64,000 nt of DNA from a virus, in the IMG/VR virus record IMGVR_UViG_3300031539_000009, positions 1 to 64,000 of that record, one strand, 5' to 3'. Made by a program: the position numbers and the translations under genes. The notes under the pieces are model-generated. The model saw only the letters and a program-made list of their open reading frames with translations, was not told where the DNA came from and did not search any database. This document shows, piece by piece, positions 1 to 64,000 of the stretch (position 1 is its first letter; the number at the start of each line of letters is the position of its first letter).

Positions 1-360
1 GTCGATGTCGCCCTGGTACAACTCGTTGCGGATGGCTTCACAGTAGTATGACATCAAATCCCAGAAGCCAACATCATACTTGCCCATGTCGGACAAATAC
101 TCCAGCCGGATTGTGTCGCCGTCCGACACCCGGACGTTGCGCCAGTCCTTGGGATCAAAGGTGTAAGCATAGCACACTCCGTGCCAACGTATGGGCTTGG
201 GAGCATCATTGAACGCCCTGGCCATATCATCGGCCACATCACAGTCCTTGGGGTCATCCTGCATCAATCCGGTCCCGGCCAGGCCAGTGGCTGAACAAAA
301 CTCATCGTTGTTCATATGCTCCGGGTTGATCACCTGTTCCGCTTTGATATAATCTGCCAT
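1..360 (-). CDS. Hypothetical protein, 3'-truncated by window edge (MADYIKAEQVINPEH...)
   Basis: Read by hand: ATG at 360 with GGGGAAGGA RBS, open to base 1; absent from the ORF track. Confidence 0.7.
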   Translation of the reverse strand, partial: MADYIKAEQVINPEHMNNDEFCSATGLAGTGLMQDDPKDCDVADDMARAFNDAPKPIRWHGVCYAYTFDPKDWRNVRVSDGDTIRLEYLSDMGKYDVGFWDLMSYYCEAIRNELYQGDID

Positions 361-374
361 TGTTCCTTCCCCCT

Positions 375-500
375 TCACCCTGTAATCCAGACCCTGCGCA
401 TGGTGTACCTGCGCCCGTGCCTGTCTGTGTACTCGCCCTTGCTTGTGTAAAACTTCTTGAGCTTGTATGCCCGTCCGCACTGTGCTTTCAATAATGCCAT
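375..500 (-). CDS. Small basic hypothetical protein (41 aa, MALLKAQCG...)
   Basis: 3' part of track ORF 375..683; purine-rich RBS before ATG at 500; fills the gap between neighbours. Confidence 0.5.
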   Translation of the reverse strand: MALLKAQCGRAYKLKKFYTSKGEYTDRHGRRYTMRRVWITG

Positions 501-513
501 CTTCTCATCCCCC

Positions 514-744
514 TTAAAATATGATTTTGACCAGGTGGTTGGTGGGCTGGCCATCCCAATCGCATATCTGTCCAAACCACTCGGTACCATCGGACATGAA
601 ATGTCCCCCGGCCCGGTCGCTGAACCTGAACTCAACACAGCCACCTTCCCATATGCCGGTCTTGTTGTCCTCAGCCGCCTCACAAATTTTGCTCCATCCC
701 TTGGCCACTGCGTTCTTGCGGAATCGCTTGAGGTTGGTGAGCAT
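514..744 (-). CDS. Hypothetical protein (76 aa); in-frame upstream ATG at 795 separated by one TGA
   Basis: ORF track; packing with neighbours. Confidence 0.6.
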   Translation of the reverse strand: MLTNLKRFRKNAVAKGWSKICEAAEDNKTGIWEGGCVEFRFSDRAGGHFMSDGTEWFGQICDWDGQPTNHLVKIIF

Positions 745-822
745 CCTGTCGCCCTTTTCCCCGGTTCACTCGATTTTTGTTTTTGTGTTGTTCATCGTCT
801 TGCTCCCTTGTTCCTTCCGTCC

Positions 823-1797
823 TTAATTCCTGCCAAACTCGCTGGTCCAATCCCCGGCCTCATCCTCAAGCTGGCTCACGTGACTGATCAACTCGCTGTC
901 CAGTTTGTCCATTTCGCCCTTGATGTGCTCCATCTCGCTGTCCATGCTCTGCTCACCTTCCATCCCGGCCAGCTTTCCGTCCTTGATCCCTTCCCTGACC
1001 TTGTCCATCGCTTCCATCGCTGCTCTGAGGTGGCGTATGGCATTTTCCATCTCATCCCTGACCTCAGCCGCCTTGTACTTGTCCAGACCCATGTCCTGGT
1101 CTGCTTCCGTGGTGCCCTCTGTGGCTTCCGTTGTCTCGGTGGCCGCCTTGACGATGGACAAGCCCGCTTCCGATAACTCAATTTGCGTCCCGGCAACATC
1201 ATACCCGTTGGCATTGCCCAACTCGTGAACATAGATCATCCCTTTGGTCGCCAGCTGCCCCATGTATCCGGCCACCTGCTGCTTGGTGAACTCAGGGCAG
1301 AACCCAGCAACCTGGTCCCCAAAAGTGAACTCACCGCCGGTCTCATCCATGGCGCTGGCGTGGACCGCCTTGAGCACCTTGGCCTCATTCTCGTTGAGCT
1401 TGTCGCCGTCATAATCCGCTTCCTGCTCGGTGGCCGCTTCCGGTCCGGCCAGGATTCTGTCAGCCTGAGCATATCCAGCTTCAATCATTTCCTTGACGAC
1501 CGCTCTGGTGTCCTCTTCAGACCTGAGATTGTAAACCGATCTGAATGTGACAACGTCGTCCATATTTTCAGAATCCCGGCTGCAGGACGTTTCCACCAAC
1601 ATAACCAACTCCAATCCGGCCCGGTCCCAAATGATGTCGTATAAGTTGACCTGCTTGGTCCTGATCCGGTCTGTCTCGTTGCGCTTCACAAAATCGGCCC
1701 GCCTGTAGACCTTTCCGACCTCGGTGCCGTTGATCTGAAGTGAATACTCTTTGCGTGATCCCTGGTCCATCGTCTTTTTCCAAATCGCCTTTTTCAT
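823..1797 (-). CDS. Early protein with central winged-helix-like segment and acidic coiled-coil C-terminus
   Basis: GGAGG RBS before ATG 1797, directly behind a sigma70 promoter; LNENEAKVL...QVAGYMGQLATKGMI...IELSEAG resembles wHTH. Confidence 0.7.
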   Translation of the reverse strand: MKKAIWKKTMDQGSRKEYSLQINGTEVGKVYRRADFVKRNETDRIRTKQVNLYDIIWDRAGLELVMLVETSCSRDSENMDDVVTFRSVYNLRSEEDTRAVVKEMIEAGYAQADRILAGPEAATEQEADYDGDKLNENEAKVLKAVHASAMDETGGEFTFGDQVAGFCPEFTKQQVAGYMGQLATKGMIYVHELGNANGYDVAGTQIELSEAGLSIVKAATETTEATEGTTEADQDMGLDKYKAAEVRDEMENAIRHLRAAMEAMDKVREGIKDGKLAGMEGEQSMDSEMEHIKGEMDKLDSELISHVSQLEDEAGDWTSEFGRN

Positions 1798-2016
1798 TTT
1801 CGTTTCCTCCATTTGTGTTTTCTCGATCATAATACAAGTATAGCTGATCTTGAATGGAAAGGCAAGAAAAAAATCGCCCAAGATCCAAACTTTTTTTGTA
1901 AAGCCAATTAATTCAAGCAGTTAGAAGACAACTTTTTTTTGGTGTAGCCCGACTTCTAAGATGTGCCAAAGGTAAAAAGGACCAAAATTGGCTTCCGGTG
2001 TGGATAGGTAGTGGGA
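1798..2016. repeat. ~200-bp early-promoter cassette repeat, copy 1
   Basis: Near-identical blocks at ~3423-3620, ~32660-32830, ~34100-34298. Confidence 0.9.
1837..1865 (-). promoter_or_regulatory. Strong sigma70-type early promoter, copy 1 (TTGCCT-N17-TATACT)
   Basis: -35 at 1860-1865, -10 at 1837-1842, A/T tracts upstream; repeated at three other loci. Confidence 0.9.
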
Positions 2017-2017
2017 T

Positions 2018-2045
2018 AAAAAATGGGCCGCTTTGTGGCGGCCCC
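2018..2045 (-). terminator. Rho-independent terminator
   Basis: Minus strand GGGCCGC-cacaaa-GCGGCCC then ATTTTTT, just after the stop at 2066. Confidence 0.8.
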
Positions 2046-2065
2046 GGAGTGGATAGTTGATGGGA

Positions 2066-2305
2066 TTATGCGTTGTGGTCAAAAATCCCCAAACGCTTGA
2101 GACCTTCCGTGGTCAACGTCCCGGCCTCAGCAATGACGTGCTGGTCAACTTCCCCGATCTTGTGTGCCGATTCTGCCACGGCATCGGTGATTGTGGACTC
2201 GTACACATACTTGAGACCAGACAGCCCAGTTAGTGCCAGGGAAGCCAACCGCATTGCCCTTTTCCCCCGGACCTGAAACCCGGCCCTGATCTGCTCCACG
2301 CTCAT
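2066..2305 (-). CDS. Hypothetical protein (79 aa)
   Basis: ATGA overlap with upstream gene; followed by terminator. Confidence 0.7.
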   Translation of the reverse strand: MSVEQIRAGFQVRGKRAMRLASLALTGLSGLKYVYESTITDAVAESAHKIGEVDQHVIAEAGTLTTEGLKRLGIFDHNA

Positions 2306-2499
2306 CCCGCCGCCCCTTCCAAAAGCACGCTGATCTGCGCCGACACATATGCGCTGCTGCTATGGCTGTCTATGGTGACCCAATCCGCATTTGGACCGTC
2401 CTCAGCATAGAATGCGTACGTGAACGGACCGCCCAACCCCTTGCGCTCTGCGTGCTTTTTCGCCAACCGTCTGACCTTATTCTTCACCTTGGCGTCCAT
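2302..2499 (-). CDS. Hypothetical protein (MDAKVKNK...)
   Basis: AAGGGGAAGG RBS before ATG 2499. Confidence 0.65.
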   Translation of the reverse strand: MDAKVKNKVRRLAKKHAERKGLGGPFTYAFYAEDGPNADWVTIDSHSSSAYVSAQISVLLEGAAG

Positions 2500-2513
2500 C
2501 GCCCTTCCCCTTT

Positions 2514-3083
2514 TCACTCGCCACGGTTGGCGATATCAACCAGCTGCTTCCGGTATTTTTTGAGCATCTTGCGCAGAGATGCTTCCTGCTTCCGGCTGAA
2601 GCTGCGCCCCTTCCGGTGCCACTCGACCAGGCTGCCAGCAAACTCAGCGTCAAATGCGCTGAATCCGACCTTGTTGTGATCCTTGGTGGTGTGTTCCGCC
2701 CGCTCTGAATCAGTCTGCCTGGCCCACATCTTCAGGAGTGGCCGGTGAAGCAGCCGGACATCCATGGTGTCCATCATCTCGGTGATTTCCTGCTCGGTGT
2801 AGATTTTGCGCCCCTCTGCGGCTGCCTTATCTTCTGTGACCTTGAGGCTGGCTTTCCTTTCCGCCCGCTTGGTTGCCTTTTCCTCTTTGGCCCGGTCCCG
2901 GTCATTTTCCTCTGCCTTGAACCATCCACGCTCAAAGGCAGCCACTTCCGACTCATCCGTGTATGGATTTGCGTCCAGGCCCATCCCGGCCTTGTGAAAA
3001 TCCATCCCCTCATCGACTATGGCCATGAGATGTTCGTCTGTGGCCCCGGCCAGCTGATTTCTGATACTTGTTACATTTGCCAT
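2514..3083 (-). CDS. Early protein with Rmf/CrpP-like N-terminal motif and phage-type C-terminal domain
   Basis: EGMDFHKAGMGLDANPY...FERGW motif; C-terminal NKVGFSAFDAEF...SRKQ...KYRKQL. Confidence 0.65.
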   Translation of the reverse strand: MANVTSIRNQLAGATDEHLMAIVDEGMDFHKAGMGLDANPYTDESEVAAFERGWFKAEENDRDRAKEEKATKRAERKASLKVTEDKAAAEGRKIYTEQEITEMMDTMDVRLLHRPLLKMWARQTDSERAEHTTKDHNKVGFSAFDAEFAGSLVEWHRKGRSFSRKQEASLRKMLKKYRKQLVDIANRGE

Positions 3084-3110
3084 CTTCTTGCCCCCTTCCT
3101 TGTCTCTGGA

Positions 3111-3422
3111 TTAAAACGCTGCCAGAATAGCATCCTCGGCATCCTTGCGACCCATAACAAATTTGACAACCTTGTCTGGGTTGGTAAGATCAACGTGTGT
3201 GTGAATCCGCTTCTGGCTGGTGGACGGCTTTCCAAACACCTTGTATCCGTCCTGACCGACTATGACTGCGAACTCACTGCCATCTTCACGCCCAAACATG
3301 TATCCGATAGTGCCCCTGCCGCCCCGTCCGCTGATGGTCTCTTGTGTGAGGCCCAGGTCTGTTGCGACCTCTTTGAGATTGTTGTGTCTGAACTTGATTA
3401 GGTTTTTGTCTGTCTTTTTCAT
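3111..3422 (-). CDS. Hypothetical early protein (103 aa)
   Basis: GGAGG RBS, first gene behind promoter copy 2. Confidence 0.75.
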   Translation of the reverse strand: MKKTDKNLIKFRHNNLKEVATDLGLTQETISGRGGRGTIGYMFGREDGSEFAVIVGQDGYKVFGKPSTSQKRIHTHVDLTNPDKVVKFVMGRKDAEDAILAAF

Positions 3423-3620
3423 TTTCGCATCCTCCATTTGTGTTTTCTCGATCATAATACAAGTATAGCTGATCTTGAATGGAAAGGCAAGAAAAAAATC
3501 GCCCAAGATCCAAACTTTTTTTACAAGATCAATAAAAACAAATAGTTAGAAGTGAACTTTTTTTTGGTGTAGCCCGACTTTTAAGATGTGCCAAAGGTAA
3601 AAAGGACCAAAACGTGGGTT
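3423..3620. repeat. Early-promoter cassette repeat, copy 2
   Basis: Matches copy 1 through RBS and ATGAAAAAG. Confidence 0.9.
3462..3490 (-). promoter_or_regulatory. Sigma70-type early promoter, copy 2 (TTGCCT-N17-TATACT)
   Basis: Same core as copy 1. Confidence 0.9.
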
Positions 3621-3789
3621 TTGCTGTGTAGTTGGTGGGGTTTGTATAGATGGTTGATATTACACAAGACGGGCACCTGAACGTGTTGCCGCCCCGTTGT
3701 GGGGTTTGTTCCGTCCGGTGCCCGTCTTCATCACATGTTTTCAAATTGTTCCCGACCAGGCGGTGATCGACACCTGATGGCAACCTTGT

Positions 3790-3999
3790 TCAAGATTTTT
3801 TTCGCACGATCTTTTCCGGCTTGGTTGGCAACAGCGCATCGAATGGATGTTTGCACCTGTAGCACCGACCGTCTGGCCATTTCTCACAATTGTGAAAACC
3901 GCAATTCAAGCATTTCACATGCCCGTCTGAGTTGATCAAAGCTGATGGTCCACATTGCTGCCATTCCTCTTCAACCGCCGTGATTTTCTGCCTATCCAT
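3790..3999 (-). CDS. Small Cys-rich (zinc-ribbon-like) protein
   Basis: CLNC...CYRC. Confidence 0.65.
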   Translation of the reverse strand: MDRQKITAVEEEWQQCGPSALINSDGHVKCLNCGFHNCEKWPDGRCYRCKHPFDALLPTKPEKIVRKKS

Positions 4000-4657
4000 G
4001 ATGGACTATCAGCGGATCAGTCAAAAACACCGGACCCGTCTTGGTCAACACAAATCCGTGTTCCTGAGCCCATCGGAATAAATCACGGGTCAAAACAACG
4101 TCTTGTATGTTGTAGTCAATGAGTTCAGCCCACCTTCCCTGTTGATACAGGACCGGAGCATGCGCACCGTCGCCGGACTTCCCCCGGCCCAAGGTCAACT
4201 CACAAATGCTGTCCAGCCCATATCCGCCGTGGGTGGAAGGATTGAAGCATGGCCCGCAATCCATATTCCGCCAAACCTCGATCAGCAAATCAAAATCCGT
4301 CTTCACCCCGTTGACACCGTCCGTCACGGCTGGCCATACGTCCACATTCACGTGCCCGTTGGCAGCTATAACCGGCCTGGGCAGTTTACTCACGCCAGTT
4401 GCGCCCAACAAGACCGGATAGTCAAACCGGATGTGATTGAATCCCACGACCAACGGCGCAGATGCAAGCAGCCGCAATAAGTCATCGATGTTGTGATCAT
4501 CGAATATCATTATGCGCCCTTCCCGGTTGCTCCAGGCCACGCCCGAACTCACGCCCATCAAATGGTGATCCTTCCATCCATTGGGCAACTCTTCAATCCG
4601 CTTCTTGATCTCCAAGTCAAACACAACATAGTCTGACTCATTCCTCCAATTGACCAT
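3992..4657 (-). CDS. RNase H-fold DEDD 3'-5' exonuclease-like protein (YprB/RNase_H_2 type)
   Basis: VFDLEIK, VVGFNHIRFDY, YGLDSIC, YNIQDV motifs. Confidence 0.8.
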   Translation of the reverse strand: MVNWRNESDYVVFDLEIKKRIEELPNGWKDHHLMGVSSGVAWSNREGRIMIFDDHNIDDLLRLLASAPLVVGFNHIRFDYPVLLGATGVSKLPRPVIAANGHVNVDVWPAVTDGVNGVKTDFDLLIEVWRNMDCGPCFNPSTHGGYGLDSICELTLGRGKSGDGAHAPVLYQQGRWAELIDYNIQDVVLTRDLFRWAQEHGFVLTKTGPVFLTDPLIVHHG

Positions 4658-5537
4658 CTCTGTTCACCTCCACCTTTTTCTTTTTGAGTGGTATCCTCTT
4701 GAAGCAATCCCATGTCCCCTTTTCCCGGACCGCTAACATTGGAAAGTCAGACACAACATAATCCTTGATCTTGGCCCCGGTGATGATCTCATCTCGCATC
4801 ACCCAACCATTTCGATTCCACGTGCGATCATTCTTTTTTGCCAGCCGGTCAATCCCATCATGAAATCCCTCATCGCCCGTCGCCCATCGGTGCATCCTGT
4901 AAGACGACAAGCGCACAAAAAATTCATGCCCAGGACCGCCCCGGCTGCCGTTGGACCATCCCGCATATCCGTTCAACGGCAAGATGTCTTCCAATTCTTT
5001 GACTATGCTCAATGGCATAGCCACAGCGGCCAGGGTGTGCTTGGTCAACGCCTGGATCAATTCATCGACTGTTTTGTGATTGGTTTCGATCTTTGTGAGG
5101 TCATGGATGAAGAACAAATACATCACTTCCGGTTGGGTGAACGGAAAATCACAATTTTGAAGGTTTTCATATTCATTGGTCTGCCCGGTGTCCACAATGA
5201 ACCCATAACGCTTGGACCCGCCCTTCACTTCAACCAACACGTCATGAATTTCGCCCCCGAACTGGTGAGCACCCCAAATCACAACGTCAGGGTACACCAA
5301 CCAACCGGCTGGCCTTTCACCGAACTCACCGACTAGGATGTGAGCTGCCAAGGCTTCATAAAACTGCCCAATCACCACTTTCACTTTCCCCTCATTCAGC
5401 GGTTGCTGGTCTGGTTCCAATTCCTTGAACAACCAATCCTGTCTCAAACTATCGTCCATCCACTCAGGTATTGGCACCCTGTAACCTCTTGCGTATTTCA
5501 TCAAGTGTGTGGCCTGGAGTGTCCGGCCCCTCTTCAT
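4638..5537 (-). CDS. PD-(D/E)XK restriction-endonuclease-like nuclease
   Basis: GQFYE...YPDVV...VLVEVKG; start uncertain. Confidence 0.55.
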   Translation of the reverse strand: MKRGRTLQATHLMKYARGYRVPIPEWMDDSLRQDWLFKELEPDQQPLNEGKVKVVIGQFYEALAAHILVGEFGERPAGWLVYPDVVIWGAHQFGGEIHDVLVEVKGGSKRYGFIVDTGQTNEYENLQNCDFPFTQPEVMYLFFIHDLTKIETNHKTVDELIQALTKHTLAAVAMPLSIVKELEDILPLNGYAGWSNGSRGGPGHEFFVRLSSYRMHRWATGDEGFHDGIDRLAKKNDRTWNRNGWVMRDEIITGAKIKDYVVSDFPMLAVREKGTWDCFKRIPLKKKKVEVNRDGQLEE

Positions 5538-5958
5538 ATCCAAACACCTGGACCACATTTCCGTGCTCGGTGACCTCCACCCAGCTTTTCCTTTCCTTCC
5601 GTCTATTCTGCGCCCTGATTTTGCTGATCTGCTCCATGAGACTGGTCCCGTCCTCCATGGCAATGTTAACAATCCGCCTCAGCTGCTCTTGCATTTCATC
5701 TTTGGCAATCCTTTCCGCTTCTGCCAACCCGCCCCTCCAGGCCCGGACATCGATCAAACAGCACAACGGTTCAAAGAACAAACCTGTGTTATCAACGCAT
5801 TGTCTGTGAACAGCAAATTTCAATCGCCGCCCGGATTGGACTGCTTGCAACAGCTGATTCTTGTCGTGAACCAAATCCTGATCAAAAGCCATCTTAATCG
5901 CCAAAAAATGGTAATCAAGGTTGACTTTTCTGTTACAATGTATGCAAATGCCACTCAC
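5464..5958 (-). CDS. Hypothetical protein with N-terminal CxxC
   Basis: GTG at 5958 overlaps upstream TAG; AAGGA RBS. Confidence 0.6.
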   Translation of the reverse strand: MSGICIHCNRKVNLDYHFLAIKMAFDQDLVHDKNQLLQAVQSGRRLKFAVHRQCVDNTGLFFEPLCCLIDVRAWRGGLAEAERIAKDEMQEQLRRIVNIAMEDGTSLMEQISKIRAQNRRKERKSWVEVTEHGNVVQVFGYEEGPDTPGHTLDEIRKRLQGANT

Positions 5959-6146
5959 TATTTTCCTTGGTTCCTTTTCCTGGGCTTTTTCAACGGTTGT
6001 CCGATCTTGACCCACCTTGTTTTCCCGCACCTGACGCATTTCTGTTGGGCCATCGCCGCCCGCTTTCCGCTGGCAGGGTGGCTGTACACCGTCCTCCAGC
6101 TGTGCTCAAACACCCCGCATATCCACTCCATAAATCGCTTCCGCAT
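5958..6146 (-). CDS. Small Cys/His-rich basic protein (62 aa)
   Basis: GGAGG RBS; C-x4-H-x-W...CVRCG. Confidence 0.7.
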   Translation of the reverse strand: MRKRFMEWICGVFEHSWRTVYSHPASGKRAAMAQQKCVRCGKTRWVKIGQPLKKPRKRNQGK

Positions 6147-6208
6147 AATAGCACCTCCACTTTAATGGTTATGTTTGATTATTCAGGAAGCACGGAACAT
6201 CCGTTGAA

Positions 6209-6748
6209 TCATTCTTTGATAACACAAATCCTTACCAGGGCAGTCCCTTCCCCGACCATTCCAAATTCCTTGGCAGCCAGGGTGGACAAATCAATGATCC
6301 GTGGGCCACCTTCCGACCGCCTATGTATGAACGGCCCACGGTCATTTATCCTGACCACAATACACTCCCCGATATCAGGACCGCCCCGGCCATCGATGCG
6401 ACACACATCCACCATGGTGTTGAATGGCAACGTCTGGTGTGCCGCCGTCATCTGCTTCCCCCAGTATTTTTCTCCATTCGCTGTCCTGTTTCCATAATAG
6501 CCTGGCCCGTACCATGAAGCATATCCCTCTTCACACTCCTGCTCCATCTCCGGTGCCATATCGCTGGGAATCGGGTCAAATGTCGGCTCAGATTCCGGCT
6601 CTTGGATTGCTTCCACCTCCACTTCCGCTTCCGTCACAACCACTTCACCCACTTGCGGTTGCTCAATCACTTCCGATTCCTGGGTGGCGCACATCTCGCA
6701 ACCTATCAAGGTCACGACCGCAAGCAACACCAAAATTGTCTTTTTCAT
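6209..6748 (-). CDS. rlpA: RlpA-like lytic transglycosylase lipoprotein (DPBB domain)
   Basis: Lipobox LIGC; GYASWYG, TANGE, TAAHQTLPF, VRINDRGPF, RIIDLS. Confidence 0.9.
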   Translation of the reverse strand: MKKTILVLLAVVTLIGCEMCATQESEVIEQPQVGEVVVTEAEVEVEAIQEPESEPTFDPIPSDMAPEMEQECEEGYASWYGPGYYGNRTANGEKYWGKQMTAAHQTLPFNTMVDVCRIDGRGGPDIGECIVVRINDRGPFIHRRSEGGPRIIDLSTLAAKEFGMVGEGTALVRICVIKE

Positions 6749-7251
6749 TTTGCTTTCCATTCCATCACCCTTTCAGTGGTTCCAACAGCCCCACCTTGCT
6801 TGTTGGTTTCCCACAACCAGTTGCTTTCCTGTGCTATCCTTGGCGCAAGCCCGTCTGGATACTCGTTGGCAAACACCACCAACGTCACACCAGAATTAAT
6901 AATCATTTTCATGCAAATAGCACACGGACTATGCGTGACATACATTGTCCCGCCCTTTATTGACACACCGTGTTCCGCCGCCTGTAATATCGCATTTTGC
7001 TCTGCGTGGATTCCCCGGCACAATTCAGCCCTTTCCCCGCTGGGCACCTTCATCCTTTCCCTGAGACAACCGACCTCTTCACAGTGCGGTGCGCCTTTCG
7101 GTGCGCCATTATATCCAGTTGAGATGATTTTCCTGCCATGGACAATCACAGCCCCAACCATTCGTCCAGGCCTGGTGCAAGTGCCTCTGCTCGACACATC
7201 CCTGGCGATGTCCATGAAATATTGCTCCCAATCCGGTCTTGTTCTGCTCAT
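6745..7251 (-). CDS. dCMP deaminase
   Basis: RPDWEQYFM, TGYNG, HAEQNAI, PCAIC zinc motifs. Confidence 0.93.
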   Translation of the reverse strand: MSRTRPDWEQYFMDIARDVSSRGTCTRPGRMVGAVIVHGRKIISTGYNGAPKGAPHCEEVGCLRERMKVPSGERAELCRGIHAEQNAILQAAEHGVSIKGGTMYVTHSPCAICMKMIINSGVTLVVFANEYPDGLAPRIAQESNWLWETNKQGGAVGTTERVMEWKAK

Positions 7252-7253
7252 GA

Positions 7254-7418
7254 TTATGCCCCCAACATCAAAAGACCGGCTGCGGCTGCGCAACCAATGC
7301 CAACACGCCAATCCTTCCAGAAAATGAAGACACCGATGATCATGAAGTATATCCCACCCAGTGACTTCGCCCAATGGGTCACCTCAGACAAATACATGCT
7401 GACTTCCCAACAGTCCAT
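7254..7418 (-). CDS. Small membrane protein (54 aa, MDCWEVSMYLSEVTHWAKSLGGIYFMIIGVFIFWKD...)
   Basis: Read by hand; TGATG overlap upstream, stop 2 nt before the deaminase start; two hydrophobic segments. Confidence 0.65.
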   Translation of the reverse strand: MDCWEVSMYLSEVTHWAKSLGGIYFMIIGVFIFWKDWRVGIGCAAAAGLLMLGA

Positions 7419-7819
7419 CACGCACCTTCCGGCTCTTCATCTTCATCCGGGTTGTAATCCGCCCCAGAATCATTTTTTGCCAACGCAATGCTGGCCAGAC
7501 CGTTGGTCACTGCCGATATGGCCGGCACCATCACTCTGGCCCCCATGAACACGGTGATGATGGTGCCCCAAAGAGCCACCAATTGTTCCCCGTTCAAATA
7601 TGGTGTGTGGAATACTTGTATAACCCCGTCATCCCTGAGAACTTCCACCGGCCTTTGGACCACAGCCAAGCCATAGGTCAACCCCATCATCGCCGCTGTG
7701 ATCAAAACCTTGGCAGATATCAGCGTGAACACCAACTTCCAAAACCACGTCCTGATGTTGGTCCGCCAATCGCTGACGTTGATCTTTTCCTTTCCATTCC
7801 CATCAACAGTTGCGGTCAT
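7418..7819 (-). CDS. Membrane protein, two TM segments
   Basis: Hydrophobic stretches; ATGA overlap. Confidence 0.7.
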   Translation of the reverse strand: MTATVDGNGKEKINVSDWRTNIRTWFWKLVFTLISAKVLITAAMMGLTYGLAVVQRPVEVLRDDGVIQVFHTPYLNGEQLVALWGTIITVFMGARVMVPAISAVTNGLASIALAKNDSGADYNPDEDEEPEGA

Positions 7820-8256
7820 TTCGCTTCCCCCTCTGCCTGCTCATCCTCTTTCATCAACGCCACAAAAATGAGCAAATAGTTGATCAGGTCGGCAATCCGC
7901 CCTTCCAATGGCTCGGACCTCACCCGCCTATCATTGAGCCACGTCTTCAACGCATCCTGGTGCTTGGCAAAGTACACGAACCAAACGTCATACTTGTCCA
8001 CGCCCCGGTCCTGAAGCACTCTGGCTATTTCCTTGAAGTTGGACAATGCGTCCGGCTCTTCACCCTTCCCCACGTTCCCGGCTGTGTAATCATGCCCCTT
8101 GGTATCCAACAAAGGCAGGCAATTTTCGCCAATGAATTGCTCAATGTCTTCCAGCCGCTTCTTGTCTGCGTCGGTGGTGAACCTGGACTGGAGCAGAGGC
8201 TTGATCTGCTCTTCCAAGAATTCCACAACCAACGACTGCCTTTCACTCGGTGTCAT
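7816..8256 (-). CDS. DUF1599-like (nucleotide-modification-associated) helical protein
   Basis: KGHDY...DALSNF...SEPLEGRIADLINY pattern. Confidence 0.6.
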   Translation of the reverse strand: MTPSERQSLVVEFLEEQIKPLLQSRFTTDADKKRLEDIEQFIGENCLPLLDTKGHDYTAGNVGKGEEPDALSNFKEIARVLQDRGVDKYDVWFVYFAKHQDALKTWLNDRRVRSEPLEGRIADLINYLLIFVALMKEDEQAEGEAK

Positions 8257-8584
8257 TTCCTTCCCCCTTTCCTTTTTCGCCCCAACGACTCTCAGCCATA
8301 GCCTTGAATGCGCCGTCAAGATCAACGATGTATTGCCCAGCTGCCACCCTGGAAATTGCCTTCAGCGGCCTTATTGACCGCTTGGCGTATTCCACCACAT
8401 TCCTCCAACCAGCCACCGCCAGGTTTTCACCTTTCGGCATCGCCTTCAAAAACGCCCGGACCCTTCCATTAATCACCAGAACAGCATCATGGTGTTTCAT
8501 CCCCTTGCTGTTCACTTCCTGAACTCCCATCATCTTGTGCAATCTTCTGACGCTTGATCTGTTTCCTTTTTGATTGTCGCTCAT
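8243..8584 (-). CDS. Hypothetical protein
   Basis: ORF track, start moved to MSDNQ. Confidence 0.6.
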   Translation of the reverse strand: MSDNQKGNRSSVRRLHKMMGVQEVNSKGMKHHDAVLVINGRVRAFLKAMPKGENLAVAGWRNVVEYAKRSIRPLKAISRVAAGQYIVDLDGAFKAMAESRWGEKGKGEGNDTE

Positions 8585-8783
8585 AATCCTTGAACCCCTT
8601 TTTATCCACATACAACACAGCTTCAACATCTGCATCTTCAGCAGTCCGCAACAATGTATCTTCTGCGTGCTCCGCCGGGTCACCATTTATCACCTCAACG
8701 CTCATGCTTCCATCAACCTTTTGGATGACGCACCCATAAGCATCATTGATGTTAGTCTGCCACACTATCTGACGTTGAGGCAT
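8487..8783 (-). CDS. Hypothetical protein (MPQRQIVW...)
   Basis: G-rich RBS before ATG 8783; overlaps next gene by ~100 nt. Confidence 0.5.
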   Translation of the reverse strand: MPQRQIVWQTNINDAYGCVIQKVDGSMSVEVINGDPAEHAEDTLLRTAEDADVEAVLYVDKKGFKDYERQSKRKQIKRQKIAQDDGSSGSEQQGDETP

Positions 8784-8946
8784 CGTGTCCCCCGCACACA
8801 ACGTGGTCTGGCGCTTCCGTCTTGTCTTTTTTCCAGACCATATTGAGATTATCATAGCAAGTGCGACAATCACTCCAACGAACCTTTTTGCCCTTTTTGG
8901 GGCAATCAATTTGTCCGTTGACCACACCTCTTTTATCCCCAATCAT
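8752..8946 (-). CDS. Small Cys-rich protein
   Basis: ATGA overlap; four Cys (CP...CRTC...C). Confidence 0.55.
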   Translation of the reverse strand: MIGDKRGVVNGQIDCPKKGKKVRWSDCRTCYDNLNMVWKKDKTEAPDHVVCGGHDASTSDSVAD

Positions 8947-9287
8947 TTGCGTGTACTCCCATTGCTCCAAAACACCTTGGCCCTCTTTTCACCCAATATC
9001 GCCTTGAGCTTGCTCCGGTGAAGCAACACAGGCAATTCCTTGGGCCACGCCGCCTTGACCCAGGAAGCATCTCCAAAATCGCTGTAATCAAAATTGATCT
9101 GATACACTTCCCTTGAAGTCAGTATCTGGTGGCCCTCCATCAATATAGCATAATCAACGTGCTTTTTCTTTTTGGGGTCAAGCATCGCCGCTGCCATGAA
9201 TGATTCAACCACCCGCCTATTCTTGTATGGCGATTTTTTAGGAATCACCCGGCCTGGTGGCCTTTGTCTTTTAATCTTCTTGCCCAT
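8943..9287 (-). CDS. Hypothetical basic protein
   Basis: GAGG RBS; packing. Confidence 0.6.
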   Translation of the reverse strand: MGKKIKRQRPPGRVIPKKSPYKNRRVVESFMAAAMLDPKKKKHVDYAILMEGHQILTSREVYQINFDYSDFGDASWVKAAWPKELPVLLHRSKLKAILGEKRAKVFWSNGSTRK

Positions 9288-9489
9288 CGCTGTCCTCACT
9301 GTCAGGGTCAGGGTGGCCTGGTTTCCCCATCACACTGCTGTTGATCACGTCCAGGATTCCTTGTCTGAAATAGCCCAAATTCCAAACCACGTTCTGCCCT
9401 TCCGTCTTGGTCATCTTTTCCGCCGCTTCCCGTCCGGCCTCATACCACTCACCTGATGCTGTTTTTTTCAATTCATCGAAGCCATCCAT
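9271..9489 (-). CDS. Hypothetical protein (72 aa)
   Basis: AAAGGGG RBS; first gene after TGCA element A. Confidence 0.65.
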   Translation of the reverse strand: MDGFDELKKTASGEWYEAGREAAEKMTKTEGQNVVWNLGYFRQGILDVINSSVMGKPGHPDPDSEDSDGQED

Positions 9490-9506
9490 TGGACACCCCT
9501 TTCATT

Positions 9507-9620
9507 GCTCATTTCCCTTCATTCTGTCTTGCACTCGTGTATTCAAACTTTTCAACCACTTATGCATTCACTTTCACATTCACTTTTTGCCCATTTTTGA
9601 ATGTTAAAGTTAATGCAGAA
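9507..9620. repeat. TGCA-phased intergenic element, copy A
   Basis: Aligns with 12169-12285, 27398-27510, 38095-38187. Confidence 0.8.
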
Positions 9621-10544
9621 TCACTCCCCCAACGCCAACAAATCGCCCAACTTATTTGGGGATGAAAAAAAGTTGAATTTCCACTTATTCAAGATGGTCG
9701 CTTTGAACGCCTTGAAATTGCGGTCCCTGGGGAGCCAAGACAAGGTCACCTCATCCCTGAGCTTCACCAACAGCTTCGCCCGCTCCACAACATCTTGATT
9801 CCCCCGAACCAACCCCAAGTTGCGCTTGAGCTTGTGATCATCATTCTTGGGATCAATTGCGGCCACCAAGACATTGTCAACAGTCCCAAATTCTTGAATC
9901 AACTCCAATGCCCGCTTCTCACCGATTCCCCGGACCCCAGGCACGCCGTCGCTGTTGCAGCCGGTCAACGCTTTGATGTCCAAGAATTGCGCCGCCTCAA
10001 TTCCGAATTCCAGCCTGATCCGGTCTTCATCCCAAACATCTTCGCCCTTTTTCTTGGGTTGGACCAGGCGAACTCCTGGCCGAACTGCTTGAAGCAAATC
10101 AGCATCATTGGTATATATCACCACTTTGTTCCCGGCCTTGGACATTTTATTGGCCAGGGTGGCCATAACGTCATCCGCCTCATGCCTGTCGCAATATGCT
10201 TGGCGGACCCCCAACTGCCCCAACAACCGCTGCACTCTGCCCATCTGAATGCGAAGTGAATCAACCCAATATTCCATCTCGATGTCTGAGCTGTCTTTGA
10301 TCTTATACTCTGGATAGATATCACGCCTGAAATTCTGCGCCCTTTGGCACTCCCAACATATGATAGGAACACCGCCCCAATTCTTGTGAATGGCCGTGAG
10401 AACTCGCAAAAATCCATACACAGCACCAATTGCTATTTCTGCCCCGGTCTCATCGTCCACATAAGTCAGATCACGGAATGAATGACCAACTCTGAACAAC
10501 AGGTTTTTCCCGTCTATCAACAACAGGTCGCACTTCCCCATCAC
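9621..10544 (-). CDS. 5'-3' exonuclease / flap endonuclease (PolI N-terminal type)
   Basis: LLIDGKN, FRRDIYPEYK, HEADD, NDADLLQ, GVRGIGEK. Confidence 0.92.
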   Translation of the reverse strand: MMGKCDLLLIDGKNLLFRVGHSFRDLTYVDDETGAEIAIGAVYGFLRVLTAIHKNWGGVPIICWECQRAQNFRRDIYPEYKIKDSSDIEMEYWVDSLRIQMGRVQRLLGQLGVRQAYCDRHEADDVMATLANKMSKAGNKVVIYTNDADLLQAVRPGVRLVQPKKKGEDVWDEDRIRLEFGIEAAQFLDIKALTGCNSDGVPGVRGIGEKRALELIQEFGTVDNVLVAAIDPKNDDHKLKRNLGLVRGNQDVVERAKLLVKLRDEVTLSWLPRDRNFKAFKATILNKWKFNFFSSPNKLGDLLALGE

Positions 10545-11065
10545 GCCCCCCTTATGATCAACGATTCAGGAATGAAGCGCAAGCTGAATTCACTATTTGC
10601 GATCTTAGCCAGCCGTGCGGCCCATTCCATCCTCTGCTTGAACCCGCACAACTCAACCTGCTTTCCCTGCTCCAAGACCGCTTGAATCAACGGCAAGAAT
10701 GCGCTGTTGGACGCCACCAAACACAACACGTCCCATTGCGACTTTTCCTCAGATGCATCGATCACAATATTGGTATTCCAATTTGTTGTTGGCATCCCGT
10801 CAACGGCAACGCTGTCGCCCCGGCTGCGATTGTACTTGCTGTAGCAATCAATCCCCATTGCCGTCAACCTCTTTTCCAACGATTCTGACGCACGACCGTG
10901 ATGGTGAATTATGTACGCTTTGGCCACTGCCATGTCCCTTCCGTCAACCACTTCACTTATCAAGCCAGGATAGTCAATGCCAAACTTTCCGCCGCCGGAA
11001 TCCCTGACGATATCAGATGCGCCATACCACAAATTTTGAGCATCTATGTACAATCCAATATTCAC
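10541..11065 (-). CDS. NYN (LabA/DUF88) domain protein with degenerate active site
   Basis: YIDAQN start, IDY, QGKQVELCG end; D-x-D motif reads NSA. Confidence 0.7.
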   Translation of the reverse strand: MNIGLYIDAQNLWYGASDIVRDSGGGKFGIDYPGLISEVVDGRDMAVAKAYIIHHHGRASESLEKRLTAMGIDCYSKYNRSRGDSVAVDGMPTTNWNTNIVIDASEEKSQWDVLCLVASNSAFLPLIQAVLEQGKQVELCGFKQRMEWAARLAKIANSEFSLRFIPESLIIRGA

Positions 11066-11646
11066 TGTTTTTGCCTCTTGATCTTTGGTGTTTCAACCGG
11101 CCCTGAATACGGGAATTCATTTTGCATGAACCTGGCGATGAGCAAGGCATCAACCAGCCCCTCGTGCGGTTTTTTCGCCCGGTCACTTTTCCTCAAGTCC
11201 AGATTAGGATACAGCTGCCCCGCTGCCATCCTGGCCATCGCTTTGGAATCAGATTTTGGGATGCCTTTGAACATCATCCTCTGCCACTCTTGAGATCGGA
11301 ATGAAAAGAATGGAATTTCAAGGGCAACCAACATCCCCCTCCACAGACCATAATTGGAACAAAACGTGCAAGTGGCCACTGACGACTGTCCTGGCATTCC
11401 AAATGCGGCCTCAAGCCCGACCAGGATGTCACCATATGACTCTTTCATCCCGACCAACAGCCGCTTCATCTCAACTTCATCCGGCTGCCGCTTTCCGCCC
11501 TTCCCCTTTTTTCCCTTGGGCTTGAACTGAGGATTGATGACAGGAGCCACGTTGAGTTTGATCTGTCCTGATAAATCTATCGTGACCAACGCACCGTCCA
11601 GCCCTATATCCACCCCGGCCCAAGCATATGGGCTGATTATACTCAC
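11062..11646 (-). CDS. RuvC-like Holliday junction resolvase
   Basis: GVDIGLDG, VGLE, QEWQR, EGLVDALLIA. Confidence 0.8.
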   Translation of the reverse strand: MSIISPYAWAGVDIGLDGALVTIDLSGQIKLNVAPVINPQFKPKGKKGKGGKRQPDEVEMKRLLVGMKESYGDILVGLEAAFGMPGQSSVATCTFCSNYGLWRGMLVALEIPFFSFRSQEWQRMMFKGIPKSDSKAMARMAAGQLYPNLDLRKSDRAKKPHEGLVDALLIARFMQNEFPYSGPVETPKIKRQKQ

Positions 11647-11933
11647 CCCTGTACCCGAATCATCTCAGGGCTGAGATCACGCCAGAAATTGGCAGGATTG
11701 TGCTTCACCACCATTGGCGGACTGTTCAGCTGTGACTCCACCCGGAGCATGGCCACGATCTTGTCTTGATCATACTTCAGGACGTGGACCAAATCGTGCA
11801 AGTGTTTTTCCTGACTCATCGGAATCCGCTTGGCGGACCCGTCTTTCATCACGAACACGTGGGCCAAGGTATCCGACTTGCGGACCCTATGCCCGTCACA
11901 CACCACATCAACCGCTTCCAGATTCATTTTCAT
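11643..11933 (-). CDS. Hypothetical protein (96 aa)
   Basis: GGGAAG RBS; ATGA overlap downstream. Confidence 0.65.
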   Translation of the reverse strand: MKMNLEAVDVVCDGHRVRKSDTLAHVFVMKDGSAKRIPMSQEKHLHDLVHVLKYDQDKIVAMLRVESQLNSPPMVVKHNPANFWRDLSPEMIRVQG

Positions 11934-12174
11934 TAGCTTCCCCTTTTTTCCATTCTATCCAACCCCAAACACAAGTGACGTTGAATATTGCATATGTCAA
12001 TGCGCCCTGATAGATTCCCGCCGCCCAACAGATGTACAACCAAGCTGCGTTGGCAACGAACCAAAACAAAAAACACCACCTGCTCTTTTTGATATTCAAG
12101 ATGACCCCGACCATCGTGATGGCAAACGTCGCCCACCTGAATAGCTCAGAATTTGCCATGTCATCCATGCTCAT
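11908..12174 (-). CDS. Short PnuC-like membrane protein (3 TM)
   Basis: GVILNIKK..WCF..W..N..W...Y...WGWIEW. Confidence 0.65.
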   Translation of the reverse strand: MSMDDMANSELFRWATFAITMVGVILNIKKSRWCFLFWFVANAAWLYICWAAGIYQGALTYAIFNVTCVWGWIEWKKGEANENESGSG

Positions 12175-12285
12175 TTCCCTGCATTCTATTTTGCATGTAT
12201 GAATTCAACCTTTTCAACCCCTTATGCATTAGCAACTGCACTCATTTTTTACGCATTTTTGCCTGCAAAATGAATGCACAAATCA
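12169..12285. repeat. TGCA-phased intergenic element, copy B
   Basis: Units at 12180, 12192, 12204, 12213, 12225, 12237, 12252, 12264, 12275. Confidence 0.85.
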
Positions 12286-12288
12286 CAG

Positions 12289-15200
12289 TCACTTGATCAT
12301 GGAATGTCCGCCGCTTTTGACCACCGTCAGGCTGTGATCAAACAACTCCACAATATCCGGGTCATGCGACACCACATAGATGGTTTCACGCATCCCTTTG
12401 ATTTGCCCTAACAAGTCCAGCACCCGGCTTTTTCCTACACGGTCCAGGCCATCCAGAACCTCATCCAAAAGCATGATATTGAAGCTGGTGAATTCCCGGC
12501 CCGCCAAGATGTCCATAAGTGCCAAACCAATGCTGAGTGATATCCGCCTCAATTGCCCGCCGGAAGGAATGACATCTGCCACGCCGTCCACATTGTATTC
12601 AATGCTGATTTTGTCCCGCTTGTCGCCGCTCTTCAACTCCGATTGTGTGGACATTTCCACCAGTATTGACCCATCAGACAATATGGACAAGTATTTATTC
12701 GACAAGCTGTTCACGGTCGGCATCACCACATCCAGAATATAACTGGGCAGACCTTGATTGCCAAATCCCTTCACCCAGAAGTCATAATGCTCAGCTTCAG
12801 ACTCAGCGTCAACCATCAACGCCCCGGCCTTGTGCTGCTGTCTCGTCAACTTGGCCAACTTGGACTTTGCTGCCGCAAGCATGTCGGTGAACTCGTTGGT
12901 CTCAGCTTCAACCGCCCGGATGTCTCGCACCTTCCCCTCAACCAACTTTTCATCCTGTTTAATCCGATCCAAGGCCTGTTTAATCCCGGACAACTCACGC
13001 TCCAGCCTGGGCAGGTCATCCAACATGTCCTGTATCTTCTGCTGCGACTCCCTGGCCTTGTCTCGTTTTTCAAGGGAAGCACGTGCACTTTTTTTCGCTT
13101 CCGTCGCCTCTGCCTCCATTTCCTCGATGCGCTTCTGGTGCTCCTGAACCTTCCCCTTCAACCCTTTGATGAACTTTTTTGTGTGGGTCCCATCTGATGG
13201 TGAGCCACACTCCGGGCATTCATCCCTTTCGGACACCCGCTTGATCTGCTCTTCAACATCAACAATGGCGTGCTTGCTGATTGAAATGGACGATGTCAGC
13301 CGGGCAACCTTCCCGCCCCAATCGGCAAATTCATCATCCCACTTCTGCGCCTCAACCTTGAACTCATCCCGCTTTCCTTTTTGACCCGTGATTTTGTCAA
13401 TTTGCCCCTCGCAAGATTCCAACGCCTCCATATTGCTTTTCCTGTCAGGAGTGCGTGCCTTGATCCGCTCAATATCACCCCGGATAACCTGGATGCGCTC
13501 TTGGCGGTTGGACTCAAAATTGTCCACTTTCCTTTTCAATGTATCTGTGTCCACTTCCCCCATCCGAACCTGCAACAGCTGAATCTTATTTGCAAGTGGA
13601 TTTATGATGTCTGCCTGCACCCTGTTACGCTCTTGCTTGGCAAACTCTTGGGCATAATCATAATCATCCAATCGCAACGCCGATTTGAGCACAGCTTTCC
13701 GGTCGGCATCGCTGGTATTGTGATCGGTGAATTTGGAGTGGTCGCCTTGGCCATACAGCACCGTGTTTCGGAAGGTCAGCATGTCCATCCCCAGCAGGTT
13801 GTTGATCCGCCCTTGGGTGTCCTTTATTGATCCGCCTGAGATGTCATCCCACTTTTTCCCGTCGCCTTGAGACAATGTGAGCTTGGTCCCCTTCCCCATA
13901 AACCTGGTCACCTTGTATTTGGTCTTATCCAGGCTGAATTCCAATGCCACCTTGGCCGATGTTATGGCCGGGTCACGGTTGACCACGTTGCTCCCCATCC
14001 CGTCCACGGTCTGCCCCCAAAGACACCAAGTCAGTGCTTTGAACAGGTTTGACTTTCCGGCCCCGTTGGAATCGGACCCGGTGCTGTCTCTGTTTTCCCC
14101 GGATATCAGAACCAAATCGTGCTTCCCGAACTGAAGCACGTTGTCCCCGCTTCCGAATGAGGCAAAGCCCTTTATGTTTATGGTGTCAAATCGCACCGCT
14201 CTGGCACGCTCTGACACTTTCATGCCTGCCTTTGTATCTCTGGATGCAATGCCACCTTCAAAACATTTCGTGCCAACCCTGATGAGCCTGACAGGGTCCA
14301 TTCCGGTCCCCTTCACCACCCCGGTGTCCTCGACATATGAACGCACCAGGTCTGATGCCGTCATACCACTCTTGATTTCGATTCTGTTCTGGTCTTGCTC
14401 TTTGGTCTCAACGTCAAGCTTGTGGGCCATCACGCCGTGCTCACGCAACTCCTGTGTCAGACCGTCTTTGTCCATCTGTCTGATCTGGTCCTTGTCGCCC
14501 ACGACTTTCACCCTGGTATATGCTCCACGGTGCTTGTAGTCGCCCAGGTTCATCGCCGGATTCCCCAAGTCAAGTTCAACGTCCAGAAACAATGGGCTGT
14601 TGTCCATCTGGTAGTGCTCGAAGTCAATCACGCCATTTTTGTCCACGTCCACGGTCATGTACCCACGCTTGGCGCTGTCCCCAAAAATCAACGGAAGCAT
14701 GGACCCTACATACACCACGTTGTCCCCGATGGTCTGTGGCTCATGAAAATGTCCTGAAAATACAGCATCCCACTGCTTCAAATATTTCGGGTCAATCCCG
14801 TCATCGCAAATCCACTTGCCAATCTTTCCGCCGATTATGGAGTGGTGCGCCAACAGGATATTCACCCGCCCCTCTGGCTTCATCGATGTGAGCCGCTGGA
14901 CGGTCTTTTCAGGGCTGGAATATGGCAAAGGATAGATGTGAACCGGAATTCCGCCGCCCCCCGTTATGTATGGAACAGAATCCCGCATCACCCGCAGATT
15001 GGGCCTCCAAAGCAGCTTGAGGATGTCCACGGAATAATGCCAGCCCGCTGAATCAAAGGCATCATGATTCCCCGGAAGGATGTGGAAAATGATGTGTGCG
15101 TACTTGGCAGACATTTCGGCCAGCTTCCCCAGAACGTACTTCATGGTGACCAAATCCACATTTTTCCTGTCAAATAAATCGCCCAGGAAAAAAATGTTTT

Positions 15201-15351
15201 CAACCCCCAATGTGTCGGCCACCACATACATATCTTCCAACAAGCTCACAGCAACGTCCAGCCGGTCCGTCAGCCCGTCCGGGTTGATCGGCTGTGCCAT
15301 TTGAAGTTGATTGCTTGCGTGCAAATCTGAACAAAGTATAAATTTCATCAC
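12289..15351 (-). CDS. Fused Mre11/SbcD nuclease and Rad50/SbcC ATPase
   Basis: SDLH, GDLFD, GNHD, GHFH; NGAGKS, CPEC zinc hook, SGGQ, LLDEVLDGLD, VSHD in one ORF. Confidence 0.92.
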   Translation of the reverse strand: MMKFILCSDLHASNQLQMAQPINPDGLTDRLDVAVSLLEDMYVVADTLGVENIFFLGDLFDRKNVDLVTMKYVLGKLAEMSAKYAHIIFHILPGNHDAFDSAGWHYSVDILKLLWRPNLRVMRDSVPYITGGGGIPVHIYPLPYSSPEKTVQRLTSMKPEGRVNILLAHHSIIGGKIGKWICDDGIDPKYLKQWDAVFSGHFHEPQTIGDNVVYVGSMLPLIFGDSAKRGYMTVDVDKNGVIDFEHYQMDNSPLFLDVELDLGNPAMNLGDYKHRGAYTRVKVVGDKDQIRQMDKDGLTQELREHGVMAHKLDVETKEQDQNRIEIKSGMTASDLVRSYVEDTGVVKGTGMDPVRLIRVGTKCFEGGIASRDTKAGMKVSERARAVRFDTINIKGFASFGSGDNVLQFGKHDLVLISGENRDSTGSDSNGAGKSNLFKALTWCLWGQTVDGMGSNVVNRDPAITSAKVALEFSLDKTKYKVTRFMGKGTKLTLSQGDGKKWDDISGGSIKDTQGRINNLLGMDMLTFRNTVLYGQGDHSKFTDHNTSDADRKAVLKSALRLDDYDYAQEFAKQERNRVQADIINPLANKIQLLQVRMGEVDTDTLKRKVDNFESNRQERIQVIRGDIERIKARTPDRKSNMEALESCEGQIDKITGQKGKRDEFKVEAQKWDDEFADWGGKVARLTSSISISKHAIVDVEEQIKRVSERDECPECGSPSDGTHTKKFIKGLKGKVQEHQKRIEEMEAEATEAKKSARASLEKRDKARESQQKIQDMLDDLPRLERELSGIKQALDRIKQDEKLVEGKVRDIRAVEAETNEFTDMLAAAKSKLAKLTRQQHKAGALMVDAESEAEHYDFWVKGFGNQGLPSYILDVVMPTVNSLSNKYLSILSDGSILVEMSTQSELKSGDKRDKISIEYNVDGVADVIPSGGQLRRISLSIGLALMDILAGREFTSFNIMLLDEVLDGLDRVGKSRVLDLLGQIKGMRETIYVVSHDPDIVELFDHSLTVVKSGGHSMIK

Positions 15352-15596
15352 ATCACCGCCCTTTGATTATTCACAAATACCATCTTGTCCATCTCACCGG
15401 CTCTCACAGCCTTGAGCATGTCAATGGACCCCTTCAGGACCGCTGTGGTTTGCTCCGCCAACTGTGCCACGGTGGACCCTTTCGGAATCGGCCCAGACAT
15501 CACATAATTCACAGCCGCTATTATCATGGGCCTGAATGCTTCTTCAGGGTGGGTGGACCTAACCACCCCAATGACTGATAGCTTGGTCCGCTCCAT
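15348..15596 (-). CDS. Hypothetical protein (MERTKLS...)
   Basis: Fits exactly between recA and the fusion gene. Confidence 0.55.
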   Translation of the reverse strand: MERTKLSVIGVVRSTHPEEAFRPMIIAAVNYVMSGPIPKGSTVAQLAEQTTAVLKGSIDMLKAVRAGEMDKMVFVNNQRAVM

Positions 15597-15597
15597 G

Positions 15598-16644
15598 TTA
15601 CTTTGAAGTTGCCCGCTGCTTAATTTTTGCAAGCATGGCTGCGTGCAGCTTTGGATTTTCCTCGCACCACGCCCTGAATCCTTTTTCACCATTCCACTTC
15701 CCTTTTTCGCCCATGCTGAACCAGCTGCCGCTCTGTTGGATCATCCCGACCTTTTTGCCCAAATCCAAAGTGGCCTTGACATCATCCGTCCCCTTCCCGT
15801 ACAAAATCTGAAGCTCAACACGGGCAAACGGTGGCGCCACCTGGTTCTTGGCAATGTACGCTCCGATCTTGTTGCCGATGACTTTGGCATCAGCAGCTTC
15901 GCTTTCCTTGATCATCCCTTTTTTGTAAACCTCGATGATGGTGCTGGCATAAAATTTGGGAGCATTCCCGCACGCCGTCACCCGGTCATCTCCGAACTGG
16001 ACATTCATTTTCTGCCTGACCTGGCTGATAAACAAAAGAACAGTGTTGGACACGGCCACCAACGGAATGATCTTTTTCAGGGTCTGGCTCATCACGCCCG
16101 CCCCCGGCGCATAATGCTTCTGCTCATAATCCCCCTCAAGTTCAGCCTTGGTGGAAGATGCGTTCAAGGAATCAAACACGATGAGCAACGGAACATCTTT
16201 GGTCTTTTGGTGTATCTTCACAGCTGTTTCAATTACAGCCATGCATTTTTCCATATATGGCGGTTGCGATATGATGACCCGGTCGGTGTCCACTCCCAAC
16301 TTTTTCGCATATGCCAAGTCCAATTTGTGCTCCATGTCCATGTACAGGACTGCGCCGCCTTTCCTTTGCGCTTCAGCCGCCAGCTGGAGTGCTATGGTGG
16401 TCTTGCCGCCCGCTTCCGGCCCATAGATCATTGTCAATCGACCATATGGGACTCCCCAGACGCCAATGGCGTGGTCCAGCACGGGGTTGCCCGTTGATAG
16501 GACACCCCGCAGCTGGACCGATGGGCCACCGGCCCCGATGAGTTGAGCAGTTTCCTTTCCGTGATCCTTGATGATCCCTTCCAAGAGTGCTTCAACAGCA
16601 CCGGTGTTATTGGCGTCACCGTTTTGTTTTTGCCTGGTGACCAT
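15598..16644 (-). CDS. recA: RecA recombinase
   Basis: GPEAGGKTT, DMEHKLD, FISQVRQK, GNAPKFYAS, KNQVAPPF. Confidence 0.95.
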   Translation of the reverse strand: MVTRQKQNGDANNTGAVEALLEGIIKDHGKETAQLIGAGGPSVQLRGVLSTGNPVLDHAIGVWGVPYGRLTMIYGPEAGGKTTIALQLAAEAQRKGGAVLYMDMEHKLDLAYAKKLGVDTDRVIISQPPYMEKCMAVIETAVKIHQKTKDVPLLIVFDSLNASSTKAELEGDYEQKHYAPGAGVMSQTLKKIIPLVAVSNTVLLFISQVRQKMNVQFGDDRVTACGNAPKFYASTIIEVYKKGMIKESEAADAKVIGNKIGAYIAKNQVAPPFARVELQILYGKGTDDVKATLDLGKKVGMIQQSGSWFSMGEKGKWNGEKGFRAWCEENPKLHAAMLAKIKQRATSK

Positions 16645-17663
16645 TATTCCTTGGACCTTGAGGCCAATTCCTTTTCAAGCTCATCAAGCTCAGGGTCAAC
16701 ATCATCCGCTTCCGCAGCTTTCTGTCGCTTGGGTTTGACCTCTTTTTTGGGTTTGGCAGCTTCCGATCCGCCGCCGCACTTCACCTTGCAGGCATCGACC
16801 ACGCTGCATTTTTCGCACTCGTCAGACCCGGACTCATACATCAGCCCATAGCACTCCGGGTTGCCGTCGCCGGTATCAGCCGGTGCCGACTCTTCTGTGG
16901 CAATCCCGACCAACAACGCTTCCACCTCAGCCCTCGACACAAACGTGTTCTTGGCAGCAAAGGCGAACAGGTTGGACTCGTGATCCCACTCGGACCCCTT
17001 CATGATGAGGGCACGCTGCGGCTTGGTCGGCTTGTATGCCCGGTCCAATCCAATGTTGTACTTGGTCGTGATCCCGGTCCCCGTCCTGGTGAGTTTGACC
17101 AGCTGCGCATCGTCCATGTCGGTGATGTCGCCGTTGTCCTCGATGACCCCTGAAATGCCCTCATATACGGTCTTGCCGCATTCATAGGGCTGAAGCTTGT
17201 CAGGCTGGGCAGGGCTGTAATCATCGCCGGATTTTTTGCGTGCTTCAACTGCGATGACTTTCCACAGGTATCTGGATTGGAACCTCTTGTCCATGGCCTG
17301 ATCCTTGTCGGTGGCCCACAGGCCAGGATCATCTTTGCTGGTCCCGTCCAACGCTTCGCAGACCGGGCAACCGCCGCTCACGTCCACACCCGCTTCTTTG
17401 AGTGCTCTCAACATCGCCGGGTGCTTCAGGATGTGATTCCTGGCCAAATTAAGGCAACCAGCACCTTGCTTCCCTGTCGGTCCAAGACCATAATGGACAC
17501 CGACATCCAGAAAGTTGAAGCCATCGGTCAACTCGTGCTCATCCATCCCGGCCTGGGGTGGCGCCAGATACAGCCTGGTGTCCCCCTCATCCGGCACAAA
17601 GCCACGACCGCCCCCGGCCTTTTCCTGACGATATTTTTTCATCTTTCCTACATTCAAACCCAT
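16644..17663 (-). CDS. Probable ssDNA-binding protein (gp32-like) with Cys-rich C-terminal module
   Basis: VHY..C..CPVCE, GDITD, LTRTGTGITTKY, acidic tail; next to recA. Confidence 0.7.
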   Translation of the reverse strand: MGLNVGKMKKYRQEKAGGGRGFVPDEGDTRLYLAPPQAGMDEHELTDGFNFLDVGVHYGLGPTGKQGAGCLNLARNHILKHPAMLRALKEAGVDVSGGCPVCEALDGTSKDDPGLWATDKDQAMDKRFQSRYLWKVIAVEARKKSGDDYSPAQPDKLQPYECGKTVYEGISGVIEDNGDITDMDDAQLVKLTRTGTGITTKYNIGLDRAYKPTKPQRALIMKGSEWDHESNLFAFAAKNTFVSRAEVEALLVGIATEESAPADTGDGNPECYGLMYESGSDECEKCSVVDACKVKCGGGSEAAKPKKEVKPKRQKAAEADDVDPELDELEKELASRSKE

Positions 17664-17687
17664 CTTGTCACCTCCATTCCTTTCCTG

Positions 17688-18149
17688 TTAGACTTTTTGT
17701 TTGGTTTTGACAGGTGCCTTGGTGTTAAGACCTGTGGCCCCCATCTCTTCACGCATCAATGCCCCGCTGGACTGAAGCACGCTCACCTTGGCCCGGAATC
17801 CGTTATACACAGACCAAAGTGACTCGGCATTCCCCTTGGCCTCTGATATCTTTTCAGTGAATGTTTGATATTCCGGCCTTGCCTCAACAATGGCCTTGGT
17901 TTTCCATTCTGCCAACTTGGGGTCAGCGGCCAATATTTCCTGTCTGATCTTGGCTTTCCAGCCGGTGAATTCAGCATCCAGCTTTGCTACCAAAGCATTG
18001 GCCCCCGCCGCCTGTGAGCCATAATAGCCAATTTGCACCGCCACTTTTTTCATGTCCTGGTTGAGATCGGTGATCATCAACGCTTCCGTGACATCTTGTT
18101 CTTGCCACCCGCTTGGGGTGACCACGTTCACCTTCACCTCATATTTCAT
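17688..18149 (-). CDS. Helical protein, possible UvsY-like recombination mediator
   Basis: Size, helical pattern, position next to SSB/recA. Confidence 0.45.
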   Translation of the reverse strand: MKYEVKVNVVTPSGWQEQDVTEALMITDLNQDMKKVAVQIGYYGSQAAGANALVAKLDAEFTGWKAKIRQEILAADPKLAEWKTKAIVEARPEYQTFTEKISEAKGNAESLWSVYNGFRAKVSVLQSSGALMREEMGATGLNTKAPVKTKQKV

Positions 18150-18399
18150 CCTTTGCCACCCTTTCCTTGAGCTTTCCGTGCGCTCTGAAAATAATCGTGC
18201 GATATGGTTTGCACTGTACTTTTTCGCCGGTCATCGGGTTGAGCGCCACTCGCTGCTTGACCGACTTGATTCTGAAAGTGCCGAACCCCATCACCTTCAC
18301 CTCACCGCCGTTGTCACAAATTTCGACGATGGCATCAAATACTTTATCCACATCCTGCAAGCTCAACCCGCTTTTTTCTGCCACAGCCGCCCTTGACAT
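18139..18399 (-). CDS. HU/IHF-family DNA-binding protein
   Basis: GFGTF, R.ALNPMTGE, FRAHGKLKERV. Confidence 0.92.
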   Translation of the reverse strand: MSRAAVAEKSGLSLQDVDKVFDAIVEICDNGGEVKVMGFGTFRIKSVKQRVALNPMTGEKVQCKPYRTIIFRAHGKLKERVAKDEI

Positions 18400-18452
18400 T
18401 TCTTATACCTCCATATGCTTATTTATTCCCCCTTTCGCCCCATTCCAATGAC

Positions 18453-21400
18453 TTAAAAAGCCCGCCCGACATGGACCACGGCCTGTACGATATATGACTG
18501 TTTGTACTTGTCGCTTTTTTGTTTCTCAACTTGCATTATCACAATATCACCAGTGGTCAACTTATCTTGATTTGGCTCATACAAATCGTTGAAGCAGAGC
18601 AACGAACCTACTGCGCCGCCGCCCGGACCCGTCAAGGTCAGAAAAGCCATCATGCCATTCTTGGCCTCATGCCGCTTGCAATCGGTCACCATTCCATATA
18701 TCAACGCCTCAGCCCCGTGTGCTGTTTTGGCCAGCCGCTTGAACGGATTTGCCTTGACCAGTTTTTCACCTTTTTCCTTCCATTCCTCCACCAGCTGATC
18801 CCTTTCAGACGGTCCCAAATGTATGGCATCCCTGGCTTCCCTTTCCCCTTCCGACACCATCAAATCAACAGCAATGCGACTGTAACGCTCCAATGGGTCC
18901 TCAAAAAAGTACATCTCATATGGATTCAGGCCTGACCGCTCTGGCTTTCCTTCCGCCGTCGCCGTCGCAATCTTGTTCTCAACATCGTCCAGATCAGCCA
19001 TGAACTGTACACGCATCGTCTTGGACTTAGCAAACAACGACACCTTCATGGCCACGCACGTCCCGATTCCCTTTTCAATAATGGGCCTGAACTCATCGAA
19101 CTTATCAATGTCCAGCTTAATCCTCCAATGGACATGCGTCTCATCCTGGACGTTGAAATTGCTGTACCTCTTTTTCCAACCAATCCGGTCCTTTTCCGCC
19201 TGATCCGGCTCTGTGGTGTGGAAGTCACCGACCTGGTTGAAGCGGACATCGATGATTTGCCCTCTGATGAACGCATCGCCACCATCCCAAGGCAATTGAT
19301 CCAATGGGCTGAATTTGATGTGCGGACCGAACTGATCCAACAGGTCATCGTACAACTCAACCGGATGCTTGTCCATTGGAAGCGGGCACACATCTATCGA
19401 CATGCGCACCAGCATCTCTGGTGTGAAATCTTCTTCACTGGCCGACTGGGCCAGCACCTTATCAACGCTGTCATATTCGTGTTTGTCGCAGTACTTCAGA
19501 AGTGTCTCGACATTCTCCAAAAAAAACTTGACGTTGGGAATCAAACCGGTGAACGCCCCGGCCTTGACTAACATCTCAACGGACCGCTTGTTCACATATG
19601 ACTTTCCCACCCGCTTCCTGAAATTGCCGAATGAGGTGAACTCGCCATCCTTGTCCCGCTCCAACTCAATTTTTTCGATTCCCTTATTGGTCACCCACTT
19701 GATCTTATTCAAAGCAAATATGATCCGGCTCTTGCTATCTATCCTGAAGTGTTTGTTGCTGTGATTAATGTGGGGTTTGATAATCTCCACCCCCAGCCTT
19801 TCCGCTTCCTGTATAGTCCTGGCCGCTGTTTCTGAATCAGGCTCATGCTTGAGTAAAGCCCACATGAATTCCACAGGATAGTACACTTTGAGCCACATCT
19901 CCCAATAAGCAATGGCCGCATATGCGACTGCGTGCGATTTGTTAAAGCCATATGAACCAAAGAATACAATGGAGTCAAACAGCTTCGCCGCCTTTCCCTT
20001 TTCCATCCCGATCTTGGCCGCCCCCTCCATGAATCGGTCCTTTTCCTTGGTTATGACTTCCACGCCCGCCTTTTTGGCAATATCCTTCCTGAGTGAGTCA
20101 GCCGTTCCAGGCTCATATCCGCCGATCTGCTTAAAAATCTGAATGACCTGCTCCTGGTACACGATGACGCCATATGTCGGCCCGGTAATGGCATCATATG
20201 CTGGGTGTATTTTTTCCCACTTCGCCCCGTTTTTGCGCTCCACATACTTGGTCGCCAGACCGGACCTTGCTGTGCCCGGCCTGTTCAACGCATTCATGGC
20301 GGCCACGTCCTCAAATGAGTCAAATGTAATCGCTTCAGCCAGGTTGAACATCGATGTCGTGTCATACTGGAATATCCCAGCAAACTGTCTGTCTGTGAAC
20401 GATTTGAACACCTTGTCATCGTCCATCGGCATCCCTTCCAGATCAATTTCCTTCCCGTGTCGCCGCTTAATTTCACCCAGACAGTCCCCGACCACGGACA
20501 GGTTGCGCAACCCCAAAACATCCAACTTGAGCAACCCAAAATCTGTGCACCCCCAAAAATCCACTGCTGTACAGGGTGTGACCGCCTTGTCTGTTTTCTG
20601 TACCTCCATCGGAACAATGGTGGACAGTTTCCTGGGTCCAATCACAACCCCGGCTGCGTGGACCCCTTTCTGGCGTGCCTGTCCTTCCAAAGACATCACC
20701 AGTGGCAATATTTCAGGGTGTCTGGCGTTAAACTCCTGGCACACCTTAAACTCTTTGAATGAATCCTGAACGGTCTGGCTGGCCCGCTCATCGCCGGATG
20801 ACCTCTCAACAATGCTGTTGGTGACCTGCGCCACCTCATTCATGTGTATTTTATGGACCCTGGAGACATCCCTCAGACATTGCTTCCCTTTCAATGTTCC
20901 CACGGTCCCGATCAATGAAGTGTTTTCCGCCCCATACCTATCAATCAAATAATCAATGACTTCTTGGCGCCGAACGTCCTCAAAATCCATATCAATATCA
21001 GGCATGTCTATCCGGCCCGGACTCATGAACCTTTCAAACAACAATTCATGCTCCACCGGGTCAACCGATGTGATGCCCAACAAGAATGACACCAAACATC
21101 CCGCCGCCGAACCACGACCAGGACCAACTACCATTTCCTGTTTCCGCACCCACTTGTAAAGATCATGGACAATCAGGAAATATCGCTCAAACTTGCTTCC
21201 CAAAATTGCCCTCATTTCCATTGACACCCGCTCTGAATATATCCTGATGGCATCCTCATAGCTGATGTGACGATTCCTGGCCAGTCGCCTGGCACGCTCT
21301 GGCACGTTGCGCCACGCCCAGCCATCCTTACACAACTGAAATATGTATTGCTTTTCCGTCAATCCGGCTGGCACCTCAACGTCCGGCAGAATACAGGCGA

Positions 21401-22346
21401 ACTTGTCCAGCTTTAAGTCCACATTACAACGCTCAGATAGTTGGACGGAATTGTCCATCATCTCGAACATGTCACCCTTTTCTATCCACGGGTGATATCT
21501 GCGGACTGCCCCCATCATTTCCTTGGGAGTGCGAAACCAAAAATCATGGGTGTCAAATTTGAAACGATTGGGGTCATCTAAGGTCTGTTTGAATTGAAGG
21601 CACATCAGGACTTCTTGCTGCAACCAATCATCCGGCCTGAGATAATGAACATCATTGGTCAGGATGGGCTTGAACCCGAACTGCTTGGCCATTTTCAAGA
21701 TATACTGATTGGACTCATCCTGGCCATCTATTTCGTTGGGCATCACCTCGCCATACACTCGATCAGGCCCAAAAATATCCAACAACTTTTTCAGGTGCCT
21801 GGCCGCTTTCCGGTGATCGCCCTCCAGGAATGGCTTGCTGAGTATTCCGCCAACGCACGCCGTCCCGACCATTATGCCCTCTTGATGCTTTTCCAAAACT
21901 TCCCAATCAACTCTGGGCCTATTGCGATACAAGCCAGTGAGCCAACCTTCCGATGTCAGCTGGAATAGATTGCTCAATCCTGTTTCGTTCATGGCCCAAG
22001 CGCACAAATGCCATGTCTCGCTGATTCCCAATTCCCTTTCCCTGTCCTTCACCCACTTGCGCCGCTGCCCTGAAGGAATGTCTTGCGCCAACGCTTTTTC
22101 CTCTTCAGGCAACGCTGTCTTGCGCCGGTCGCCGGTGACATACAGTTCACAACCATAAACCGGCTTCACGCCCGCCCCTTTGGCTGCCTTGTGGAACCTG
22201 TAAACACCACGCATTGATCCGTGGTCGGTCATCGCCACCCTTTCGTGACCAGCTTCTTTGGCCCGCTCCATAAGATCGGTGACCCGGCCCACACCGTCTA
22301 ACAGGCTGAACTCGGTGTGTAGGTGGGCATGGAAGTGATATGGCAT
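18453..22346 (-). CDS. dnaE: DNA polymerase III alpha subunit
   Basis: HLHTEFSLLDG PHP domain, GRGSAAG, MPDIDMDF, KLDVLGL, YGFNKSH. Confidence 0.96.
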   Translation of the reverse strand: MPYHFHAHLHTEFSLLDGVGRVTDLMERAKEAGHERVAMTDHGSMRGVYRFHKAAKGAGVKPVYGCELYVTGDRRKTALPEEEKALAQDIPSGQRRKWVKDRERELGISETWHLCAWAMNETGLSNLFQLTSEGWLTGLYRNRPRVDWEVLEKHQEGIMVGTACVGGILSKPFLEGDHRKAARHLKKLLDIFGPDRVYGEVMPNEIDGQDESNQYILKMAKQFGFKPILTNDVHYLRPDDWLQQEVLMCLQFKQTLDDPNRFKFDTHDFWFRTPKEMMGAVRRYHPWIEKGDMFEMMDNSVQLSERCNVDLKLDKFACILPDVEVPAGLTEKQYIFQLCKDGWAWRNVPERARRLARNRHISYEDAIRIYSERVSMEMRAILGSKFERYFLIVHDLYKWVRKQEMVVGPGRGSAAGCLVSFLLGITSVDPVEHELLFERFMSPGRIDMPDIDMDFEDVRRQEVIDYLIDRYGAENTSLIGTVGTLKGKQCLRDVSRVHKIHMNEVAQVTNSIVERSSGDERASQTVQDSFKEFKVCQEFNARHPEILPLVMSLEGQARQKGVHAAGVVIGPRKLSTIVPMEVQKTDKAVTPCTAVDFWGCTDFGLLKLDVLGLRNLSVVGDCLGEIKRRHGKEIDLEGMPMDDDKVFKSFTDRQFAGIFQYDTTSMFNLAEAITFDSFEDVAAMNALNRPGTARSGLATKYVERKNGAKWEKIHPAYDAITGPTYGVIVYQEQVIQIFKQIGGYEPGTADSLRKDIAKKAGVEVITKEKDRFMEGAAKIGMEKGKAAKLFDSIVFFGSYGFNKSHAVAYAAIAYWEMWLKVYYPVEFMWALLKHEPDSETAARTIQEAERLGVEIIKPHINHSNKHFRIDSKSRIIFALNKIKWVTNKGIEKIELERDKDGEFTSFGNFRKRVGKSYVNKRSVEMLVKAGAFTGLIPNVKFFLENVETLLKYCDKHEYDSVDKVLAQSASEEDFTPEMLVRMSIDVCPLPMDKHPVELYDDLLDQFGPHIKFSPLDQLPWDGGDAFIRGQIIDVRFNQVGDFHTTEPDQAEKDRIGWKKRYSNFNVQDETHVHWRIKLDIDKFDEFRPIIEKGIGTCVAMKVSLFAKSKTMRVQFMADLDDVENKIATATAEGKPERSGLNPYEMYFFEDPLERYSRIAVDLMVSEGEREARDAIHLGPSERDQLVEEWKEKGEKLVKANPFKRLAKTAHGAEALIYGMVTDCKRHEAKNGMMAFLTLTGPGGGAVGSLLCFNDLYEPNQDKLTTGDIVIMQVEKQKSDKYKQSYIVQAVVHVGRAF

Positions 22347-22349
22347 TTT

Positions 22350-22832
22350 TTACCTCTCATCATTGGGCAATCTCGGAAAGTATTTCAAAACGTCCTTGAA
22401 CGCTTTCAGACTATGGCCAAACAACTTAACTGATTGCCCCAGTTTCTGGGCTGCTTGGACGTCAAATGGGGTGAACAACGCATCCCTGATTTCAGTGTCC
22501 GTGAACCCATTTTCTGCATGTTTGTTTATATGGAATCCGATGACCTCTTTCAACTCAGCTGGATACGCACCATGAAGAATGTATATCAAATAGTTGATCC
22601 CCTCAGCCGTCCTGGCCAGGCGTGATACCAGCTTCCCCTTGTGCGGACCGAACTTCAACCTGGCATCCGGCAGACCGCCATCGTGCGGCAGAATAACTGT
22701 GTGCTGGTCGTGAAGATCAGCCTCAACCTGCGTTGCTTCCTGTTCCGCTTCCGTCTCAATCGTGGGCGCAATTCCATCCTGGGAATTCCCGCCCCTTTGA
22801 AACATTTCCCTGATTTTGTCTTTTGTGCTCAT
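22350..22832 (-). CDS. Hypothetical protein with FGxHKG...YL motif (DUF3820/ExoX C-terminal-like)
   Basis: LKFGPHKGKLV...NYLIYI. Confidence 0.55.
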   Translation of the reverse strand: MSTKDKIREMFQRGGNSQDGIAPTIETEAEQEATQVEADLHDQHTVILPHDGGLPDARLKFGPHKGKLVSRLARTAEGINYLIYILHGAYPAELKEVIGFHINKHAENGFTDTEIRDALFTPFDVQAAQKLGQSVKLFGHSLKAFKDVLKYFPRLPNDER

Positions 22833-23391
22833 CAATGAACCTCTTGGCAACCTCCAAAGTCACTGTTGGCCCATACCCGCTGGTGTCAATGCTCAACTTT
22901 GGAATTCGATTAACCATGCCACATGTCCGATCTAATTGGGTGGCCACATGCCACCAATCTTTTTCATCCTCCAACGGGAATTTTTCATGCTTGCAACGCT
23001 TCTTTGAATCCTCATAGCAACAGCCCAAATACAAGTACACGACCGGACCGCCGCCCTGCAAAAGACTTTCCTGCCAAACATCCATCCACGACTTTATCCG
23101 TGGATCATTTTCATCAAATTCACCGTACAACGAACCATAAGCAATCGCTGAGGGCAAGGACCGATCCAAAATCACATTCCTTCCAACCTGCCCCAGCACC
23201 TCTGCCACGAGAACATCCTCAATGTAACTATTCACAGGAATGCCAATTTGGCGCATCCCTTCCACAATCTCGTTGAAATTCCGTCCGGCCCGCCGGAATG
23301 ATCGGAACACAGGCCAACGTGTCCGCCTTTCCAGCTGCTCGCAAAGACTTGTCTTGCCCGATCCATTGATGCCCTCAGCAATTACTATCAT
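22756..23391 (-). CDS. P-loop nucleoside monophosphate kinase (thymidylate kinase-like)
   Basis: IAEGINGSGKTS, ILDRSLPSAIAYG. Confidence 0.8.
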   Translation of the reverse strand: MIVIAEGINGSGKTSLCEQLERRTRWPVFRSFRRAGRNFNEIVEGMRQIGIPVNSYIEDVLVAEVLGQVGRNVILDRSLPSAIAYGSLYGEFDENDPRIKSWMDVWQESLLQGGGPVVYLYLGCCYEDSKKRCKHEKFPLEDEKDWWHVATQLDRTCGMVNRIPKLSIDTSGYGPTVTLEVAKRFIDEHKRQNQGNVSKGREFPGWNCAHD

Positions 23392-23404
23392 GGCCGCTTC
23401 CCCC

Positions 23405-24592
23405 TTATTTCAGGAAGCTGTTGTGGGTGTCCAGGATTGCTTTCAGGCCATCCTGCAACTCCAACGGTGATATGTTGAGCGGTGGGGTGATCTTGATCTG
23501 TCCCTTTGGTCTGAACGTGGCGATGAGCAGACCGAACTCCCTGGCCCGCTCTGCGAACTGATAACCATCATATCCAAAGCTGTCGAACCTTGGCAAAATT
23601 CCCCAGTGGACTCCCACGCCATCGATGGTCTCAATCCAATCCTGGGCTGTGAAAAAATCCTCCATGATTTTGCTTGTGTCTCGAATGTGCTGCAGCCCGC
23701 CGTCCTCAAGCCAATCCAATAAAATCAAATTGGCCTCACAAACAAACGGACCGCCGCCGAATGTGGTGTAATGCGTCCTGGGCGCCAACGTCCCGGAACA
23801 CTTGGGAGTGGCCAAACAAGCTGACATCGGATAACCCAACGCAATTCCTTTTCCCAAGGTCAAAACATCAGGTTGAATCCCAAAATATTCCCCGGCTGTG
23901 TACGTCCCGGTCCTGCCCATCCCCACCTGGACCTCATCGAATATGAGCAAGATGTCATGGGTGTCGCAGAATTCACGGACCTCTTTCAACAGCCCTTCCC
24001 GATGCAGACGAACCTCATTGTTGCCCGATATGGGCGACATGAAAATGGCAGCCACGTCACCAGGCACCAGGTCGCTCAATTCCTTGAAGAATGTGAACCC
24101 GGTTGGCATCGGTCCAAATCCTTCTTTGTGATATGGTGAATCCCTGGAATCCGTCGCCGCCAAAGACCAACCGGTGCGACCTGCAAACTGCCCCTCAATC
24201 GAAGCAATTATGCACTTGTCATTCCCTTTGTCGTGCTGATATTTGCGGGCCAGCTTGATGGCTGTCTCGTTGGCTTCCGTCCCGGAATTAGCAAAAAACA
24301 CCTTGTCCATTCCCGTGACTCGGCACAACCTTTCTGCGCACTCCCATCTGGTAGGGTGCGGCAGCATGTCTGCCAGCTGGTGCGGCTTTCCGGCTTCAAG
24401 GAAATTGGTCAGCCGATTTATGACCATCTGATTGCCATACCCCAACGATATTGTCCCGACATCAGCGCACATGTCAATGAATTCATGGCCATCCTCTGTG
24501 TATAGTTTGGCCCCTTCCCCGCCACCGATCACCAATGGCAACCGATTTATGGTGGGCATCAGGTGCCCGTCCATTTGCCTTTCATCCATCAT
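23405..24592 (-). CDS. PLP-dependent class-III aminotransferase (ArgD/OAT fold, divergent)
   Basis: NSGTEANE, FDEVQVGMGRTG, PDVLTLGKG. Confidence 0.92.
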   Translation of the reverse strand: MMDERQMDGHLMPTINRLPLVIGGGEGAKLYTEDGHEFIDMCADVGTISLGYGNQMVINRLTNFLEAGKPHQLADMLPHPTRWECAERLCRVTGMDKVFFANSGTEANETAIKLARKYQHDKGNDKCIIASIEGQFAGRTGWSLAATDSRDSPYHKEGFGPMPTGFTFFKELSDLVPGDVAAIFMSPISGNNEVRLHREGLLKEVREFCDTHDILLIFDEVQVGMGRTGTYTAGEYFGIQPDVLTLGKGIALGYPMSACLATPKCSGTLAPRTHYTTFGGGPFVCEANLILLDWLEDGGLQHIRDTSKIMEDFFTAQDWIETIDGVGVHWGILPRFDSFGYDGYQFAERAREFGLLIATFRPKGQIKITPPLNISPLELQDGLKAILDTHNSFLK

Positions 24593-25536
24593 CTCACTTT
24601 CACCCCCGTCCAAGGATCACGCCCCCAATATTCACGATATTCACCCACACGCTGCTTGCCCATGGGGTTGTAATCCCGCTCCACTTCAGCCGGATCAAGA
24701 CCGGCCACCAATTTGGCGTACATCGGGCAAACTGGCAAAGCATCCTCACCCGTCACACGCCTTTCATTTTCGTGCTCGAATTTGCAGCCGCCGAACTCTT
24801 CATTGCAGATGCACGGTGGCGTGGCCATTTCTGAGAATATCGGGTGAACCTTGGTGGCGCACTCTTTGATCATCCCCCGGATAACCGGCCCCCACAACCC
24901 CAGCTGAAGTATCCAACACGACCTTTTGCCCACGATATGGAGCATGCTGTTGACGTTCATCGTCCAACTGATCCGGTGCTGCGCCCCCAACGGAATCAGG
25001 TCACGGGCATCTTCCATAGGCACGCCCGCTTCCACCAGCCTGTTGTACATATCCTGAATCCTCTTCATGGTGTCGCCATATTCACGATACAGGTCAGGCC
25101 TGGTCTTGCCTAACTGGCGGATGGTGTTGGCCTTGCGATACATTCCCTGGTCTGCGAACGTCCCCATGTTCTGAATCCGCATCGACTGGCTCCAATAGCT
25201 GGAACTGACCAAATCAGGAATGAGGTCAACTCCGATGCGGTCATCATGCTTGTGCCCGACTCGGTGACGGACCGCTTGCTCACGCCAACTGACGCTCACG
25301 CCCTCCATCATGAAGTTGAAATAAATGGACTCACTGACCGGAATGTTCTGGGCCACGACCTTCCTGAACAATTCCAGCAACCCATCGTCACCCATGGGGT
25401 CATCCGGGTCACGCTTCCCGGCCTTCACTTCATCCACCGTCAACAGCGGATTTTCAGACTTGCTTGCCCACCAGATTATGTACAGTGTCTCCAGCGGGTC
25501 ATTTGTGTTACTGATCAATCTCACCCTTGGTTCCAT
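24589..25536 (-). CDS. thyX: Flavin-dependent thymidylate synthase (ThyX)-like protein, atypical
   Basis: EQAVRHR, SQSMR, GVPMEDARDLIP, TMN...KRSC. Confidence 0.8.
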   Translation of the reverse strand: MEPRVRLISNTNDPLETLYIIWWASKSENPLLTVDEVKAGKRDPDDPMGDDGLLELFRKVVAQNIPVSESIYFNFMMEGVSVSWREQAVRHRVGHKHDDRIGVDLIPDLVSSSYWSQSMRIQNMGTFADQGMYRKANTIRQLGKTRPDLYREYGDTMKRIQDMYNRLVEAGVPMEDARDLIPLGAQHRISWTMNVNSMLHIVGKRSCWILQLGLWGPVIRGMIKECATKVHPIFSEMATPPCICNEEFGGCKFEHENERRVTGEDALPVCPMYAKLVAGLDPAEVERDYNPMGKQRVGEYREYWGRDPWTGVKVR

Positions 25537-25557
25537 TTTGATACCTCCATTTGATTA

Positions 25558-26451
25558 TTACAGGCCAAGCCTGTTCAAGACTTCGCCCCAGTTTGTGACC
25601 GGCTCCAAACAATCGTGCGGTGCTAAATTGTCTGAAATCGGACTCTTGAAATACAACACCTTTATTCCGTCCCCGGCCAAGTCCAACGCATGCTTTGGGT
25701 CATCCTCGATGAATCCCACGACCTTAGCAGGGTGGATGTTTTCCCAGACTGCCCCGGACTTGTCCCTGGACCACAGCACCTGATCCGGCTTGATCCCATG
25801 TTTGTCCAACCAGAAGTGGGTGTCTGTGGCAATCCTGCGCACTTTCCAATATGGCCTGGCCGTTATCACCACCAACTTGTTTCCTGCCTCTTTGATGGCT
25901 CGGAGTGCTCCAACCGCCCCGTCAATCAGCCCTGTTTCTCTGAATCGCCCCTCTTGATAAAATGCCATCACAGCCACTTCCCGATCTGCCTGGGACAACT
26001 CTTTGTATCCTTTTCCGGCCCGTCCCAAACAAAACATGTCAAATTGGGCAAAAAAATCGGCCACCACTCCATCCAGGTCAGTGACCACAACCGGTGTCGA
26101 TTCCTTCAACTCCATCAATTCAGCTTGCCAACGCTGATCGACCAGGTTTGACTTCTCAAAAAATGCCATCAAGAATTGCTTGTGGGTGATCCCTATGGCC
26201 TGGGCAATCGCCATGGTGTATTTGAACACGTCTGCGCACTGGTCCAAGGCATTCCCATCGATGTCCGGGCACGCCTTCAATTGATGGTGTTTCGGTATCA
26301 ATTCCCGCTTCAATTCAGTGACCTCTTCAAACAGGCCCAAAAGCAGGTCGGATAGCAGCCTGTGCCGCTCTGCTTCCGTCATGGAATCCGGGTTGATCCC
26401 TAACTTTTTTTGTTGCTCCGCTTGCCTTGCCCAAACTTTACCAAATTCCAT
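25558..26451 (-). CDS. All-alpha NTP pyrophosphatase (dUTPase/MazG-like) fused to HAD 5'(3')-nucleotidase-like domain
   Basis: EEVTEL...ADVFKY...EKS..R; DLDGVVAD, ITAR, IEDD. Confidence 0.8.
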   Translation of the reverse strand: MEFGKVWARQAEQQKKLGINPDSMTEAERHRLLSDLLLGLFEEVTELKRELIPKHHQLKACPDIDGNALDQCADVFKYTMAIAQAIGITHKQFLMAFFEKSNLVDQRWQAELMELKESTPVVVTDLDGVVADFFAQFDMFCLGRAGKGYKELSQADREVAVMAFYQEGRFRETGLIDGAVGALRAIKEAGNKLVVITARPYWKVRRIATDTHFWLDKHGIKPDQVLWSRDKSGAVWENIHPAKVVGFIEDDPKHALDLAGDGIKVLYFKSPISDNLAPHDCLEPVTNWGEVLNRLGL

Positions 26452-27394
26452 CACACCACCTTCCGACCTTTTCTGCCACAACGTCTGTTGTTTCCCTTGA
26501 GTCCCAAGCAGCATATCTGCCAATGGGAATCACGCCTTCAGGATATTCCAGCCCCTCATCGCAACCGATGATATGACCCTTGATCCTTCCCTGTTTACTT
26601 ATTCTCATTCCAATGCCAAGGACATGAATCACATCTTTGGCAACCGCTTCCGACTGGTCACTGTCGTCAACCCCATGAGGTTGTGGCACTTCAGCCCAAA
26701 ACGATCTTTGTTGCAAGTTGTAGCTGATCCTGGACACCACTTTCTGCGCTGGTGTGTAAATGTAATCCGGCCCGGCCCACTTCTGATTCCCATTCCACGT
26801 CACCTCATACAAGGCAATATTCCCGTTGCGCAGATCAGGAAAGTCAAGACCGCCGATGGCGGCAAAAACGCTGGCGTGAGCCGATGTAAATAACATGTCA
26901 TAATTGAAATTGCCAGATTTTGTTTTTATGGCATGCTCTGTGTGATCGACTTCCACAACCATGTCGGTACACAACCTGACCCCTTCAAGTGCTGCCTTGC
27001 TCAATTCTGATGGATTTATAACCATAGACTTGGAATGGTCTTTGCCAGGATCATTCATACACTTGGCAGTCCAGCCATCTAATGTCCCCCTGGTCTTGGC
27101 ATAGTGCATCCGTTGAATCTTCTCAGCACGGTCCCGGACCCGGCCCATCATTTCTGGATATGGCAATATTTTCCCGGCCCAATATATTCCGCCGTGAATT
27201 TCCTTGAAATCAACATTGACTCCGTGATGGCACAAAGTTGCCAGGAAGTGCCTGGACCAATGAAAGTATTTCAGCCCGCCTTTGAAAAAATCGCCGGTGT
27301 CAGGACCGATGGCCGTGACCTGGTGTCCGAACCTCTTCAAAACCAATGATGCCACCTGGCCACTCACACCCGTCCCGATTATTACGCAATTCAT
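26438..27394 (-). CDS. FAD-dependent oxidoreductase/mutase-like flavoprotein
   Basis: N-terminal IIGTGVSG; C-terminal IGRYAAW. Confidence 0.75.
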   Translation of the reverse strand: MNCVIIGTGVSGQVASLVLKRFGHQVTAIGPDTGDFFKGGLKYFHWSRHFLATLCHHGVNVDFKEIHGGIYWAGKILPYPEMMGRVRDRAEKIQRMHYAKTRGTLDGWTAKCMNDPGKDHSKSMVINPSELSKAALEGVRLCTDMVVEVDHTEHAIKTKSGNFNYDMLFTSAHASVFAAIGGLDFPDLRNGNIALYEVTWNGNQKWAGPDYIYTPAQKVVSRISYNLQQRSFWAEVPQPHGVDDSDQSEAVAKDVIHVLGIGMRISKQGRIKGHIIGCDEGLEYPEGVIPIGRYAAWDSRETTDVVAEKVGRWCDGIW

Positions 27395-27397
27395 GTG

Positions 27398-27510
27398 TGC
27401 TTTCCTTGCATTCTATTTTGCATGTATGAATTCAACCTTTTCAAACCCTTATGCACTAACAACTGCATTCATTTTTTGCGCATTTTTGAATGCATTCCTT
27501 ACTGCAAAAA
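27398..27510. repeat. TGCA-phased intergenic element, copy C
   Basis: Units at 27407, 27419, 27431, 27440, 27452, 27464, 27479, 27491, 27503. Confidence 0.85.
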
Positions 27511-27519
27511 CGTGTGTGT

Positions 27520-27563
27520 AAAAAGGGCCAGCACCCTGGTGTTGATCCTGGATGCTGGCCCTT
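27520..27563 (-). terminator. Rho-independent terminator
   Basis: AAGGGCCAGCA...TGCTGGCCCTT followed by a T run on minus. Confidence 0.8.
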
Positions 27564-27587
27564 GTCATCATTCACAGGTTGTCCAGC

Positions 27588-28643
27588 TTACTTTTTGCCC
27601 TTTTTCTTGGCCGCCGGTTTGGCCGCCGGTTTGGCCGCCGGTTTGGCCGCCGGTTTGGCTTCCGCTTTGGCCGCCGGTTTGGCTTTGGCCGCCGGTTTGG
27701 CTTTGGCCGCCGGTTTGGCCGCCGCCTTTTTCACCGGTGGTGTCGGTGAATCGACCATGCTGATGTCGATGGATTTGGCCTTGACCATAGCAGCGATGTC
27801 GTTGGCCAGCTTTTCCTCATCCTTGGCCTCCAGGTCAATGACAGCGTGGGTGAACCAGCCATCCTTCCATTCCTTCTGGTTCCATGACTTCTTGGGCTGC
27901 CCGGCAACCTGAACGTCCATCTTGTCCATCCTGGTTTTGGGCCTGAAAGCGCAAATGGTCCGGTCCCTTCCCTTGGGCGTTTTGAAGTACAGGCTGCAAT
28001 ACCCGGAAGGCAGCAAACGATCATGCAAATACAGCTGCCCCGCCTCAGCCTCATCCTTGGACGGTTTGACCTCGGTGCCCATCGAATTGGCAATGATTCC
28101 GGCCATGGCATGAATCCTGGGCATCATCACTTCCATCCGCTCTTGTCGCACGTTTTTCTTGGGTGGCTCAGGTTCAGCTTCCCCGGCCTCATCGCCGTCG
28201 CCGGAATCCTCGGTGGCCTCATCGCCGTCGCCGGAATCCTCGGCATCACCTTCCCCGGCCTCATCGCCGTCGCCGGAATCCTCGGTGGCCTCATCGGTGG
28301 CACCCTCTGCTGCCTCAGTTTCCTCAGTGGTGTCCTCGGTGGCATCCGATTCCTCGGTGGCATCCGTGGCATCCTCGGTGTCTTCTTCAACGCTTTCCGG
28401 CTCATCCTCGGTGGTGCCTTCCAGAATTGCCTTGCCCTTTTTCACGACCTCAGACAAATCCTGCTCGCCTACCCAATCGGGCAGCTGCGCATCAGACACG
28501 CCATCGGACAGGGCCACCGCTTTGACGGCCATGCAGTTGTCACGGAATCCGCACGGCTTTTCATCGGTCGCCGGATTGCCATCACATTCGTCACCAACCT
28601 CATGCATCCCTGCGCAAGCTGGCACTTTTTTCTCATCACTCAT
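27588..28643 (-). CDS. Protein with Cys module, acidic repeat linker and histone H1/AlgP-like KPAA tail
   Basis: GGAGG RBS; translation. Confidence 0.8.
   Translation of the reverse strand: MSDEKKVPACAGMHEVGDECDGNPATDEKPCGFRDNCMAVKAVALSDGVSDAQLPDWVGEQDLSEVVKKGKAILEGTTEDEPESVEEDTEDATDATEESDATEDTTEETEAAEGATDEATEDSGDGDEAGEGDAEDSGDGDEATEDSGDGDEAGEAEPEPPKKNVRQERMEVMMPRIHAMAGIIANSMGTEVKPSKDEAEAGQLYLHDRLLPSGYCSLYFKTPKGRDRTICAFRPKTRMDKMDVQVAGQPKKSWNQKEWKDGWFTHAVIDLEAKDEEKLANDIAAMVKAKSIDISMVDSPTPPVKKAAAKPAAKAKPAAKAKPAAKAEAKPAAKPAAKPAAKPAAKKKGKK
27609..27726. repeat. Coding tandem repeats (12 and 18 bp; KPAA/KPAAKA)
   Basis: TTGGCCGCCGGT iterated. Confidence 0.9.
28183..28296. repeat. Coding repeats (EDSGDGDEA x3)
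   Basis: GGCCTCATCGCCGTCGCCGGAATCCTCGG three times. Confidence 0.9.
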
Positions 28644-28712
28644 CTTGTCACCTCCATAGTTTTTTTTCGGTCTGTTGTTCCTGTTACACTTGTTTTTTGT
28701 GTTCCTGTACCC

Positions 28713-29411
28713 TTATTTGTTAAGCTGGATCACATCGTTGACCACCCCCCTGATTTTTATCAAAGACCAATTCACCTGATTCACAGTTAGCCCAAGCAAA
28801 TTGGCTATTTCGACATTGCTGGTAAAATCCGGGTCAGGCGGTGTCACCTTGGCCATGAACACTTTACCTTCCCAGCCCCCAAGCCTGTAAAGCACTTGCA
28901 ATCTGAGCAGGGCTGTGATTTGATCTTCTTTGCTCCACTCATATGCCTGATCCGGGTTTGGCGTGGCATTCTCAATATACTCGCACAACACAGGGTCATC
29001 CAACATAGAACAATATGAACCTCTTGACCCCCTGACGTCACTTGTGGTGTCCGCCTTTTCAAGAATCACCTGCTCATTGTATGATGGAAGCTGCGGCCAC
29101 GCCTTGTATTCCCACTCGCCGCTTTCATCATTTTGAAGCCATCCGTGTAACATCCGCTTTTGGGCCATTTCCTTCCCCAGCACTCCCTGGAGATGTCTCC
29201 AAATCACATTCCACGTGTACGTGGACACCTGGGACTTTTCCGCATCATACCTGCTGAGCGACTTCCATGCCGCAATCAGTCCCTCTTGTACCAAATCTTC
29301 AAAACCCAATATGGCTCCGACTCCACGATGATTCCATGCGTGTTTCCTTGCGCCCCGTCTTATGACCCTGTAATGCTCTTCAAACAACGCATCTGCTTCC
29401 ACTTTTGCCAT
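28713..29411 (-). CDS. Phage RNA polymerase sigma factor (sigma70 family)
   Basis: FEDLVQEGLIAAWKSLSRYDAEK..STY region 2; SNVEIANLLGLT region 4 HTH. Confidence 0.85.
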   Translation of the reverse strand: MAKVEADALFEEHYRVIRRGARKHAWNHRGVGAILGFEDLVQEGLIAAWKSLSRYDAEKSQVSTYTWNVIWRHLQGVLGKEMAQKRMLHGWLQNDESGEWEYKAWPQLPSYNEQVILEKADTTSDVRGSRGSYCSMLDDPVLCEYIENATPNPDQAYEWSKEDQITALLRLQVLYRLGGWEGKVFMAKVTPPDPDFTSNVEIANLLGLTVNQVNWSLIKIRGVVNDVIQLNK

Positions 29412-29430
29412 ATTCATTTCCTCCATTTGA

Positions 29431-30132
29431 TTATTTGTTATTTTGGTGGCCGCTGGCGTAATTGTCGGCAGCTTCCCGTATTTTTGCAAACATGGAATCT
29501 GTTATGGTCGGCCAGTGCTTCCCGGCCGCAACTCTCAAACTTCCGATGTCAACAAACTCGCCACGCTTCTGGGCCATTTGGCATTCCTTTACCATCTCCC
29601 CAAACACCTTAGATGGTCGGTGCGCTTGGCAAGCAAAATAGAATTCGCACAACCCAGAATCGCACCCCGGACCGCCGCCCACGTCAGATGCTTCCTGTGA
29701 GAACTCGCCAAAACACTTTGGCTTCATGTCTTGATCCTTGACGTGTTCCGCCCACCCCAAAGCAGCCTGGAACACCTTGGTGATGTCTGGTGAATCCTTG
29801 AACATATCCGCCTTGTCCACCAGCCACATTAGATAGTCAGGCCGGTGAAGGGCCAACCACTTCACGGTCGCAAATTGATGCTTCCCAAACTTGAATTCCA
29901 TGTCGTGAATCGACACCGTTTGGGCCTGGACATTCACATCAGTTTTTCCACCTTCCCGGAATTTGAATTTGCGCTTCCACCTGACCAATGTCGTCTGGGC
30001 GACAACACCGATGATTACACCGGTCAAAACTGCCATCGTGGCAGACATGGTCCCCTCAAATATTCCTTCCCGGACCTTTCCGCCCGCTTCTTGCTGTTGT
30101 AGCATTTTCCTGATGTCATCTATTGAAGGCAT
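29431..30132 (-). CDS. Hypothetical protein with FGKH...YLMWL motif and Cys module
   Basis: Translation; GAGGGG RBS. Confidence 0.65.
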   Translation of the reverse strand: MPSIDDIRKMLQQQEAGGKVREGIFEGTMSATMAVLTGVIIGVVAQTTLVRWKRKFKFREGGKTDVNVQAQTVSIHDMEFKFGKHQFATVKWLALHRPDYLMWLVDKADMFKDSPDITKVFQAALGWAEHVKDQDMKPKCFGEFSQEASDVGGGPGCDSGLCEFYFACQAHRPSKVFGEMVKECQMAQKRGEFVDIGSLRVAAGKHWPTITDSMFAKIREAADNYASGHQNNK

Positions 30133-30133
30133 A

Positions 30134-30568
30134 TCAATTCCCCCTCTGGAATTTGGTCCTCACATCTTCTAAGCTGCCAGTGACCATTTTGTCCTCAACA
30201 ACCTTTTCCAGTGCTCCAACACCCCAACCAACAGCCCCGTCCTTTTCCCAGGCCTGTTGAAATGAAACAACCATGTCCCGGTGCCACCCAATTCCATGCT
30301 CGCCGTTGGGCCTGATCTTCATGAATAACTCGGTGGCCCTCTGAACGTCAGACCCTTCCCCGATGGCGTGTATTTGCCACTCCCAATCCGGGTGATTCTT
30401 GAATACCCAATCCTGCCAAGCACGCACATCGTCTTTTGCCTCTTTCAGCCCGCAACCGTACATTTGCTTGTAAATCTTGATTGCCACAATCGTTTGTTTT
30501 CTAAGTGCTTCAAACTTCCAACCTGTAGCATCCGCCAGCCTTGTTATCTTGTCTGCTTCTTGAAACAT
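30134..30568 (-). CDS. Protein with ribosomal L7/L12 C-terminal-like motif
   Basis: IVAIKIYKQMYGCGLKEAKDDV. Confidence 0.65.
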   Translation of the reverse strand: MFQEADKITRLADATGWKFEALRKQTIVAIKIYKQMYGCGLKEAKDDVRAWQDWVFKNHPDWEWQIHAIGEGSDVQRATELFMKIRPNGEHGIGWHRDMVVSFQQAWEKDGAVGWGVGALEKVVEDKMVTGSLEDVRTKFQRGN

Positions 30569-30597
30569 TTCCTTGTCCCCTCTTGTGTGTTTCTTTA

Positions 30598-32634
30598 TTA
30601 GGCCATGAGGTATTTTATGATCATCTTGAAAAGCTTGGCCGGAAGATCACCCACGCTGTTGACCACGTCCCAGTCAGGGTAAAAATTCCGCACGTGATCG
30701 GTCTGAATTCCCAGCCCATAAACCTCGATGCCCGCATCAGATATTTCCTTGACCACGTCCCTGGTGGCCTGATACTGCTTGTAATTGTCCCCAATGCTGA
30801 CGTTGGGCTTTCCGTCGCTGAGGACTATCATGATCTTGCGGTGCTGGGGTTGAGCCGCCAGCCGCTTTGCCGTGTGCATGATCGCTTCTGAATCAACGTT
30901 GCAGCCGTTGGTGTCCATCATCGCAATCCTGGTCTTCACAGTGGCATTGAACTTTTCCCCGAACGCCTTGTGGGTGTAGTGGGTGATCCCAACAAATCTG
31001 TTGTAATATTTCATTTCCTCTTTGGGCTCATCCCACGCACTATATCCGGCCCGATAAGTGTGATGTCCGCAAATCTCGAAAGGAATGTTCAGGCCATTCA
31101 ACGCTTCCGCAATCGCTATCATCCCGACCTTGGCGTGTCCAATCCTGTTATCACGACCGCTCATGGACCCGCTCTGGTCAACCAGGATGCTCACGGCCAC
31201 GTCCAACTTCTGTCCTGGCATCGTCTTGGTGAACACTCTTTTGTTTCCGGTCTTGGTGCTGTAAAGTGTGGAAGGATCAATTTGACCATTTTCCTGGTCG
31301 CCCACCCGGACCGCCTGAGCCTTGACCTTGAGCAGCGTGGTGAGTCTGGCCTTGAGTGCTCCGGTGGCCTTTCCCGCTTCCGTTTTGAGTCTGCTGTAGT
31401 GGTCCAGGGCTGCGCTGTCTGATGAGGTGTGGGTGCGAACGTCCCACTTGTCCCGGTCCAAAACCTTGGGTGAGGGGATGTGATCGTTGCTGCGCTTGGC
31501 CAACTCCATCGCCTTGGTCTTCAGTTCATCTTTGATCTTCTGCTTGAGATCGGTCTCAGTGGGCTTGGGCTGCTCTTTTTCCGCTTGCTCCAAGATGTCC
31601 AGTGCTTCCTGAGTGGCCTGGGGCATCCCATTCCCGCTGGCACCGCTCTCATCGCTGTTGGGATTTGAGGTGAAATCTTCATCGGTCCCCTTCCCCTTGC
31701 CGCTTCCGTCCTGGTCGCCGCCCATATCATCGCCATCGTGCTCTGCGGACAATCCGGCATCAACACCCTGGTCGCCGTCCTGCTCCTGCTCGGTGTCCTG
31801 CTCGGTGTCCTGGTCGCCGTCCTGGTCGCCGTCCTGGTCCTGGTCGCCGTCCTGGTCCGCTTCCCCTTTGCCGTCCTGGTCCTGGTCGCCGTCCTGGTCC
31901 TGGTCGCCGTCCTGGTCCTGGTCGCCGTCCTGGCCTTGTTCGTCTTGCTCGGTGTTTCCCTGTTCCTTGTCGCCCTGCTCCTGGTCGCCGCTTCCCTGAT
32001 TCTGCCCCAACTCATCCTTGGCATCACTCAGTCTGCCCAAGATGTCAGTGACCAGCTGGTCAACGTCCGCCGGTGCCTCAACGGTTTTGGCCCGCTCTAT
32101 TTCCGGCTGAATTTTGTCCAAGATCAGGTTGTATGACTCAGGAAGCCAGGAAGTGGATCTGCCGGTGGCCCGGAAGGAAAGCCCAATGGCGATGATGTAG
32201 TTGGGGTTGGCCTGTCCTGGATTGGCGCTTAATTCTTTGACCAAATCGCTGGTGAGCCTATCATTCATGGTGTCCAGGTTGGTGGCCACTCCCGGATAAC
32301 GTGCGCTGAGGCTGCGCTCTATTCTGGTGTCCTCGATGGCGTTGAAAAACACTTTGTATTTGGGGGTGGCCGCTCTCATGTAGTCTAATGGGGTGCGCTG
32401 TCCCTGGGCTTTCCAAATTTCCTCTTGCTCGATGTGGCCCCACTCGTGATCCAACAGACCTTCCATGACCGCCTGATCCGCCCCTTTGAACTTGTCTGCG
32501 TTGGCAGGAAGGTAGATGGTGGCCCCGTCAGTGGCGCAATTCAGCGTCTGGGTGTTGACGTGGACCGTGGCCCGCTTGCTGAACGTCCGGGCGATTTTTT
32601 CCCACTTGCTTTCCATGGTTCTTTTTGCTTTCAT
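30598..32634 (-). CDS. vWA-domain protein (CobT-like) with HExxH N-domain and acidic linker
   Basis: DHEWGH, NAIEDTRIE, DQSGSM MIDAS, VLSDGKP. Confidence 0.88.
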   Translation of the reverse strand: MKAKRTMESKWEKIARTFSKRATVHVNTQTLNCATDGATIYLPANADKFKGADQAVMEGLLDHEWGHIEQEEIWKAQGQRTPLDYMRAATPKYKVFFNAIEDTRIERSLSARYPGVATNLDTMNDRLTSDLVKELSANPGQANPNYIIAIGLSFRATGRSTSWLPESYNLILDKIQPEIERAKTVEAPADVDQLVTDILGRLSDAKDELGQNQGSGDQEQGDKEQGNTEQDEQGQDGDQDQDGDQDQDGDQDQDGKGEADQDGDQDQDGDQDGDQDTEQDTEQEQDGDQGVDAGLSAEHDGDDMGGDQDGSGKGKGTDEDFTSNPNSDESGASGNGMPQATQEALDILEQAEKEQPKPTETDLKQKIKDELKTKAMELAKRSNDHIPSPKVLDRDKWDVRTHTSSDSAALDHYSRLKTEAGKATGALKARLTTLLKVKAQAVRVGDQENGQIDPSTLYSTKTGNKRVFTKTMPGQKLDVAVSILVDQSGSMSGRDNRIGHAKVGMIAIAEALNGLNIPFEICGHHTYRAGYSAWDEPKEEMKYYNRFVGITHYTHKAFGEKFNATVKTRIAMMDTNGCNVDSEAIMHTAKRLAAQPQHRKIMIVLSDGKPNVSIGDNYKQYQATRDVVKEISDAGIEVYGLGIQTDHVRNFYPDWDVVNSVGDLPAKLFKMIIKYLMA
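31768..31935. repeat. Coding tandem repeats (DGDQ/DGDQDQ)
   Basis: CCTGGTCGCCGT(CCTGGT) iterated. Confidence 0.9.
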
Positions 32635-32674
32635 TTTCGTGTCCCCTTTTGTGTTTTTTCCGGCCATGTTTAAT

Positions 32675-32703
32675 ATCATAGCTGATCTTGAATGAAAAGG
32701 CAA
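32675..32703 (-). promoter_or_regulatory. Early promoter copy 3 (TTGCCT-N17-TATGAT), in cassette repeat ~32660-32830
   Basis: Same spacer and upstream blocks as copies 1 and 2. Confidence 0.85.
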
Positions 32704-32891
32704 GAAAAAAAACACCCAAGGTCCAAACTTTTTTTACAATATCCATAAATCCAACAAGTTACAAGACAACTTTTTTTTGGTGTAGCCCGGTCTTTTAATA
32801 GGCCAAAACGTCGAAAGGACCAAAAACCACTTAACTTGTTGATTTTACTTAACATTTTCAATTCCCCATAAAATCAAGGACTTAGGGTGCT

Positions 32892-34070
32892 TTAGCACCC
32901 CATGATCCTCTGGATAACTCCATCCACGAACATCGCATCATCCTTGGACATCCGGTCCAAGATGGTGATCCTGGCGGCCAGGCGGATGTTGTTCAGCTTG
33001 ATAGCTTTCCCGGCCCACTCGATCAGTCTGCGGGTTGAGCAGGTGCAATAACACTGCTCTTGTTCAAATGCTCCCCGAATGGCCTGGGCAACTTCAACCA
33101 TCTTCTGGGCCATGCTATGATCGGCCCCGGTCTTGGACTTGACAATTTTGATCTCAATGGACTTTTCAACATAATCGGCCTTGAGGACCACTCCGAACCT
33201 GTCCAGATATGCTTCATTGAGGACGTTGGTGCCGGTGTACAGGCCGGTGTCGTCGCCCCTTCCGATGGTGTTTGCGGTGGCCACAACCCGGAAATTGGGG
33301 TGTGGTTCTATGACTTCACCGTTGTTCCCGGTGAGAGTGAGCTTGCCGCCACGCTCCAGGACCGCCTGAAGGACAAAAAGGATATGGGGTTGAGCAGCGT
33401 CCATCTCGTCAAGCAACAGCCAATATCCTTTGCGCATCGCTTCCGGCAGCACGCCATCCTTCCAGACCACAACGCTGTTTCCATTCTCATCCACGTCCAA
33501 CACTTTTTCGCCGGTGAAATCAGCTGCCCGGATGTCGCCGTTGAGATTGACTCTGCGGACCGGCTGGTTGAGAATGCTGGCCAACTCCAGGAAAGCAGCC
33601 GACTTGCCGCAGCCCGTGGGTCCATGAACCAGCGTGTTGTCGCCCTCTTCAATTCCAACCGCCAAGACCGTGAAAACATCCATGTCAAGCTGATAATTTT
33701 CATCGTGGTCCGGGATGTATTTTTTGTCCGCTTCTGTTACATCCTTTCTGACGTACAGGCTGGCCGGTCCGATCTGAAGTGGTGCGTCTGGGTTGAATCC
33801 GTTGTGATCGCCGTTGGCGCCGTCCTGAACTTCTGGCTGCTGAATAAGGTCGGTGGCGACCTTGGTGCGCTTGACACCCTTTTGGGCCTGGCTGACCCGC
33901 TGGCTTGCGTATTCTGATATGGTTGGTTCACCCGGATGCCTGAGGTTGTACTCGGCAACGTCGATTCCGTGGGCTGATTTAAGATGTACGCTGAGTTGGT
34001 GGTAATAACGTCCGCACTCTTTGCACTCAATTTTCACATTACCATTCTTGTCGATTTGTTTGAAGCTCAT
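32892..34070 (-). CDS. MoxR/CbbQ/CobS-type AAA+ ATPase with N-terminal C2H2-like zinc finger
   Basis: GPTGCGKS, LLLDEMD, ATANT, AYLDRF; CKEC...H...H. Confidence 0.9.
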   Translation of the reverse strand: MSFKQIDKNGNVKIECKECGRYYHQLSVHLKSAHGIDVAEYNLRHPGEPTISEYASQRVSQAQKGVKRTKVATDLIQQPEVQDGANGDHNGFNPDAPLQIGPASLYVRKDVTEADKKYIPDHDENYQLDMDVFTVLAVGIEEGDNTLVHGPTGCGKSAAFLELASILNQPVRRVNLNGDIRAADFTGEKVLDVDENGNSVVVWKDGVLPEAMRKGYWLLLDEMDAAQPHILFVLQAVLERGGKLTLTGNNGEVIEPHPNFRVVATANTIGRGDDTGLYTGTNVLNEAYLDRFGVVLKADYVEKSIEIKIVKSKTGADHSMAQKMVEVAQAIRGAFEQEQCYCTCSTRRLIEWAGKAIKLNNIRLAARITILDRMSKDDAMFVDGVIQRIMGC

Positions 34071-34119
34071 TTCGCTTCCCACTTTTGATTTGTATTTGGT
34101 TTTTTCGACCATGTATACA

Positions 34120-34148
34120 AGTATAGCTGATCTTGAATGGAAAGGCAA
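34120..34148 (-). promoter_or_regulatory. Early promoter copy 4 (TTGCCT-N17-TATACT), in cassette repeat ~34100-34298
   Basis: Same core as copy 1. Confidence 0.9.
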
Positions 34149-34428
34149 GAAAAAAATCGCCCAAGGACCAAACTTTTTTTACAAGATCCATAAAAACAAT
34201 CATTTACTGGGCAACTTTTTTTTGGTGTAGACCGGCTTTTCAAAAAGGCAAAAGGTAAAAAGGGCCAAAATTGGCTTCCGGTGTGGATAGGTAGTGGGGT
34301 TTGTTTTTTGTGTCTAAACAGAATATTGCCGAATGGCTTGAAATTAAATACTTTTTTGTGAAAATTTGGTGTCATTATCACCGATTCCTTTTGATTATTG
34401 TCGGCCCGATTATGCGGACCAATTTTAC

Positions 34429-34457
34429 ATTATAACCTAAAATCAGCGACAAGGCAA
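34429..34457 (-). promoter_or_regulatory. Additional sigma70 promoter (TTGCCT-N17-TATAAT)
   Basis: Consensus -10, same -35, different spacer. Confidence 0.75.
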
Positions 34458-34506
34458 GGAAAAAATTACACCTCACAATGAAGTGTGGAAGGAATGTGGC
34501 CTGATG

Positions 34507-35499
34507 CTACAAATTTTTTAAGGTGTCGGTGATATAATCCAACTCAGCCGTCGCCGCCGGACGTGATTTCAACATGCATGCCTGTGCCTCTTTGCGACTC
34601 AAATCAGCCGGGTCACGGCCAGCCGGAAGCTCAATCAACTCAATCTCGAATAACGCCCCCAATGCTTTCGACACCTCCAACGATTTTTTATATGCGTCAT
34701 CGTCCAACATGATCCTGACCTTTTCAATCCTGCTATCCAGAAGCAATGCCAATTGCCCGTCGCCCAAGGACTTCCCAAACAGCGCAATGGCATCAATTCC
34801 TGCCTGCCACAACTTCATAACGTCAAATGCGCCCTCGACCAAGGTGATCATATCACTCTCACGACAATGGTCATAATTGAATAGCAAGTGGCTGAAGGAC
34901 GCATCCGGTGGATTGAGATATTTTTTGTTAGATGTCCCGGTGACATCTCTGGCAATAAAAGATCGGACCCCAGCGCAATGTACAGGTACAATCACACGCC
35001 CACCATAGCGTCCACCCTGGCACAACCCTAGTTTGAACCTCATCGCCGTCTTGACTTCAATTCCCCGGTCTTTGAGATAGATTGGCATGGCCGCCTTCAT
35101 GGTCCGCTTATTGAATATGGGCTTGTATTGTTTCGGAAGGTCATGGCTGATAATCTCAGGATCAGGAATCACTCGGACCGCTGCGGTGTCAATCGCCCGT
35201 TTCAGGGCATCCAGGTCAGTGTCGGTCCCAAAAATCCTGACCCGCTCCCTGACAATGCGCATCGCCGTCGCCCGGTCGCACGCCTCCACAGCCATAATGA
35301 ATTGTAGCCCGTTGCACCCCCAATCGCACTTCCAGCACTTCCCCCTCTGCTTGGCCACGCTGAAATCAAAGTGCTCCTGGTCCCCGCAATTGGGGCAATC
35401 CACGTTGAATTCCTTGTCGCTGGACATGTGCTTTCGATTGTTGACCGGGATGTTCCGCTCAATGTAATCTTCAAAGTCAAATCGAATTCTCAACGCCAT
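34507..35499 (-). CDS. DNA primase (zinc finger and Toprim)
   Basis: CPNC...CWKC, KYLN, LVEGAFD, MLDDDA, DPAD. Confidence 0.9.
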   Translation of the reverse strand: MALRIRFDFEDYIERNIPVNNRKHMSSDKEFNVDCPNCGDQEHFDFSVAKQRGKCWKCDWGCNGLQFIMAVEACDRATAMRIVRERVRIFGTDTDLDALKRAIDTAAVRVIPDPEIISHDLPKQYKPIFNKRTMKAAMPIYLKDRGIEVKTAMRFKLGLCQGGRYGGRVIVPVHCAGVRSFIARDVTGTSNKKYLNPPDASFSHLLFNYDHCRESDMITLVEGAFDVMKLWQAGIDAIALFGKSLGDGQLALLLDSRIEKVRIMLDDDAYKKSLEVSKALGALFEIELIELPAGRDPADLSRKEAQACMLKSRPAATAELDYITDTLKNL

Positions 35500-35650
35500 G
35501 TCCTCGCATGTATTTCGCCGCACATGTTGGCACGTTGTAAAATCCCATTACCTAACACACGCTGCATACGTCGATGCATGCAAATTTCCGCTGTTTCTGT
35601 CTGCAAAAACGTATGCATGTTTTGAGCATTTACCCGTGCATGTTGGCATG

Positions 35651-37015
35651 TCATATTTTCTTTTCCTCTTGCTTTTGGAATTTGGATTTTTCCAACTCGT
35701 CAATCTCGATGAAAGTGCAAGTGGAATATCTGGCCTGCATCTTGAGCCACGTCCTGGGCACTTCGCCGTCCCTGTTCTTGGCCAGGACCATCGCCAACTC
35801 TGGGTATGGGGTGATGTCCCGCATTTGAAGTGTACAACCCATGGTCACGGCTACATCTGATATCCTGGCCTTGTCATATGATTCCGCCACAGATTCCGCA
35901 TACCAAATGATTTTGTTCTTGTATTCCTTGGGTGCGTGCGTGCTCGACCAAACACCACAATCGCACTCTTCAGCCAGCCCCTTCATATCCCAATAGGCCA
36001 TCGTGTGCGTGACCCTGTAATTTTCCGCCCGCCGGGTTGGGACAAGATGGTCACCACTATCAACCACCACCAGGTCAGTCGGAATTCCGACCGCCAACCG
36101 ATCTTTTATCATCCCCCGGATAATGTTCACATCACACTTTTGGACAGGGACACTGGCCACGTGTAGCTTGTCCTTGAGAATCCTCTTTGGCATCCTCTGT
36201 ATCCGGTCCTTTGACCGCTCTATTCTGATCAACTCACCACGGTCAAAATCGTGTGTTTTGAACTTGCGTGAATCTATCTGCGTGAGCTTGGCATCCAGCT
36301 TTGATTCGATCTGATCACGCCTCATCTCCAATGCCACATACAACACGTGGCTTCCCCGGACCGCCGCCCCATATGCAAATTGCACCAACATCGATGATTT
36401 ACCAATGCTGGTCACTCCAATCAAAATTCCAAGTTCACCCGGTGCCAATCCGCCGTCCAGGTGGTTGTCCAGGTATCTGACTGATGATGGAACACGACTG
36501 GTGACCCCGGCCTTGGCTTGTGCCCGCCTGATTGCCTGCCTTTCGTCCAACCGGCTGAACCAATCCTCACGATTGGCCTCAGCTGCGGCCTGGAGTGCCG
36601 CCCCTTCCCTGTACGTGTTCCAAGCATCTTCAACCTTCCCCTGCTTCAACAATTCTGCGGCATCGCTCATCGCCGTCTTCATGTGTTGGTGCTTAATGAA
36701 TCTGTTCAACTCCTCCATCGATGTGTTAGCCATATTCTGCGTTGAGTCGAACAGCTCAATATTTGTATCCATATACGGTTGTGACTTGGACCGCTCTGGG
36801 AATTCCGCCTTGATTAGCCTGATTGCTTTTTTCCTGGGCATCAACTCATGGTGCGTCACATACTGCGACACGATTTGCTTCCAAATCCAATCCAACTGCT
36901 TGTTGCTGAATTGGTATTCCTTCAGGGCTGCGACCGCCCTTTGCAAATATCGGATGTCCTTCAAACTTGTGGCAATAATCTGCTTCTCATATTCAACATC
37001 TATCTGCTGGGCCAT
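35651..37015 (-). CDS. DnaB-like replicative helicase
   Basis: GVTSIGKS, ALEM, VVVDSGD, KNRDG. Confidence 0.88.
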   Translation of the reverse strand: MAQQIDVEYEKQIIATSLKDIRYLQRAVAALKEYQFSNKQLDWIWKQIVSQYVTHHELMPRKKAIRLIKAEFPERSKSQPYMDTNIELFDSTQNMANTSMEELNRFIKHQHMKTAMSDAAELLKQGKVEDAWNTYREGAALQAAAEANREDWFSRLDERQAIRRAQAKAGVTSRVPSSVRYLDNHLDGGLAPGELGILIGVTSIGKSSMLVQFAYGAAVRGSHVLYVALEMRRDQIESKLDAKLTQIDSRKFKTHDFDRGELIRIERSKDRIQRMPKRILKDKLHVASVPVQKCDVNIIRGMIKDRLAVGIPTDLVVVDSGDHLVPTRRAENYRVTHTMAYWDMKGLAEECDCGVWSSTHAPKEYKNKIIWYAESVAESYDKARISDVAVTMGCTLQMRDITPYPELAMVLAKNRDGEVPRTWLKMQARYSTCTFIEIDELEKSKFQKQEEKKI

Positions 37016-37782
37016 TATTCCCCCTCCAACATTGTCGCCCAGGTGGATTGCGTCTTGGGCCTGAAACCTTCCGACATGAACGTCAAATGCTTCACCCTCT
37101 GCGTCAGGAGTGAGGCCAATGGCTTTCCATACTTTTCTTGAACTCCGGCAATGTCCATCTGGCTTATACACACAAAAGGCAGCCCGTTGGCTATTCTGGC
37201 CCGGAGCAATGTGTCCAGCTGGCTCCTAACATGGCCGCCGTCCTTGCCGGATTCCTTGCCCATCTCGTCAATTATCAGCACATCAATTTGCTCGATGTAT
37301 TCCAACTCCAAGATGGCATCTTTTTTAGCTTCCCCGCCGGACGTGACGACCTCCAGCCACCACCCGGATAGATTTTCAAGCACAACATAAAATGAACTCA
37401 TGCCTTGCTCGATGGCCGACACAGCCACGTAACACCCCGCCGTTGTTTTACCTGCGTCAACATTTCCAGACAGGAACATGTTCAAGCCGTTGTCTCTGGC
37501 ACGATCCAGGTGATTCACATACCTCTGGACAGCGTTGACGCTCATCTTGTTTCTCGTGCCAGAAAAATCAAATTTCAACACATCCCAATATTCATAAGGA
37601 ATCCCGGCCCGGATCATCTGGTGAATCCTGTTCCATTTCTTCACGCAGTCACATTCGCTTCCCTTGGGCGTGGCCTCTTTGAGATCACCAACGATCACCC
37701 CGGACCCGCCACAAATATGGCACCCTCCAACCATCTTGGCTCGGATGGCATATGACTTCGCATCTAATTTGTCAAAAATCAT
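37015..37782 (-). CDS. DnaC/IstB-like helicase loader ATPase
   Basis: CHICGGSG..CDC, GNVDAGKT, LIIDEMGKE. Confidence 0.85.
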   Translation of the reverse strand: MIFDKLDAKSYAIRAKMVGGCHICGGSGVIVGDLKEATPKGSECDCVKKWNRIHQMIRAGIPYEYWDVLKFDFSGTRNKMSVNAVQRYVNHLDRARDNGLNMFLSGNVDAGKTTAGCYVAVSAIEQGMSSFYVVLENLSGWWLEVVTSGGEAKKDAILELEYIEQIDVLIIDEMGKESGKDGGHVRSQLDTLLRARIANGLPFVCISQMDIAGVQEKYGKPLASLLTQRVKHLTFMSEGFRPKTQSTWATMLEGE

Positions 37783-38078
37783 TCCTGATCCCGCCGTCCA
37801 AAATGGATAACTTCATGCCCGCCCTTCCCGTCAGGCACAACCAACCCGGCTGGGGTGGACGGATAACGCTTGGCCAGCTTTTCCGCTTCCCGCTCTTTCA
37901 TCCGGTCATACACAATTGATATCGGCCAAATGAGGACCACGATCACGATCACGATCACTTTTGATGCCATGCTGGTCCGGTCCCAACCGTCACTTTTGCG
38001 CATGTAATTAACACCCACGATTCCGAACCTAACACCCACAAGAAAATATCCCAAAATCAACCAAGCATACCATGCCAT
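37779..38078 (-). CDS. Small membrane protein
   Basis: GGAGG RBS before ATG 38078; two TM segments. Confidence 0.7.
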   Translation of the reverse strand: MAWYAWLILGYFLVGVRFGIVGVNYMRKSDGWDRTSMASKVIVIVIVVLIWPISIVYDRMKEREAEKLAKRYPSTPAGLVVPDGKGGHEVIHFGRRDQE

Positions 38079-38094
38079 TTTTACACACCTCCAA

Positions 38095-38187
38095 ATTGCA
38101 TCGATGAATTCAAACTTTTCAGTCACTTATGCATACGCAACTGCACTCATTTTTTGTCCATTTTTGAATGTGATAACGTATGCACAA
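38095..38187. repeat. TGCA-phased intergenic element, copy D
   Basis: Units at 38097, 38109, 38118, 38130, 38142, 38157, 38181. Confidence 0.8.
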
Positions 38188-39369
38188 TCACATGTCCGGG
38201 CAACCATGTGCCATGGCATGTTTGACCGCAGCTTCAAGGTCAGGCTCGCAATCCGCCTCAATCCCGATCTTGCGCTGTCTTGCTATTGACTCCACAAACT
38301 TGATCTGGTCCCCGTCCAGGTCAAATCCGCCCTTTTTCAAAATGTCAGGCAATGCCGGATTTTTCAGGCCGGTCCTGAAGGCATCGCCAACTTTCGATGA
38401 CCCATCGCCCTTCCCTCTTTTCCTGAGTTGAAATTTCTGAATGTTCCCTTCCCGCAACAACCAATCCACTGGCGGAAATTCAACAGGCGACTTGTCCCAA
38501 TCCTGCAAATTGTTATAGGTCCAGGTGATGTACTCAACGAACTTGATATCATACTCATTACAGATCACGTACAACTGGGCAAATTGCTTGTAGGATTTTT
38601 CCCCCACAAAGAATTTTTTGCCACCCAACAACATTTCCCTGGCCTTTTTGTAAATGTTGGCATACATGCTTCCGACTTGTTTTTCAGCACTGGTCCTGAT
38701 TCCTTTGTCCGTTGACTTCAGCCGGACCAACCATGGTGTTTTCAAATCCAGCTTCTTTGGCTTTCCCGCCGTCTTGGGTTTTTCAGGCACGACCTCCAGC
38801 GGATCATGAAGCACTTTTGATCTTGTTGGAATGCGCTGCCCTTCCCCTGCTTTAGCTGGGGAAGGTATTATGTCTTCAGAAGATTTTGTTTTAATATTAA
38901 TACTTACGGCACCACTTTTTTGTGTCGTAACTGGTTGTTTTTTATGAGGTTTGGGTGGGTCCATTGGCATTTTTTGTGGTTCTTTCACTCTTTTAACTGG
39001 TTGTTTTTCAATAGGTTTTTTGTCACCACTCCCGCTCTTTATGTGGTCGCCTTTGGAATCTTTAATTTTTGCGTATGCCAATGTGGTGGTCGGCTGGAAT
39101 CCTGATTGGGATAGATCGGCCCCGCTTTTGGTGTCCTTGAACACCCCTTTTTCAGTCATGGATTTGACTATCTTGAGCGCATCGGCTTTTGTGGCACCTG
39201 TAAGATATTTTGACGCCTCCATGAGTGTAGCTTCCCCGTTGGACTTAATCTTACACAACACCATTAATAACTGGAACTCATGTGGGTCCAGAACCTCCAG
39301 CAACCTTGGCGTGTCTTTGGCCAACACATCCATGTTGAAATTGGATAGATCAAATTGTATTCCGGCCAT
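38188..39369 (-). CDS. Possible replication initiator (N-terminal wHTH-like, K/P-rich linker)
   Basis: Upstream of loader/helicase/primase; AT-rich linker DNA. Confidence 0.5.
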   Translation of the reverse strand: MAGIQFDLSNFNMDVLAKDTPRLLEVLDPHEFQLLMVLCKIKSNGEATLMEASKYLTGATKADALKIVKSMTEKGVFKDTKSGADLSQSGFQPTTTLAYAKIKDSKGDHIKSGSGDKKPIEKQPVKRVKEPQKMPMDPPKPHKKQPVTTQKSGAVSINIKTKSSEDIIPSPAKAGEGQRIPTRSKVLHDPLEVVPEKPKTAGKPKKLDLKTPWLVRLKSTDKGIRTSAEKQVGSMYANIYKKAREMLLGGKKFFVGEKSYKQFAQLYVICNEYDIKFVEYITWTYNNLQDWDKSPVEFPPVDWLLREGNIQKFQLRKRGKGDGSSKVGDAFRTGLKNPALPDILKKGGFDLDGDQIKFVESIARQRKIGIEADCEPDLEAAVKHAMAHGCPDM

Positions 39370-39371
39370 CC

Positions 39372-40811
39372 TTATAATCCCCCCTTGATGGCCGTCGCCG
39401 GATCAAACTTGGTGTAATCCTTAACCACACCCACCCTGAACGCCTTTTCTGCTCTGTAGGTCTTCAGGCGGGCAGCAGCTTGCTTGGCCATGTATCGGTT
39501 GTGGAAGTCAGCAAATTCAATCACAAGTGCTCCGGCTTTCCCCGGACACGGCGTCAGATTCCTCAAACGCTGTAGAGTGGATATGTCATCCGTGCCCCCT
39601 TCAGCGTTGATGACCACTTCGCACTCCGGTATGTCAACCGCTTCCCCGAACACAGTGCCAACCATTATCATGGTCTCACCGGCCCGGAATCGTGAAATGA
39701 TCTGTTGTCTATTCTTTGAGCTGACACTTCCATATATCATCTCGCACTTCATGTGCTTCGCCAACGTCTTCATGTGTTTGACTTGCGTCGTTTGTACCAA
39801 CGTCCTCAGCCCGGACTCAGCGCACTTTTGCGCTATTCTGATCACAGCTGAATTCCTGGCCTTATTCTCAACCACGGCTTTTTTGTACACGCCCGTCGCC
39901 CACTTCCCTTTGATTTGCTCCGCTCCAGCGTCCACAAAGAATATATGTGGACGGACCAAGTGACCGGCCAACATCAGGTCATCCATGAAAATCTCATATC
40001 CAATTGGACCCGTCGCCGCCCTGAGCCATATGGCCCCTTTGCTGTTTTCTTTTTCTGGGTTTACATCCACAGTCGCTGACAGGCCAATTTTGTAGTATGA
40101 TTCAAATCCACTAACTATCTGGCGCCAACGGTCCGCAGATTTCATATGGTGCACCTCATCGATGAAGGTGATGCCCATCTCGTTGGTGATTTCGCTCAAC
40201 TGTTTCGGACTCATCCGCATCAACGATTGAAGTGTGGCAACGGTCACATCTCCAGGGTCACACAACCCGTCGCCAATCGCCCCTATTTTCACGCCCAACA
40301 AGACGTTTTGGAACAAGGCAACAGTTTGCTTGAATAAAAGATCGGAATTCACCAGGAATATGGATTTGGTTTTCAACTTGTGGATAGCATAGGCAGCAGT
40401 CATTGTTTTCCCGGACCGAACAGGCATTTTGATCATAGCCTTTCCAGTTTGTAAGCCACGATCACAGAACATCGCCCGGACCGCCCCCAACTGATAATCT
40501 CGCAGCTCAGGACCGCCCCATTCAATATTCAGATTCCGGCTTGGATATTGTCGCCGGTCCAGGTATTCAGGCGTGAGATTGTGCTCTTGTATCACACCTT
40601 CAAGAATGGAAAAGACACCGGCGGGCAAGGTATAACCCAGCCGCCGGTTGTGCTTGAGCAATCTAATTTTGCCATCCCACTTCCCCTCTTTGAATGCGGG
40701 CGCAAAATAATATCCGCTCACATAATAGCTCATCACGTCATCCAACTCACGTATGAAGTTGGCATCAAATCCGGTGAGAACTATATTATTGTTATTGATG
40801 AATATTTTCAC
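39372..40811 (-). CDS. Superfamily 2 helicase (UvsW-like)
   Basis: LRDYQ, RSGKT, DEVH, SAT, GEAVDIP. Confidence 0.9.
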   Translation of the reverse strand: MKIFINNNNIVLTGFDANFIRELDDVMSYYVSGYYFAPAFKEGKWDGKIRLLKHNRRLGYTLPAGVFSILEGVIQEHNLTPEYLDRRQYPSRNLNIEWGGPELRDYQLGAVRAMFCDRGLQTGKAMIKMPVRSGKTMTAAYAIHKLKTKSIFLVNSDLLFKQTVALFQNVLLGVKIGAIGDGLCDPGDVTVATLQSLMRMSPKQLSEITNEMGITFIDEVHHMKSADRWRQIVSGFESYYKIGLSATVDVNPEKENSKGAIWLRAATGPIGYEIFMDDLMLAGHLVRPHIFFVDAGAEQIKGKWATGVYKKAVVENKARNSAVIRIAQKCAESGLRTLVQTTQVKHMKTLAKHMKCEMIYGSVSSKNRQQIISRFRAGETMIMVGTVFGEAVDIPECEVVINAEGGTDDISTLQRLRNLTPCPGKAGALVIEFADFHNRYMAKQAAARLKTYRAEKAFRVGVVKDYTKFDPATAIKGGL

Positions 40812-40865
40812 ATAACACTCCCTGTAGTCTTATTTGGCGGCCACCGATTAAACGGTGACTGGCCG

Positions 40866-41078
40866 CTATTCTTTGACAGACTTAGCAGGGAGTGATATGT
40901 CACCGTCCATGGCCATCTGGCGCATCACTTTGATTTTAGAGTGCAACTCAATTACAGAATTTGTCAACACTTCTTTGCAACTGGCGTTGTCCTTCCCTTC
41001 CGTTTCGCACTCTATTTTTTCCAGCTTATCGCCCTTGTCGTGCCCATTCCCTTTTTCCCTTTTCTTGAACAATTTCAT
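40866..41078 (-). CDS. Hypothetical protein
   Basis: GGAAGG RBS. Confidence 0.55.
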   Translation of the reverse strand: MKLFKKREKGNGHDKGDKLEKIECETEGKDNASCKEVLTNSVIELHSKIKVMRQMAMDGDISLPAKSVKE

Positions 41079-41106
41079 TTGTACAATTCCTTCCACCCTT
41101 GATTTA

Positions 41107-41310
41107 TCATTTGCTCAATTGGATGATCAGGTCAATAGTCTTTTTCAATTCATCAACAGCAGGGATGACTTGTTGGTATGCTTTCGTGCAGTCATCTTTC
41201 GCTTTTGTGTACTGGCGGAACATGTAAACAAGCCCGATTGTTTCCATGATTATCACACCAACCGCCAAGTTATTAATCAACAAATCTGATATGAATTTCC
41301 ACGTGTCCAA
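41107..41310 (-). CDS. Possible holin (single TM plus amphipathic helix)
   Basis: Size, hydrophobicity, lysis context. Confidence 0.45.
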   Translation of the reverse strand: MDTWKFISDLLINNLAVGVIIMETIGLVYMFRQYTKAKDDCTKAYQQVIPAVDELKKTIDLIIQLSK

Positions 41311-41344
41311 CTTATCACCCCCGCTATTCTTGGCTGATCTTTTG

Positions 41345-41782
41345 TCAGTCTAACTCCCCTGCCAACTTTACTGCTCCTGCCGTGACGATTATTCCCATGC
41401 CCAATCCGATCCACCTGTTGGTTTCAGGTCGGTCAATCCATCTCGGATTTGCCAGGGTGGCGGCCAACTCGTCACGCTCACGTTGGCATTCCCTGAGTTG
41501 CAAGAGCAAGGCTGTTTGGGTCTGTTCTAATTCCTGGGTGAGCATCTCATTCCTCAGCCTTTCCCGCTCCAACTCAACTTCCAATTGTAAATACTCGGTG
41601 AAGACATCTTCAGACACCAGGATTCCGCTGAAAGGTGCTGGTGTTCCTTCCATGATGGCCAGGATGCGTCCGGTGGTGATTTTGGTGCCATCGCCCTCAT
41701 CCGCATGAATCCCCATGGGCATGGACGACAAAAGCAGCAGGGCTGCCACTAGAATTGCGATTTGGCTGGTAAACCGTCTCAT
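41345..41782 (-). CDS. Exported coiled-coil protein with C-terminal TM, possible spanin-like lysis accessory
   Basis: Signal peptide, APFSGILV, coiled coil. Confidence 0.5.
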   Translation of the reverse strand: MRRFTSQIAILVAALLLLSSMPMGIHADEGDGTKITTGRILAIMEGTPAPFSGILVSEDVFTEYLQLEVELERERLRNEMLTQELEQTQTALLLQLRECQRERDELAATLANPRWIDRPETNRWIGLGMGIIVTAGAVKLAGELD

Positions 41783-42174
41783 GTTCCGTCCCCTTCCCTG
41801 TTTTTCCGCCGGTCCCGGAAAGCTTGGCCCAACTCCGCAAGTGAGTTCAGGCGTGTTTCTTCATCGTGGATTTTTTCGGCCTGGTCGATCTTTTCTTCAT
41901 CCTGGTCCAGCTTATCCATCTCAGGCTTGTGTTCCGCTTCCACCTTGTCGTGGATGTCTTTCACGGCCTTTTTGGCCTTTTTCACATGATTGGTCCGTTT
42001 GGGCGGAACATTTTGTGCCGGTCCGTCAGGCTCATCGGTGGCTTCATGGTACAGGATTGCCCCGATTATGGCCGATATCACAGCCACAGGAACATATTTG
42101 TTTTTCCAACACCACGCCCCGGCCACCTGAATGCCTTCCCATATCTTCTTGAGAACCAACATCACGGTAACCAT
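41779..42174 (-). CDS. Membrane-anchored coiled-coil protein, possible i-spanin
   Basis: N-terminal TM; follows endolysin. Confidence 0.5.
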   Translation of the reverse strand: MVTVMLVLKKIWEGIQVAGAWCWKNKYVPVAVISAIIGAILYHEATDEPDGPAQNVPPKRTNHVKKAKKAVKDIHDKVEAEHKPEMDKLDQDEEKIDQAEKIHDEETRLNSLAELGQAFRDRRKNREGDGT

Positions 42175-42177
42175 GAT

Positions 42178-43008
42178 TCACCTCGTGCCCATTCCGGCAA
42201 CCGCCGCCGCCGAAACAATCCGCCGCTCCACCTTTTCAGGTTGCTCGTCAGCCGGATAAAAGTTGATGAATCCCTTGAGTGAATGTTGGCTCATTTTACG
42301 CTTTCCCAGTTTGACCCGGTTGCCGCAGTTGCCCTCATCTGTGTTGAACTCGGTGCCATCTTCTGACACGCTGACCACAAATCCGGTGTGTCCCTTTCCG
42401 TTGGGCTTTCCGTCCTTGCCTTCATACAACATGATGAAGATGTCGCCGGGCAGTGGCGTGTAATCCTCTTTGTCCCTCCACCAGCCATTTTCTTTGGCTA
42501 TTTTGTGAAGATTCCGGCAAGCCGCTTCCCTTTCCTTTTTGAATGGCTTCATCCCTGTAGCCTTGTAGATGACCCAACACACGAACATGGCGCACCAGGC
42601 AGCTTTCCAACCGCCCGTGATTTCGTCCACGCCGTCGCCGCCATTGGACCCGTCTGGAATTTCACGGGTGTTGTTGGCATGATACTCCAGGGCCAAATCC
42701 AGGATGGTGGACCGGACCACGGTGGTGCCCATCGGTATAACTGCGCTGATTCCAGATTTTTGTGGTGCTCCGTGTGGATTCATCAAGGCCCACCACGTCT
42801 TTTCACCCACTTCGCCGTCCGGCTTCAACGGCTCTTTGTTCTTGTCGATGTGGCCGCCCTGAAATTCTTGAACGGCTGCTTCAGTCAGCCCACCAAAATC
42901 GCCGTCAACCTTACAGTCAGGGCAATCATAGTACCCATTTTGCTTGAGCAAATTCTGAAGGTGTGAAACCTCTGGGCCTTGGTCGCCCAGCTTCAATGTT
43001 TGCGCCAT
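42178..43008 (-). CDS. Endolysin: peptidoglycan-binding plus CHAP domain
   Basis: LKLGDQG..DGDFG..DGEVGEKTW; WCAMFV, GHTGFV, EGN. Confidence 0.9.
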   Translation of the reverse strand: MAQTLKLGDQGPEVSHLQNLLKQNGYYDCPDCKVDGDFGGLTEAAVQEFQGGHIDKNKEPLKPDGEVGEKTWWALMNPHGAPQKSGISAVIPMGTTVVRSTILDLALEYHANNTREIPDGSNGGDGVDEITGGWKAAWCAMFVCWVIYKATGMKPFKKEREAACRNLHKIAKENGWWRDKEDYTPLPGDIFIMLYEGKDGKPNGKGHTGFVVSVSEDGTEFNTDEGNCGNRVKLGKRKMSQHSLKGFINFYPADEQPEKVERRIVSAAAVAGMGTR

Positions 43009-43012
43009 TGCT

Positions 43013-43366
43013 TTATTCCCCCTTTTCACCGGGCATTTCGCTTGGGTTTGCCACCGTTTTCAATTCCACGGGTTGGGCCGGACCGCCTTCAGATGCGTGC
43101 TTTGATCCGAACAAGTTGACCAACTCGGATAACTCCTGGGCACGACCAATCAATGATTGGGCATCAGCTTTCATCTTCTTCAGCTCATTTTCGGCACGTT
43201 GGATGTTTCCGCCCGCTTCCTGGACTTGCCTCATTACAACTTCATGCTTCTCCAGGAGCAACTTGACCGTCGGGTCATCTACCTTCCCGGCCTTGATGTT
43301 GTTGACATACTCGTTGATGTCCAACACTTTCCCTGTTTCCTTCACTGTTTCTTTTCTGTCGCTCAT
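43013..43366 (-). CDS. Coiled-coil hypothetical protein
   Basis: GGAGG RBS. Confidence 0.7.
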   Translation of the reverse strand: MSDRKETVKETGKVLDINEYVNNIKAGKVDDPTVKLLLEKHEVVMRQVQEAGGNIQRAENELKKMKADAQSLIGRAQELSELVNLFGSKHASEGGPAQPVELKTVANPSEMPGEKGE

Positions 43367-43417
43367 CTTTTCACCTCCAAATTATTTTGCGATTGTTTAT
43401 TTATTTGGGATTCAACC

Positions 43418-46400
43418 TTAAACCGTTGGCGCATAATTTGTATATTGTATCAAGTGCGCCACACCTCTCAAGACAAAGTTGGAAGCAACTTCAAAAGCTG
43501 CCGCCCCATAAATTTCAAGGCGATACAACTGGCCAATGTTGGAATGGGAAGGTATGCTGCCCCAAGATCCAAAAATCCAGGTGTTACTCGTGTAAGGGCA
43601 GTACACATTCCCGCTATCATACAGCACTGTCGAACCAGCTGACGTCCCATTTTTCAGAATCCACCTCAAATATTTGGAGCCACCAGCTGACCAATATCCA
43701 TACGCATACGGCCTGAAATTTGCAAAGAATGAGGAATCAGCCTGAAGCATGATAACCGCAACATGATATGCGTTTGTAGGACTTCCGTTGGGGACTGTGA
43801 CCCTGTATTGGAATGGATACCTTCCATTGGGGTCAATCACAACAGCATCATTCCCTAATTCTGAATTGACAATTTCACCATGCTTTGTGTACACGGTTGG
43901 CGGAAGTACAGATTGGTTGTCCACATAATTTTTTGTAGCCAAGTCTTGCGAATAAACCGGGTCAAGGAATCCTTGGCACTTGGTCACGCCGCCTCCATTG
44001 AGGTGCATGTTGGTGAAGTTGTAATATAGGGCCAACTGTGGCGTGTCATCGTACAACTCAAACTGATTCCCTGTGAATACAACACGTGCCCAGTTGCCAC
44101 TTGGGGTGTCGTGGAATGTCATCATGGGTTGATCGCCATAAAAATCCCATTCCAACCCCGGTGCCCCGGCAACCAACGGATCAGTGAATTGTGAAGCATC
44201 AATTCCAAATCTGGCCGAACCTGATTGGAATATTCTCCACCCATTGATCCCGTTTGTAGGACTGTCCAAATATGATTCCAAGGACAGTGCACCGCCTTTG
44301 GTTCCATAAATGGCCGTGTCATACCACGTGGCGCTGATTCCTGATTCCGCCCCGCCTGGGAATCCGGTTGCGATTTGCATTGTTGAATTTCCGCTCGGTG
44401 TGCTTGTGTACCACCCATTATTCCCCAAAGTTGATCCAGTGATATGGATGAGAATTTGTCTTGAAGGGCTGTTTGGGAATGAGTCATAATAATCACTCCA
44501 ATCATCCCCTGATACGATGTTGATGTTGTTGAAGACTCCTGTGGTCAAATTCACAGTCACAGGGTGAGCTTCACGATTGAAAGCAACTGCCCCAGCATCC
44601 ACGATGATTTCACGCCCCAAACCGGCCCCGCCAGCATCATAGTTGAAGTCAAGCGAACCTGATGAAAGTGTTTCGTTGAGCATTCCGATCAAGGTGGTGG
44701 CCGAACCATTGTATGTATTGTCCACTGCCGCCGGTCCTGAAAGTGGAAGCGGACTTGGACCAACCAAATTGAAATCGTCAAACGATAATGCGCCACTAAG
44801 GGCACTTAATGTCCCCCCGCCTGCACCATCCATGTAGATGTTGTCACTTGTCGTGATACGGTCGCTGGCCGTGATGCGCCTGGACACCTGCAAATCCGCT
44901 TCGCCCGCCCCTGCGTTGCCAAACCTCCAAGTCACATTCCCTGCGTTATCGCCCTGAAAATCGAATATTGTGGCTGATGTTCTCGACATGGTGAATATGT
45001 CAGGCGAAAATGTACCAAATTGTAATCCTTCGCCGCCATCAGCAATCTCCAGCCCACCGGTCATTCTCAAAATGTCGCCTGTGATGATCAAACGACCTAT
45101 TCCTGGATTCTTTTGGAATTGATAATACACATCGTTGGCACCGTTCGTTGTGTGGCTGAAAACCGCATTGGTTACCCCAGCTGACATTTCAAGCTTTTCC
45201 CCGCTTCCAAACAAATCATGTATCCTGAACAAACCGTTGTACAGAGACAAGCCACCGTCGATTCCGCCGGTGACCGTGACCCGGTCCGCTGCGTCATCCC
45301 CCAGATATGAATTGCCGGCCACATATAAGTCTTGTCCAACGTGAACATCCTTGTCAAAATCAGCCCGGAGCACGTGGCCATAGAATCGGTCCACGGTGTT
45401 GTCATCGCCCGCCGTCAAGTCACCTTCAACGGTCAAATCACCCTCGATGATCGTGGACTCCATGATGTACTCGGTGCCCTGGACATACAGGTCTTGAAAT
45501 TGCGCATTTCCATCGCCGTCGATCCAAGCCCGGACCGCCGCCAAGTCATCCTTGATCTCAACCTTGTGATTGGCTTTATCCGCCGCATCAAATGCCTGGA
45601 TGTTTAACTGTAGACCGGATTGAATATTGAAGTCCACGGTGTCCGGGTGGATGTCGGAGTGGCGGCCATAATCTGTGGAATCATGAGGATAATGTTCCAC
45701 GTCCATTATTGTTTGCAATGCGTGATCCAGATTAGGCAGCCCGTCGCCATCGAAGTGTGGCGTTGTGTACATGTCTTGGTAGATAGTCCACAGGTCATTT
45801 ATTCCGACACCAGGGGTGGACAAATAGATGTTTTGCCCGGTGATGTCAAACACCGTGGGAGTGGTCCCGGCCCCGGACCCGGTGACGGTCCCCAGAAAGG
45901 TGTAGTCAGGGTCAGTTGAAAGATCGGTGTTGCGTTTGACCGTTGGACCCTCGGTGTAACCAATGTAATCAGTCTCGTCAACCGATGGCGTTATTTGCCC
46001 CATGTACGTTGAGACCACATAGTTGTTGGAACCATCCCACTGAACAACCAGGTCTTCATAAGCTGCCGCCAAGCTGACAGGCTCTTTCAACTTGATCCTG
46101 CAAATGCGCCCGCTATGATTCACGCCCGCTTCCAGAATGGTATCAAGCACGATCTTGAGTTGGTCTGATCCCAGGTCAGCAACGCTATCAGGGTCACCGG
46201 ATTCCCCCACAGATTGGCGCCAAGTGTCAGCCTCCACCCTTCCGTTGCGGACGTTCAACTGCATTTGATCTGGAATTTCCAAGAATTTCAACCCAATGTA
46301 ATATGGGATTGCGGACTCATTCTCAAATGGCACCTGCTCGAACACCCCAACGTCGCCGGAATCCGCTGCCAGCTTCCTGGTGCCACCGTCCATCACCATT

Positions 46401-46609
46401 ACCACGTTGAAAGGCAGGGTGATATCGAATGAATCATTGCCGGATGCCCCCAACGGAATAGCAGCCCCCAAGCAACCCTGTCCAGGGAATATGCTGGCGT
46501 ACAGGCTGTCCATCCCCGCCGTGAGGAATCCCAGGAAGTTCACTCTCATCTGCGTGTCTGGTATGAACTTCTTGTTGTAAATCCCAATTTTTTCGCTTCC
46601 GTAATCCAT
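43418..46609 (-). CDS. Tail fibre / receptor-binding protein
   Basis: ~1060 aa, G/S/T/N-rich, GDLTVEGDL repeats, DLATKNYVD motif; follows baseplate genes. Confidence 0.8.
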   Translation of the reverse strand: MDYGSEKIGIYNKKFIPDTQMRVNFLGFLTAGMDSLYASIFPGQGCLGAAIPLGASGNDSFDITLPFNVVMVMDGGTRKLAADSGDVGVFEQVPFENESAIPYYIGLKFLEIPDQMQLNVRNGRVEADTWRQSVGESGDPDSVADLGSDQLKIVLDTILEAGVNHSGRICRIKLKEPVSLAAAYEDLVVQWDGSNNYVVSTYMGQITPSVDETDYIGYTEGPTVKRNTDLSTDPDYTFLGTVTGSGAGTTPTVFDITGQNIYLSTPGVGINDLWTIYQDMYTTPHFDGDGLPNLDHALQTIMDVEHYPHDSTDYGRHSDIHPDTVDFNIQSGLQLNIQAFDAADKANHKVEIKDDLAAVRAWIDGDGNAQFQDLYVQGTEYIMESTIIEGDLTVEGDLTAGDDNTVDRFYGHVLRADFDKDVHVGQDLYVAGNSYLGDDAADRVTVTGGIDGGLSLYNGLFRIHDLFGSGEKLEMSAGVTNAVFSHTTNGANDVYYQFQKNPGIGRLIITGDILRMTGGLEIADGGEGLQFGTFSPDIFTMSRTSATIFDFQGDNAGNVTWRFGNAGAGEADLQVSRRITASDRITTSDNIYMDGAGGGTLSALSGALSFDDFNLVGPSPLPLSGPAAVDNTYNGSATTLIGMLNETLSSGSLDFNYDAGGAGLGREIIVDAGAVAFNREAHPVTVNLTTGVFNNINIVSGDDWSDYYDSFPNSPSRQILIHITGSTLGNNGWYTSTPSGNSTMQIATGFPGGAESGISATWYDTAIYGTKGGALSLESYLDSPTNGINGWRIFQSGSARFGIDASQFTDPLVAGAPGLEWDFYGDQPMMTFHDTPSGNWARVVFTGNQFELYDDTPQLALYYNFTNMHLNGGGVTKCQGFLDPVYSQDLATKNYVDNQSVLPPTVYTKHGEIVNSELGNDAVVIDPNGRYPFQYRVTVPNGSPTNAYHVAVIMLQADSSFFANFRPYAYGYWSAGGSKYLRWILKNGTSAGSTVLYDSGNVYCPYTSNTWIFGSWGSIPSHSNIGQLYRLEIYGAAAFEVASNFVLRGVAHLIQYTNYAPTV

Positions 46610-46613
46610 GTTA

Positions 46614-47756
46614 TCACCCTCCAGGTTCAACAGTTTTTATATCCAACGGCAGTTGAAATAAATCAACAATATCAAACTCAGCCGTGGCCCCCGGAAATGA
46701 CAAGGTGGCCATTCCTACACTGCCCACTATTTCGGCTGGTGGGGTGTAAGTGAACACCAGATTCCCGTCCATGTAGAATTTGACCACACCGCTTGACCCT
46801 TCCCAACAATTCTCAACCTTCCAACCATACCACGTCCCGACCGTCATGTCAATCGGACCGCTGGCCAACACTGGCCCAATAGTCGGTGCTGTGTATTTTT
46901 TAAGATTGGCAACTTGGTTGATCACGTCCAGTTCAATCAGGTATGATTCATCCACCCCGTCATACCCAAATGCCAACATCATTCCGCCCCCGGCTGTTAA
47001 CCTTCCGACCCAGCTGGCAACATAGTTGGTCCAATCGTATGAGTTGGGCGTTTCAGCGGCCACTCCGGCATCTTCTGACAAGACCATCATCCCATCAACA
47101 ATCTCGGAAGTGCCCCCCAAAATGTCCCATTGATAAATGTTGCTGAATCCTGTTGTGAAATCATCGATGAAATCTTCATATATGATGCGGAATCGCTCTG
47201 AAGATGGCCTGTTCAAAACAATCAGGCTTTCCACCAAAAATCTGTTGAGCTGCCCTTCATCCATTATTCTAATTTCTGTGGCGAACTCATCCAATTCAGC
47301 GTCATCCAAAGCAGACATGAGATATGGCGTGAACCTTCCCGGCTCTATTGTGAAGCCATCTTCACCTAATACCCACCTGAGATCAAACCATGTGTTGATG
47401 ATCACGGTCCGCCCTGTAAGGAATCGGACCATGTTCTCAATTCCGGCCTCCAAATATCGCTGCTTCCACATCCGTACAGCAGAGCCAATGAGCTTGCGTT
47501 GATCTTCTGTGCTTAACTCATTGGTGATGTATGCCAATTCCTTGGTGAATCCGACCTGCCACAGCAGGTGCTCCACGACCTGATCAGGTGTGAGCCTGTA
47601 ATCTGTGATGAGCCGGAATCCGCTGATGTCATCCAATATCCGATTGAATACAAGTTGCGGACCTTGAAGGAATCGCTCAAGGAAATTGGTGTTGACGTCT
47701 TGTCGCCTGAGCGACTCAATCAACATAAGGAACATTTTATATGGATTTTCTGCCAT
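46614..47756 (-). CDS. Baseplate wedge protein (P2 gpI-like N-domain) with beta-sandwich C-domain
   Basis: FLERFL...HLLWQVG...RKLI..AV.MW; follows gpJ. Confidence 0.7.
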   Translation of the reverse strand: MAENPYKMFLMLIESLRRQDVNTNFLERFLQGPQLVFNRILDDISGFRLITDYRLTPDQVVEHLLWQVGFTKELAYITNELSTEDQRKLIGSAVRMWKQRYLEAGIENMVRFLTGRTVIINTWFDLRWVLGEDGFTIEPGRFTPYLMSALDDAELDEFATEIRIMDEGQLNRFLVESLIVLNRPSSERFRIIYEDFIDDFTTGFSNIYQWDILGGTSEIVDGMMVLSEDAGVAAETPNSYDWTNYVASWVGRLTAGGGMMLAFGYDGVDESYLIELDVINQVANLKKYTAPTIGPVLASGPIDMTVGTWYGWKVENCWEGSSGVVKFYMDGNLVFTYTPPAEIVGSVGMATLSFPGATAEFDIVDLFQLPLDIKTVEPGG

Positions 47757-47757
47757 T

Positions 47758-49899
47758 TTACGGCTCCACCACCAACGTGATTAACCCACCATTTGTCAGC
47801 GGCAACTCCCTGGTGGCCAAGGTGATATCGGTTGCCGGTGTATTCAACACCACCTTCCGAACTCCATCCACCTTGAATATTTCCGATATGATGCGTGACC
47901 TTGGGACTTCGCCGCCAAAATCCCACTCCCATGTCACACCGTCGTTTTTCAACGCTTCCGGGTGAAGCAGACCAATGAGCAGATTTTCAATCTGTGTGGC
48001 ATTCCCGCCATAAACAACAGCATCCACACTGATGTATCTGGGTTGATAATCTGTAACAACCAACTCGTGGTTTATCACCAACACCCCCTTGATCCCAGAC
48101 ACCTCATTTCCGTTGAAGTAATCACTCAACTCATTCTTTGAACTCTCAGGGATGGACGCACCGCCGGTCCCAACGCAAACCAGCTCAAACGTCTTGGGCC
48201 CCATTGACTCTTCAATCCCCAAAGCCCTGGTGACGACCTTGGACCCAAATGTGTCAATGAATTCTGTCGCCAGCACCTCGCAATCATCAGGGCTGACAGC
48301 CCGATTCCTGGTGCGCAGGGATGCTGGGCCAACAATTTTGAGCCTTTCCCGGTCCTGCTCGGTGTTCCCCTCTTTTGCGTTCCAACCGGTGGCCGGTCTG
48401 GGGTTGTAAACTTGCCCCAAAAATGCAACGCCCGATGAGTTGATGACGATGGTCCTGGCGCCAACATTGCCATCTTTATCGGCCCCAATCCTGTATGTTG
48501 TGCTGATGTCTTCGCCAAGTGGCGGAATCCGACCATTCACACCGTTGCCAAATATCAGAATTGGGTTTTCACCTTCCGGCCTGATTAATGAAAAATCCTT
48601 GCTGGCAGGAGTGCTGCTCAAAAAGTTGTCCACATATCCCCAAACCTGTGTCCCGACTGTGACTGTGGCAGAACCTTCAATGATGTCCTTGTTCCCAAGC
48701 TGGTACTGTTGGTTGGGTTGGCCATCGGAAGTGGCCAATGGGCTGATTGATATGGTTTCGCCTTGTACCGATTCCAAGCTGGCAAAGTGCCTTGCGTCCG
48801 TGATGCTACACAAGGACAATTGCGGCCCGGTCGGTGCCCCACCTACTGCCACCACCCTGTATCTGATAAAGTGCCCGTTGAACTCGTTGACGCTTCCCTT
48901 GACCCATTTTTGAGTCAGCGTTTGCGGAAGTGAAAATGCCACAATCCCGGTCTGCGTAAAATCGTTGACGGAATCAGTGTTGACTTCCAGCGGATTCCAT
49001 TCTGATCCCACGGCATATTCATTTGGATCGGTATCAGGAGTGGACTGCCCTAGCAACCCGGTGACGCAATAGTTTTTGGACCCGTCCCACTGGCTGTACA
49101 CTTCTTCATATGCGGTGCTTTGAAGGTGCGTGACCCTGACTAAACTTCCGGCCCGGTTGACTTCCCCCAGCAATGTGGTCAAATCAAATTCCAGATTGGA
49201 TCCAAGGTTGGTCACCTCGTTTGGCGCAGCATCTTTGAGGTCGCCATCATAATATTCCCATGTACCGACAATGTCTGCTGCCGGTGTCACAACTGTTAGC
49301 GCAACTTGATCGAACATGACGCTGGAGTGGCCAAAATACACCATATCATTTTGAACTGGCGTCCCGGCCCATGGTTGCCAATTTGTTCCGGCATTGGCTT
49401 GGGTTGTGAAATCTGCATACACTCCGACTTCATCCCCAAATGCCGCCCCCAAAACATTGTTTGGTTCTATGGTGTAGGTGGATTTGGTTTCAAAAAAGAT
49501 CGTGCCCAAGCCCGGCAATAATTGGGTTGAAAATAGCGTCCCCGCCGGAATTAAGTCAATGGCTGTGGTGAATATCTTGGTGATTTCGACCAGGATGTCA
49601 GCCGCCGATGGCGTGGAATCCCTGATTGTGTAGTCAATCAGGGCCAACAGATTCCGCAACCCTTCCCTGGTCCGGCTTGTGGGCAACATCGACTCCAGTG
49701 CGGCCGCATCCAAATTGACGTTACACAAGTGCCCCGTCAAAGCAAACGCCCGCTCCAGCTGCATGTACGGCTCTTCAGGGTCTTCATTGGTTATTTCAGG
49801 GACATTCACCCGCCCGTACTGGCGCAACGCCTGCAATATTTGCGGATAGTAAAACCCACTGAAATCAAAATCCGGCAGCTGTATTGATTCTTGCGTCAT
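47758..49899 (-). CDS. Baseplate J-like wedge protein
   Basis: SDGQPNQ, FGNGVNGRIPP, RAVSPDD, VDGVRKV. Confidence 0.85.
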   Translation of the reverse strand: MTQESIQLPDFDFSGFYYPQILQALRQYGRVNVPEITNEDPEEPYMQLERAFALTGHLCNVNLDAAALESMLPTSRTREGLRNLLALIDYTIRDSTPSAADILVEITKIFTTAIDLIPAGTLFSTQLLPGLGTIFFETKSTYTIEPNNVLGAAFGDEVGVYADFTTQANAGTNWQPWAGTPVQNDMVYFGHSSVMFDQVALTVVTPAADIVGTWEYYDGDLKDAAPNEVTNLGSNLEFDLTTLLGEVNRAGSLVRVTHLQSTAYEEVYSQWDGSKNYCVTGLLGQSTPDTDPNEYAVGSEWNPLEVNTDSVNDFTQTGIVAFSLPQTLTQKWVKGSVNEFNGHFIRYRVVAVGGAPTGPQLSLCSITDARHFASLESVQGETISISPLATSDGQPNQQYQLGNKDIIEGSATVTVGTQVWGYVDNFLSSTPASKDFSLIRPEGENPILIFGNGVNGRIPPLGEDISTTYRIGADKDGNVGARTIVINSSGVAFLGQVYNPRPATGWNAKEGNTEQDRERLKIVGPASLRTRNRAVSPDDCEVLATEFIDTFGSKVVTRALGIEESMGPKTFELVCVGTGGASIPESSKNELSDYFNGNEVSGIKGVLVINHELVVTDYQPRYISVDAVVYGGNATQIENLLIGLLHPEALKNDGVTWEWDFGGEVPRSRIISEIFKVDGVRKVVLNTPATDITLATRELPLTNGGLITLVVEP

Positions 49900-50300
49900 T
49901 TTATTTCACCCCTCACAATTCCTACATTTCCAGCACTGAATTTCAGCCCGAACTCCCCCGGAATCATTGTTTCAAGATTGATGTATGAAACCGTGGCCTG
50001 CATCTCCATGGTCCCTTCATCCATCTTCATATTCAGCCCATTATCATCCAAGGCAGCCCGGTTGTCCGCTTCCAACCTTTTGAATACATTTTCAACGGCC
50101 AATTGTATGGTTGCCATGGTCTTGGCATTGCCGTCGCCAAAGATCATTTCTTCATTGATCCCTAATTTTTGAAAAGGATTCCGGCTGCTTCCTGGAGACA
50201 ATGCCATCATAACTATTTTGGCCAGGTCATCGTCACCGCTTACCAAAGCAGCACCGCCCGCTTCATCCACGCCCACAGGCACTTTTAATCCGGTTGCCAT
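49896..50300 (-). CDS. gp25/gpW-like baseplate protein
   Basis: Size and position. Confidence 0.6.
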   Translation of the reverse strand: MATGLKVPVGVDEAGGAALVSGDDDLAKIVMMALSPGSSRNPFQKLGINEEMIFGDGNAKTMATIQLAVENVFKRLEADNRAALDDNGLNMKMDEGTMEMQATVSYINLETMIPGEFGLKFSAGNVGIVRGEIK

Positions 50301-51418
50301 TATGACCATTCCTCCAAATCGGCCTGTTGTCCTTCCAGGTATTCAATGTTGGTATCAAAGAATGAGATGCTGGCCGTTGCACCGTCAAGCATCGTGTAGC
50401 TTCCCTGGCTCCTGTTCACTAGATTCCCCAGCCACCTGTATCGCCTGTCATATATTCCATCATCTGCCGTATCAACTGCCATCGCAATCTGGGACATCCT
50501 TGAAGACAAAAATGTCTCCCTGGTCTCCATTGCCGTCACCAACTGTGCGTATGTGGAATATGACGTGTACACGCCGGTTGTGGTTACGATCTGCGCACTT
50601 GCCGTCGCAATATCGGAATCCACGCCAGCATATGAGATGTCGTCTTTGTTGGAATCCAACGCAGCTTTCTGATTATTCAACGCTGTGGTAAGCAACCCCA
50701 ACGTGGCAGCCAAATTGGCAGTTTGCCCCGCCACCGTGTCTATGATCCCGGCCCCGGCCCCGATCTGATCATTGGCGGCACAGAAAGCAACCATTGCGCC
50801 GTTGAGAGTGTATGGACCGGTGCCGCCCACGCTGTCTATTCTAAACACAGCATATTTCCCGGTGATGGTAGTGATCACTGCCCTGGCTCCTGGCGCAAAC
50901 CCGGACCCCGCAACGGTGATTGAAGTTGTTCCTGGCCCCACAACATTCCCTGTAACACTTGATCCGCTTCCGCTTTGCCCGTCCCTCAGTGCCTTGGCTA
51001 TTTCATAACAGACAGGATGTAAGCAACCCTCCACGTGCTTCAAGGTGTCGCCTGGGTCCTCATCCGTGATTCCTTTCAATTGATCAATGTACTTGGGATT
51101 CAACTTGGTATATCCAGCTGGATACAACCTGGAATCCGGCTTGAAATCCCTGGCATCTACCAAATCGGCATCTGTAACCGGCTCCACAATGAAATGCCCA
51201 TCTATCCACTTCAACTCTGTTTCATATTTAGATGCAACATCATCATGGTACCAACCCCAAAATGCCTCATGAAGACTGACCAACTCTGTGAGATTCAGGA
51301 TTTGGTCTTGGACAGCCACTTTCCCGTCCTCATAGGTTTGGATGGCACCTGGGATATCGGTATCAACCTGCTGATTCAGCGTGGTTACTTGCGCCGGTGT
51401 TAAATCTGGCCCTGGCAT
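50300..51418 (-). CDS. Hypothetical virion protein
   Basis: 372-aa ORF within the baseplate operon. Confidence 0.7.
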   Translation of the reverse strand: MPGPDLTPAQVTTLNQQVDTDIPGAIQTYEDGKVAVQDQILNLTELVSLHEAFWGWYHDDVASKYETELKWIDGHFIVEPVTDADLVDARDFKPDSRLYPAGYTKLNPKYIDQLKGITDEDPGDTLKHVEGCLHPVCYEIAKALRDGQSGSGSSVTGNVVGPGTTSITVAGSGFAPGARAVITTITGKYAVFRIDSVGGTGPYTLNGAMVAFCAANDQIGAGAGIIDTVAGQTANLAATLGLLTTALNNQKAALDSNKDDISYAGVDSDIATASAQIVTTTGVYTSYSTYAQLVTAMETRETFLSSRMSQIAMAVDTADDGIYDRRYRWLGNLVNRSQGSYTMLDGATASISFFDTNIEYLEGQQADLEEWS

Positions 51419-51419
51419 A

Positions 51420-52073
51420 TTATTTCACCTTCACCGTTGGGCTTGACCAATCCCCGGCCCCGGCAAACCCCGGTGGTTGTGGTACTGGCGGCCCGGTCGG
51501 TGCCCCTTCGCTGGACACCATGTGGTAGTGTTGTCCCAGCATCGAAAATTGTACATTCAATTGAGAGTACAGCGTTTGTGCGTATGGAACATTGTACGCT
51601 GCCCCTTCCCCGATGTTTATGTTTGCCCCTTCCACGGTCAAATCGCCCGTGGTCGTGATGTTGACTTTTCCATTTTCCATCGTGATCACATTCTTGCTCG
51701 CATCCTGAATTGTGATTTTCTTTTCTCCATCGTCCAGGATCACCAGGTGGCCGGATGGTGTTTTGATTCCCCGCTTTTTTGGGTATCCGGCTTTGAGTTC
51801 ATCGGGCACACCCGACTCGTCATTGTAGACACCGCCCTTGTAGCGTGGAATTGCCTCATCATCCTCATCGTCCAATTCCACATCCACGGTGGTCCCAACA
51901 TCGGGAATGGCCAAGACTCCGAACCCACCAGTGCTGGTCCAGTTGCTCGGCTCTGCCCATATCGGGAATTCCACCTCAGAATCTAACAGGGTGTCACTCT
52001 TCACTTTGATCCTTCCTCTTTGTTCTGGATCATTATTATTTGTGACAACTCCTGTATGTATTTTCAGCGCCAT
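51420..52073 (-). CDS. Baseplate central spike (gpV/gp5-type OB fold)
   Basis: NNDPEQRGRIKV, IPDVG, KTPSGH, C-terminal HYH. Confidence 0.88.
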   Translation of the reverse strand: MALKIHTGVVTNNNDPEQRGRIKVKSDTLLDSEVEFPIWAEPSNWTSTGGFGVLAIPDVGTTVDVELDDEDDEAIPRYKGGVYNDESGVPDELKAGYPKKRGIKTPSGHLVILDDGEKKITIQDASKNVITMENGKVNITTTGDLTVEGANINIGEGAAYNVPYAQTLYSQLNVQFSMLGQHYHMVSSEGAPTGPPVPQPPGFAGAGDWSSPTVKVK

Positions 52074-52146
52074 GGTTAGTCCCCCAGCCCTGGCCTGTTG
52101 CGTTGATCTCGTGCCACCTGCGGCACCCTCGTGGTGTTTTTATTCG

Positions 52147-53367
52147 TCATGATGACAACACCTTCCTGCAATCGAATTCAGTTGTGTATCCGTCGCCGCC
52201 TATCGTGTGCCTGACAATGTCAAACAGATATTCCCCCGACAACCTGGTGCCAATCCCTTTTATGATGTGACTTTCCTTTGCCTTGATAACCTCTGACCCA
52301 AGGATTTTTCCCTTGCCAGTGACCATGTTGTTCCCGGCATTCTCGAATTCCGCCTCAGCAAACTTTTTCACAGCATCCAAGGTAGTCAGCTGGGTTGACA
52401 CCGTCCGCTTCAATGGACCAAATGACGTGTACCTGATCACGGAAGCACTCGACATCTCATCTTGAATCAAAAGATCGTCAGCGGACAACCCCGGAAGCAC
52501 CTTCACATCCAACCCCTTGTCGGTCTTTTCTACTGAATGCCTGATCACTTTGTTTGTTTTGCGGTCCCAAGACACAACCTCCAACGATGTGAGAGCATCG
52601 CCGGAAGCGAACTGAGGCGCAAAACTCAACAGGGTTGAGTCATCACCCTGGTTGTACTCGAAAATGAATTGGTCACCTGCGTTTGGCCGCCTGGGGTGAA
52701 AATGCGCCACAAATGATTGAAGGTCTTGGTCATATATGATGTAAAAATCATATCCAGTCAGATTGCTAATCCGCCTGATGAAGTCCATCGGTGTTTTTCC
52801 CTTGGCCATGGCAGCACTCTGATTCCCGGAAGTGGGGTCAATGTCTGTCTGAATAGGCACGCCGATCTTGGCAGACAGCCACTGAACGATGCGCTCAACC
52901 ATGGTCGAATAAGGAACACCGCTGAACGTCCTGTATTGCTTGTCCTTTTCCTCCATCTCAGCTGACAACTCTGTTTCCAACCCAAACGCCTTGATTTTGA
53001 GAGTGGGTTTGCCATTTTCCGGGAAGCTGGGAAGCCATTTTTGAATCCTACACCGTTGCATAAACAACAGGTCATTTCCATATCCCATGAACAGGTCCAA
53101 ATAATTCCCTTCAGCAAATAGCTTGCTATCAAGAACAGGGCCATATTCACGACCGCCCGCCGCCCCCGGATCAGCCTCAAGATCAGGGGACATAATCACA
53201 TCGAATTCGATCATGTCTGCGATGTATGAATTGTCCTCATAGACCACTCTTTCAACCAGGCTGGTGATATCTTCTTGCAAGTCTGCGCCATTGGTCGTGA
53301 TCTTATATGCTGGCGTCAATTCCGCATATTCCGGCTTTTCTTGAAATCTTGTTATTTTTTTGGCCAT
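52147..53367 (-). CDS. Baseplate hub (P2 gpD-like)
   Basis: LFMGYG, GIGTRLSGEY..VRH..GYTTEF. Confidence 0.82.
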   Translation of the reverse strand: MAKKITRFQEKPEYAELTPAYKITTNGADLQEDITSLVERVVYEDNSYIADMIEFDVIMSPDLEADPGAAGGREYGPVLDSKLFAEGNYLDLFMGYGNDLLFMQRCRIQKWLPSFPENGKPTLKIKAFGLETELSAEMEEKDKQYRTFSGVPYSTMVERIVQWLSAKIGVPIQTDIDPTSGNQSAAMAKGKTPMDFIRRISNLTGYDFYIIYDQDLQSFVAHFHPRRPNAGDQFIFEYNQGDDSTLLSFAPQFASGDALTSLEVVSWDRKTNKVIRHSVEKTDKGLDVKVLPGLSADDLLIQDEMSSASVIRYTSFGPLKRTVSTQLTTLDAVKKFAEAEFENAGNNMVTGKGKILGSEVIKAKESHIIKGIGTRLSGEYLFDIVRHTIGGDGYTTEFDCRKVLSS

Positions 53368-53371
53368 TTAA

Positions 53372-54190
53372 TCACTTCTTGTATATGTAAGTATTGATTT
53401 GACCGGCTCTCAATTCGTGGATTTGTGCCATCGCCGCTTTGGCAATAGAATCATCCTGGAACATGTAATAATCCGGCTCAATCTTTTTCCGCATCTTGCT
53501 GTGGGTGATCGGCAGAACTTTCACAGACACCCCCACACTTAATTCAGGGACATCCGGCTGAATTTTCCTGAGATTCACGCCCTTGATAGCGTTGCCATAC
53601 ATCTGGGCAGCCACAGACTCATATATGTCCCCCTCTTTTGCCAACTTGTAGATGGTGCTTGGCTCCGGTGTCGATGTATCCGTCACCTTCAGGCCATATG
53701 GTTCATACCTGATCAGCGTGATCTTAAACATACAACCACGCACTGTCCCGTCGTGCCGGAAGGAATCGAACACAATGCTGCCTATCTCGGACACAAAGCA
53801 GCGAATGACCATGAATCCCTGGCCCATGCTGAACTCGCATATCGGTGGCCGCTTCAAGTTGCGATCCCGCTTGGTCAGCTTGATTAGTGTCTTCAACTTT
53901 GGTGCCACTTGGTCCAGGAAATTTCTGGCATACAGCCGTCCCGTGAAGGACACCACATCAGATTCCCCGGACAGCCACTGGGCAATGGGATATTGCCGGC
54001 CCAAGGTCTGCGTCATAGCATAATTTCCACCGGCACTCATCTTCAGGCCAATTGGCTCAAATTGCGCTTCAAATTCGATGTCCAACTCAGGAGCACGGAT
54101 TGACCACAAGACGTTGGGGCCAAACAACAGGCCCATCAATGTGGTCGGAAGATTCCCAATCGCACTGCCTATTCCTGCCAGGTCAACCAT
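53372..54190 (-). CDS. Tail tube initiator (gpU-like plus LysM-like)
   Basis: RPPICEF; EGDIYESVAAQMYGN. Confidence 0.7.
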   Translation of the reverse strand: MVDLAGIGSAIGNLPTTLMGLLFGPNVLWSIRAPELDIEFEAQFEPIGLKMSAGGNYAMTQTLGRQYPIAQWLSGESDVVSFTGRLYARNFLDQVAPKLKTLIKLTKRDRNLKRPPICEFSMGQGFMVIRCFVSEIGSIVFDSFRHDGTVRGCMFKITLIRYEPYGLKVTDTSTPEPSTIYKLAKEGDIYESVAAQMYGNAIKGVNLRKIQPDVPELSVGVSVKVLPITHSKMRKKIEPDYYMFQDDSIAKAAMAQIHELRAGQINTYIYKK

Positions 54191-56940
54191 TACACTGCTC
54201 CCATTTGATTCATCGAACGCTTATGAACAGGTGTCATGGACCTTCCTGCCCTTTCATTGTGCTCCACCTGGGCCTGGCCCACCGCAATTAGCAACTCACG
54301 CCCGTCCACATACAATTTTGAGTTGACAGTAATCGGACCGCCGCCCCCGGCTGATGGCGCTTGTTCTGCCATCCTGGCCCCGGCCCCGGACCCGTGAGCC
54401 GCAGACTGCCTTTCAATGCTTAGACCGCCAGCCCTGGCTGTGGCCGCCGTCATGTCAGGGAATTCACCTGATGGCGATGAGCTTGGGCTGCCAACCGTGG
54501 CTGATCCGGTGCCTGGACCTGCGCCCGGCCCGATTCCCACTTTGCCAAGTATGCTCAGCGCACCTTGGACAATTGAACTATCGGCCAACCTCTTGAACGC
54601 ATTGATGGCACCGTCTATGGCTCTGTTGATCGGTCCTGTTATCTTGGCGACAATTCCGTTGAATACTGCCCCGACTGCGCTCACCGCAGAAGTGGCCGCC
54701 GATCTCAACTTGGACACAAGCCAATTGGCTGCTGATGTCACCGCCGCCACAATGACATCCTTGATCGCCGTGAAAGCTGTCGTGAACGCTGATATCAACC
54801 AAGACATCAATGCCATATTGGAAGATATCACAAATGAAGCCATCTTTTTGAATGTATCAATTGGACTTAAAATTGCGCCGGCAACAGCCTTCATCACCGT
54901 CCACCACATCTCCAAATACCAGATGATGGCCTTCACCGCCGGTTCAAGCATGGTAACCATGAATGCAGTCAAGAAAACAGCCGCATCTAGCACTGAAATC
55001 AAGGCCATTGCTGCAATTCCGACATACTCACCAAACGTCTGCCAGAATGATTGCTGCCCTGCCGTTTCAGCTGCCATCAGCCCGAACTCCTGAAGCACGC
55101 CCTTGACCGATTCCCAAAGCAGCTGTAACGACATCTTGAGGCTGTCAATGGCCGGGCTGATTCCGCCCCACATGGACATGAACCCCTGGGCAAACGCTTC
55201 CGCAGATTGCTTAATCCAGCCCCAGGCCCGGACCGCAAATTCAGCAAATGACTCATTTTCCTTTTTGAAGGCAATCACCGCCGCTGCCGCCAAGCCAATC
55301 ACGATGATGACCGGCCAAAAAGCTGCCGATGCGATGGTTGCTATGCCCGATATGATGGCCCCCAATCCGCCCAGGCCCATCCCAAGCATAACTATTCCGC
55401 CCAACAGAGGCAACAAAGCTGCTGACGCTACTGCTACATATGTGGCCCACTTTGCGAACGTCTGGATGAAATTTCCTTCCATCCCGCCTAACCACTTTAT
55501 GATTGGCGCAATGAACTCGTTTTTGATCCTGGATGCCACGGCAATTACATTGTCGATTCCCTCTTTGATTCCGGTTGCCACGGCTTTGATTGGCCCCGGT
55601 ATTTTTTCCCAGGCTTTCAACATGTCCTTGCTGACGTTCTTGCTATCCATATTCAGGAATTGAAGCGCCACAGCGATGTCGCCCACGAACGCTGTGATGC
55701 TCGTTGTCATAGATGTCATTCCCGGAACAAACCGGCCCGCTGTCTCCAGCGCAAATCCTTCCATGGCTGAACCCAGCAACGTGAATGCGCCTTTCAGGGT
55801 GGACAATCTTCTTTGTGCCATTATCGCCGCCGCCCCGATCATTTCACCGTTTTCATCCATCATCGCAGATGACTTCTGAAGTGATGACATCAACTCGTTG
55901 GTGGACCGCTTCCCGGCTGCATCCAGAGCAGTGTATGCTCCCTGGCCTCTGATTCCAAAAATTTCCTGAACCAAGGCTGCTTTTTCGGTGACTGATGTTA
56001 GGCTATTTAATTTCCCAGCAACTGAGTTGATAATATCAGGCAATGGTTTCAACTTTCCGTCCGCTGTTTCCATCACCTGGCTGAATCCCTTTTTTCCGCC
56101 AAACATCTTCAGGACCGCTTTTGACGGCTTGGACAATTTCAACATCATGTTTCGCAGCGATGTTCCGCCCATGCTGGCCTTCAAACCTGCGTTGGCAAGC
56201 ATGCCCAGTGCTGCGGATGTTTCCTCAATGGATATTCCCATCTGCCTGGCAGTTGGCGCAACATATTTGAACGCTTCGCCTAACATTGACACATTGGTGT
56301 TAGATCGTGCCGATGTCAAGGCCAAGACATCCACTACATGGCCAGATGCCGCCATTGCCACCCCAGCAGCTTCCCAACTTTTGGCCAAATCAGACCCGGC
56401 TGGCGCCAACTCGCCTGTCAGACGGTTGGCAACATCGCTGGCCTTGATTCCCATCGACTTCATGATGTTGGCAGTGATATCCGCCGCCTCAGCCAATCCC
56501 ATGGAATCTGCTGCCGCCATATTCAAAACGGCTGGCAACGTGGAGATGATCTGCTCTGTGCTAAAACCGGCCCGCCCCAGGAACTCCATCGCCTCACCCG
56601 CTTGGGTGGCTGAGAACGCTGTGGTGGCACCTAGTCTTTTGGCAGTCATCTCCATCGCTGCCATATCATCCGCCGTCGCCAAAGTGACGGACCCCACATT
56701 TGCCATGGCTTGCTCAAAGTTCATCGCCTTGGACATCCCCCAAGCAAACCCGGCAGACAGTGGGGCTGTGGCCATTGTCAACCTTCCGATTCCGTTGGTG
56801 ATGGAAGACATGCCAGTGCGCATCTTGTTCATAGTTTGCCCCATGCTCTGGAACGCACGATTCACCCGCCCGATTCCAGTGACAGCACGTGAGCCATCGA
56901 ACATTAATTTGACGCCCAGCCCAACTTGATCCATCGCCAT
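54190..56940 (-). CDS. Tape measure protein (TP901 family core)
   Basis: LGATTAFSATQAGEAM, LGEAFKYVAP, GGTSLRNM. Confidence 0.93.
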   Translation of the reverse strand: MAMDQVGLGVKLMFDGSRAVTGIGRVNRAFQSMGQTMNKMRTGMSSITNGIGRLTMATAPLSAGFAWGMSKAMNFEQAMANVGSVTLATADDMAAMEMTAKRLGATTAFSATQAGEAMEFLGRAGFSTEQIISTLPAVLNMAAADSMGLAEAADITANIMKSMGIKASDVANRLTGELAPAGSDLAKSWEAAGVAMAASGHVVDVLALTSARSNTNVSMLGEAFKYVAPTARQMGISIEETSAALGMLANAGLKASMGGTSLRNMMLKLSKPSKAVLKMFGGKKGFSQVMETADGKLKPLPDIINSVAGKLNSLTSVTEKAALVQEIFGIRGQGAYTALDAAGKRSTNELMSSLQKSSAMMDENGEMIGAAAIMAQRRLSTLKGAFTLLGSAMEGFALETAGRFVPGMTSMTTSITAFVGDIAVALQFLNMDSKNVSKDMLKAWEKIPGPIKAVATGIKEGIDNVIAVASRIKNEFIAPIIKWLGGMEGNFIQTFAKWATYVAVASAALLPLLGGIVMLGMGLGGLGAIISGIATIASAAFWPVIIVIGLAAAAVIAFKKENESFAEFAVRAWGWIKQSAEAFAQGFMSMWGGISPAIDSLKMSLQLLWESVKGVLQEFGLMAAETAGQQSFWQTFGEYVGIAAMALISVLDAAVFLTAFMVTMLEPAVKAIIWYLEMWWTVMKAVAGAILSPIDTFKKMASFVISSNMALMSWLISAFTTAFTAIKDVIVAAVTSAANWLVSKLRSAATSAVSAVGAVFNGIVAKITGPINRAIDGAINAFKRLADSSIVQGALSILGKVGIGPGAGPGTGSATVGSPSSSPSGEFPDMTAATARAGGLSIERQSAAHGSGAGARMAEQAPSAGGGGPITVNSKLYVDGRELLIAVGQAQVEHNERAGRSMTPVHKRSMNQMGAV

Positions 56941-56946
56941 TTCAAC

Positions 56947-57150
56947 TTACCTCTTGCCCGTTTTTCCTGTCTTATCCTTTATGGCCTTCACTTCTCTATC
57001 CAGCTGCGTGTTGGTCCGTTCCAACATCCACAGCCGGTCCTTGACCGGAAGCACCAAAAGTGACTCCCAAGTCAGCCCCGGAACATGATACATTAGCAGA
57101 AAGCATTGTTCCAGAACCTGATGCCAGGGCTGAATTTCCATCAGGTTCAT
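56947..57150 (-). CDS. Tail assembly chaperone extension (gpT-like)
   Basis: -1 frame to upstream chaperone; precedes tape measure. Confidence 0.7.
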   Translation of the reverse strand: MNLMEIQPWHQVLEQCFLLMYHVPGLTWESLLVLPVKDRLWMLERTNTQLDREVKAIKDKTGKTGKR

Positions 57151-57929
57151 GAGAAAAAACTATCATATTCCCACCTTAATATGGCCTGGAAGTTGACACC
57201 GCACCGCTCACACTTTCCCTCCACCGCCATAAGCGGACCAGCATTGTGCTCTTCAACCTCTGCCATCAAAAAGTTGATGTCACGCTTGGTCATTCCTGCC
57301 AAGGAATCTTCTGTGAGCGCCAAAGGATTCTGGTCCAGCCCCTTAATGGCCATGATGGCACTGATGAAATACTGCTCGGCCAGGTCGCCAGCATTCTTTG
57401 CGTCCTCAGCCTTGAGTGACTCGATGGCGGCCCACTTGGTCGGCTGGATGACCAGATTTTTCCGAACCTTCCCGCTCAACTCAAATCCGTCCTGAAGCTT
57501 CACGTTGCGGGTCAATTCATCTTTTGACTCTTTGACCCGGACAGACAGCGTTTCAAGATCAGCCTTGAACTTGATGTTGTTCCGGCAACTGCCGCACACG
57601 ATGGGCATTGACAGGTCTTTTCCCAACGCCACATATCGCAGGTAAATGTACATGTACAGCACGTCGGACATCGCCATCTGGTTGATGGCGAGCAATCGGT
57701 GAGGCTCAGGTTTTTCCCCGAACTTTTCCCCGGCCAACACAGAAATCATGTTTGCCAAGATGATGGAAGTGAATTGGCCCTGGTTCAAGTCATCGGTCCG
57801 CTTTCCGCCAATGATTTTTTCCTGGGCCATCGTCCATGACTTGCAATCGAAGTCACGGACAAGCTCATCGCCCTTGAGAATGCCGATGGGTAGCACCGGC
57901 CCTTGTTCTTTCAATGTAACCGTCTTCAT
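57147..57929 (-). CDS. Tail assembly chaperone with two CxxC motifs
   Basis: Between tube and tape measure; ends DSFFS. Confidence 0.7.
   Translation of the reverse strand: MKTVTLKEQGPVLPIGILKGDELVRDFDCKSWTMAQEKIIGGKRTDDLNQGQFTSIILANMISVLAGEKFGEKPEPHRLLAINQMAMSDVLYMYIYLRYVALGKDLSMPIVCGSCRNNIKFKADLETLSVRVKESKDELTRNVKLQDGFELSGKVRKNLVIQPTKWAAIESLKAEDAKNAGDLAEQYFISAIMAIKGLDQNPLALTEDSLAGMTKRDINFLMAEVEEHNAGPLMAVEGKCERCGVNFQAILRWEYDSFFS
57153..57159 (-). other. Candidate -1 ribosomal frameshift heptamer T TTT TTC
   Basis: AGT TTT TTC TCA TGA at chaperone end. Confidence 0.7.
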
Positions 57930-57992
57930 TTTTGAGCACCTCCAAATAGCTCTGCTTTGTGAGGTTGATCCTCATCTCAACTGTCGATCAAA

Positions 57993-58430
57993 TTAGATCG
58001 GCAGCACGTCATCCGCTGAGAACGTCCACTCAACCTGAGCAGCCTCACCCTCATTCTCCATCGCCAAGTCAGGCAAAGCCCGCTTGGTTGGGAATACACC
58101 CGTCAAGGTGTATGATCTGAGAGTGCGACCGGTCAAGGACTTGTGGAGCAAAGTGCCGATTTTTTTGTACAATGGGCTGACAGGGTCTTGCGACTCCTGA
58201 AACCATATCTCCAAACCGGCTTGTTCGACCAGGTGGTGCATCATCGTTTTTGCGGTGAATTCCACAGGCTTGGTGTGCCCGCCTGGTGCTTTGGTGCGGT
58301 CAGGAAGGTCAACCACCTCCAACTCTTCTTCAATCCCGCTGATCTCAGTGAATCGGATGGTTGGCATTCCAAGTATGATCAGCTCATACTTATTGACCGG
58401 CATGTGGTCTTGCTGGATTGTCCCTTTCAT
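57993..58430 (-). CDS. Tail tube protein (T4 gp19-like)
   Basis: FTEISG, W...YTLTGVFPTK; follows sheath. Confidence 0.82.
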   Translation of the reverse strand: MKGTIQQDHMPVNKYELIILGMPTIRFTEISGIEEELEVVDLPDRTKAPGGHTKPVEFTAKTMMHHLVEQAGLEIWFQESQDPVSPLYKKIGTLLHKSLTGRTLRSYTLTGVFPTKRALPDLAMENEGEAAQVEWTFSADDVLPI

Positions 58431-58444
58431 TTCTCATGCCCCCC

Positions 58445-60766
58445 TTATACCACAGCTTCAAAGATTCCGGCCTTGCTGACGGTAATGATGAACCGCTCAA
58501 CAGTGTCGGCAAGCCTGAGTGTGATTTCGGCCAGAAGATCGCCCGCCGCTGCGGTGGCATCGGTGTTGATCTCGTCATCCAGCTTGATGTCGCATGCGTC
58601 CTGAAAGTTGTCCCCTCTGAGCGCACCCTTGGTCCACTCCGGCAGGTAAAATCCCCGCATGGCGGAAAGGGCTGTCTGCTGAATGTCTGAATTGTTGATG
58701 GCGTACACCACCCAATCGAATTCTTCACGCATGACATTCTCATAGTAGGACATCTGTTCACGCTGATGTTTCCACCGCCACGCCGGGTCAGCGGCAATGG
58801 TGCGGTCACCCCAGATGATACAGTTGCCCTCTTTGAACTTGATGATCTGGATTCCATGCGGGTTGAGGAATTCCTCATCCAGTATCTTTTCCCCAGTGGG
58901 CAACTTCAAGACTTTGGGCAGATTGACATCCGTGCCCGCAGCCGCTTTGTGATAGCCATTCCAGTTTTTGGCCGTGAGTGCTTCCCTTCCGTGAATCGCC
59001 CCCGTCAACGGTATCAACTTGAGGCCAGCCGCTTCCGGGTTGTCAATGTAGCCATAGCTGGGGAATGCCGTCACGCCCATGTCGTTGCGTCCAATGGTGT
59101 CGTTGATGAATTCTTCAGCCGCAGACTCATCGATGATGGTTGGGTCAATTTCGACTCTGAACTGATAGTTTTTGGCGCTGGCATATTCCAGCCCCGCCTT
59201 TTGAACCGCTGCGGCATACACGCCAGGCACGGCCAACTTGACCAGCCCCTGGTTTTTGCCGAACAGGCTGTTGATCGGAGATGACTCAACATCGAACACA
59301 TCGGTGTAATCCGTGTTGTCCACATTTGCCAGCCCGTCATAGCCTCCAGCCAATCCTTGGGGTTGTTCCACAATGAAAGGATCACCCGCCGTCGCATCCA
59401 GGGTCATGTCGTTGCCCGGTCCCACCGTGATGGTGTCGTGGGTGTTGGAGATGACCTTGAAAACGATTCTGCGCTTGGCAGTATTTGGGGTGAGGAATCC
59501 ACCCGCCAATTCATCTGACTTGAACGGCTGGCAGTACACAGAGATGACATCAGCCAACGCAAAGTTGTCGGTGCCGGCCGCAACCGTGAGGCTGGGCAAC
59601 CAATCATATCCGGGCACATACGCAACGCCAGTAGTGGCATCGGGCAACGTCACGTTCAGCTGTCCCGGTCCGATTGGTGTTGCGACCACAGACCAGACTT
59701 CAGCCCCCGGAGTGGTGGCATCAGTGCAAGTCAATGTCAAGATGCACGGCTGGACATCGGCTCCATACAGGAATGTTCCCGCATTGCCTTTGTCCGGTGT
59801 GGTCCCGTCAGACGGTCCCTTGGCGTGGATGATTTCAGACTTGAGCGTGGTCGCTGTAAGGCCCAAGGCAACGCTGACATTGTAAAAATTGGCCGGTCTG
59901 ATCTCAGGCGACACAGCACCCGTCCAAAGATCGGTCACCACGATGTCGGAATTGCCTTGGTCATCGTTGATCACGTTCACAAAATAGTTGGATGCGGCCG
60001 GATCAGAGGACATATTGTCATAGGTCAGCCGCAATTCCCCGTCCACGTACACGTACATGCCCCACTCGGTGGTCGGATTGGAAATGCCATCCTTGATCAA
60101 AACCACGGTTTGCGTGGTGGCCAGATTGCTCAAGACCACTCTGATCTCAGTTGACGCCCCCGCTGCGGCCACATAGTCGGCCAGCATCGTGCTGTCATTG
60201 GACACGGTCAACGTGACCGACCCGGCCACCGTGGCCGTGTTGCCCACGATTTTGTAGGACTTCCCCGGAACATCGGCAATCTGAAGCACGCCGTCTTTGA
60301 GTTCATTCTCTTTGACGTCATCAGCTGCAATGTCCACGGTTGTTTCTGCCAGGTTGGAAAGGTCGCTCAACACCACCTGTTTCCTTCCGGCCCACCTTCC
60401 ACCGTTGGCGGCCTCCACCTTCACCACTGGGGTGTAGGGATGCCGTCTGGCGGCCAAGATCAACTCGCCAGGCACTTCAGACCCGTCCGTGACCCTGACC
60501 ATAAATAATGCCCCGGCCCCTTGCCCTGCGTCAAAAAAATCCTGAGCGCAATCGGGCAACAGGGATTCCGGTATCAAGCCCCCGGTCTTTTTTACCAGCG
60601 ACTTTTTAGTTGGGCAGTATATCAACTCCCCAACGGCCCCTTTCTGCATGATTCCGGTGTAGCATGTCACGCCCAGAGCAGCCGGTTCAATCGGCTTTTC
60701 TGATGGACGCTCAATGACTGTGACACCGGCCCCAAGAGTAGGGCCAAACCGTCTCTGTTCAGCCAT
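58445..60766 (-). CDS. Contractile tail sheath protein
   Basis: GVTVIE, GYHKAAAG, IWGDRT, GALRG, ERFII. Confidence 0.93.
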   Translation of the reverse strand: MAEQRRFGPTLGAGVTVIERPSEKPIEPAALGVTCYTGIMQKGAVGELIYCPTKKSLVKKTGGLIPESLLPDCAQDFFDAGQGAGALFMVRVTDGSEVPGELILAARRHPYTPVVKVEAANGGRWAGRKQVVLSDLSNLAETTVDIAADDVKENELKDGVLQIADVPGKSYKIVGNTATVAGSVTLTVSNDSTMLADYVAAAGASTEIRVVLSNLATTQTVVLIKDGISNPTTEWGMYVYVDGELRLTYDNMSSDPAASNYFVNVINDDQGNSDIVVTDLWTGAVSPEIRPANFYNVSVALGLTATTLKSEIIHAKGPSDGTTPDKGNAGTFLYGADVQPCILTLTCTDATTPGAEVWSVVATPIGPGQLNVTLPDATTGVAYVPGYDWLPSLTVAAGTDNFALADVISVYCQPFKSDELAGGFLTPNTAKRRIVFKVISNTHDTITVGPGNDMTLDATAGDPFIVEQPQGLAGGYDGLANVDNTDYTDVFDVESSPINSLFGKNQGLVKLAVPGVYAAAVQKAGLEYASAKNYQFRVEIDPTIIDESAAEEFINDTIGRNDMGVTAFPSYGYIDNPEAAGLKLIPLTGAIHGREALTAKNWNGYHKAAAGTDVNLPKVLKLPTGEKILDEEFLNPHGIQIIKFKEGNCIIWGDRTIAADPAWRWKHQREQMSYYENVMREEFDWVVYAINNSDIQQTALSAMRGFYLPEWTKGALRGDNFQDACDIKLDDEINTDATAAAGDLLAEITLRLADTVERFIITVSKAGIFEAVV

Positions 60767-60796
60767 GGTTTTTCAACCCCCTTTTTAGATTTTCCA

Positions 60797-61993
60797 TCAC
60801 TCCGCAACCTTTGCCGTCACCCTGAAGTCATTGATTATGAACTTGTCTTCAGCAGGTGTTGTCAATATCGGCACATATCTTACCTCAATTGGTATGATCA
60901 CTTGCTTGTAATCACCCAAATTTGGCCTGTTATTCGTTTCCACAGCAGGCATTACTACCAGGGTGTATTCTTCATCCAGCCCAACAGACCGGAACACGCC
61001 CAGGCCTTGTAAAAAATCTTCCATTGCCTGCCTCATCCTCTGCTGGTCAACTCCCAACTCGGATATTCCTAACAAATTGAATGTGAACGTCTCAACCATG
61101 CTGTCGCTGAATTCAATGGCCGTGGTCCCGTCCCCACTCGTCACGCTTTCCTTTCCTTGCGGTGTCATCCTGCTGCCTGTGTCATATCCTACCAGAACCA
61201 ATGCTGGCAATTTTTCCAACTGCAAAAAATCCTGATGGTATGTATAGATGACTTCCAGCTTGTATTTCAGCTTCACCCGGACTTTCGTGCCAGACACGAC
61301 CGCTTCTGTCAAGTTGATATTGATTCCGTCAAAGGAATCGAACAGGCTGCCAAATACGCCATCGACCAGGACTGCCTCAACCCCGACTACATCCAGGCCC
61401 ACTCCCAGCGCAGATATGGCAATCTCGTTGGCAGTAGCCTCCATTTCATAGATAACATCTGCCGTCGGATTGATCCCGGACTCCAGGACTGGAATGAGAC
61501 TCCTGAAAATCAGGTCTTCATATACCGCAATGTCGCACAACATCGCAAATCTCAACTCCAACAGTTGCGGTGTAACAGCCCGGTCCTCAGTGTACAGGTT
61601 GCTCACGACTTGCAAACGCTGATTGAGCCAAGCTGATATGTGTTCCCTGACTTCAGCTTCCGTGTTCCAATCCAGATCATCATCCAGCACCTCAACCCAA
61701 GCAAACCCATCCCACCAGTAATCAGTCGCCCCGTCCGATATTCTGTGTCTGATGTACGTCCCTTCCGGTTTGATAGACACTTCTTGGAACGCACCCAACC
61801 ACTGAATAAGTGACGTTGGGTTGGTCACCCAAGACCTGACAGTCATTGTGAGATCAAGAGGATACCAGCCATCAGACTGTGCCTTGAGTTGAATCCACCC
61901 TTTGGGATTGAGCCTGATCTGGCTGGGATCACTCAAGATTATATTTGGTCTGGCTTGCTCGTTGTATGAGAAGCATTTCAGCACCCTCTTCAT
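60797..61993 (-). CDS. Neck/tail-terminator region protein
   Basis: Upstream of sheath; KLPALVL motif. Confidence 0.6.
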   Translation of the reverse strand: MKRVLKCFSYNEQARPNIILSDPSQIRLNPKGWIQLKAQSDGWYPLDLTMTVRSWVTNPTSLIQWLGAFQEVSIKPEGTYIRHRISDGATDYWWDGFAWVEVLDDDLDWNTEAEVREHISAWLNQRLQVVSNLYTEDRAVTPQLLELRFAMLCDIAVYEDLIFRSLIPVLESGINPTADVIYEMEATANEIAISALGVGLDVVGVEAVLVDGVFGSLFDSFDGININLTEAVVSGTKVRVKLKYKLEVIYTYHQDFLQLEKLPALVLVGYDTGSRMTPQGKESVTSGDGTTAIEFSDSMVETFTFNLLGISELGVDQQRMRQAMEDFLQGLGVFRSVGLDEEYTLVVMPAVETNNRPNLGDYKQVIIPIEVRYVPILTTPAEDKFIINDFRVTAKVAE

Positions 61994-62559
61994 CTCGCAA
62001 TTTCCCTCATGGTCATCTGCATCGCCATCTTCCAACGGTTTTGCAGGTCTTTGGATACACTTCCTGTGTATGCCAATTTAATAAATGGCCTTGGCGGAAT
62101 TACAATCACCGTGGTAGAATCCAACAATGGTTTTATCACGCCGCCCGTTTCATGAGCCAAATATCTGAAATATGCCCTCATCCGATCTGTCACCTGGATG
62201 CTGGCACCTTCATGTAGTGTGACGCCAATGTCGTACTGCTCCGAACCTTTTATGATTCCTGCGAACGCTTCCCGCCAACTAACAACCCTGGTGTTGACGT
62301 TCATCCACAAGCTGCCTTCATCCACCAACGGCTTATCACTTGACTTCCCTGAACCCTTGTGGTGCATTTGTGACAACCCTGTTATTCCAGGATTCACACC
62401 GCCCTTAATGGTGGCTTGAATTTCCTTTTGAACCACCAACGCATTTTGGCGTGTAGCCCGACCAACATTGCGCTCCATGTTGGCCTTGAACTTGGCCGGA
62501 TTCAACCCGGCCTGCAATGCTTTCCATGGTCCTGTCAGTCTGATGAATTCCGCCATCAT
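61990..62559 (-). CDS. Neck/tail completion protein
   Basis: KPLVDEGSL, LHEG, IPPRPFI. Confidence 0.75.
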   Translation of the reverse strand: MMAEFIRLTGPWKALQAGLNPAKFKANMERNVGRATRQNALVVQKEIQATIKGGVNPGITGLSQMHHKGSGKSSDKPLVDEGSLWMNVNTRVVSWREAFAGIIKGSEQYDIGVTLHEGASIQVTDRMRAYFRYLAHETGGVIKPLLDSTTVIVIPPRPFIKLAYTGSVSKDLQNRWKMAMQMTMREIAR

Positions 62560-62951
62560 GCCGCCTCTGGCTTGTCGCCAAAATACGCTTTCAACAACCC
62601 GGCCCCGTTTTGATCAGGATAGTGCCCCATTGGCGCAAATCCTCTGATGTAAGTGTCTTGAACACTCATGAACCCGATCTTCACCACCCGGTCCTGCCGG
62701 TTGATACTGATCCCTGCCTCCAACAACTCCGACACGCTGAAAAGCAAATAGCCACGTGCGTAATAACCAACGCCCGCTTCCCTGGCCTTGGGATCATCCA
62801 TATTGAACCATTTGACCTGCGCATCAACCGTGATTCGTTTCGTCTTGGTTTGACGAACAGGCTCACGTGCCTCTTCATCCCAGGCAGTGGCCTCTGGATC
62901 AACCTGGTCTATCACCACGGATATCGGGTGTATAAGATTTGGTCTGGCCAT
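62556..62951 (-). CDS. Probable head closure protein
   Basis: Position and size. Confidence 0.55.
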   Translation of the reverse strand: MARPNLIHPISVVIDQVDPEATAWDEEAREPVRQTKTKRITVDAQVKWFNMDDPKAREAGVGYYARGYLLFSVSELLEAGISINRQDRVVKIGFMSVQDTYIRGFAPMGHYPDQNGAGLLKAYFGDKPEAA

Positions 62952-63634
62952 TTGTTCCTCGGTGCCCCTATGAGCAATGGACTCCTGTAGCGTCCAAGAA
63001 TCCTGTCCACATCCTGATCCCCGGTGGAATCAGGCCTGTTGAATGACGACCCTGCCGCTGTGGCATATGTTATTGAGTGGCCGTCTGTTATTTCCTGCTT
63101 GATTGGCCCGGCTGCATTGCTTCCCCCGGTCCCGCCAAATCCATCGGCAGCTGTGTTGGCCACCAGTCTGTACATCGCCTTGATGATTGGAACTGGTGTG
63201 GATCCATCCGGCTCTATGTATCCGAACCTGCCAATGAATTTTTGCTGGTATCCTTTCAAAAATAAACCAGCACTGGTACCAACAAAAATATTCCGCCGTT
63301 GCCGCTTGAGTTCAACTCTGGGGTTGCGTCGATCATCCGGCCAAGAAATGGAATTGTGAACAATGTAATTCTCAACCGGCTGTGGAATCTCATCCTCATT
63401 CAAATACATTTCGTTGATCTCGATTATGGGCACGCCAAAAAACATCACTGCGCTGTCAGCCCCGTCGATCACAATCTCAAGCATCCTGGCGTTGAACCAT
63501 TGCCTGGTGACCAACTCCACAGTTGCCTGCGCATCCAATATCACCAACCAAGCCGCATCTTCATCGACTTTGTCCCGATTCAAAACCCCAGCATCATACA
63601 ACTCTTCTGGGGTCACATACGCATATTCCCTCAT
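62912..63634 (-). CDS. Head-tail adaptor
   Basis: AYVTPEEL, GRFGY..TPVPI, DGHSITY, VDRILGRYR. Confidence 0.72.
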   Translation of the reverse strand: MREYAYVTPEELYDAGVLNRDKVDEDAAWLVILDAQATVELVTRQWFNARMLEIVIDGADSAVMFFGVPIIEINEMYLNEDEIPQPVENYIVHNSISWPDDRRNPRVELKRQRRNIFVGTSAGLFLKGYQQKFIGRFGYIEPDGSTPVPIIKAMYRLVANTAADGFGGTGGSNAAGPIKQEITDGHSITYATAAGSSFNRPDSTGDQDVDRILGRYRSPLLIGAPRNKWPDQILYTRYPW

Positions 63635-64000
63635 GATCCCACCGCCTTTTTCGCTTCCCCAAATCCCGGAATATCACCGATGCTGGACAACGACTGTGGC
63701 TTGGCATCAGGGCTGTACCTTGGTTTCCCAACCTTAGCCACATCAACCCTGGCCATGTTATTGGTATAGTACACCAACAAGGTTATGCGAATATCATCTG
63801 CTTGGCAGGATATGTATTCACCAATCCGCTTCCCTTTGTATTTCCCGGAATCCCCCACGACCATCTTGGCCCCAAAACGGATTGCCTTGAACTTCTTGGG
63901 AATTGGAAAAGTGTGCATGACCTTTCGATGGTGTATGGCCATCCCTGATATATGGGCTGCCTGCTCTTTCAAATACGCTTCACACGCTTGAATTCCGCCG
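63631..64000 (-). CDS. Hypothetical protein, probably 5'-truncated by window edge
   Basis: Track ORF 63631..63972; ATGA overlap downstream. Confidence 0.5.
   Translation of the reverse strand, partial: GGIQACEAYLKEQAAHISGMAIHHRKVMHTFPIPKKFKAIRFGAKMVVGDSGKYKGKRIGEYISCQADDIRITLLVYYTNNMARVDVAKVGKPRYSPDAKPQSLSSIGDIPGFGEAKKAVGS

What the first reader, a model, noticed from the sequence alone, without database searches (positions are those of the whole stretch)
1..64000. CGAG and CGACG occur almost only on one strand
Seen (manual scan of CGA on the + strand): CGAG only at 23208-23211 and 57689-57692, while its reverse complement CTCG occurs about 19 times in the first 3 kb. CGACG was seen once (~18324) while CGTCG is common. 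CGAC, CGAT and CGAA are all frequent. Established: Type III restriction needs two inversely oriented asymmetric sites, and T7 escapes EcoP15I because its sites are co-oriented; I recall CGAG as a Type III Mod target (H. influenzae ModA4; verify). Inference: the genome has been polarised against one or more orientation-dependent systems. Alternatives: avoidance of CUCG/CGUCG in mRNA (sequence-specific RNase) or a strand-specific ssDNA-targeting defence.
Basis: partly seen in the sequence, partly recalled or inferred. Interest (0 to 1): 0.75.

Follow-up and report, generated by a model that had tools for sequence, protein, structure and literature searches.

The report
One-strand purge of short restriction-like motifs
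An uncultured 82 kb soil phage has removed one orientation of several 4-5-base words (CGAG, CGACG and others), far beyond what codon usage explains and more strongly than the T7/EcoP15I case, but whether the pressure acts on DNA or on RNA could not be settled.

Summary
On the window's + strand, CGAG occurs 2 times against 158 for CTCG, and CGACG once against 45 for CGTCG (whole 82 kb genome: 6 vs 187 and 1 vs 53). All genes lie on the - strand. On the mRNA-sense strand, CTCG is 6 observed against about 132 expected from synonymous-codon shuffles (60 by a phase-specific Markov model), in all three codon phases, while CGAG is near expectation. Among 120 four-mer pairs this is the outlier (robust z 9.8).

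CGTCG, CGCCG, CCCCG, CGAAC and CGACT behave the same way. The genome also lacks CGCG (1/214) and 22 of 53 testable 6-bp palindromes.

A sister phage (73% nucleotide identity) shares most one-orientation purges, and no residual site is shared, so selection is ongoing. T7, two Streptomyces phages and most clade relatives lack the pattern.

Best reading (about 0.45): avoidance of orientation-dependent, hemimethylating restriction (Type III-like). Problems: 6 inverted CGAG sites remain, and two motifs have no adenine. An RNA-level cause (about 0.25) cannot be excluded, because the genome and every relative fetched are transcribed in one direction. The host is unknown. Another first-stage note on this genome had already flagged the CGCG absence.

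The parts
1..64000 (-). Window of a unidirectionally transcribed phage genome. Every called gene is on the - strand. On the sense strand, CTCG, CGTCG, CGCCG, CCCCG, CGAAC and CGACT are purged, while their reverse complements stay near expectation.
   Evidence: Gene calls: (0 bp of + strand genes). Motif statistics.
23208..23211 (+). One of two residual + strand CGAG sites in the window (sense CTCG, codon phase 0, in the dNMP-kinase-like gene 22756-23391).
   Evidence: Not shared with the sister phage.
57689..57692 (+). Second residual + strand CGAG site in the window (sense CTCG, phase 0, gene 57147-57929).
18324..18328 (+). The only + strand CGACG in the whole genome (sense CGTCG, gene 18139-18399).
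4454..4458 (+). Residual + strand CGGCG (sense CGCCG). The other residual sites in the window are at 16105, 39549 and 40619.
   Evidence: Sense CGCCG is 5/95 against CGGCG 210/118.
18453..22346 (-). DnaE-type DNA polymerase, used as the marker to recover the sister phage and clade relatives.

Best explanation
The phage lineage is under selection from host defences that recognise short asymmetric DNA words, methylate only one strand, and cut only when two unmethylated copies face each other (Type III, Type ISP or MANTIS-like systems). By removing the rarer orientation of each word (CGAG, CGACG, GTTCG and AGTCG as read on the window's + strand), the phage leaves the remaining copies head-to-tail, so few cleavable pairs remain. 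Shown: the one-orientation purge, its independence from codon usage and codon phase, its restriction to this lineage, its maintenance by ongoing selection, and the very strong ordinary restriction-site avoidance in the same genome. Inferred: that the agent acts on duplex DNA and depends on site orientation. Also inferred: each minority-orientation site multiplies the risk of cleavage, so escape probability is about p to the power n (p = chance that a minority-orientation site is methylated before it is cut; n = number of such sites). That would explain gradual purging of the rarer orientation.
For: (1) The same genome shows extreme avoidance of palindromic Type II-like sites: CGCG 1/214, and 22 of 53 testable 6-bp palindromes at O/E < 0.2 against 7.8% of non-palindromic 6-mers. 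So this lineage answers restriction by losing sites. (2) The purge acts at the nucleic-acid level, in all codon phases, and is not generic. T7, Coruscant and Yaboi have no 4- or 5-mer purged in one orientation, and most clade relatives have CTCG at expectation. (3) The same duplex words recur as targets elsewhere with different polarity. CGAG and CTCG are the two most depleted 4-mers, in both orientations, in the unrelated contig L019 (1/21 and 4/24, CGCG normal). CGAAC/GTTCG is purged mainly as sense CGAAC in ours, the sister, L013, L016 and L017, but mainly as sense GTTCG in L005, L007 and L009. CGWCG is purged in both orientations in the sister but only as CGTCG in ours. (4) Ongoing selection: at 73% nucleotide identity the retained orientation turns over freely (CGAG 20 shared, 59 ours-only, 42 sister-only), while no residual purged-orientation site is shared. 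(5) Precedent: T7/EcoP15I (PMC12707154), the CGAG specificity of a Type III ModA allele (PMC10073500), and graded orientation preference in MANTIS (bioRxiv 10.64898/2026.09.23.753747). (6) In most cases the purged orientation is the one with the lower expected count, as the minority-site argument predicts. This last point is weak.
Against: Six inverted CGAG sites remain, and 1-11 for the other words. T3 is restricted by EcoP15I with only a few inverted pairs (PMC12707154), so escape from a strict Type III enzyme would be incomplete. At least six to nine words are purged in one orientation, which would need many orientation-dependent systems or a highly allelic one. CGGCG/CGCCG and CGGGG/CCCCG contain no adenine, yet the Type III, ISP and MANTIS systems covered by the papers read here mark their sites by adenine methylation. 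A background depletion of C-rich words on the sense strand exists (O/E about 0.35-0.55), so part of the pattern is sense-strand composition rather than defence. The host and its defence systems are unknown. A survey of phage genomes found no systematic strand-asymmetric avoidance (PMC6286503).
Confidence: 0.45

Rival explanations
1. RNA-level selection. One or more ribosome-independent, sequence-specific endoribonucleases (host toxin-antitoxin or abortive-infection RNases of the MazF or HEPN kind, or a phage RNase that spares its own transcripts) cut CUCG, CGYCG, CCCCG, CGAAC and similar words in single-stranded RNA. These words are therefore purged from all mRNAs, which here all derive from one DNA strand.
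For: Depletion is confined to the mRNA-sense strand, extends to intergenic (probably transcribed) sequence (0 CTCG against 13 CGAG), and is independent of codon phase. It needs no adenine, so it covers CGCCG and CCCCG. Incomplete purging is natural if each site affects only its own transcript. Several purged words share a C-B-(Y)-CG form (CSYCG 10/238 with its complement at 481/482), which could be one relaxed specificity. Residual sites are slightly more base-paired in predicted mRNA folds than matched controls (0.27 vs 0.30 unpaired).
Against: The structure trend is not significant (p = 0.08). Residual sites sit in highly expressed essential genes (major capsid, TerL). The purged set is heterogeneous: CUCG, CGAAC, CGACU and GACUC, with UUUCG in the opposite sense. 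The same duplex words are purged in the opposite or in both orientations in other unidirectional phages, which would need separate RNases for a word and for its complement. I know of no RNase with CUCG specificity (my own knowledge; one literature search on RNase motif avoidance in phages gave nothing relevant).
Confidence: 0.25
2. Single-stranded-DNA-level targeting. The sense strand is both the non-template strand in transcription bubbles and, if replication runs with transcription, the lagging-strand template. A sequence-specific ssDNA nuclease, ADP-ribosyltransferase (DarT-like) or deaminase would see only that strand's words.
For: The uniform polarity and uniform GC skew across all 82 kb fit one strand being persistently exposed. 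It needs no adenine. It acts at the nucleic-acid level in all codon phases.
Against: There is no deamination-type signature: where the sister has CTCG, ours has CACA, TTAG, AGCG, TTGG or CCAG. The DarT motifs I recall are T-centred and differ from these words (my own knowledge). Several distinct specificities would again be needed. No direct evidence on the replication mode.
Confidence: 0.1
3. No dedicated orientation-specific agent. The pattern would be a composite of strong purine loading and C-rich-word avoidance on the sense strand, overlap with many avoided palindromes (CTCGAG, CYCGRG, CCCGGG and others), and context-dependent mutation.
For: C-rich G/C-only pentamers are generally at O/E 0.35-0.55 and their G-rich complements at 1.1-1.9. 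G001 and other clade members also purge CCC-containing words in one orientation. Many palindromes containing CTCG or CCCG are avoided.
Against: CTCG is depleted in every 3' context (CTCGA 1/45, CTCGG 0/36, CTCGT 1/23, CTCGC 4/28), so palindrome overlap cannot explain it. Related words such as TCCG (1.13), ATCG (0.91) and GTCG (0.74) are not depleted. CGCCG and CCCCG lie 5-8-fold below the C-rich background. Equally purine-loaded clade relatives have CTCG at expectation. Sites are purged by heterogeneous substitutions.
Confidence: 0.1

Closest known systems
T7 and EcoP15I: all 36 CAGCAG sites head-to-tail (Meisel et al. 1992, as summarised in PMC12707154)
   Same: A unidirectionally transcribed virulent phage in which an asymmetric word is present many times in one orientation and missing in the other. 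The accepted meaning is escape from a restriction enzyme that needs inverted site pairs.
   Different: In the same pipeline T7 gives 0 observed against about 9 expected. Here the figures are 6/132, 1/63, 5/95, 3/48 and 8/73. Here the words are 4-5 bases, there are several of them, purging is not complete, two words lack adenine, and no cognate enzyme or host is known.
Type III methyltransferase ModA of H. influenzae with 5'-CGAG-3' specificity (Atack et al. 2015, listed in PMC10073500)
   Same: Shows that a 4-base CGAG specificity exists in an orientation-dependent restriction-modification class.
   Different: It comes from a human-associated gammaproteobacterium, with no link to a soil phage. 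Among published Type III words only the CGA-type ones (CGAG, CCGAA, CGAAT, CGAAG) are depleted here. ACAGC, CCTGA, ACACC, AGACC and CAGCAG are not.
Classical avoidance of palindromic Type II sites in virulent phages (Sharp 1986; Rusinov et al. 2018, PMC6286503)
   Same: CGCG at 1/214 and 22 of 53 six-base palindromes near zero. T7, Coruscant and Yaboi show the same kind of avoidance.
   Different: Palindrome avoidance is symmetric by definition and cannot produce the one-strand pattern. Rusinov et al. looked for strand-asymmetric avoidance and found no systematic case.
MANTIS (formerly Gao_RL), a BREX-related system with graded preference for inverted sites (bioRxiv 10.64898/2026.09.23.753747)
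   Same: Hemimethylates asymmetric sites. Inverted pairs give strong restriction and direct repeats give weak restriction. A graded response would reward stepwise removal of minority-orientation sites.
   Different: Its known sites are 6 bp with adenine methylation, in Pseudomonas. Nothing ties it to this phage.

Membership tests
Strand-polarised site avoidance against orientation-dependent restriction (T7/EcoP15I paradigm) | An asymmetric word is abundant in one orientation and nearly absent in the other across the whole genome | tested here: met
   CGAG 6 vs CTCG 187 and CGACG 1 vs CGTCG 53 on the + strand, with uniform polarity in all 4 kb bins.
Strand-polarised site avoidance against orientation-dependent restriction (T7/EcoP15I paradigm) | The depletion exceeds codon-usage and composition expectation, and the retained orientation is not depleted | tested here: met
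   CTCG 6/132 (shuffle) and 6/60.5 (Markov). CGAG O/E is 1.07 (Markov) and 0.60 (shuffle). Robust z = 9.8 among 120 pairs.
Strand-polarised site avoidance against orientation-dependent restriction (T7/EcoP15I paradigm) | No inverted site pairs remain, as full escape from a strict Type III enzyme requires | tested here: not met
   Six inverted CGAG sites remain, and 1-11 for the other words. T3 is restricted with a few inverted pairs (PMC12707154).
Strand-polarised site avoidance against orientation-dependent restriction (T7/EcoP15I paradigm) | The motif contains an adenine that can be hemimethylated, as in the Type III, ISP and MANTIS systems described in the papers read | tested here: inconclusive
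   CGAG, CGACG, CGAAC and CGACT contain A. CGGCG/CGCCG and CGGGG/CCCCG do not.
Strand-polarised site avoidance against orientation-dependent restriction (T7/EcoP15I paradigm) | Polarity belongs to the DNA molecule, not to the direction of transcription | not testable with these tools
   The genome, the sister phage and all clade loci fetched are unidirectional. The bidirectional Streptomyces relatives lack the purge.
Strand-polarised site avoidance against orientation-dependent restriction (T7/EcoP15I paradigm) | The host encodes a cognate orientation-dependent system with this specificity | not testable with these tools
   The host is unknown. The source is soil metagenomes, and the only genome hit is a 43%-identical TerL in a Bdellovibrionota MAG.
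Type II palindromic restriction-site avoidance | Short palindromes are near absent relative to a codon-aware expectation | tested here: met
   CGCG 1/214, TCCGGA 0/27, GTCGAC 0/20, CCGCGG 0/23 and others; 22 of 53 six-base palindromes at O/E < 0.2.
Avoidance of mRNA-interferase (MazF-like) cleavage motifs | The depletion is on the transcript sense strand only and is independent of reading frame | tested here: met
   This is equally predicted by the DNA-level model in a unidirectional genome.
Avoidance of mRNA-interferase (MazF-like) cleavage motifs | Surviving motifs are protected in double-stranded RNA | tested here: inconclusive
   Mean unpaired probability 0.27 (34 residual sites) against 0.30 (672 matched controls), one-sided p = 0.08.

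The most novel reading that the evidence does not exclude
The phage is polarised against a set of short words that includes adenine-free ones (CGGCG, CGGGG). This would mean its host population uses a strand- or orientation-sensing, sequence-specific defence of a kind not yet described. Candidates are a cytosine-hemimethylating system with site-orientation preference, or a defence that reads motifs on one exposed strand (non-template or lagging-template ssDNA, or nascent RNA). The phage's oligonucleotide spectrum would then be a readable imprint of that system's specificities.
Probability: 0.2. Interest if true: 0.85.

Novelty: new variant of a known kind. Interest (0 to 1): 0.62.

Why it matters
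Strand-asymmetric site avoidance has essentially one textbook example (T7/EcoP15I), and a genome-wide survey found no systematic further cases (PMC6286503). This phage and its sister give a much stronger, multi-motif example, maintained by ongoing selection. The exact words (CGAG/YCGAG, CGACG, GTTCG, AGTCG, CGGCG) are directly testable predictions for the specificities of defence systems in an uncultured soil host. The case also shows that orientation-resolved, codon-aware k-mer spectra of unidirectional phages can reveal defences that symmetric analyses miss. If the agent proves to act on RNA or single-stranded DNA, it would be the first genome-wide phage imprint of such a sequence-specific defence that I am aware of.

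Tried and rejected
1. I used synonymous-codon shuffles, codon-order shuffles and a phase-specific Markov model instead.
2. My first two-strand greedy ORF caller produced spurious antisense genes and contaminated the sense counts. I replaced it with a codon-model caller.
3. IUPAC motif enumeration ranked by log-p returned broad, moderately depleted classes. I re-ranked by near-absence.
4. G001, a complete 83 kb clade member, seemed to purge the same words in both orientations, but it is globally CpG-poor (rho CG 0.47), so it is not informative.
5. The flip-with-gene-direction test failed for lack of material. The clade is unidirectional, and the bidirectional Streptomyces BE-cluster relatives lack the purge.
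6. Host assignment failed. There are no tRNAs and no close deposited phage. The endolysin matches only the PG-binding domains of Rhizobium phages. The genome-contig scan gave only a 43% TerL in a Bdellovibrionota MAG.
7. No phage-encoded sequence-specific nuclease was recognised. Pfam, PHROGs, PADLOC and PDB sequence searches were negative for the 344-aa protein at 4638-5672.
8. The RNA-structure protection test was not significant.
9. Matching to published Type III motifs showed only that CGA-type words are depleted, so I did not use it as support.


Full report
WHAT THE SEQUENCE IS. The window is the first 64 kb of a single 82,156-bp viral contig from soil metagenomes. It is a tailed phage. 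It encodes TerL, portal, a MuF-like protein, a prohead protease and a major capsid protein. It has its own replication and recombination set: DnaE, DnaB, primase, RecA, a gp32-like SSB, a fused SbcCD and UvsW. It also encodes a sigma factor, a CobT-like protein, with a CobS-like partner noted by the first stage, a ThyX-like/aminotransferase/nucleotidase operon and a CHAP endolysin. A codon-model gene caller puts every gene on the - strand, with 0 bp of + strand genes. The sense strand is purine-rich. No deposited phage is close. The capsid protein's nearest deposited relatives are the ~130 kb Streptomyces BE-cluster phages at 36-38% identity. TerL has many uncultured relatives at 40-46% identity on 75-120 kb contigs.

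THE OBSERVATION. In the whole genome the counts are 6 vs 187 and 1 vs 53, with the same polarity in every 4 kb bin.

IS IT MORE THAN CODON USAGE? In sense-strand terms the depleted words are CTCG and CGTCG. The codons CTC (197), TCG (152) and CGN (713) are all in normal use. Synonymous-codon and codon-order shuffles expect 131-137 CTCG, with a minimum of 109 in 200 shuffles, against 6 observed. CGTCG is 1 against 62-64. A phase-specific maximal-order Markov model, which absorbs all trinucleotide and junction biases, still expects 60.5 CTCG and 23 CGTCG. The complements are at O/E 1.07 (CGAG) and 0.82 (CGACG). The depletion is present in all three codon phases (CTCG 3/75, 2/16, 1/41), so it is not a codon-pair or ribosome-linked effect. 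After codon correction, CGAG/CTCG is the outlier among all 120 non-palindromic 4-mer pairs (robust z 9.8, next 4.2).

THE PATTERN IS BROADER THAN REPORTED. An unbiased scan adds sense-strand CGCCG (5/95, complement CGGCG 210/118), CCCCG (3/48, complement 176/149), CGAAC (8/73, complement GTTCG 97/86) and CGACT (11/57, complement 59/53). All are phase-independent. CSYCG as a class is 10/238, while its complement CGRSG is 481/482. Some asymmetric words are purged in both orientations: CGAAG/CTTCG and CTACG/CGTAG. CGCG is almost absent (1/214), and 22 of 53 testable 6-bp palindromes are at O/E < 0.2, against 7.8% of non-palindromic 6-mers. They include the sites of SacI, SacII, SalI, NruI, MluI, XhoI, PvuI, SmaI and BspEI (enzyme names from my own knowledge). 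Internal Shine-Dalgarno-like GGAGR is also avoided (90/315). So this lineage answers restriction by losing sites on a large scale.

CONTROLS. With the identical pipeline, T7's EcoP15I case is 0 observed against about 9 expected, and T7 has no 4- or 5-mer meeting the one-orientation criteria. Streptomyces phages Coruscant and Yaboi (about 49% GC) show ordinary palindrome avoidance, CTCG at expectation (338/316 and 233/261) and no one-orientation words. Most clade relatives, which are equally unidirectional and purine-loaded, have CTCG at expectation. The signal is therefore neither a methodological artefact nor a generic consequence of purine loading. There is a background depletion of C-rich G/C-only words on the sense strand (O/E 0.35-0.55), but CGCCG and CCCCG lie 5-8-fold below it.

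EVOLUTIONARY BEHAVIOUR. A sister phage was recovered as two contigs from another metagenome (G002 and G003, 44.7 kb; DnaE 80% and TerL 84% amino-acid identity; 73% nucleotide identity over 34.5 kb). It shares CGCG absence (0/96) and the one-orientation purges of CGCCG (4/40 vs 96/63), CCCCG (0/25 vs 92/78), CGAAC (2/35 vs 35/37) and CGACT (0/21 vs 24/27). It differs in instructive ways. It has purged CTCGR (0/44) but keeps CTCGY (15/25). It lacks CGWCG in both orientations (1/26 and 0/47). At aligned positions the retained orientation turns over freely (CGAG: 20 shared, 59 ours-only, 42 sister-only). No residual purged-orientation site is shared (CTCG: 0 shared, 2 and 6 private), and the replacements are heterogeneous rather than a single mutational signature. 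The depletion is therefore held by continuing purifying selection in both lineages, and the specificity of the selective agent has shifted slightly between them. In our genome, 4 of the 6 residual CTCG sites and the only CGCG lie in the head module at 66-75 kb.

DNA LEVEL OR RNA LEVEL? The clean test is whether polarity flips with gene direction. It cannot be done here, because the genome, the sister phage, a complete 83 kb clade member (G001) and all other clade loci are unidirectional. The only bidirectional relatives lack the purge. Indirect evidence favours recognition of duplex DNA.
- The purge sits in a genome with extreme Type II-like site avoidance.
- The same duplex words are targets elsewhere with other polarities. 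CGAG and CTCG are the two most depleted 4-mers, in both orientations, in the unrelated contig L019, where CGCG is normal.
- CGAAC/GTTCG is purged mainly as GTTCG in L005, L007 and L009, but as CGAAC in ours, the sister, L013, L016 and L017.
- CGWCG is purged in both orientations in the sister and in one orientation in ours.

An RNase model would need separate enzymes for a word and for its complement. The predicted-structure test for protection of residual sites was not significant (p = 0.08).

MECHANISM PROPOSED. Hemimethylating systems with a site-orientation preference (Type III, Type ISP, MANTIS) cut only between inverted unmethylated sites (PMC12707154; bioRxiv 10.64898/2026.09.23.753747). 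When one orientation is already rarer because of purine loading, cleavage risk depends on the number of minority-orientation sites that must each be methylated before they are cut. Each loss of such a site then gives the same multiplicative gain, as for Type II sites. This is my inference. It predicts gradual purging of the rarer orientation, which is what is seen in most cases, and a small mutation-selection residue for 4-mers.

The weaknesses are as follows. Six inverted CGAG sites remain. The number of one-orientation words (six to nine) implies several systems or a highly allelic one. CGGCG and CGGGG have no adenine. The host is unknown. I therefore put this explanation at about 0.45, RNA-level selection at about 0.25, an ssDNA-level agent at about 0.1, and a purely compositional or composite origin at about 0.1.

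COMPARISON WITH THE KNOWN. A survey that looked explicitly for strand-asymmetric avoidance found no systematic cases (PMC6286503). This makes the pair of phages a much stronger, multi-motif variant of a rarely documented strategy. Only CGA-type words among published Type III sites are depleted here, so I draw no family assignment from motif identity.

VERDICT.

Noticed in passing
whole genome (window 1-64000 and L001): CGCG occurs once (genome coordinate 74952) against about 214 expected. Of 53 testable 6-bp palindromes, 22 are at O/E < 0.2 (TCCGGA, CCGCGG, GTCGAC, CGATCG, CCCGGG, TTCGAA, TCGCGA, GAGCTC, TTTAAA, AGCGCT and others). This is very heavy Type II-like site avoidance.
   Followed up: yes
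genome 66158-74952 (L001:3158-11952), head and packaging module: Four of the six residual sense CTCG sites and the only CGCG cluster in the capsid/MuF/portal/TerL module. It may be a recently recombined segment that has not yet been purged.
   Followed up: partly
coding regions of the whole genome: Internal Shine-Dalgarno-like words are strongly avoided inside genes (GGAGR 90/315, VGKAGR 17/241), and anti-SD-like CCTCC is 2/31, while GGAGG occurs about 59 times overall. The TA dinucleotide is very low (rho 0.42).
   Followed up: partly
G001 (IMGVR_UViG_3300032046_000015, loci L028-L032): A complete 83 kb clade member with terminal repeats is globally CpG-poor (rho CG 0.47). It has no CGCG (0/87), TGCA at 73/317 and TCGA at 43/202. 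This is a different and equally strong avoidance profile.
   Followed up: partly
L019 (IMGVR_UViG_3300012000_000044, 12.5 kb): In this unrelated viral contig CGAG (1/21) and CTCG (4/24) are the two most depleted 4-mers while CGCG is normal. So a 4-base CGAG-type target seems to be avoided in both orientations there.
   Followed up: partly
L005 and L009 (IMG/VR clade members, DnaE 45% identical): Sense TTCG (4/45, 3/32 by Markov) and GTTCG (1/18, 1/13) are purged more strongly than their complements, and CGCCG is 0/22 and 0/15 against CGGCG near expectation. These are further cases of orientation-biased purging, with polarity partly opposite to ours.
   Followed up: partly
sister phage G002+G003 (L033-L035): The sister has purged CTCGR (0/44) but not CTCGY (15/25), and lacks CGWCG in both orientations. 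The avoided specificities have shifted between two phages that are 73% identical in nucleotide sequence.
   Followed up: yes
L001:2222-3421 (major capsid protein): The nearest deposited relatives are the ~130 kb low-GC Streptomyces BE-cluster phages (Coruscant, Yaboi, Mildred21) at 36-38% identity. This is a weak hint of an actinobacterial host. The TerL of a Bdellovibrionota MAG (L052) is 43% identical.
   Followed up: partly
window, sense strand: TGCA is at about half its expectation (144/265), even though other first-stage notes describe TGCA-based repeat elements in intergenic regions. In the sister it is 67/135 and in G001 73/317.
   Followed up: no

Follow-up and report, generated by a model that had tools for sequence, protein, structure and literature searches.

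The locus described here raises the question of which nucleotide a phage makes when it groups five enzymes with its own replicative DNA polymerase. The window, a stretch of 64,000 nucleotides from an 82-kb virus record in IMG/VR (IMGVR_UViG_3300031539_000009), contains a nucleotide operon of seven tightly packed genes, all on the minus strand (positions 18453 to 27394; Table 1), encoding a flavoprotein, a MazG-like/HAD fusion, an atypical ThyX, a class III aminotransferase, a dTMP-kinase-like kinase, a small protein, and DnaE. Our tentative answer, held with somewhat less than even confidence and drawn from sequence comparison, is that the operon may be a nucleotide-pool module that provides DnaE with a noncanonical, probably amine-bearing, C5-substituted deoxyuridylate. 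The serious rival is ordinary dTTP supply with accessory enzymes, which we consider possible but rather unlikely. According to it, the divergent ThyX would still be a dTMP synthase, the kinase would produce dTDP, the fusion would serve in house-cleaning or pool balancing, and the DNA would be canonical, with the flavoprotein and transaminase either helping ThyX in an indirect way, by maintaining flavin or NAD(P)H, or representing auxiliary metabolic genes.

Organization of the operon

A first-pass annotation had described a terminator and a TGCA element followed by a packed operon. This layout was recovered, with all seven genes in place, and domain and family matches across the operon agree with the gene identities it had assigned. 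A weak promoter-like site lies inside the TGCA-rich element (27444 to 27415), and similar TGCA pairs are found upstream of other replication genes (12180 to 12240, 35563 to 35617, and 38130 to 38145). The small protein was assigned to no family by Pfam or PHROG. The first-pass annotation had also cited two genes outside the operon as fitting a dUMP-derived product. The dCMP deaminase is present and is a likely supplier of dUMP; the DUF1599-like gene drops out, as no DUF1599 match was found anywhere in the 82-kb record. An ordinary dTTP-supply operon would likewise be expected to contain ThyX, dTMP kinase, MazG, and dCMP deaminase.

Table 1. Location and assignment of the features discussed
Feature	Position	Strand	Basis or remark
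dCMP deaminase	6745-7374	-	Unlinked to operon
DnaE-type DNA polymerase III alpha, phage's own	18453-22346	-	Four DnaE domains (Pfam)
Small protein, FGxHKGK motif	22350-22850	-	Conserved; between kinase and DnaE
P-loop dTMP-kinase/deoxynucleoside-kinase-like kinase	22756-23391	-	Pfam 25.2 bits (cut-off 27); PHROG 761, 3e-19
Class III (omega-type, ArgD-like) PLP aminotransferase	23405-24613	-	PF00202, 226 bits
Atypical ThyX	24589-25536	-	Thy1, 69 bits (Pfam)
MazG-like all-alpha NTP pyrophosphohydrolase (N-terminal)/HAD 5'(3')-deoxyribonucleotidase (C-terminal) fusion	25558-26523	-	NT5C, 32 bits (cut-off 24.8)
FAD-type flavoprotein, 318 aa	26438-27394	-	Subthreshold GxGxxG match (Pfam); virus-only family
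TGCA-rich element	27407-27506	.	Three TGCA-N8-TGCA pairs, directly upstream of the operon's first gene
Terminator-like hairpin	27520-27560 (approx.)	-	GC-rich inverted repeat, then TTTTT; closes upstream gene 27588-28643

Linkage and distribution of the module

A search of viral databases for co-occurrence of the five families beside a polymerase, as the first-pass annotation had proposed, found the five-enzyme set and DnaE adjacent to one another in 28 IMG/VR contigs, representing roughly 20 distinct phages of 100 to 116 kb. Because the genes are linked in these relatives, the objection that unlinked genes would have raised falls away. The linkage is tight, clade specific, and much stronger than chance would produce: the set is kept together despite 27 to 50% identity and shuffled gene orders. 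ThyX identity across the contigs is about 41 to 63% in most and 86% in one, and that of the flavoprotein is about 27 to 32%; the relative order of ThyX and aminotransferase differs between contigs, and extra genes are sometimes inserted. One complete 101-kb phage has the ThyX, transaminase, and kinase genes and no member of the flavoprotein family, which counts against the nucleotide-pool reading. The known carriers are soil metagenome assemblies. No match to the five-enzyme module was found in any GenBank phage or GTDB species-representative genome, and our literature search found no description of it.

A virus-only clade of atypical ThyX

The operon ThyX has the Thy1 domain and the fold of ThyX/FDTS (PF02511). 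It was described as atypical in the first-pass annotation, and both its score and its signature motif bear this out. It scores 56 bits against the TIGR02170 equivalog, for which the cut-off is 87.9. The canonical signature is RHR-x7/8-S, with about 7 residues from RHR to S, whereas in the operon ThyX 25 residues separate RHR (residues 90 to 92) from SxR (S118 and R120), the motif being split by an insert of about 18 residues that is conserved across 53 family members. Further differences from canonical ThyX (TM0449 and M. tuberculosis ThyX) are an Ile in place of the Tyr that follows SxR, a segment reading LQLGLW instead of AQxEIR, and a Cys-rich C-terminal extension of about 100 residues in which the Cys residues are invariant. 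The insert in the catalytic signature, the altered positions, and the score below the equivalog cut-off all argue against an ordinary dTMP synthase. On the other side, R90, R120, R178, and R205 are invariant in the family and R92 is nearly so, and HMMER alignments equate R178 and R205 with T. maritima R147 and R174. The nucleotide-binding arginines (T. maritima R78, R80, R90, R147, and R174) are thus retained, and the conservation of these dUMP-contacting residues, together with RHR and SxR, favors ordinary supply. So does the finding that, apart from the atypical ThyX, five complete relatives have no gene of the ThyA or ThyX family and two nearly complete phages from other groups have no gene of thymidylate-synthase type. 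The retained residues and the lack of a second such gene in the five relatives count for the nucleotide-pool reading as well.

Precedent for a change of substrate within the ThyX family comes from PolB of polyoxin biosynthesis, a bacterial enzyme that is still a methylase and for which we know of no transaminase or flavoprotein partners. This UMP/dUMP C5-methylase (PDB 4p5a/4p5b) was matched by the operon ThyX, but no more closely than ordinary ThyX.

The atypical clade, which is found in viruses only, also occurs directly upstream of PolA in smaller phages, without a transaminase or flavoprotein. The atypical ThyX therefore does not need these partners, a point in favor of ordinary supply. 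In three of the PolA loci (L033, L039, and L048), an HD 5'-deoxynucleotidase gene is close by, accompanied in L033 and L048 by a nucleoside-deoxyribosyltransferase-like gene. By analogy, these neighbors look like the kind of nucleotide-clearing company kept by base-replacing phages; an HD dTMP phosphatase has been described in a dU-DNA phage (PMC12697855).

Partner enzymes

The aminotransferase has the class III fold and the PLP lysine, and its best PDB relative is an acetylornithine aminotransferase (8.9e-57). Identity as an ordinary ArgD, already doubted in the first-pass annotation, was rejected: the protein scores 267 bits against a TIGR00707 cut-off of 410, and in all 22 of the 22 clade members, Asn (or, in a few, His) stands where the EPxQGEGG motif has Glu, giving GNN or GHH. 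The PLP residues D226, K255, and T284, as well as R146, are invariant. The clade is module specific, occurring only inside the module; all viral matches of at least 364 bits to its profile adjoin an atypical ThyX, and matches of at most 313 bits are generic class III enzymes, some of them from giant viruses, all without the module. Since this transaminase always stands beside ThyX, a stray metabolic gene, as ordinary supply might have it, is hard to argue.

The flavoprotein was modeled with high confidence (pLDDT 94.7) and has the overall fold of UDP-galactopyranose mutase (UGM) and the amine oxidases, its best fold match being a uridine-nucleotide-binding flavoenzyme. Yet UGM and the flavin amine oxidases have 370 to 510 residues, so that the 318-residue protein lacks the full-size substrate domain of UGM, and sequence identity is 13 to 15%. 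The Pfam GLF signature was found neither in the flavoprotein nor in 56 family members, and Amino_oxidase gave no above-threshold hit for the window's protein. The family is large and rich in conserved Arg, Lys, and His positions, and no member was found in any GenBank phage. Flavin oxidation to a carbonyl, a step of the first-pass proposal, is weakened, as the closest relatives are UGM and amine oxidases rather than alcohol oxidases and the fold class is not one that points to the oxidation of alcohols.

The MazG-like/HAD fusion probably starts at an ATG at about 26451. With its family profile, 5'(3')-deoxyribonucleotidases of the cytosol and of mitochondria are matched at about 1e-7 and, by the N-terminal part, MazG-like pyrophosphohydrolases at 2e-4 to 0.7; conservation is complete or almost so in the motifs EE..E and D..K and in the HAD motifs DxD, T, K, and ED. 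The nearest solved relatives are 5'(3')-deoxyribonucleotidases, enzymes that prefer dUMP and dTMP. An operon that includes a deoxynucleotidase joined to an NTP pyrophosphatase would be taking apart the dTTP it makes, which speaks against ordinary supply. Among solved structures, the kinase has a single relative, a deoxynucleoside kinase (E value, 0.018).

Comparison with known systems

The window's record, five complete relatives, and three records from other groups of phages all lack a ThyA-family (PF00303) match. As a ThyA-type hydroxymethylase is absent, the operon does not represent the known 5-hmdU hypermodification route, in agreement with the first-pass annotation. Postreplicative hypermodification in PaMx11 (5-NmdU/5-AcNmdU), M6, ViI, and PhiW-14 likewise places an amine on the C5 methyl carbon of thymine, uses a flavoprotein and PLP enzymes, and has 5-aminomethyl-dU as a known intermediate (PMC8989533, PMC5889632). 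However, in these routes the first enzyme is a ThyA-family dUMP hydroxymethylase, the action is on DNA via a DNA kinase and an amino-acid:DNA transferase, and the PLP enzyme is a decarboxylase rather than a class III transaminase. Unlike in these routes, the accompanying NTP pyrophosphatase, nucleotidase, and NMP kinase point to the nucleotide pool.

The prereplicative modules (T4 hmC, SPO1 hmU, PurZ/dZ, and PBS1 dU; PMC12697855, PMC13326640) share their logic with the operon: one enzyme synthesizes the nucleotide, the canonical one is removed, there is a dedicated kinase, and the phage provides the polymerase. In the window, gene presence and conserved motifs place a predicted hydrolase for the canonical dNTP or dNMP, a kinase, and a polymerase next to the putative nucleotide synthase. 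The operon differs in having a ThyX fold in place of ThyA or PurA and in adding a transaminase and a UGM-like flavoprotein. Pseudomonas phage Epa14, a Pbunavirus, encodes in order ThyX, a hypothetical protein, a polynucleotide kinase/phosphatase, an exonuclease, and a DnaE-like polymerase, and so, like the operon, has its DnaE-type polymerase directly downstream of genes for ThyX, kinase, and phosphatase functions, a grouping that again favors ordinary supply. The Pbunavirus ThyX shares part of the Cys pattern with the operon ThyX (about 25% identity) but has no insert after RHR, and the arrangement lacks a transaminase. Pbunaviruses are not known to carry modified DNA, and none of ThyX fold, transaminase, and UGM-like flavoprotein is known from prereplicative modules.

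Two further readings concern the transaminase and flavoprotein. Quite unlikely, in our estimate, is that the DNA is modified but that these two enzymes would produce amine donors or convert one into another (polyamines, diamino acids, or compounds of the ornithine type), with the ThyX-like enzyme yielding a reactive or hydroxymethylated dUMP and the donor being joined to C5 at the nucleotide stage or after replication. The families nearest to the transaminase (acetylornithine, ornithine, putrescine, and diaminobutyrate transaminases) and the place of the flavoprotein in the amine-oxidase superfamily are compatible with this, as are polyamine-bearing thymines for which donor supply matters, namely, putrescinyl-T (PMC8989533) and the diaminopropane-modified thymine dapT (PMC13458397), and the amine trapping of an exocyclic methylene discussed in PMC8989533. 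Nevertheless, Pfam and PHROG gave no hit among the operon proteins to an amino-acid:DNA transferase (including the aGPT-Pplase type) or to a DNA kinase (including the 5-hmdU type), and the module has no decarboxylase. It is very improbable that the sugar is the module's target or that its product is a small molecule kept out of phage DNA, with the fusion freeing a nucleoside through its HAD domain, the flavoprotein (which is like a nucleotide-sugar enzyme) and transaminase oxidizing and aminating it, and the kinase (equally near to dTMP and deoxynucleoside kinases) rephosphorylating it, since the ThyX-like enzyme would be left without a role, no glycosyl- or nucleotidyl-transferase was found in the module by Pfam or PHROG, and the replicative polymerase always adjoins it. 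Nucleoside antibiotic pathways do include transamination of a uridine-5'-aldehyde.

Proposed pathway

For the nucleotide-pool reading, we infer substrates, products, order of steps, and modification of virion DNA from the sequences. dCMP deaminase would supply dUMP, and the rebuilt ThyX would bind it and place a one-carbon unit on C5 by flavin chemistry without finishing it as a plain methyl. The flavoprotein and the omega-type transaminase would then convert the C5 substituent, or a carbonyl or imine derived from it, to a primary amine; the simplest candidate product is 5-aminomethyl-dUMP. The dTMP-kinase-like enzyme would form the diphosphate and a host NDP kinase the triphosphate, and DnaE would put the modified nucleotide into DNA. 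Meanwhile, the fusion may remove the competing canonical nucleotide, taking dTTP to dTMP and on to thymidine. Phage ThyA homologues have changed their product repeatedly (PMC13326640).

A stronger version, in which these soil phages would swap thymine wholly or largely for an amine-bearing C5 pyrimidine (e.g., 5-aminomethyluracil) made entirely at the nucleotide stage, is in our view unlikely. Restriction sites are strongly avoided, T-containing ones among them (TCCGGA, 0 versus 30 expected; AGATCT, 0 versus 11; AACGTT, 1 versus 13), so that T is probably not fully shielded; this avoidance also favors ordinary supply. The prereplicative amino-pyrimidine route of the first-pass annotation thus keeps its linkage and gene identities but is weakened by the avoidance of T sites and by the PolA phages that have the ThyX without its partners.

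Implications

In the phage pyrimidine-modification routes known to us, either a ThyA-family enzyme or one that works on DNA puts the carbon or oxygen on C5. A ThyX-plus-transaminase route, if true, would be a second, independent invention of prereplicative base replacement and would bring three uncharacterized, virus-only enzyme clades into nucleotide biochemistry. If thymine is replaced as in the stronger version, the ThyX would be the first of its family in a virus to make a new product, the transaminase the first to act on a substituent of a nucleotide base, and the flavoprotein a new, small enzyme of the UGM-like kind. Should the operon serve ordinary dTTP supply instead, it would still mark out a large and divergent clade of ThyX in which the signature motif departs from the textbook rule. 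The ThyX-plus-transaminase route might also yield a positively charged base, useful for making DNA that resists restriction and CRISPR and for the enzymatic synthesis of amine-functionalized DNA. Since soil viromes commonly contain the module, it may also matter for the behavior of soil phage DNA during sequencing and in host defense.

A packed minus-strand operon ends in the phage DnaE

The IMG/VR record is 82 kb long and rated 79% complete, and the window is its first 64 kb. A search of sequencing runs listed six soil metagenome runs carrying this sequence and no RNA run; half or more of it is present in four soil metagenome runs from 2019. As described in the first-pass annotation, a terminator-like hairpin and a TGCA element precede a packed operon, and all seven genes assigned to it are present, in a row with little or no spacing. 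A dCMP deaminase reported elsewhere in the window was likewise recovered. The DUF1599-like gene reported with it was not, there being no DUF1599 domain in the record; nor does the record contain a ThyA homolog.

Features of the window and of related loci (L, fetched IMG/VR loci of other phages)
Feature	Coordinates	Strand	Remark
Flavoprotein	26438-27394	-	Operon gene 1
MazG-like/HAD fusion	25558-26523	-	Operon gene 2
ThyX homolog	24589-25536	-	Operon gene 3
Aminotransferase	23405-24613	-	Operon gene 4
Kinase	22756-23391	-	Operon gene 5
Small protein	22350-22850	-	Operon gene 6, between kinase and DnaE; FGxHKGK-type motif
DnaE	18453-22346	-	Operon gene 7, last
Gene upstream of operon	27588-28643	-	3' end: hairpin and T run at ~27520-27560
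TGCA element	27407-27506		100 bp, three TGCA-N8-TGCA pairs, between hairpin and operon
TGCA-N8-TGCA clusters	12180-12240, 27407-27506, 35563-35617, 38130-38145		
dCMP deaminase	6745-7374	-	Outside the operon
Phage sigma factor	28713-29489		
Second FGxHKGK-type protein	29431-30132	-	
CobT-like VWA and CobS/MoxR-like AAA+ genes	30598-34148	-	Upstream of module
SbcD-SbcC/Rad50 protein	12289-15351	-	1,020 aa
Longer DnaE of relatives	L003:13092-17804, L006:11829-16589, L008:14570-19336		1,570 to 1,588 aa
Radical-SAM/SPASM protein	L033:6778-7800		~0.2 kb upstream of atypical ThyX and PolA, 49-kb phage
Second Thy1-family paralog	L039:5742-6650		~1.3 kb upstream of atypical ThyX, PolA-type phage fragment

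TGCA as such occurs in the window at half its expected frequency. Eight TGCA-N8-TGCA pairs were found (3.1 expected), and these cluster in the gaps between genes that precede replication and nucleotide operons. They probably act as promoters or regulator sites of the phage, perhaps for its sigma factor. Most relatives have kept the CobT-like and CobS/MoxR-like genes, together with a sigma-70-type factor, upstream of the module. An SbcD-type metallophosphoesterase is joined to an SbcC/Rad50-type ATPase in a single protein.

The module recurs among uncultured phages

The first-pass annotation had proposed looking in viral databases for co-occurrence of the five families beside a polymerase, and such co-occurrence is found in IMG/VR. 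When per-family profiles were applied to fetched loci, the flavoprotein, fusion enzyme, ThyX, transaminase, and kinase genes lay side by side in 28 contigs (about twenty phages, allowing for near-duplicates), and DnaE was next in line in every contig long enough to reach it. Five of these records are rated 100% complete (104 to 116 kb), three of them with terminal repeats. Identity to the proteins of the window is mostly about 41 to 63% for ThyX (86% in one contig) and 27 to 32% for the flavoprotein; the transaminase gene lies before or after ThyX, and some relatives carry extra inserted genes. Because the linkage persists despite these low identities, order shifts, and insertions, the sequence comparison indicates that the association is kept by selection and not by recent common descent alone.

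Among GenBank phages, no match was obtained for the operon by megablast or for the flavoprotein by tblastn. The ThyX, DnaE, aminotransferase, and HAD proteins have only distant relatives there (34% identity or less), and no ThyX-clade relative exceeds 26% identity.

The ThyX homolog has a rebuilt catalytic loop

The ThyX homolog passes the Pfam threshold (69 bits) and fails that of TIGR02170 (56 bits versus an equivalog cutoff of 87.9). In canonical ThyX, about seven residues separate RHR from the signature serine. Here, RHR (residues 90 to 92) is followed by 25 residues and then by S118-x-R120, and a MAFFT alignment with canonical-type viral ThyX puts some 18 inserted residues precisely between the two motifs; residues 94 to 116 are the only low-confidence stretch of the model. 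In HMMER alignments, R178 and R205 map to R147 and R174 of Thermotoga maritima ThyX and RHR maps to R78-H79-R80. Across 53 family members, R85-E-Q87, R90-H91, W115-S-Q-S-M-R120, R178, R188, R205, and Q211 are invariant (R92 nearly so), and so are four cysteines (C207, C242, C251, and C270), the last three of which sit in a C-terminal extension. Judged from the conserved arginines and this pattern of insertion and invariance, therefore, the nucleotide site seems to be preserved, whereas the catalytic loop and the regions around it have been rebuilt. The enzyme is thus as atypical as the first-pass annotation had held.

This clade comprises more than 400 proteins, many of them encoded by contigs close to 100 kb in length. 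An alignment pattern scan of 185,579 genomes, one per prokaryotic species, confirmed no relative.

The flavoprotein and the aminotransferase

No Pfam family corresponds to the flavoprotein. Its model (pLDDT 94.7, from a 56-sequence alignment) was placed by Foldseek in the amine-oxidase/UGM/protoporphyrinogen-oxidase/renalase superfamily. A word-indexed homolog search gave only three relatives, and the family was therefore defined by an exhaustive profile search, which found 161 clusters at an E value of 1e-30 or below among 1.8 billion representatives, nearly all of about 320 residues; the ESM Atlas labels the nearest clusters viral. A locus scan with the distant member P0272 as query matched nothing. 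In locus L052, a distant flavoprotein-like gene lies beside a canonical-type ThyX, and the 411-aa gene between them has neither a family nor similarity to the transaminase; this locus was set aside as too weak.

Going by the modeled fold, C-N oxidation or flavin-adduct chemistry would fit the flavoprotein better than alcohol oxidation. The order of steps in the first-pass annotation (C5 functionalization of dUMP, flavin oxidation to a carbonyl, transamination, and phosphorylation) is for this reason only one of several possibilities.

The aminotransferase matches PF00202 (226 bits) but stays below the argD cutoff (267 bits versus 410). Among solved structures, it is closest to transaminases for acetylornithine, succinylornithine, ornithine, and putrescine. 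The EPxQGEGG motif contains a Glu that gates the carboxylate-binding Arg of ornithine and GABA transaminases. This Glu is replaced by Asn, or by His in a few cases, in 22 of 22 clade members. R146 and the PLP residues do not vary among them. All viral matches to the clade profile at 364 bits or more adjoin an atypical ThyX, and none at 313 bits or less lies beside one. The clade is tied strictly to the module.

The fusion protein, kinase, small protein, and DnaE

The C-terminal half of the fusion protein is an NT5C-type HAD phosphatase, and a profile of 20 orthologs matches cytosolic and mitochondrial 5'(3')-deoxyribonucleotidases at about 1e-7. Its N-terminal 100 residues match MazG-like pyrophosphohydrolases, including YpjD and dCTP pyrophosphatase 1, at 2e-4 to 0.7. 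Little or no variation is seen in the EE..E and D..K motifs or in the HAD motifs DxD, T, K, and ED. The kinase, which carries a P-loop and a DR motif, has a match to PHROG 761 (thymidylate kinase; 3e-19); it falls below the Pfam threshold, and its sole solved relative is a deoxynucleoside kinase (E = 0.018). The FGxHKGK-type motif, which resembles the exonuclease X C terminus, occurs in two proteins of the window, one of which is kept between kinase and DnaE in many relatives.

DnaE is complete (PHP, alpha, finger, and HHH domains). It has 1,297 residues in the window and is longer in several relatives, where an intein or an inserted domain is suggested because the first tblastn segment breaks off around residue 797.

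Comparison with known systems and evidence against a modified base

T4, SPO1, PurZ phages, and dU phages combine a synthase with a means of removing the canonical nucleotide, a kinase, and a polymerase of their own (PMC12697855, PMC13326640); the logic is the same, but the enzyme families of the module are not known from these systems. Described thymidine hypermodification starts from a ThyA-family hydroxymethylase and works on DNA (PMC5889632, PMC8989533, PMC13458397); no ThyA homolog occurs in the record, in five complete relatives, or in three records of other phage groups. Our full-text literature search found no paper describing this module and none combining ThyX, aminotransferase, phage, and "hypermodified."

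Several observations weigh against a modified base. The atypical ThyX clade, insert and cysteines included, also occurs in smaller phages (one record of 49 kb, 94% complete), directly upstream of a family-A polymerase (PolA). No transaminase, flavoprotein, fusion enzyme, or kinase was found near ThyX in these phages, and no member of the flavoprotein family anywhere in their records. Three PolA loci (L033, L039, and L048) have an HD 5'-deoxynucleotidase near ThyX, L033 and L048 also a nucleoside-deoxyribosyltransferase-like protein, and L033 additionally a UDG-family protein and a radical-SAM/SPASM protein; the last might serve the same core as an alternative tailoring enzyme. Beside the nucleotidase of L039 lies a second Thy1-family paralog, which is not a canonical synthase, being even more aberrant (SESHQ replaces SxR). 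A complete 101-kb phage has the ThyX, the transaminase, and a kinase and lacks any member of the flavoprotein family. Pbunaviruses encode ThyX, a kinase/phosphatase, an exonuclease, and a DnaE-like polymerase consecutively; three of the cysteines, but not the insert, recur in their ThyX, and we know of no modified DNA in these phages.

Restriction-type palindromes are strongly avoided in the window: CGCG (0 found, 126 expected), TCCGGA (0, 30), CCCGGG (0, 14), AGATCT (0, 11), and AACGTT (1, 13). CGATCG, TTCGAA, AGCGCT, and GTCGAC are also absent, and GCCGGC and CGGCCG are strongly depleted. This very strong signature may point to host restriction-modification systems. Because sites containing T are among those avoided, thymines are probably not completely protected. 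A modification the size of hmU or aminomethyl-U would in any case give no protection against many enzymes.

A possible route to a modified nucleotide

In the route that we propose, the dCMP deaminase would supply dUMP, and the rebuilt ThyX would bind it and pass a one-carbon unit via flavin N5, as in the ThyX mechanism (PMC8989533), the released group being other than methyl. The flavoprotein and the omega-transaminase would convert this substituent to a primary amine. Aminoglycoside and nucleoside-antibiotic pathways provide examples of an oxidase followed by a class III transaminase. The kinase and then host NDP kinase would produce the triphosphate, the MazG-like/HAD fusion would clear dTTP and dTMP, and DnaE would incorporate the product. 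Equally compatible with the anatomy is a variant in which an amine traps the exocyclic methylene and the flavoprotein then cleaves the C-N bond; PaMx11 gp47 cleaves a C-N bond on DNA (PMC8989533). Our main reading, in which every substrate and product is putative, is tentatively that the module would make a modified nucleotide in the nucleotide pool and feed it to the phage DnaE.
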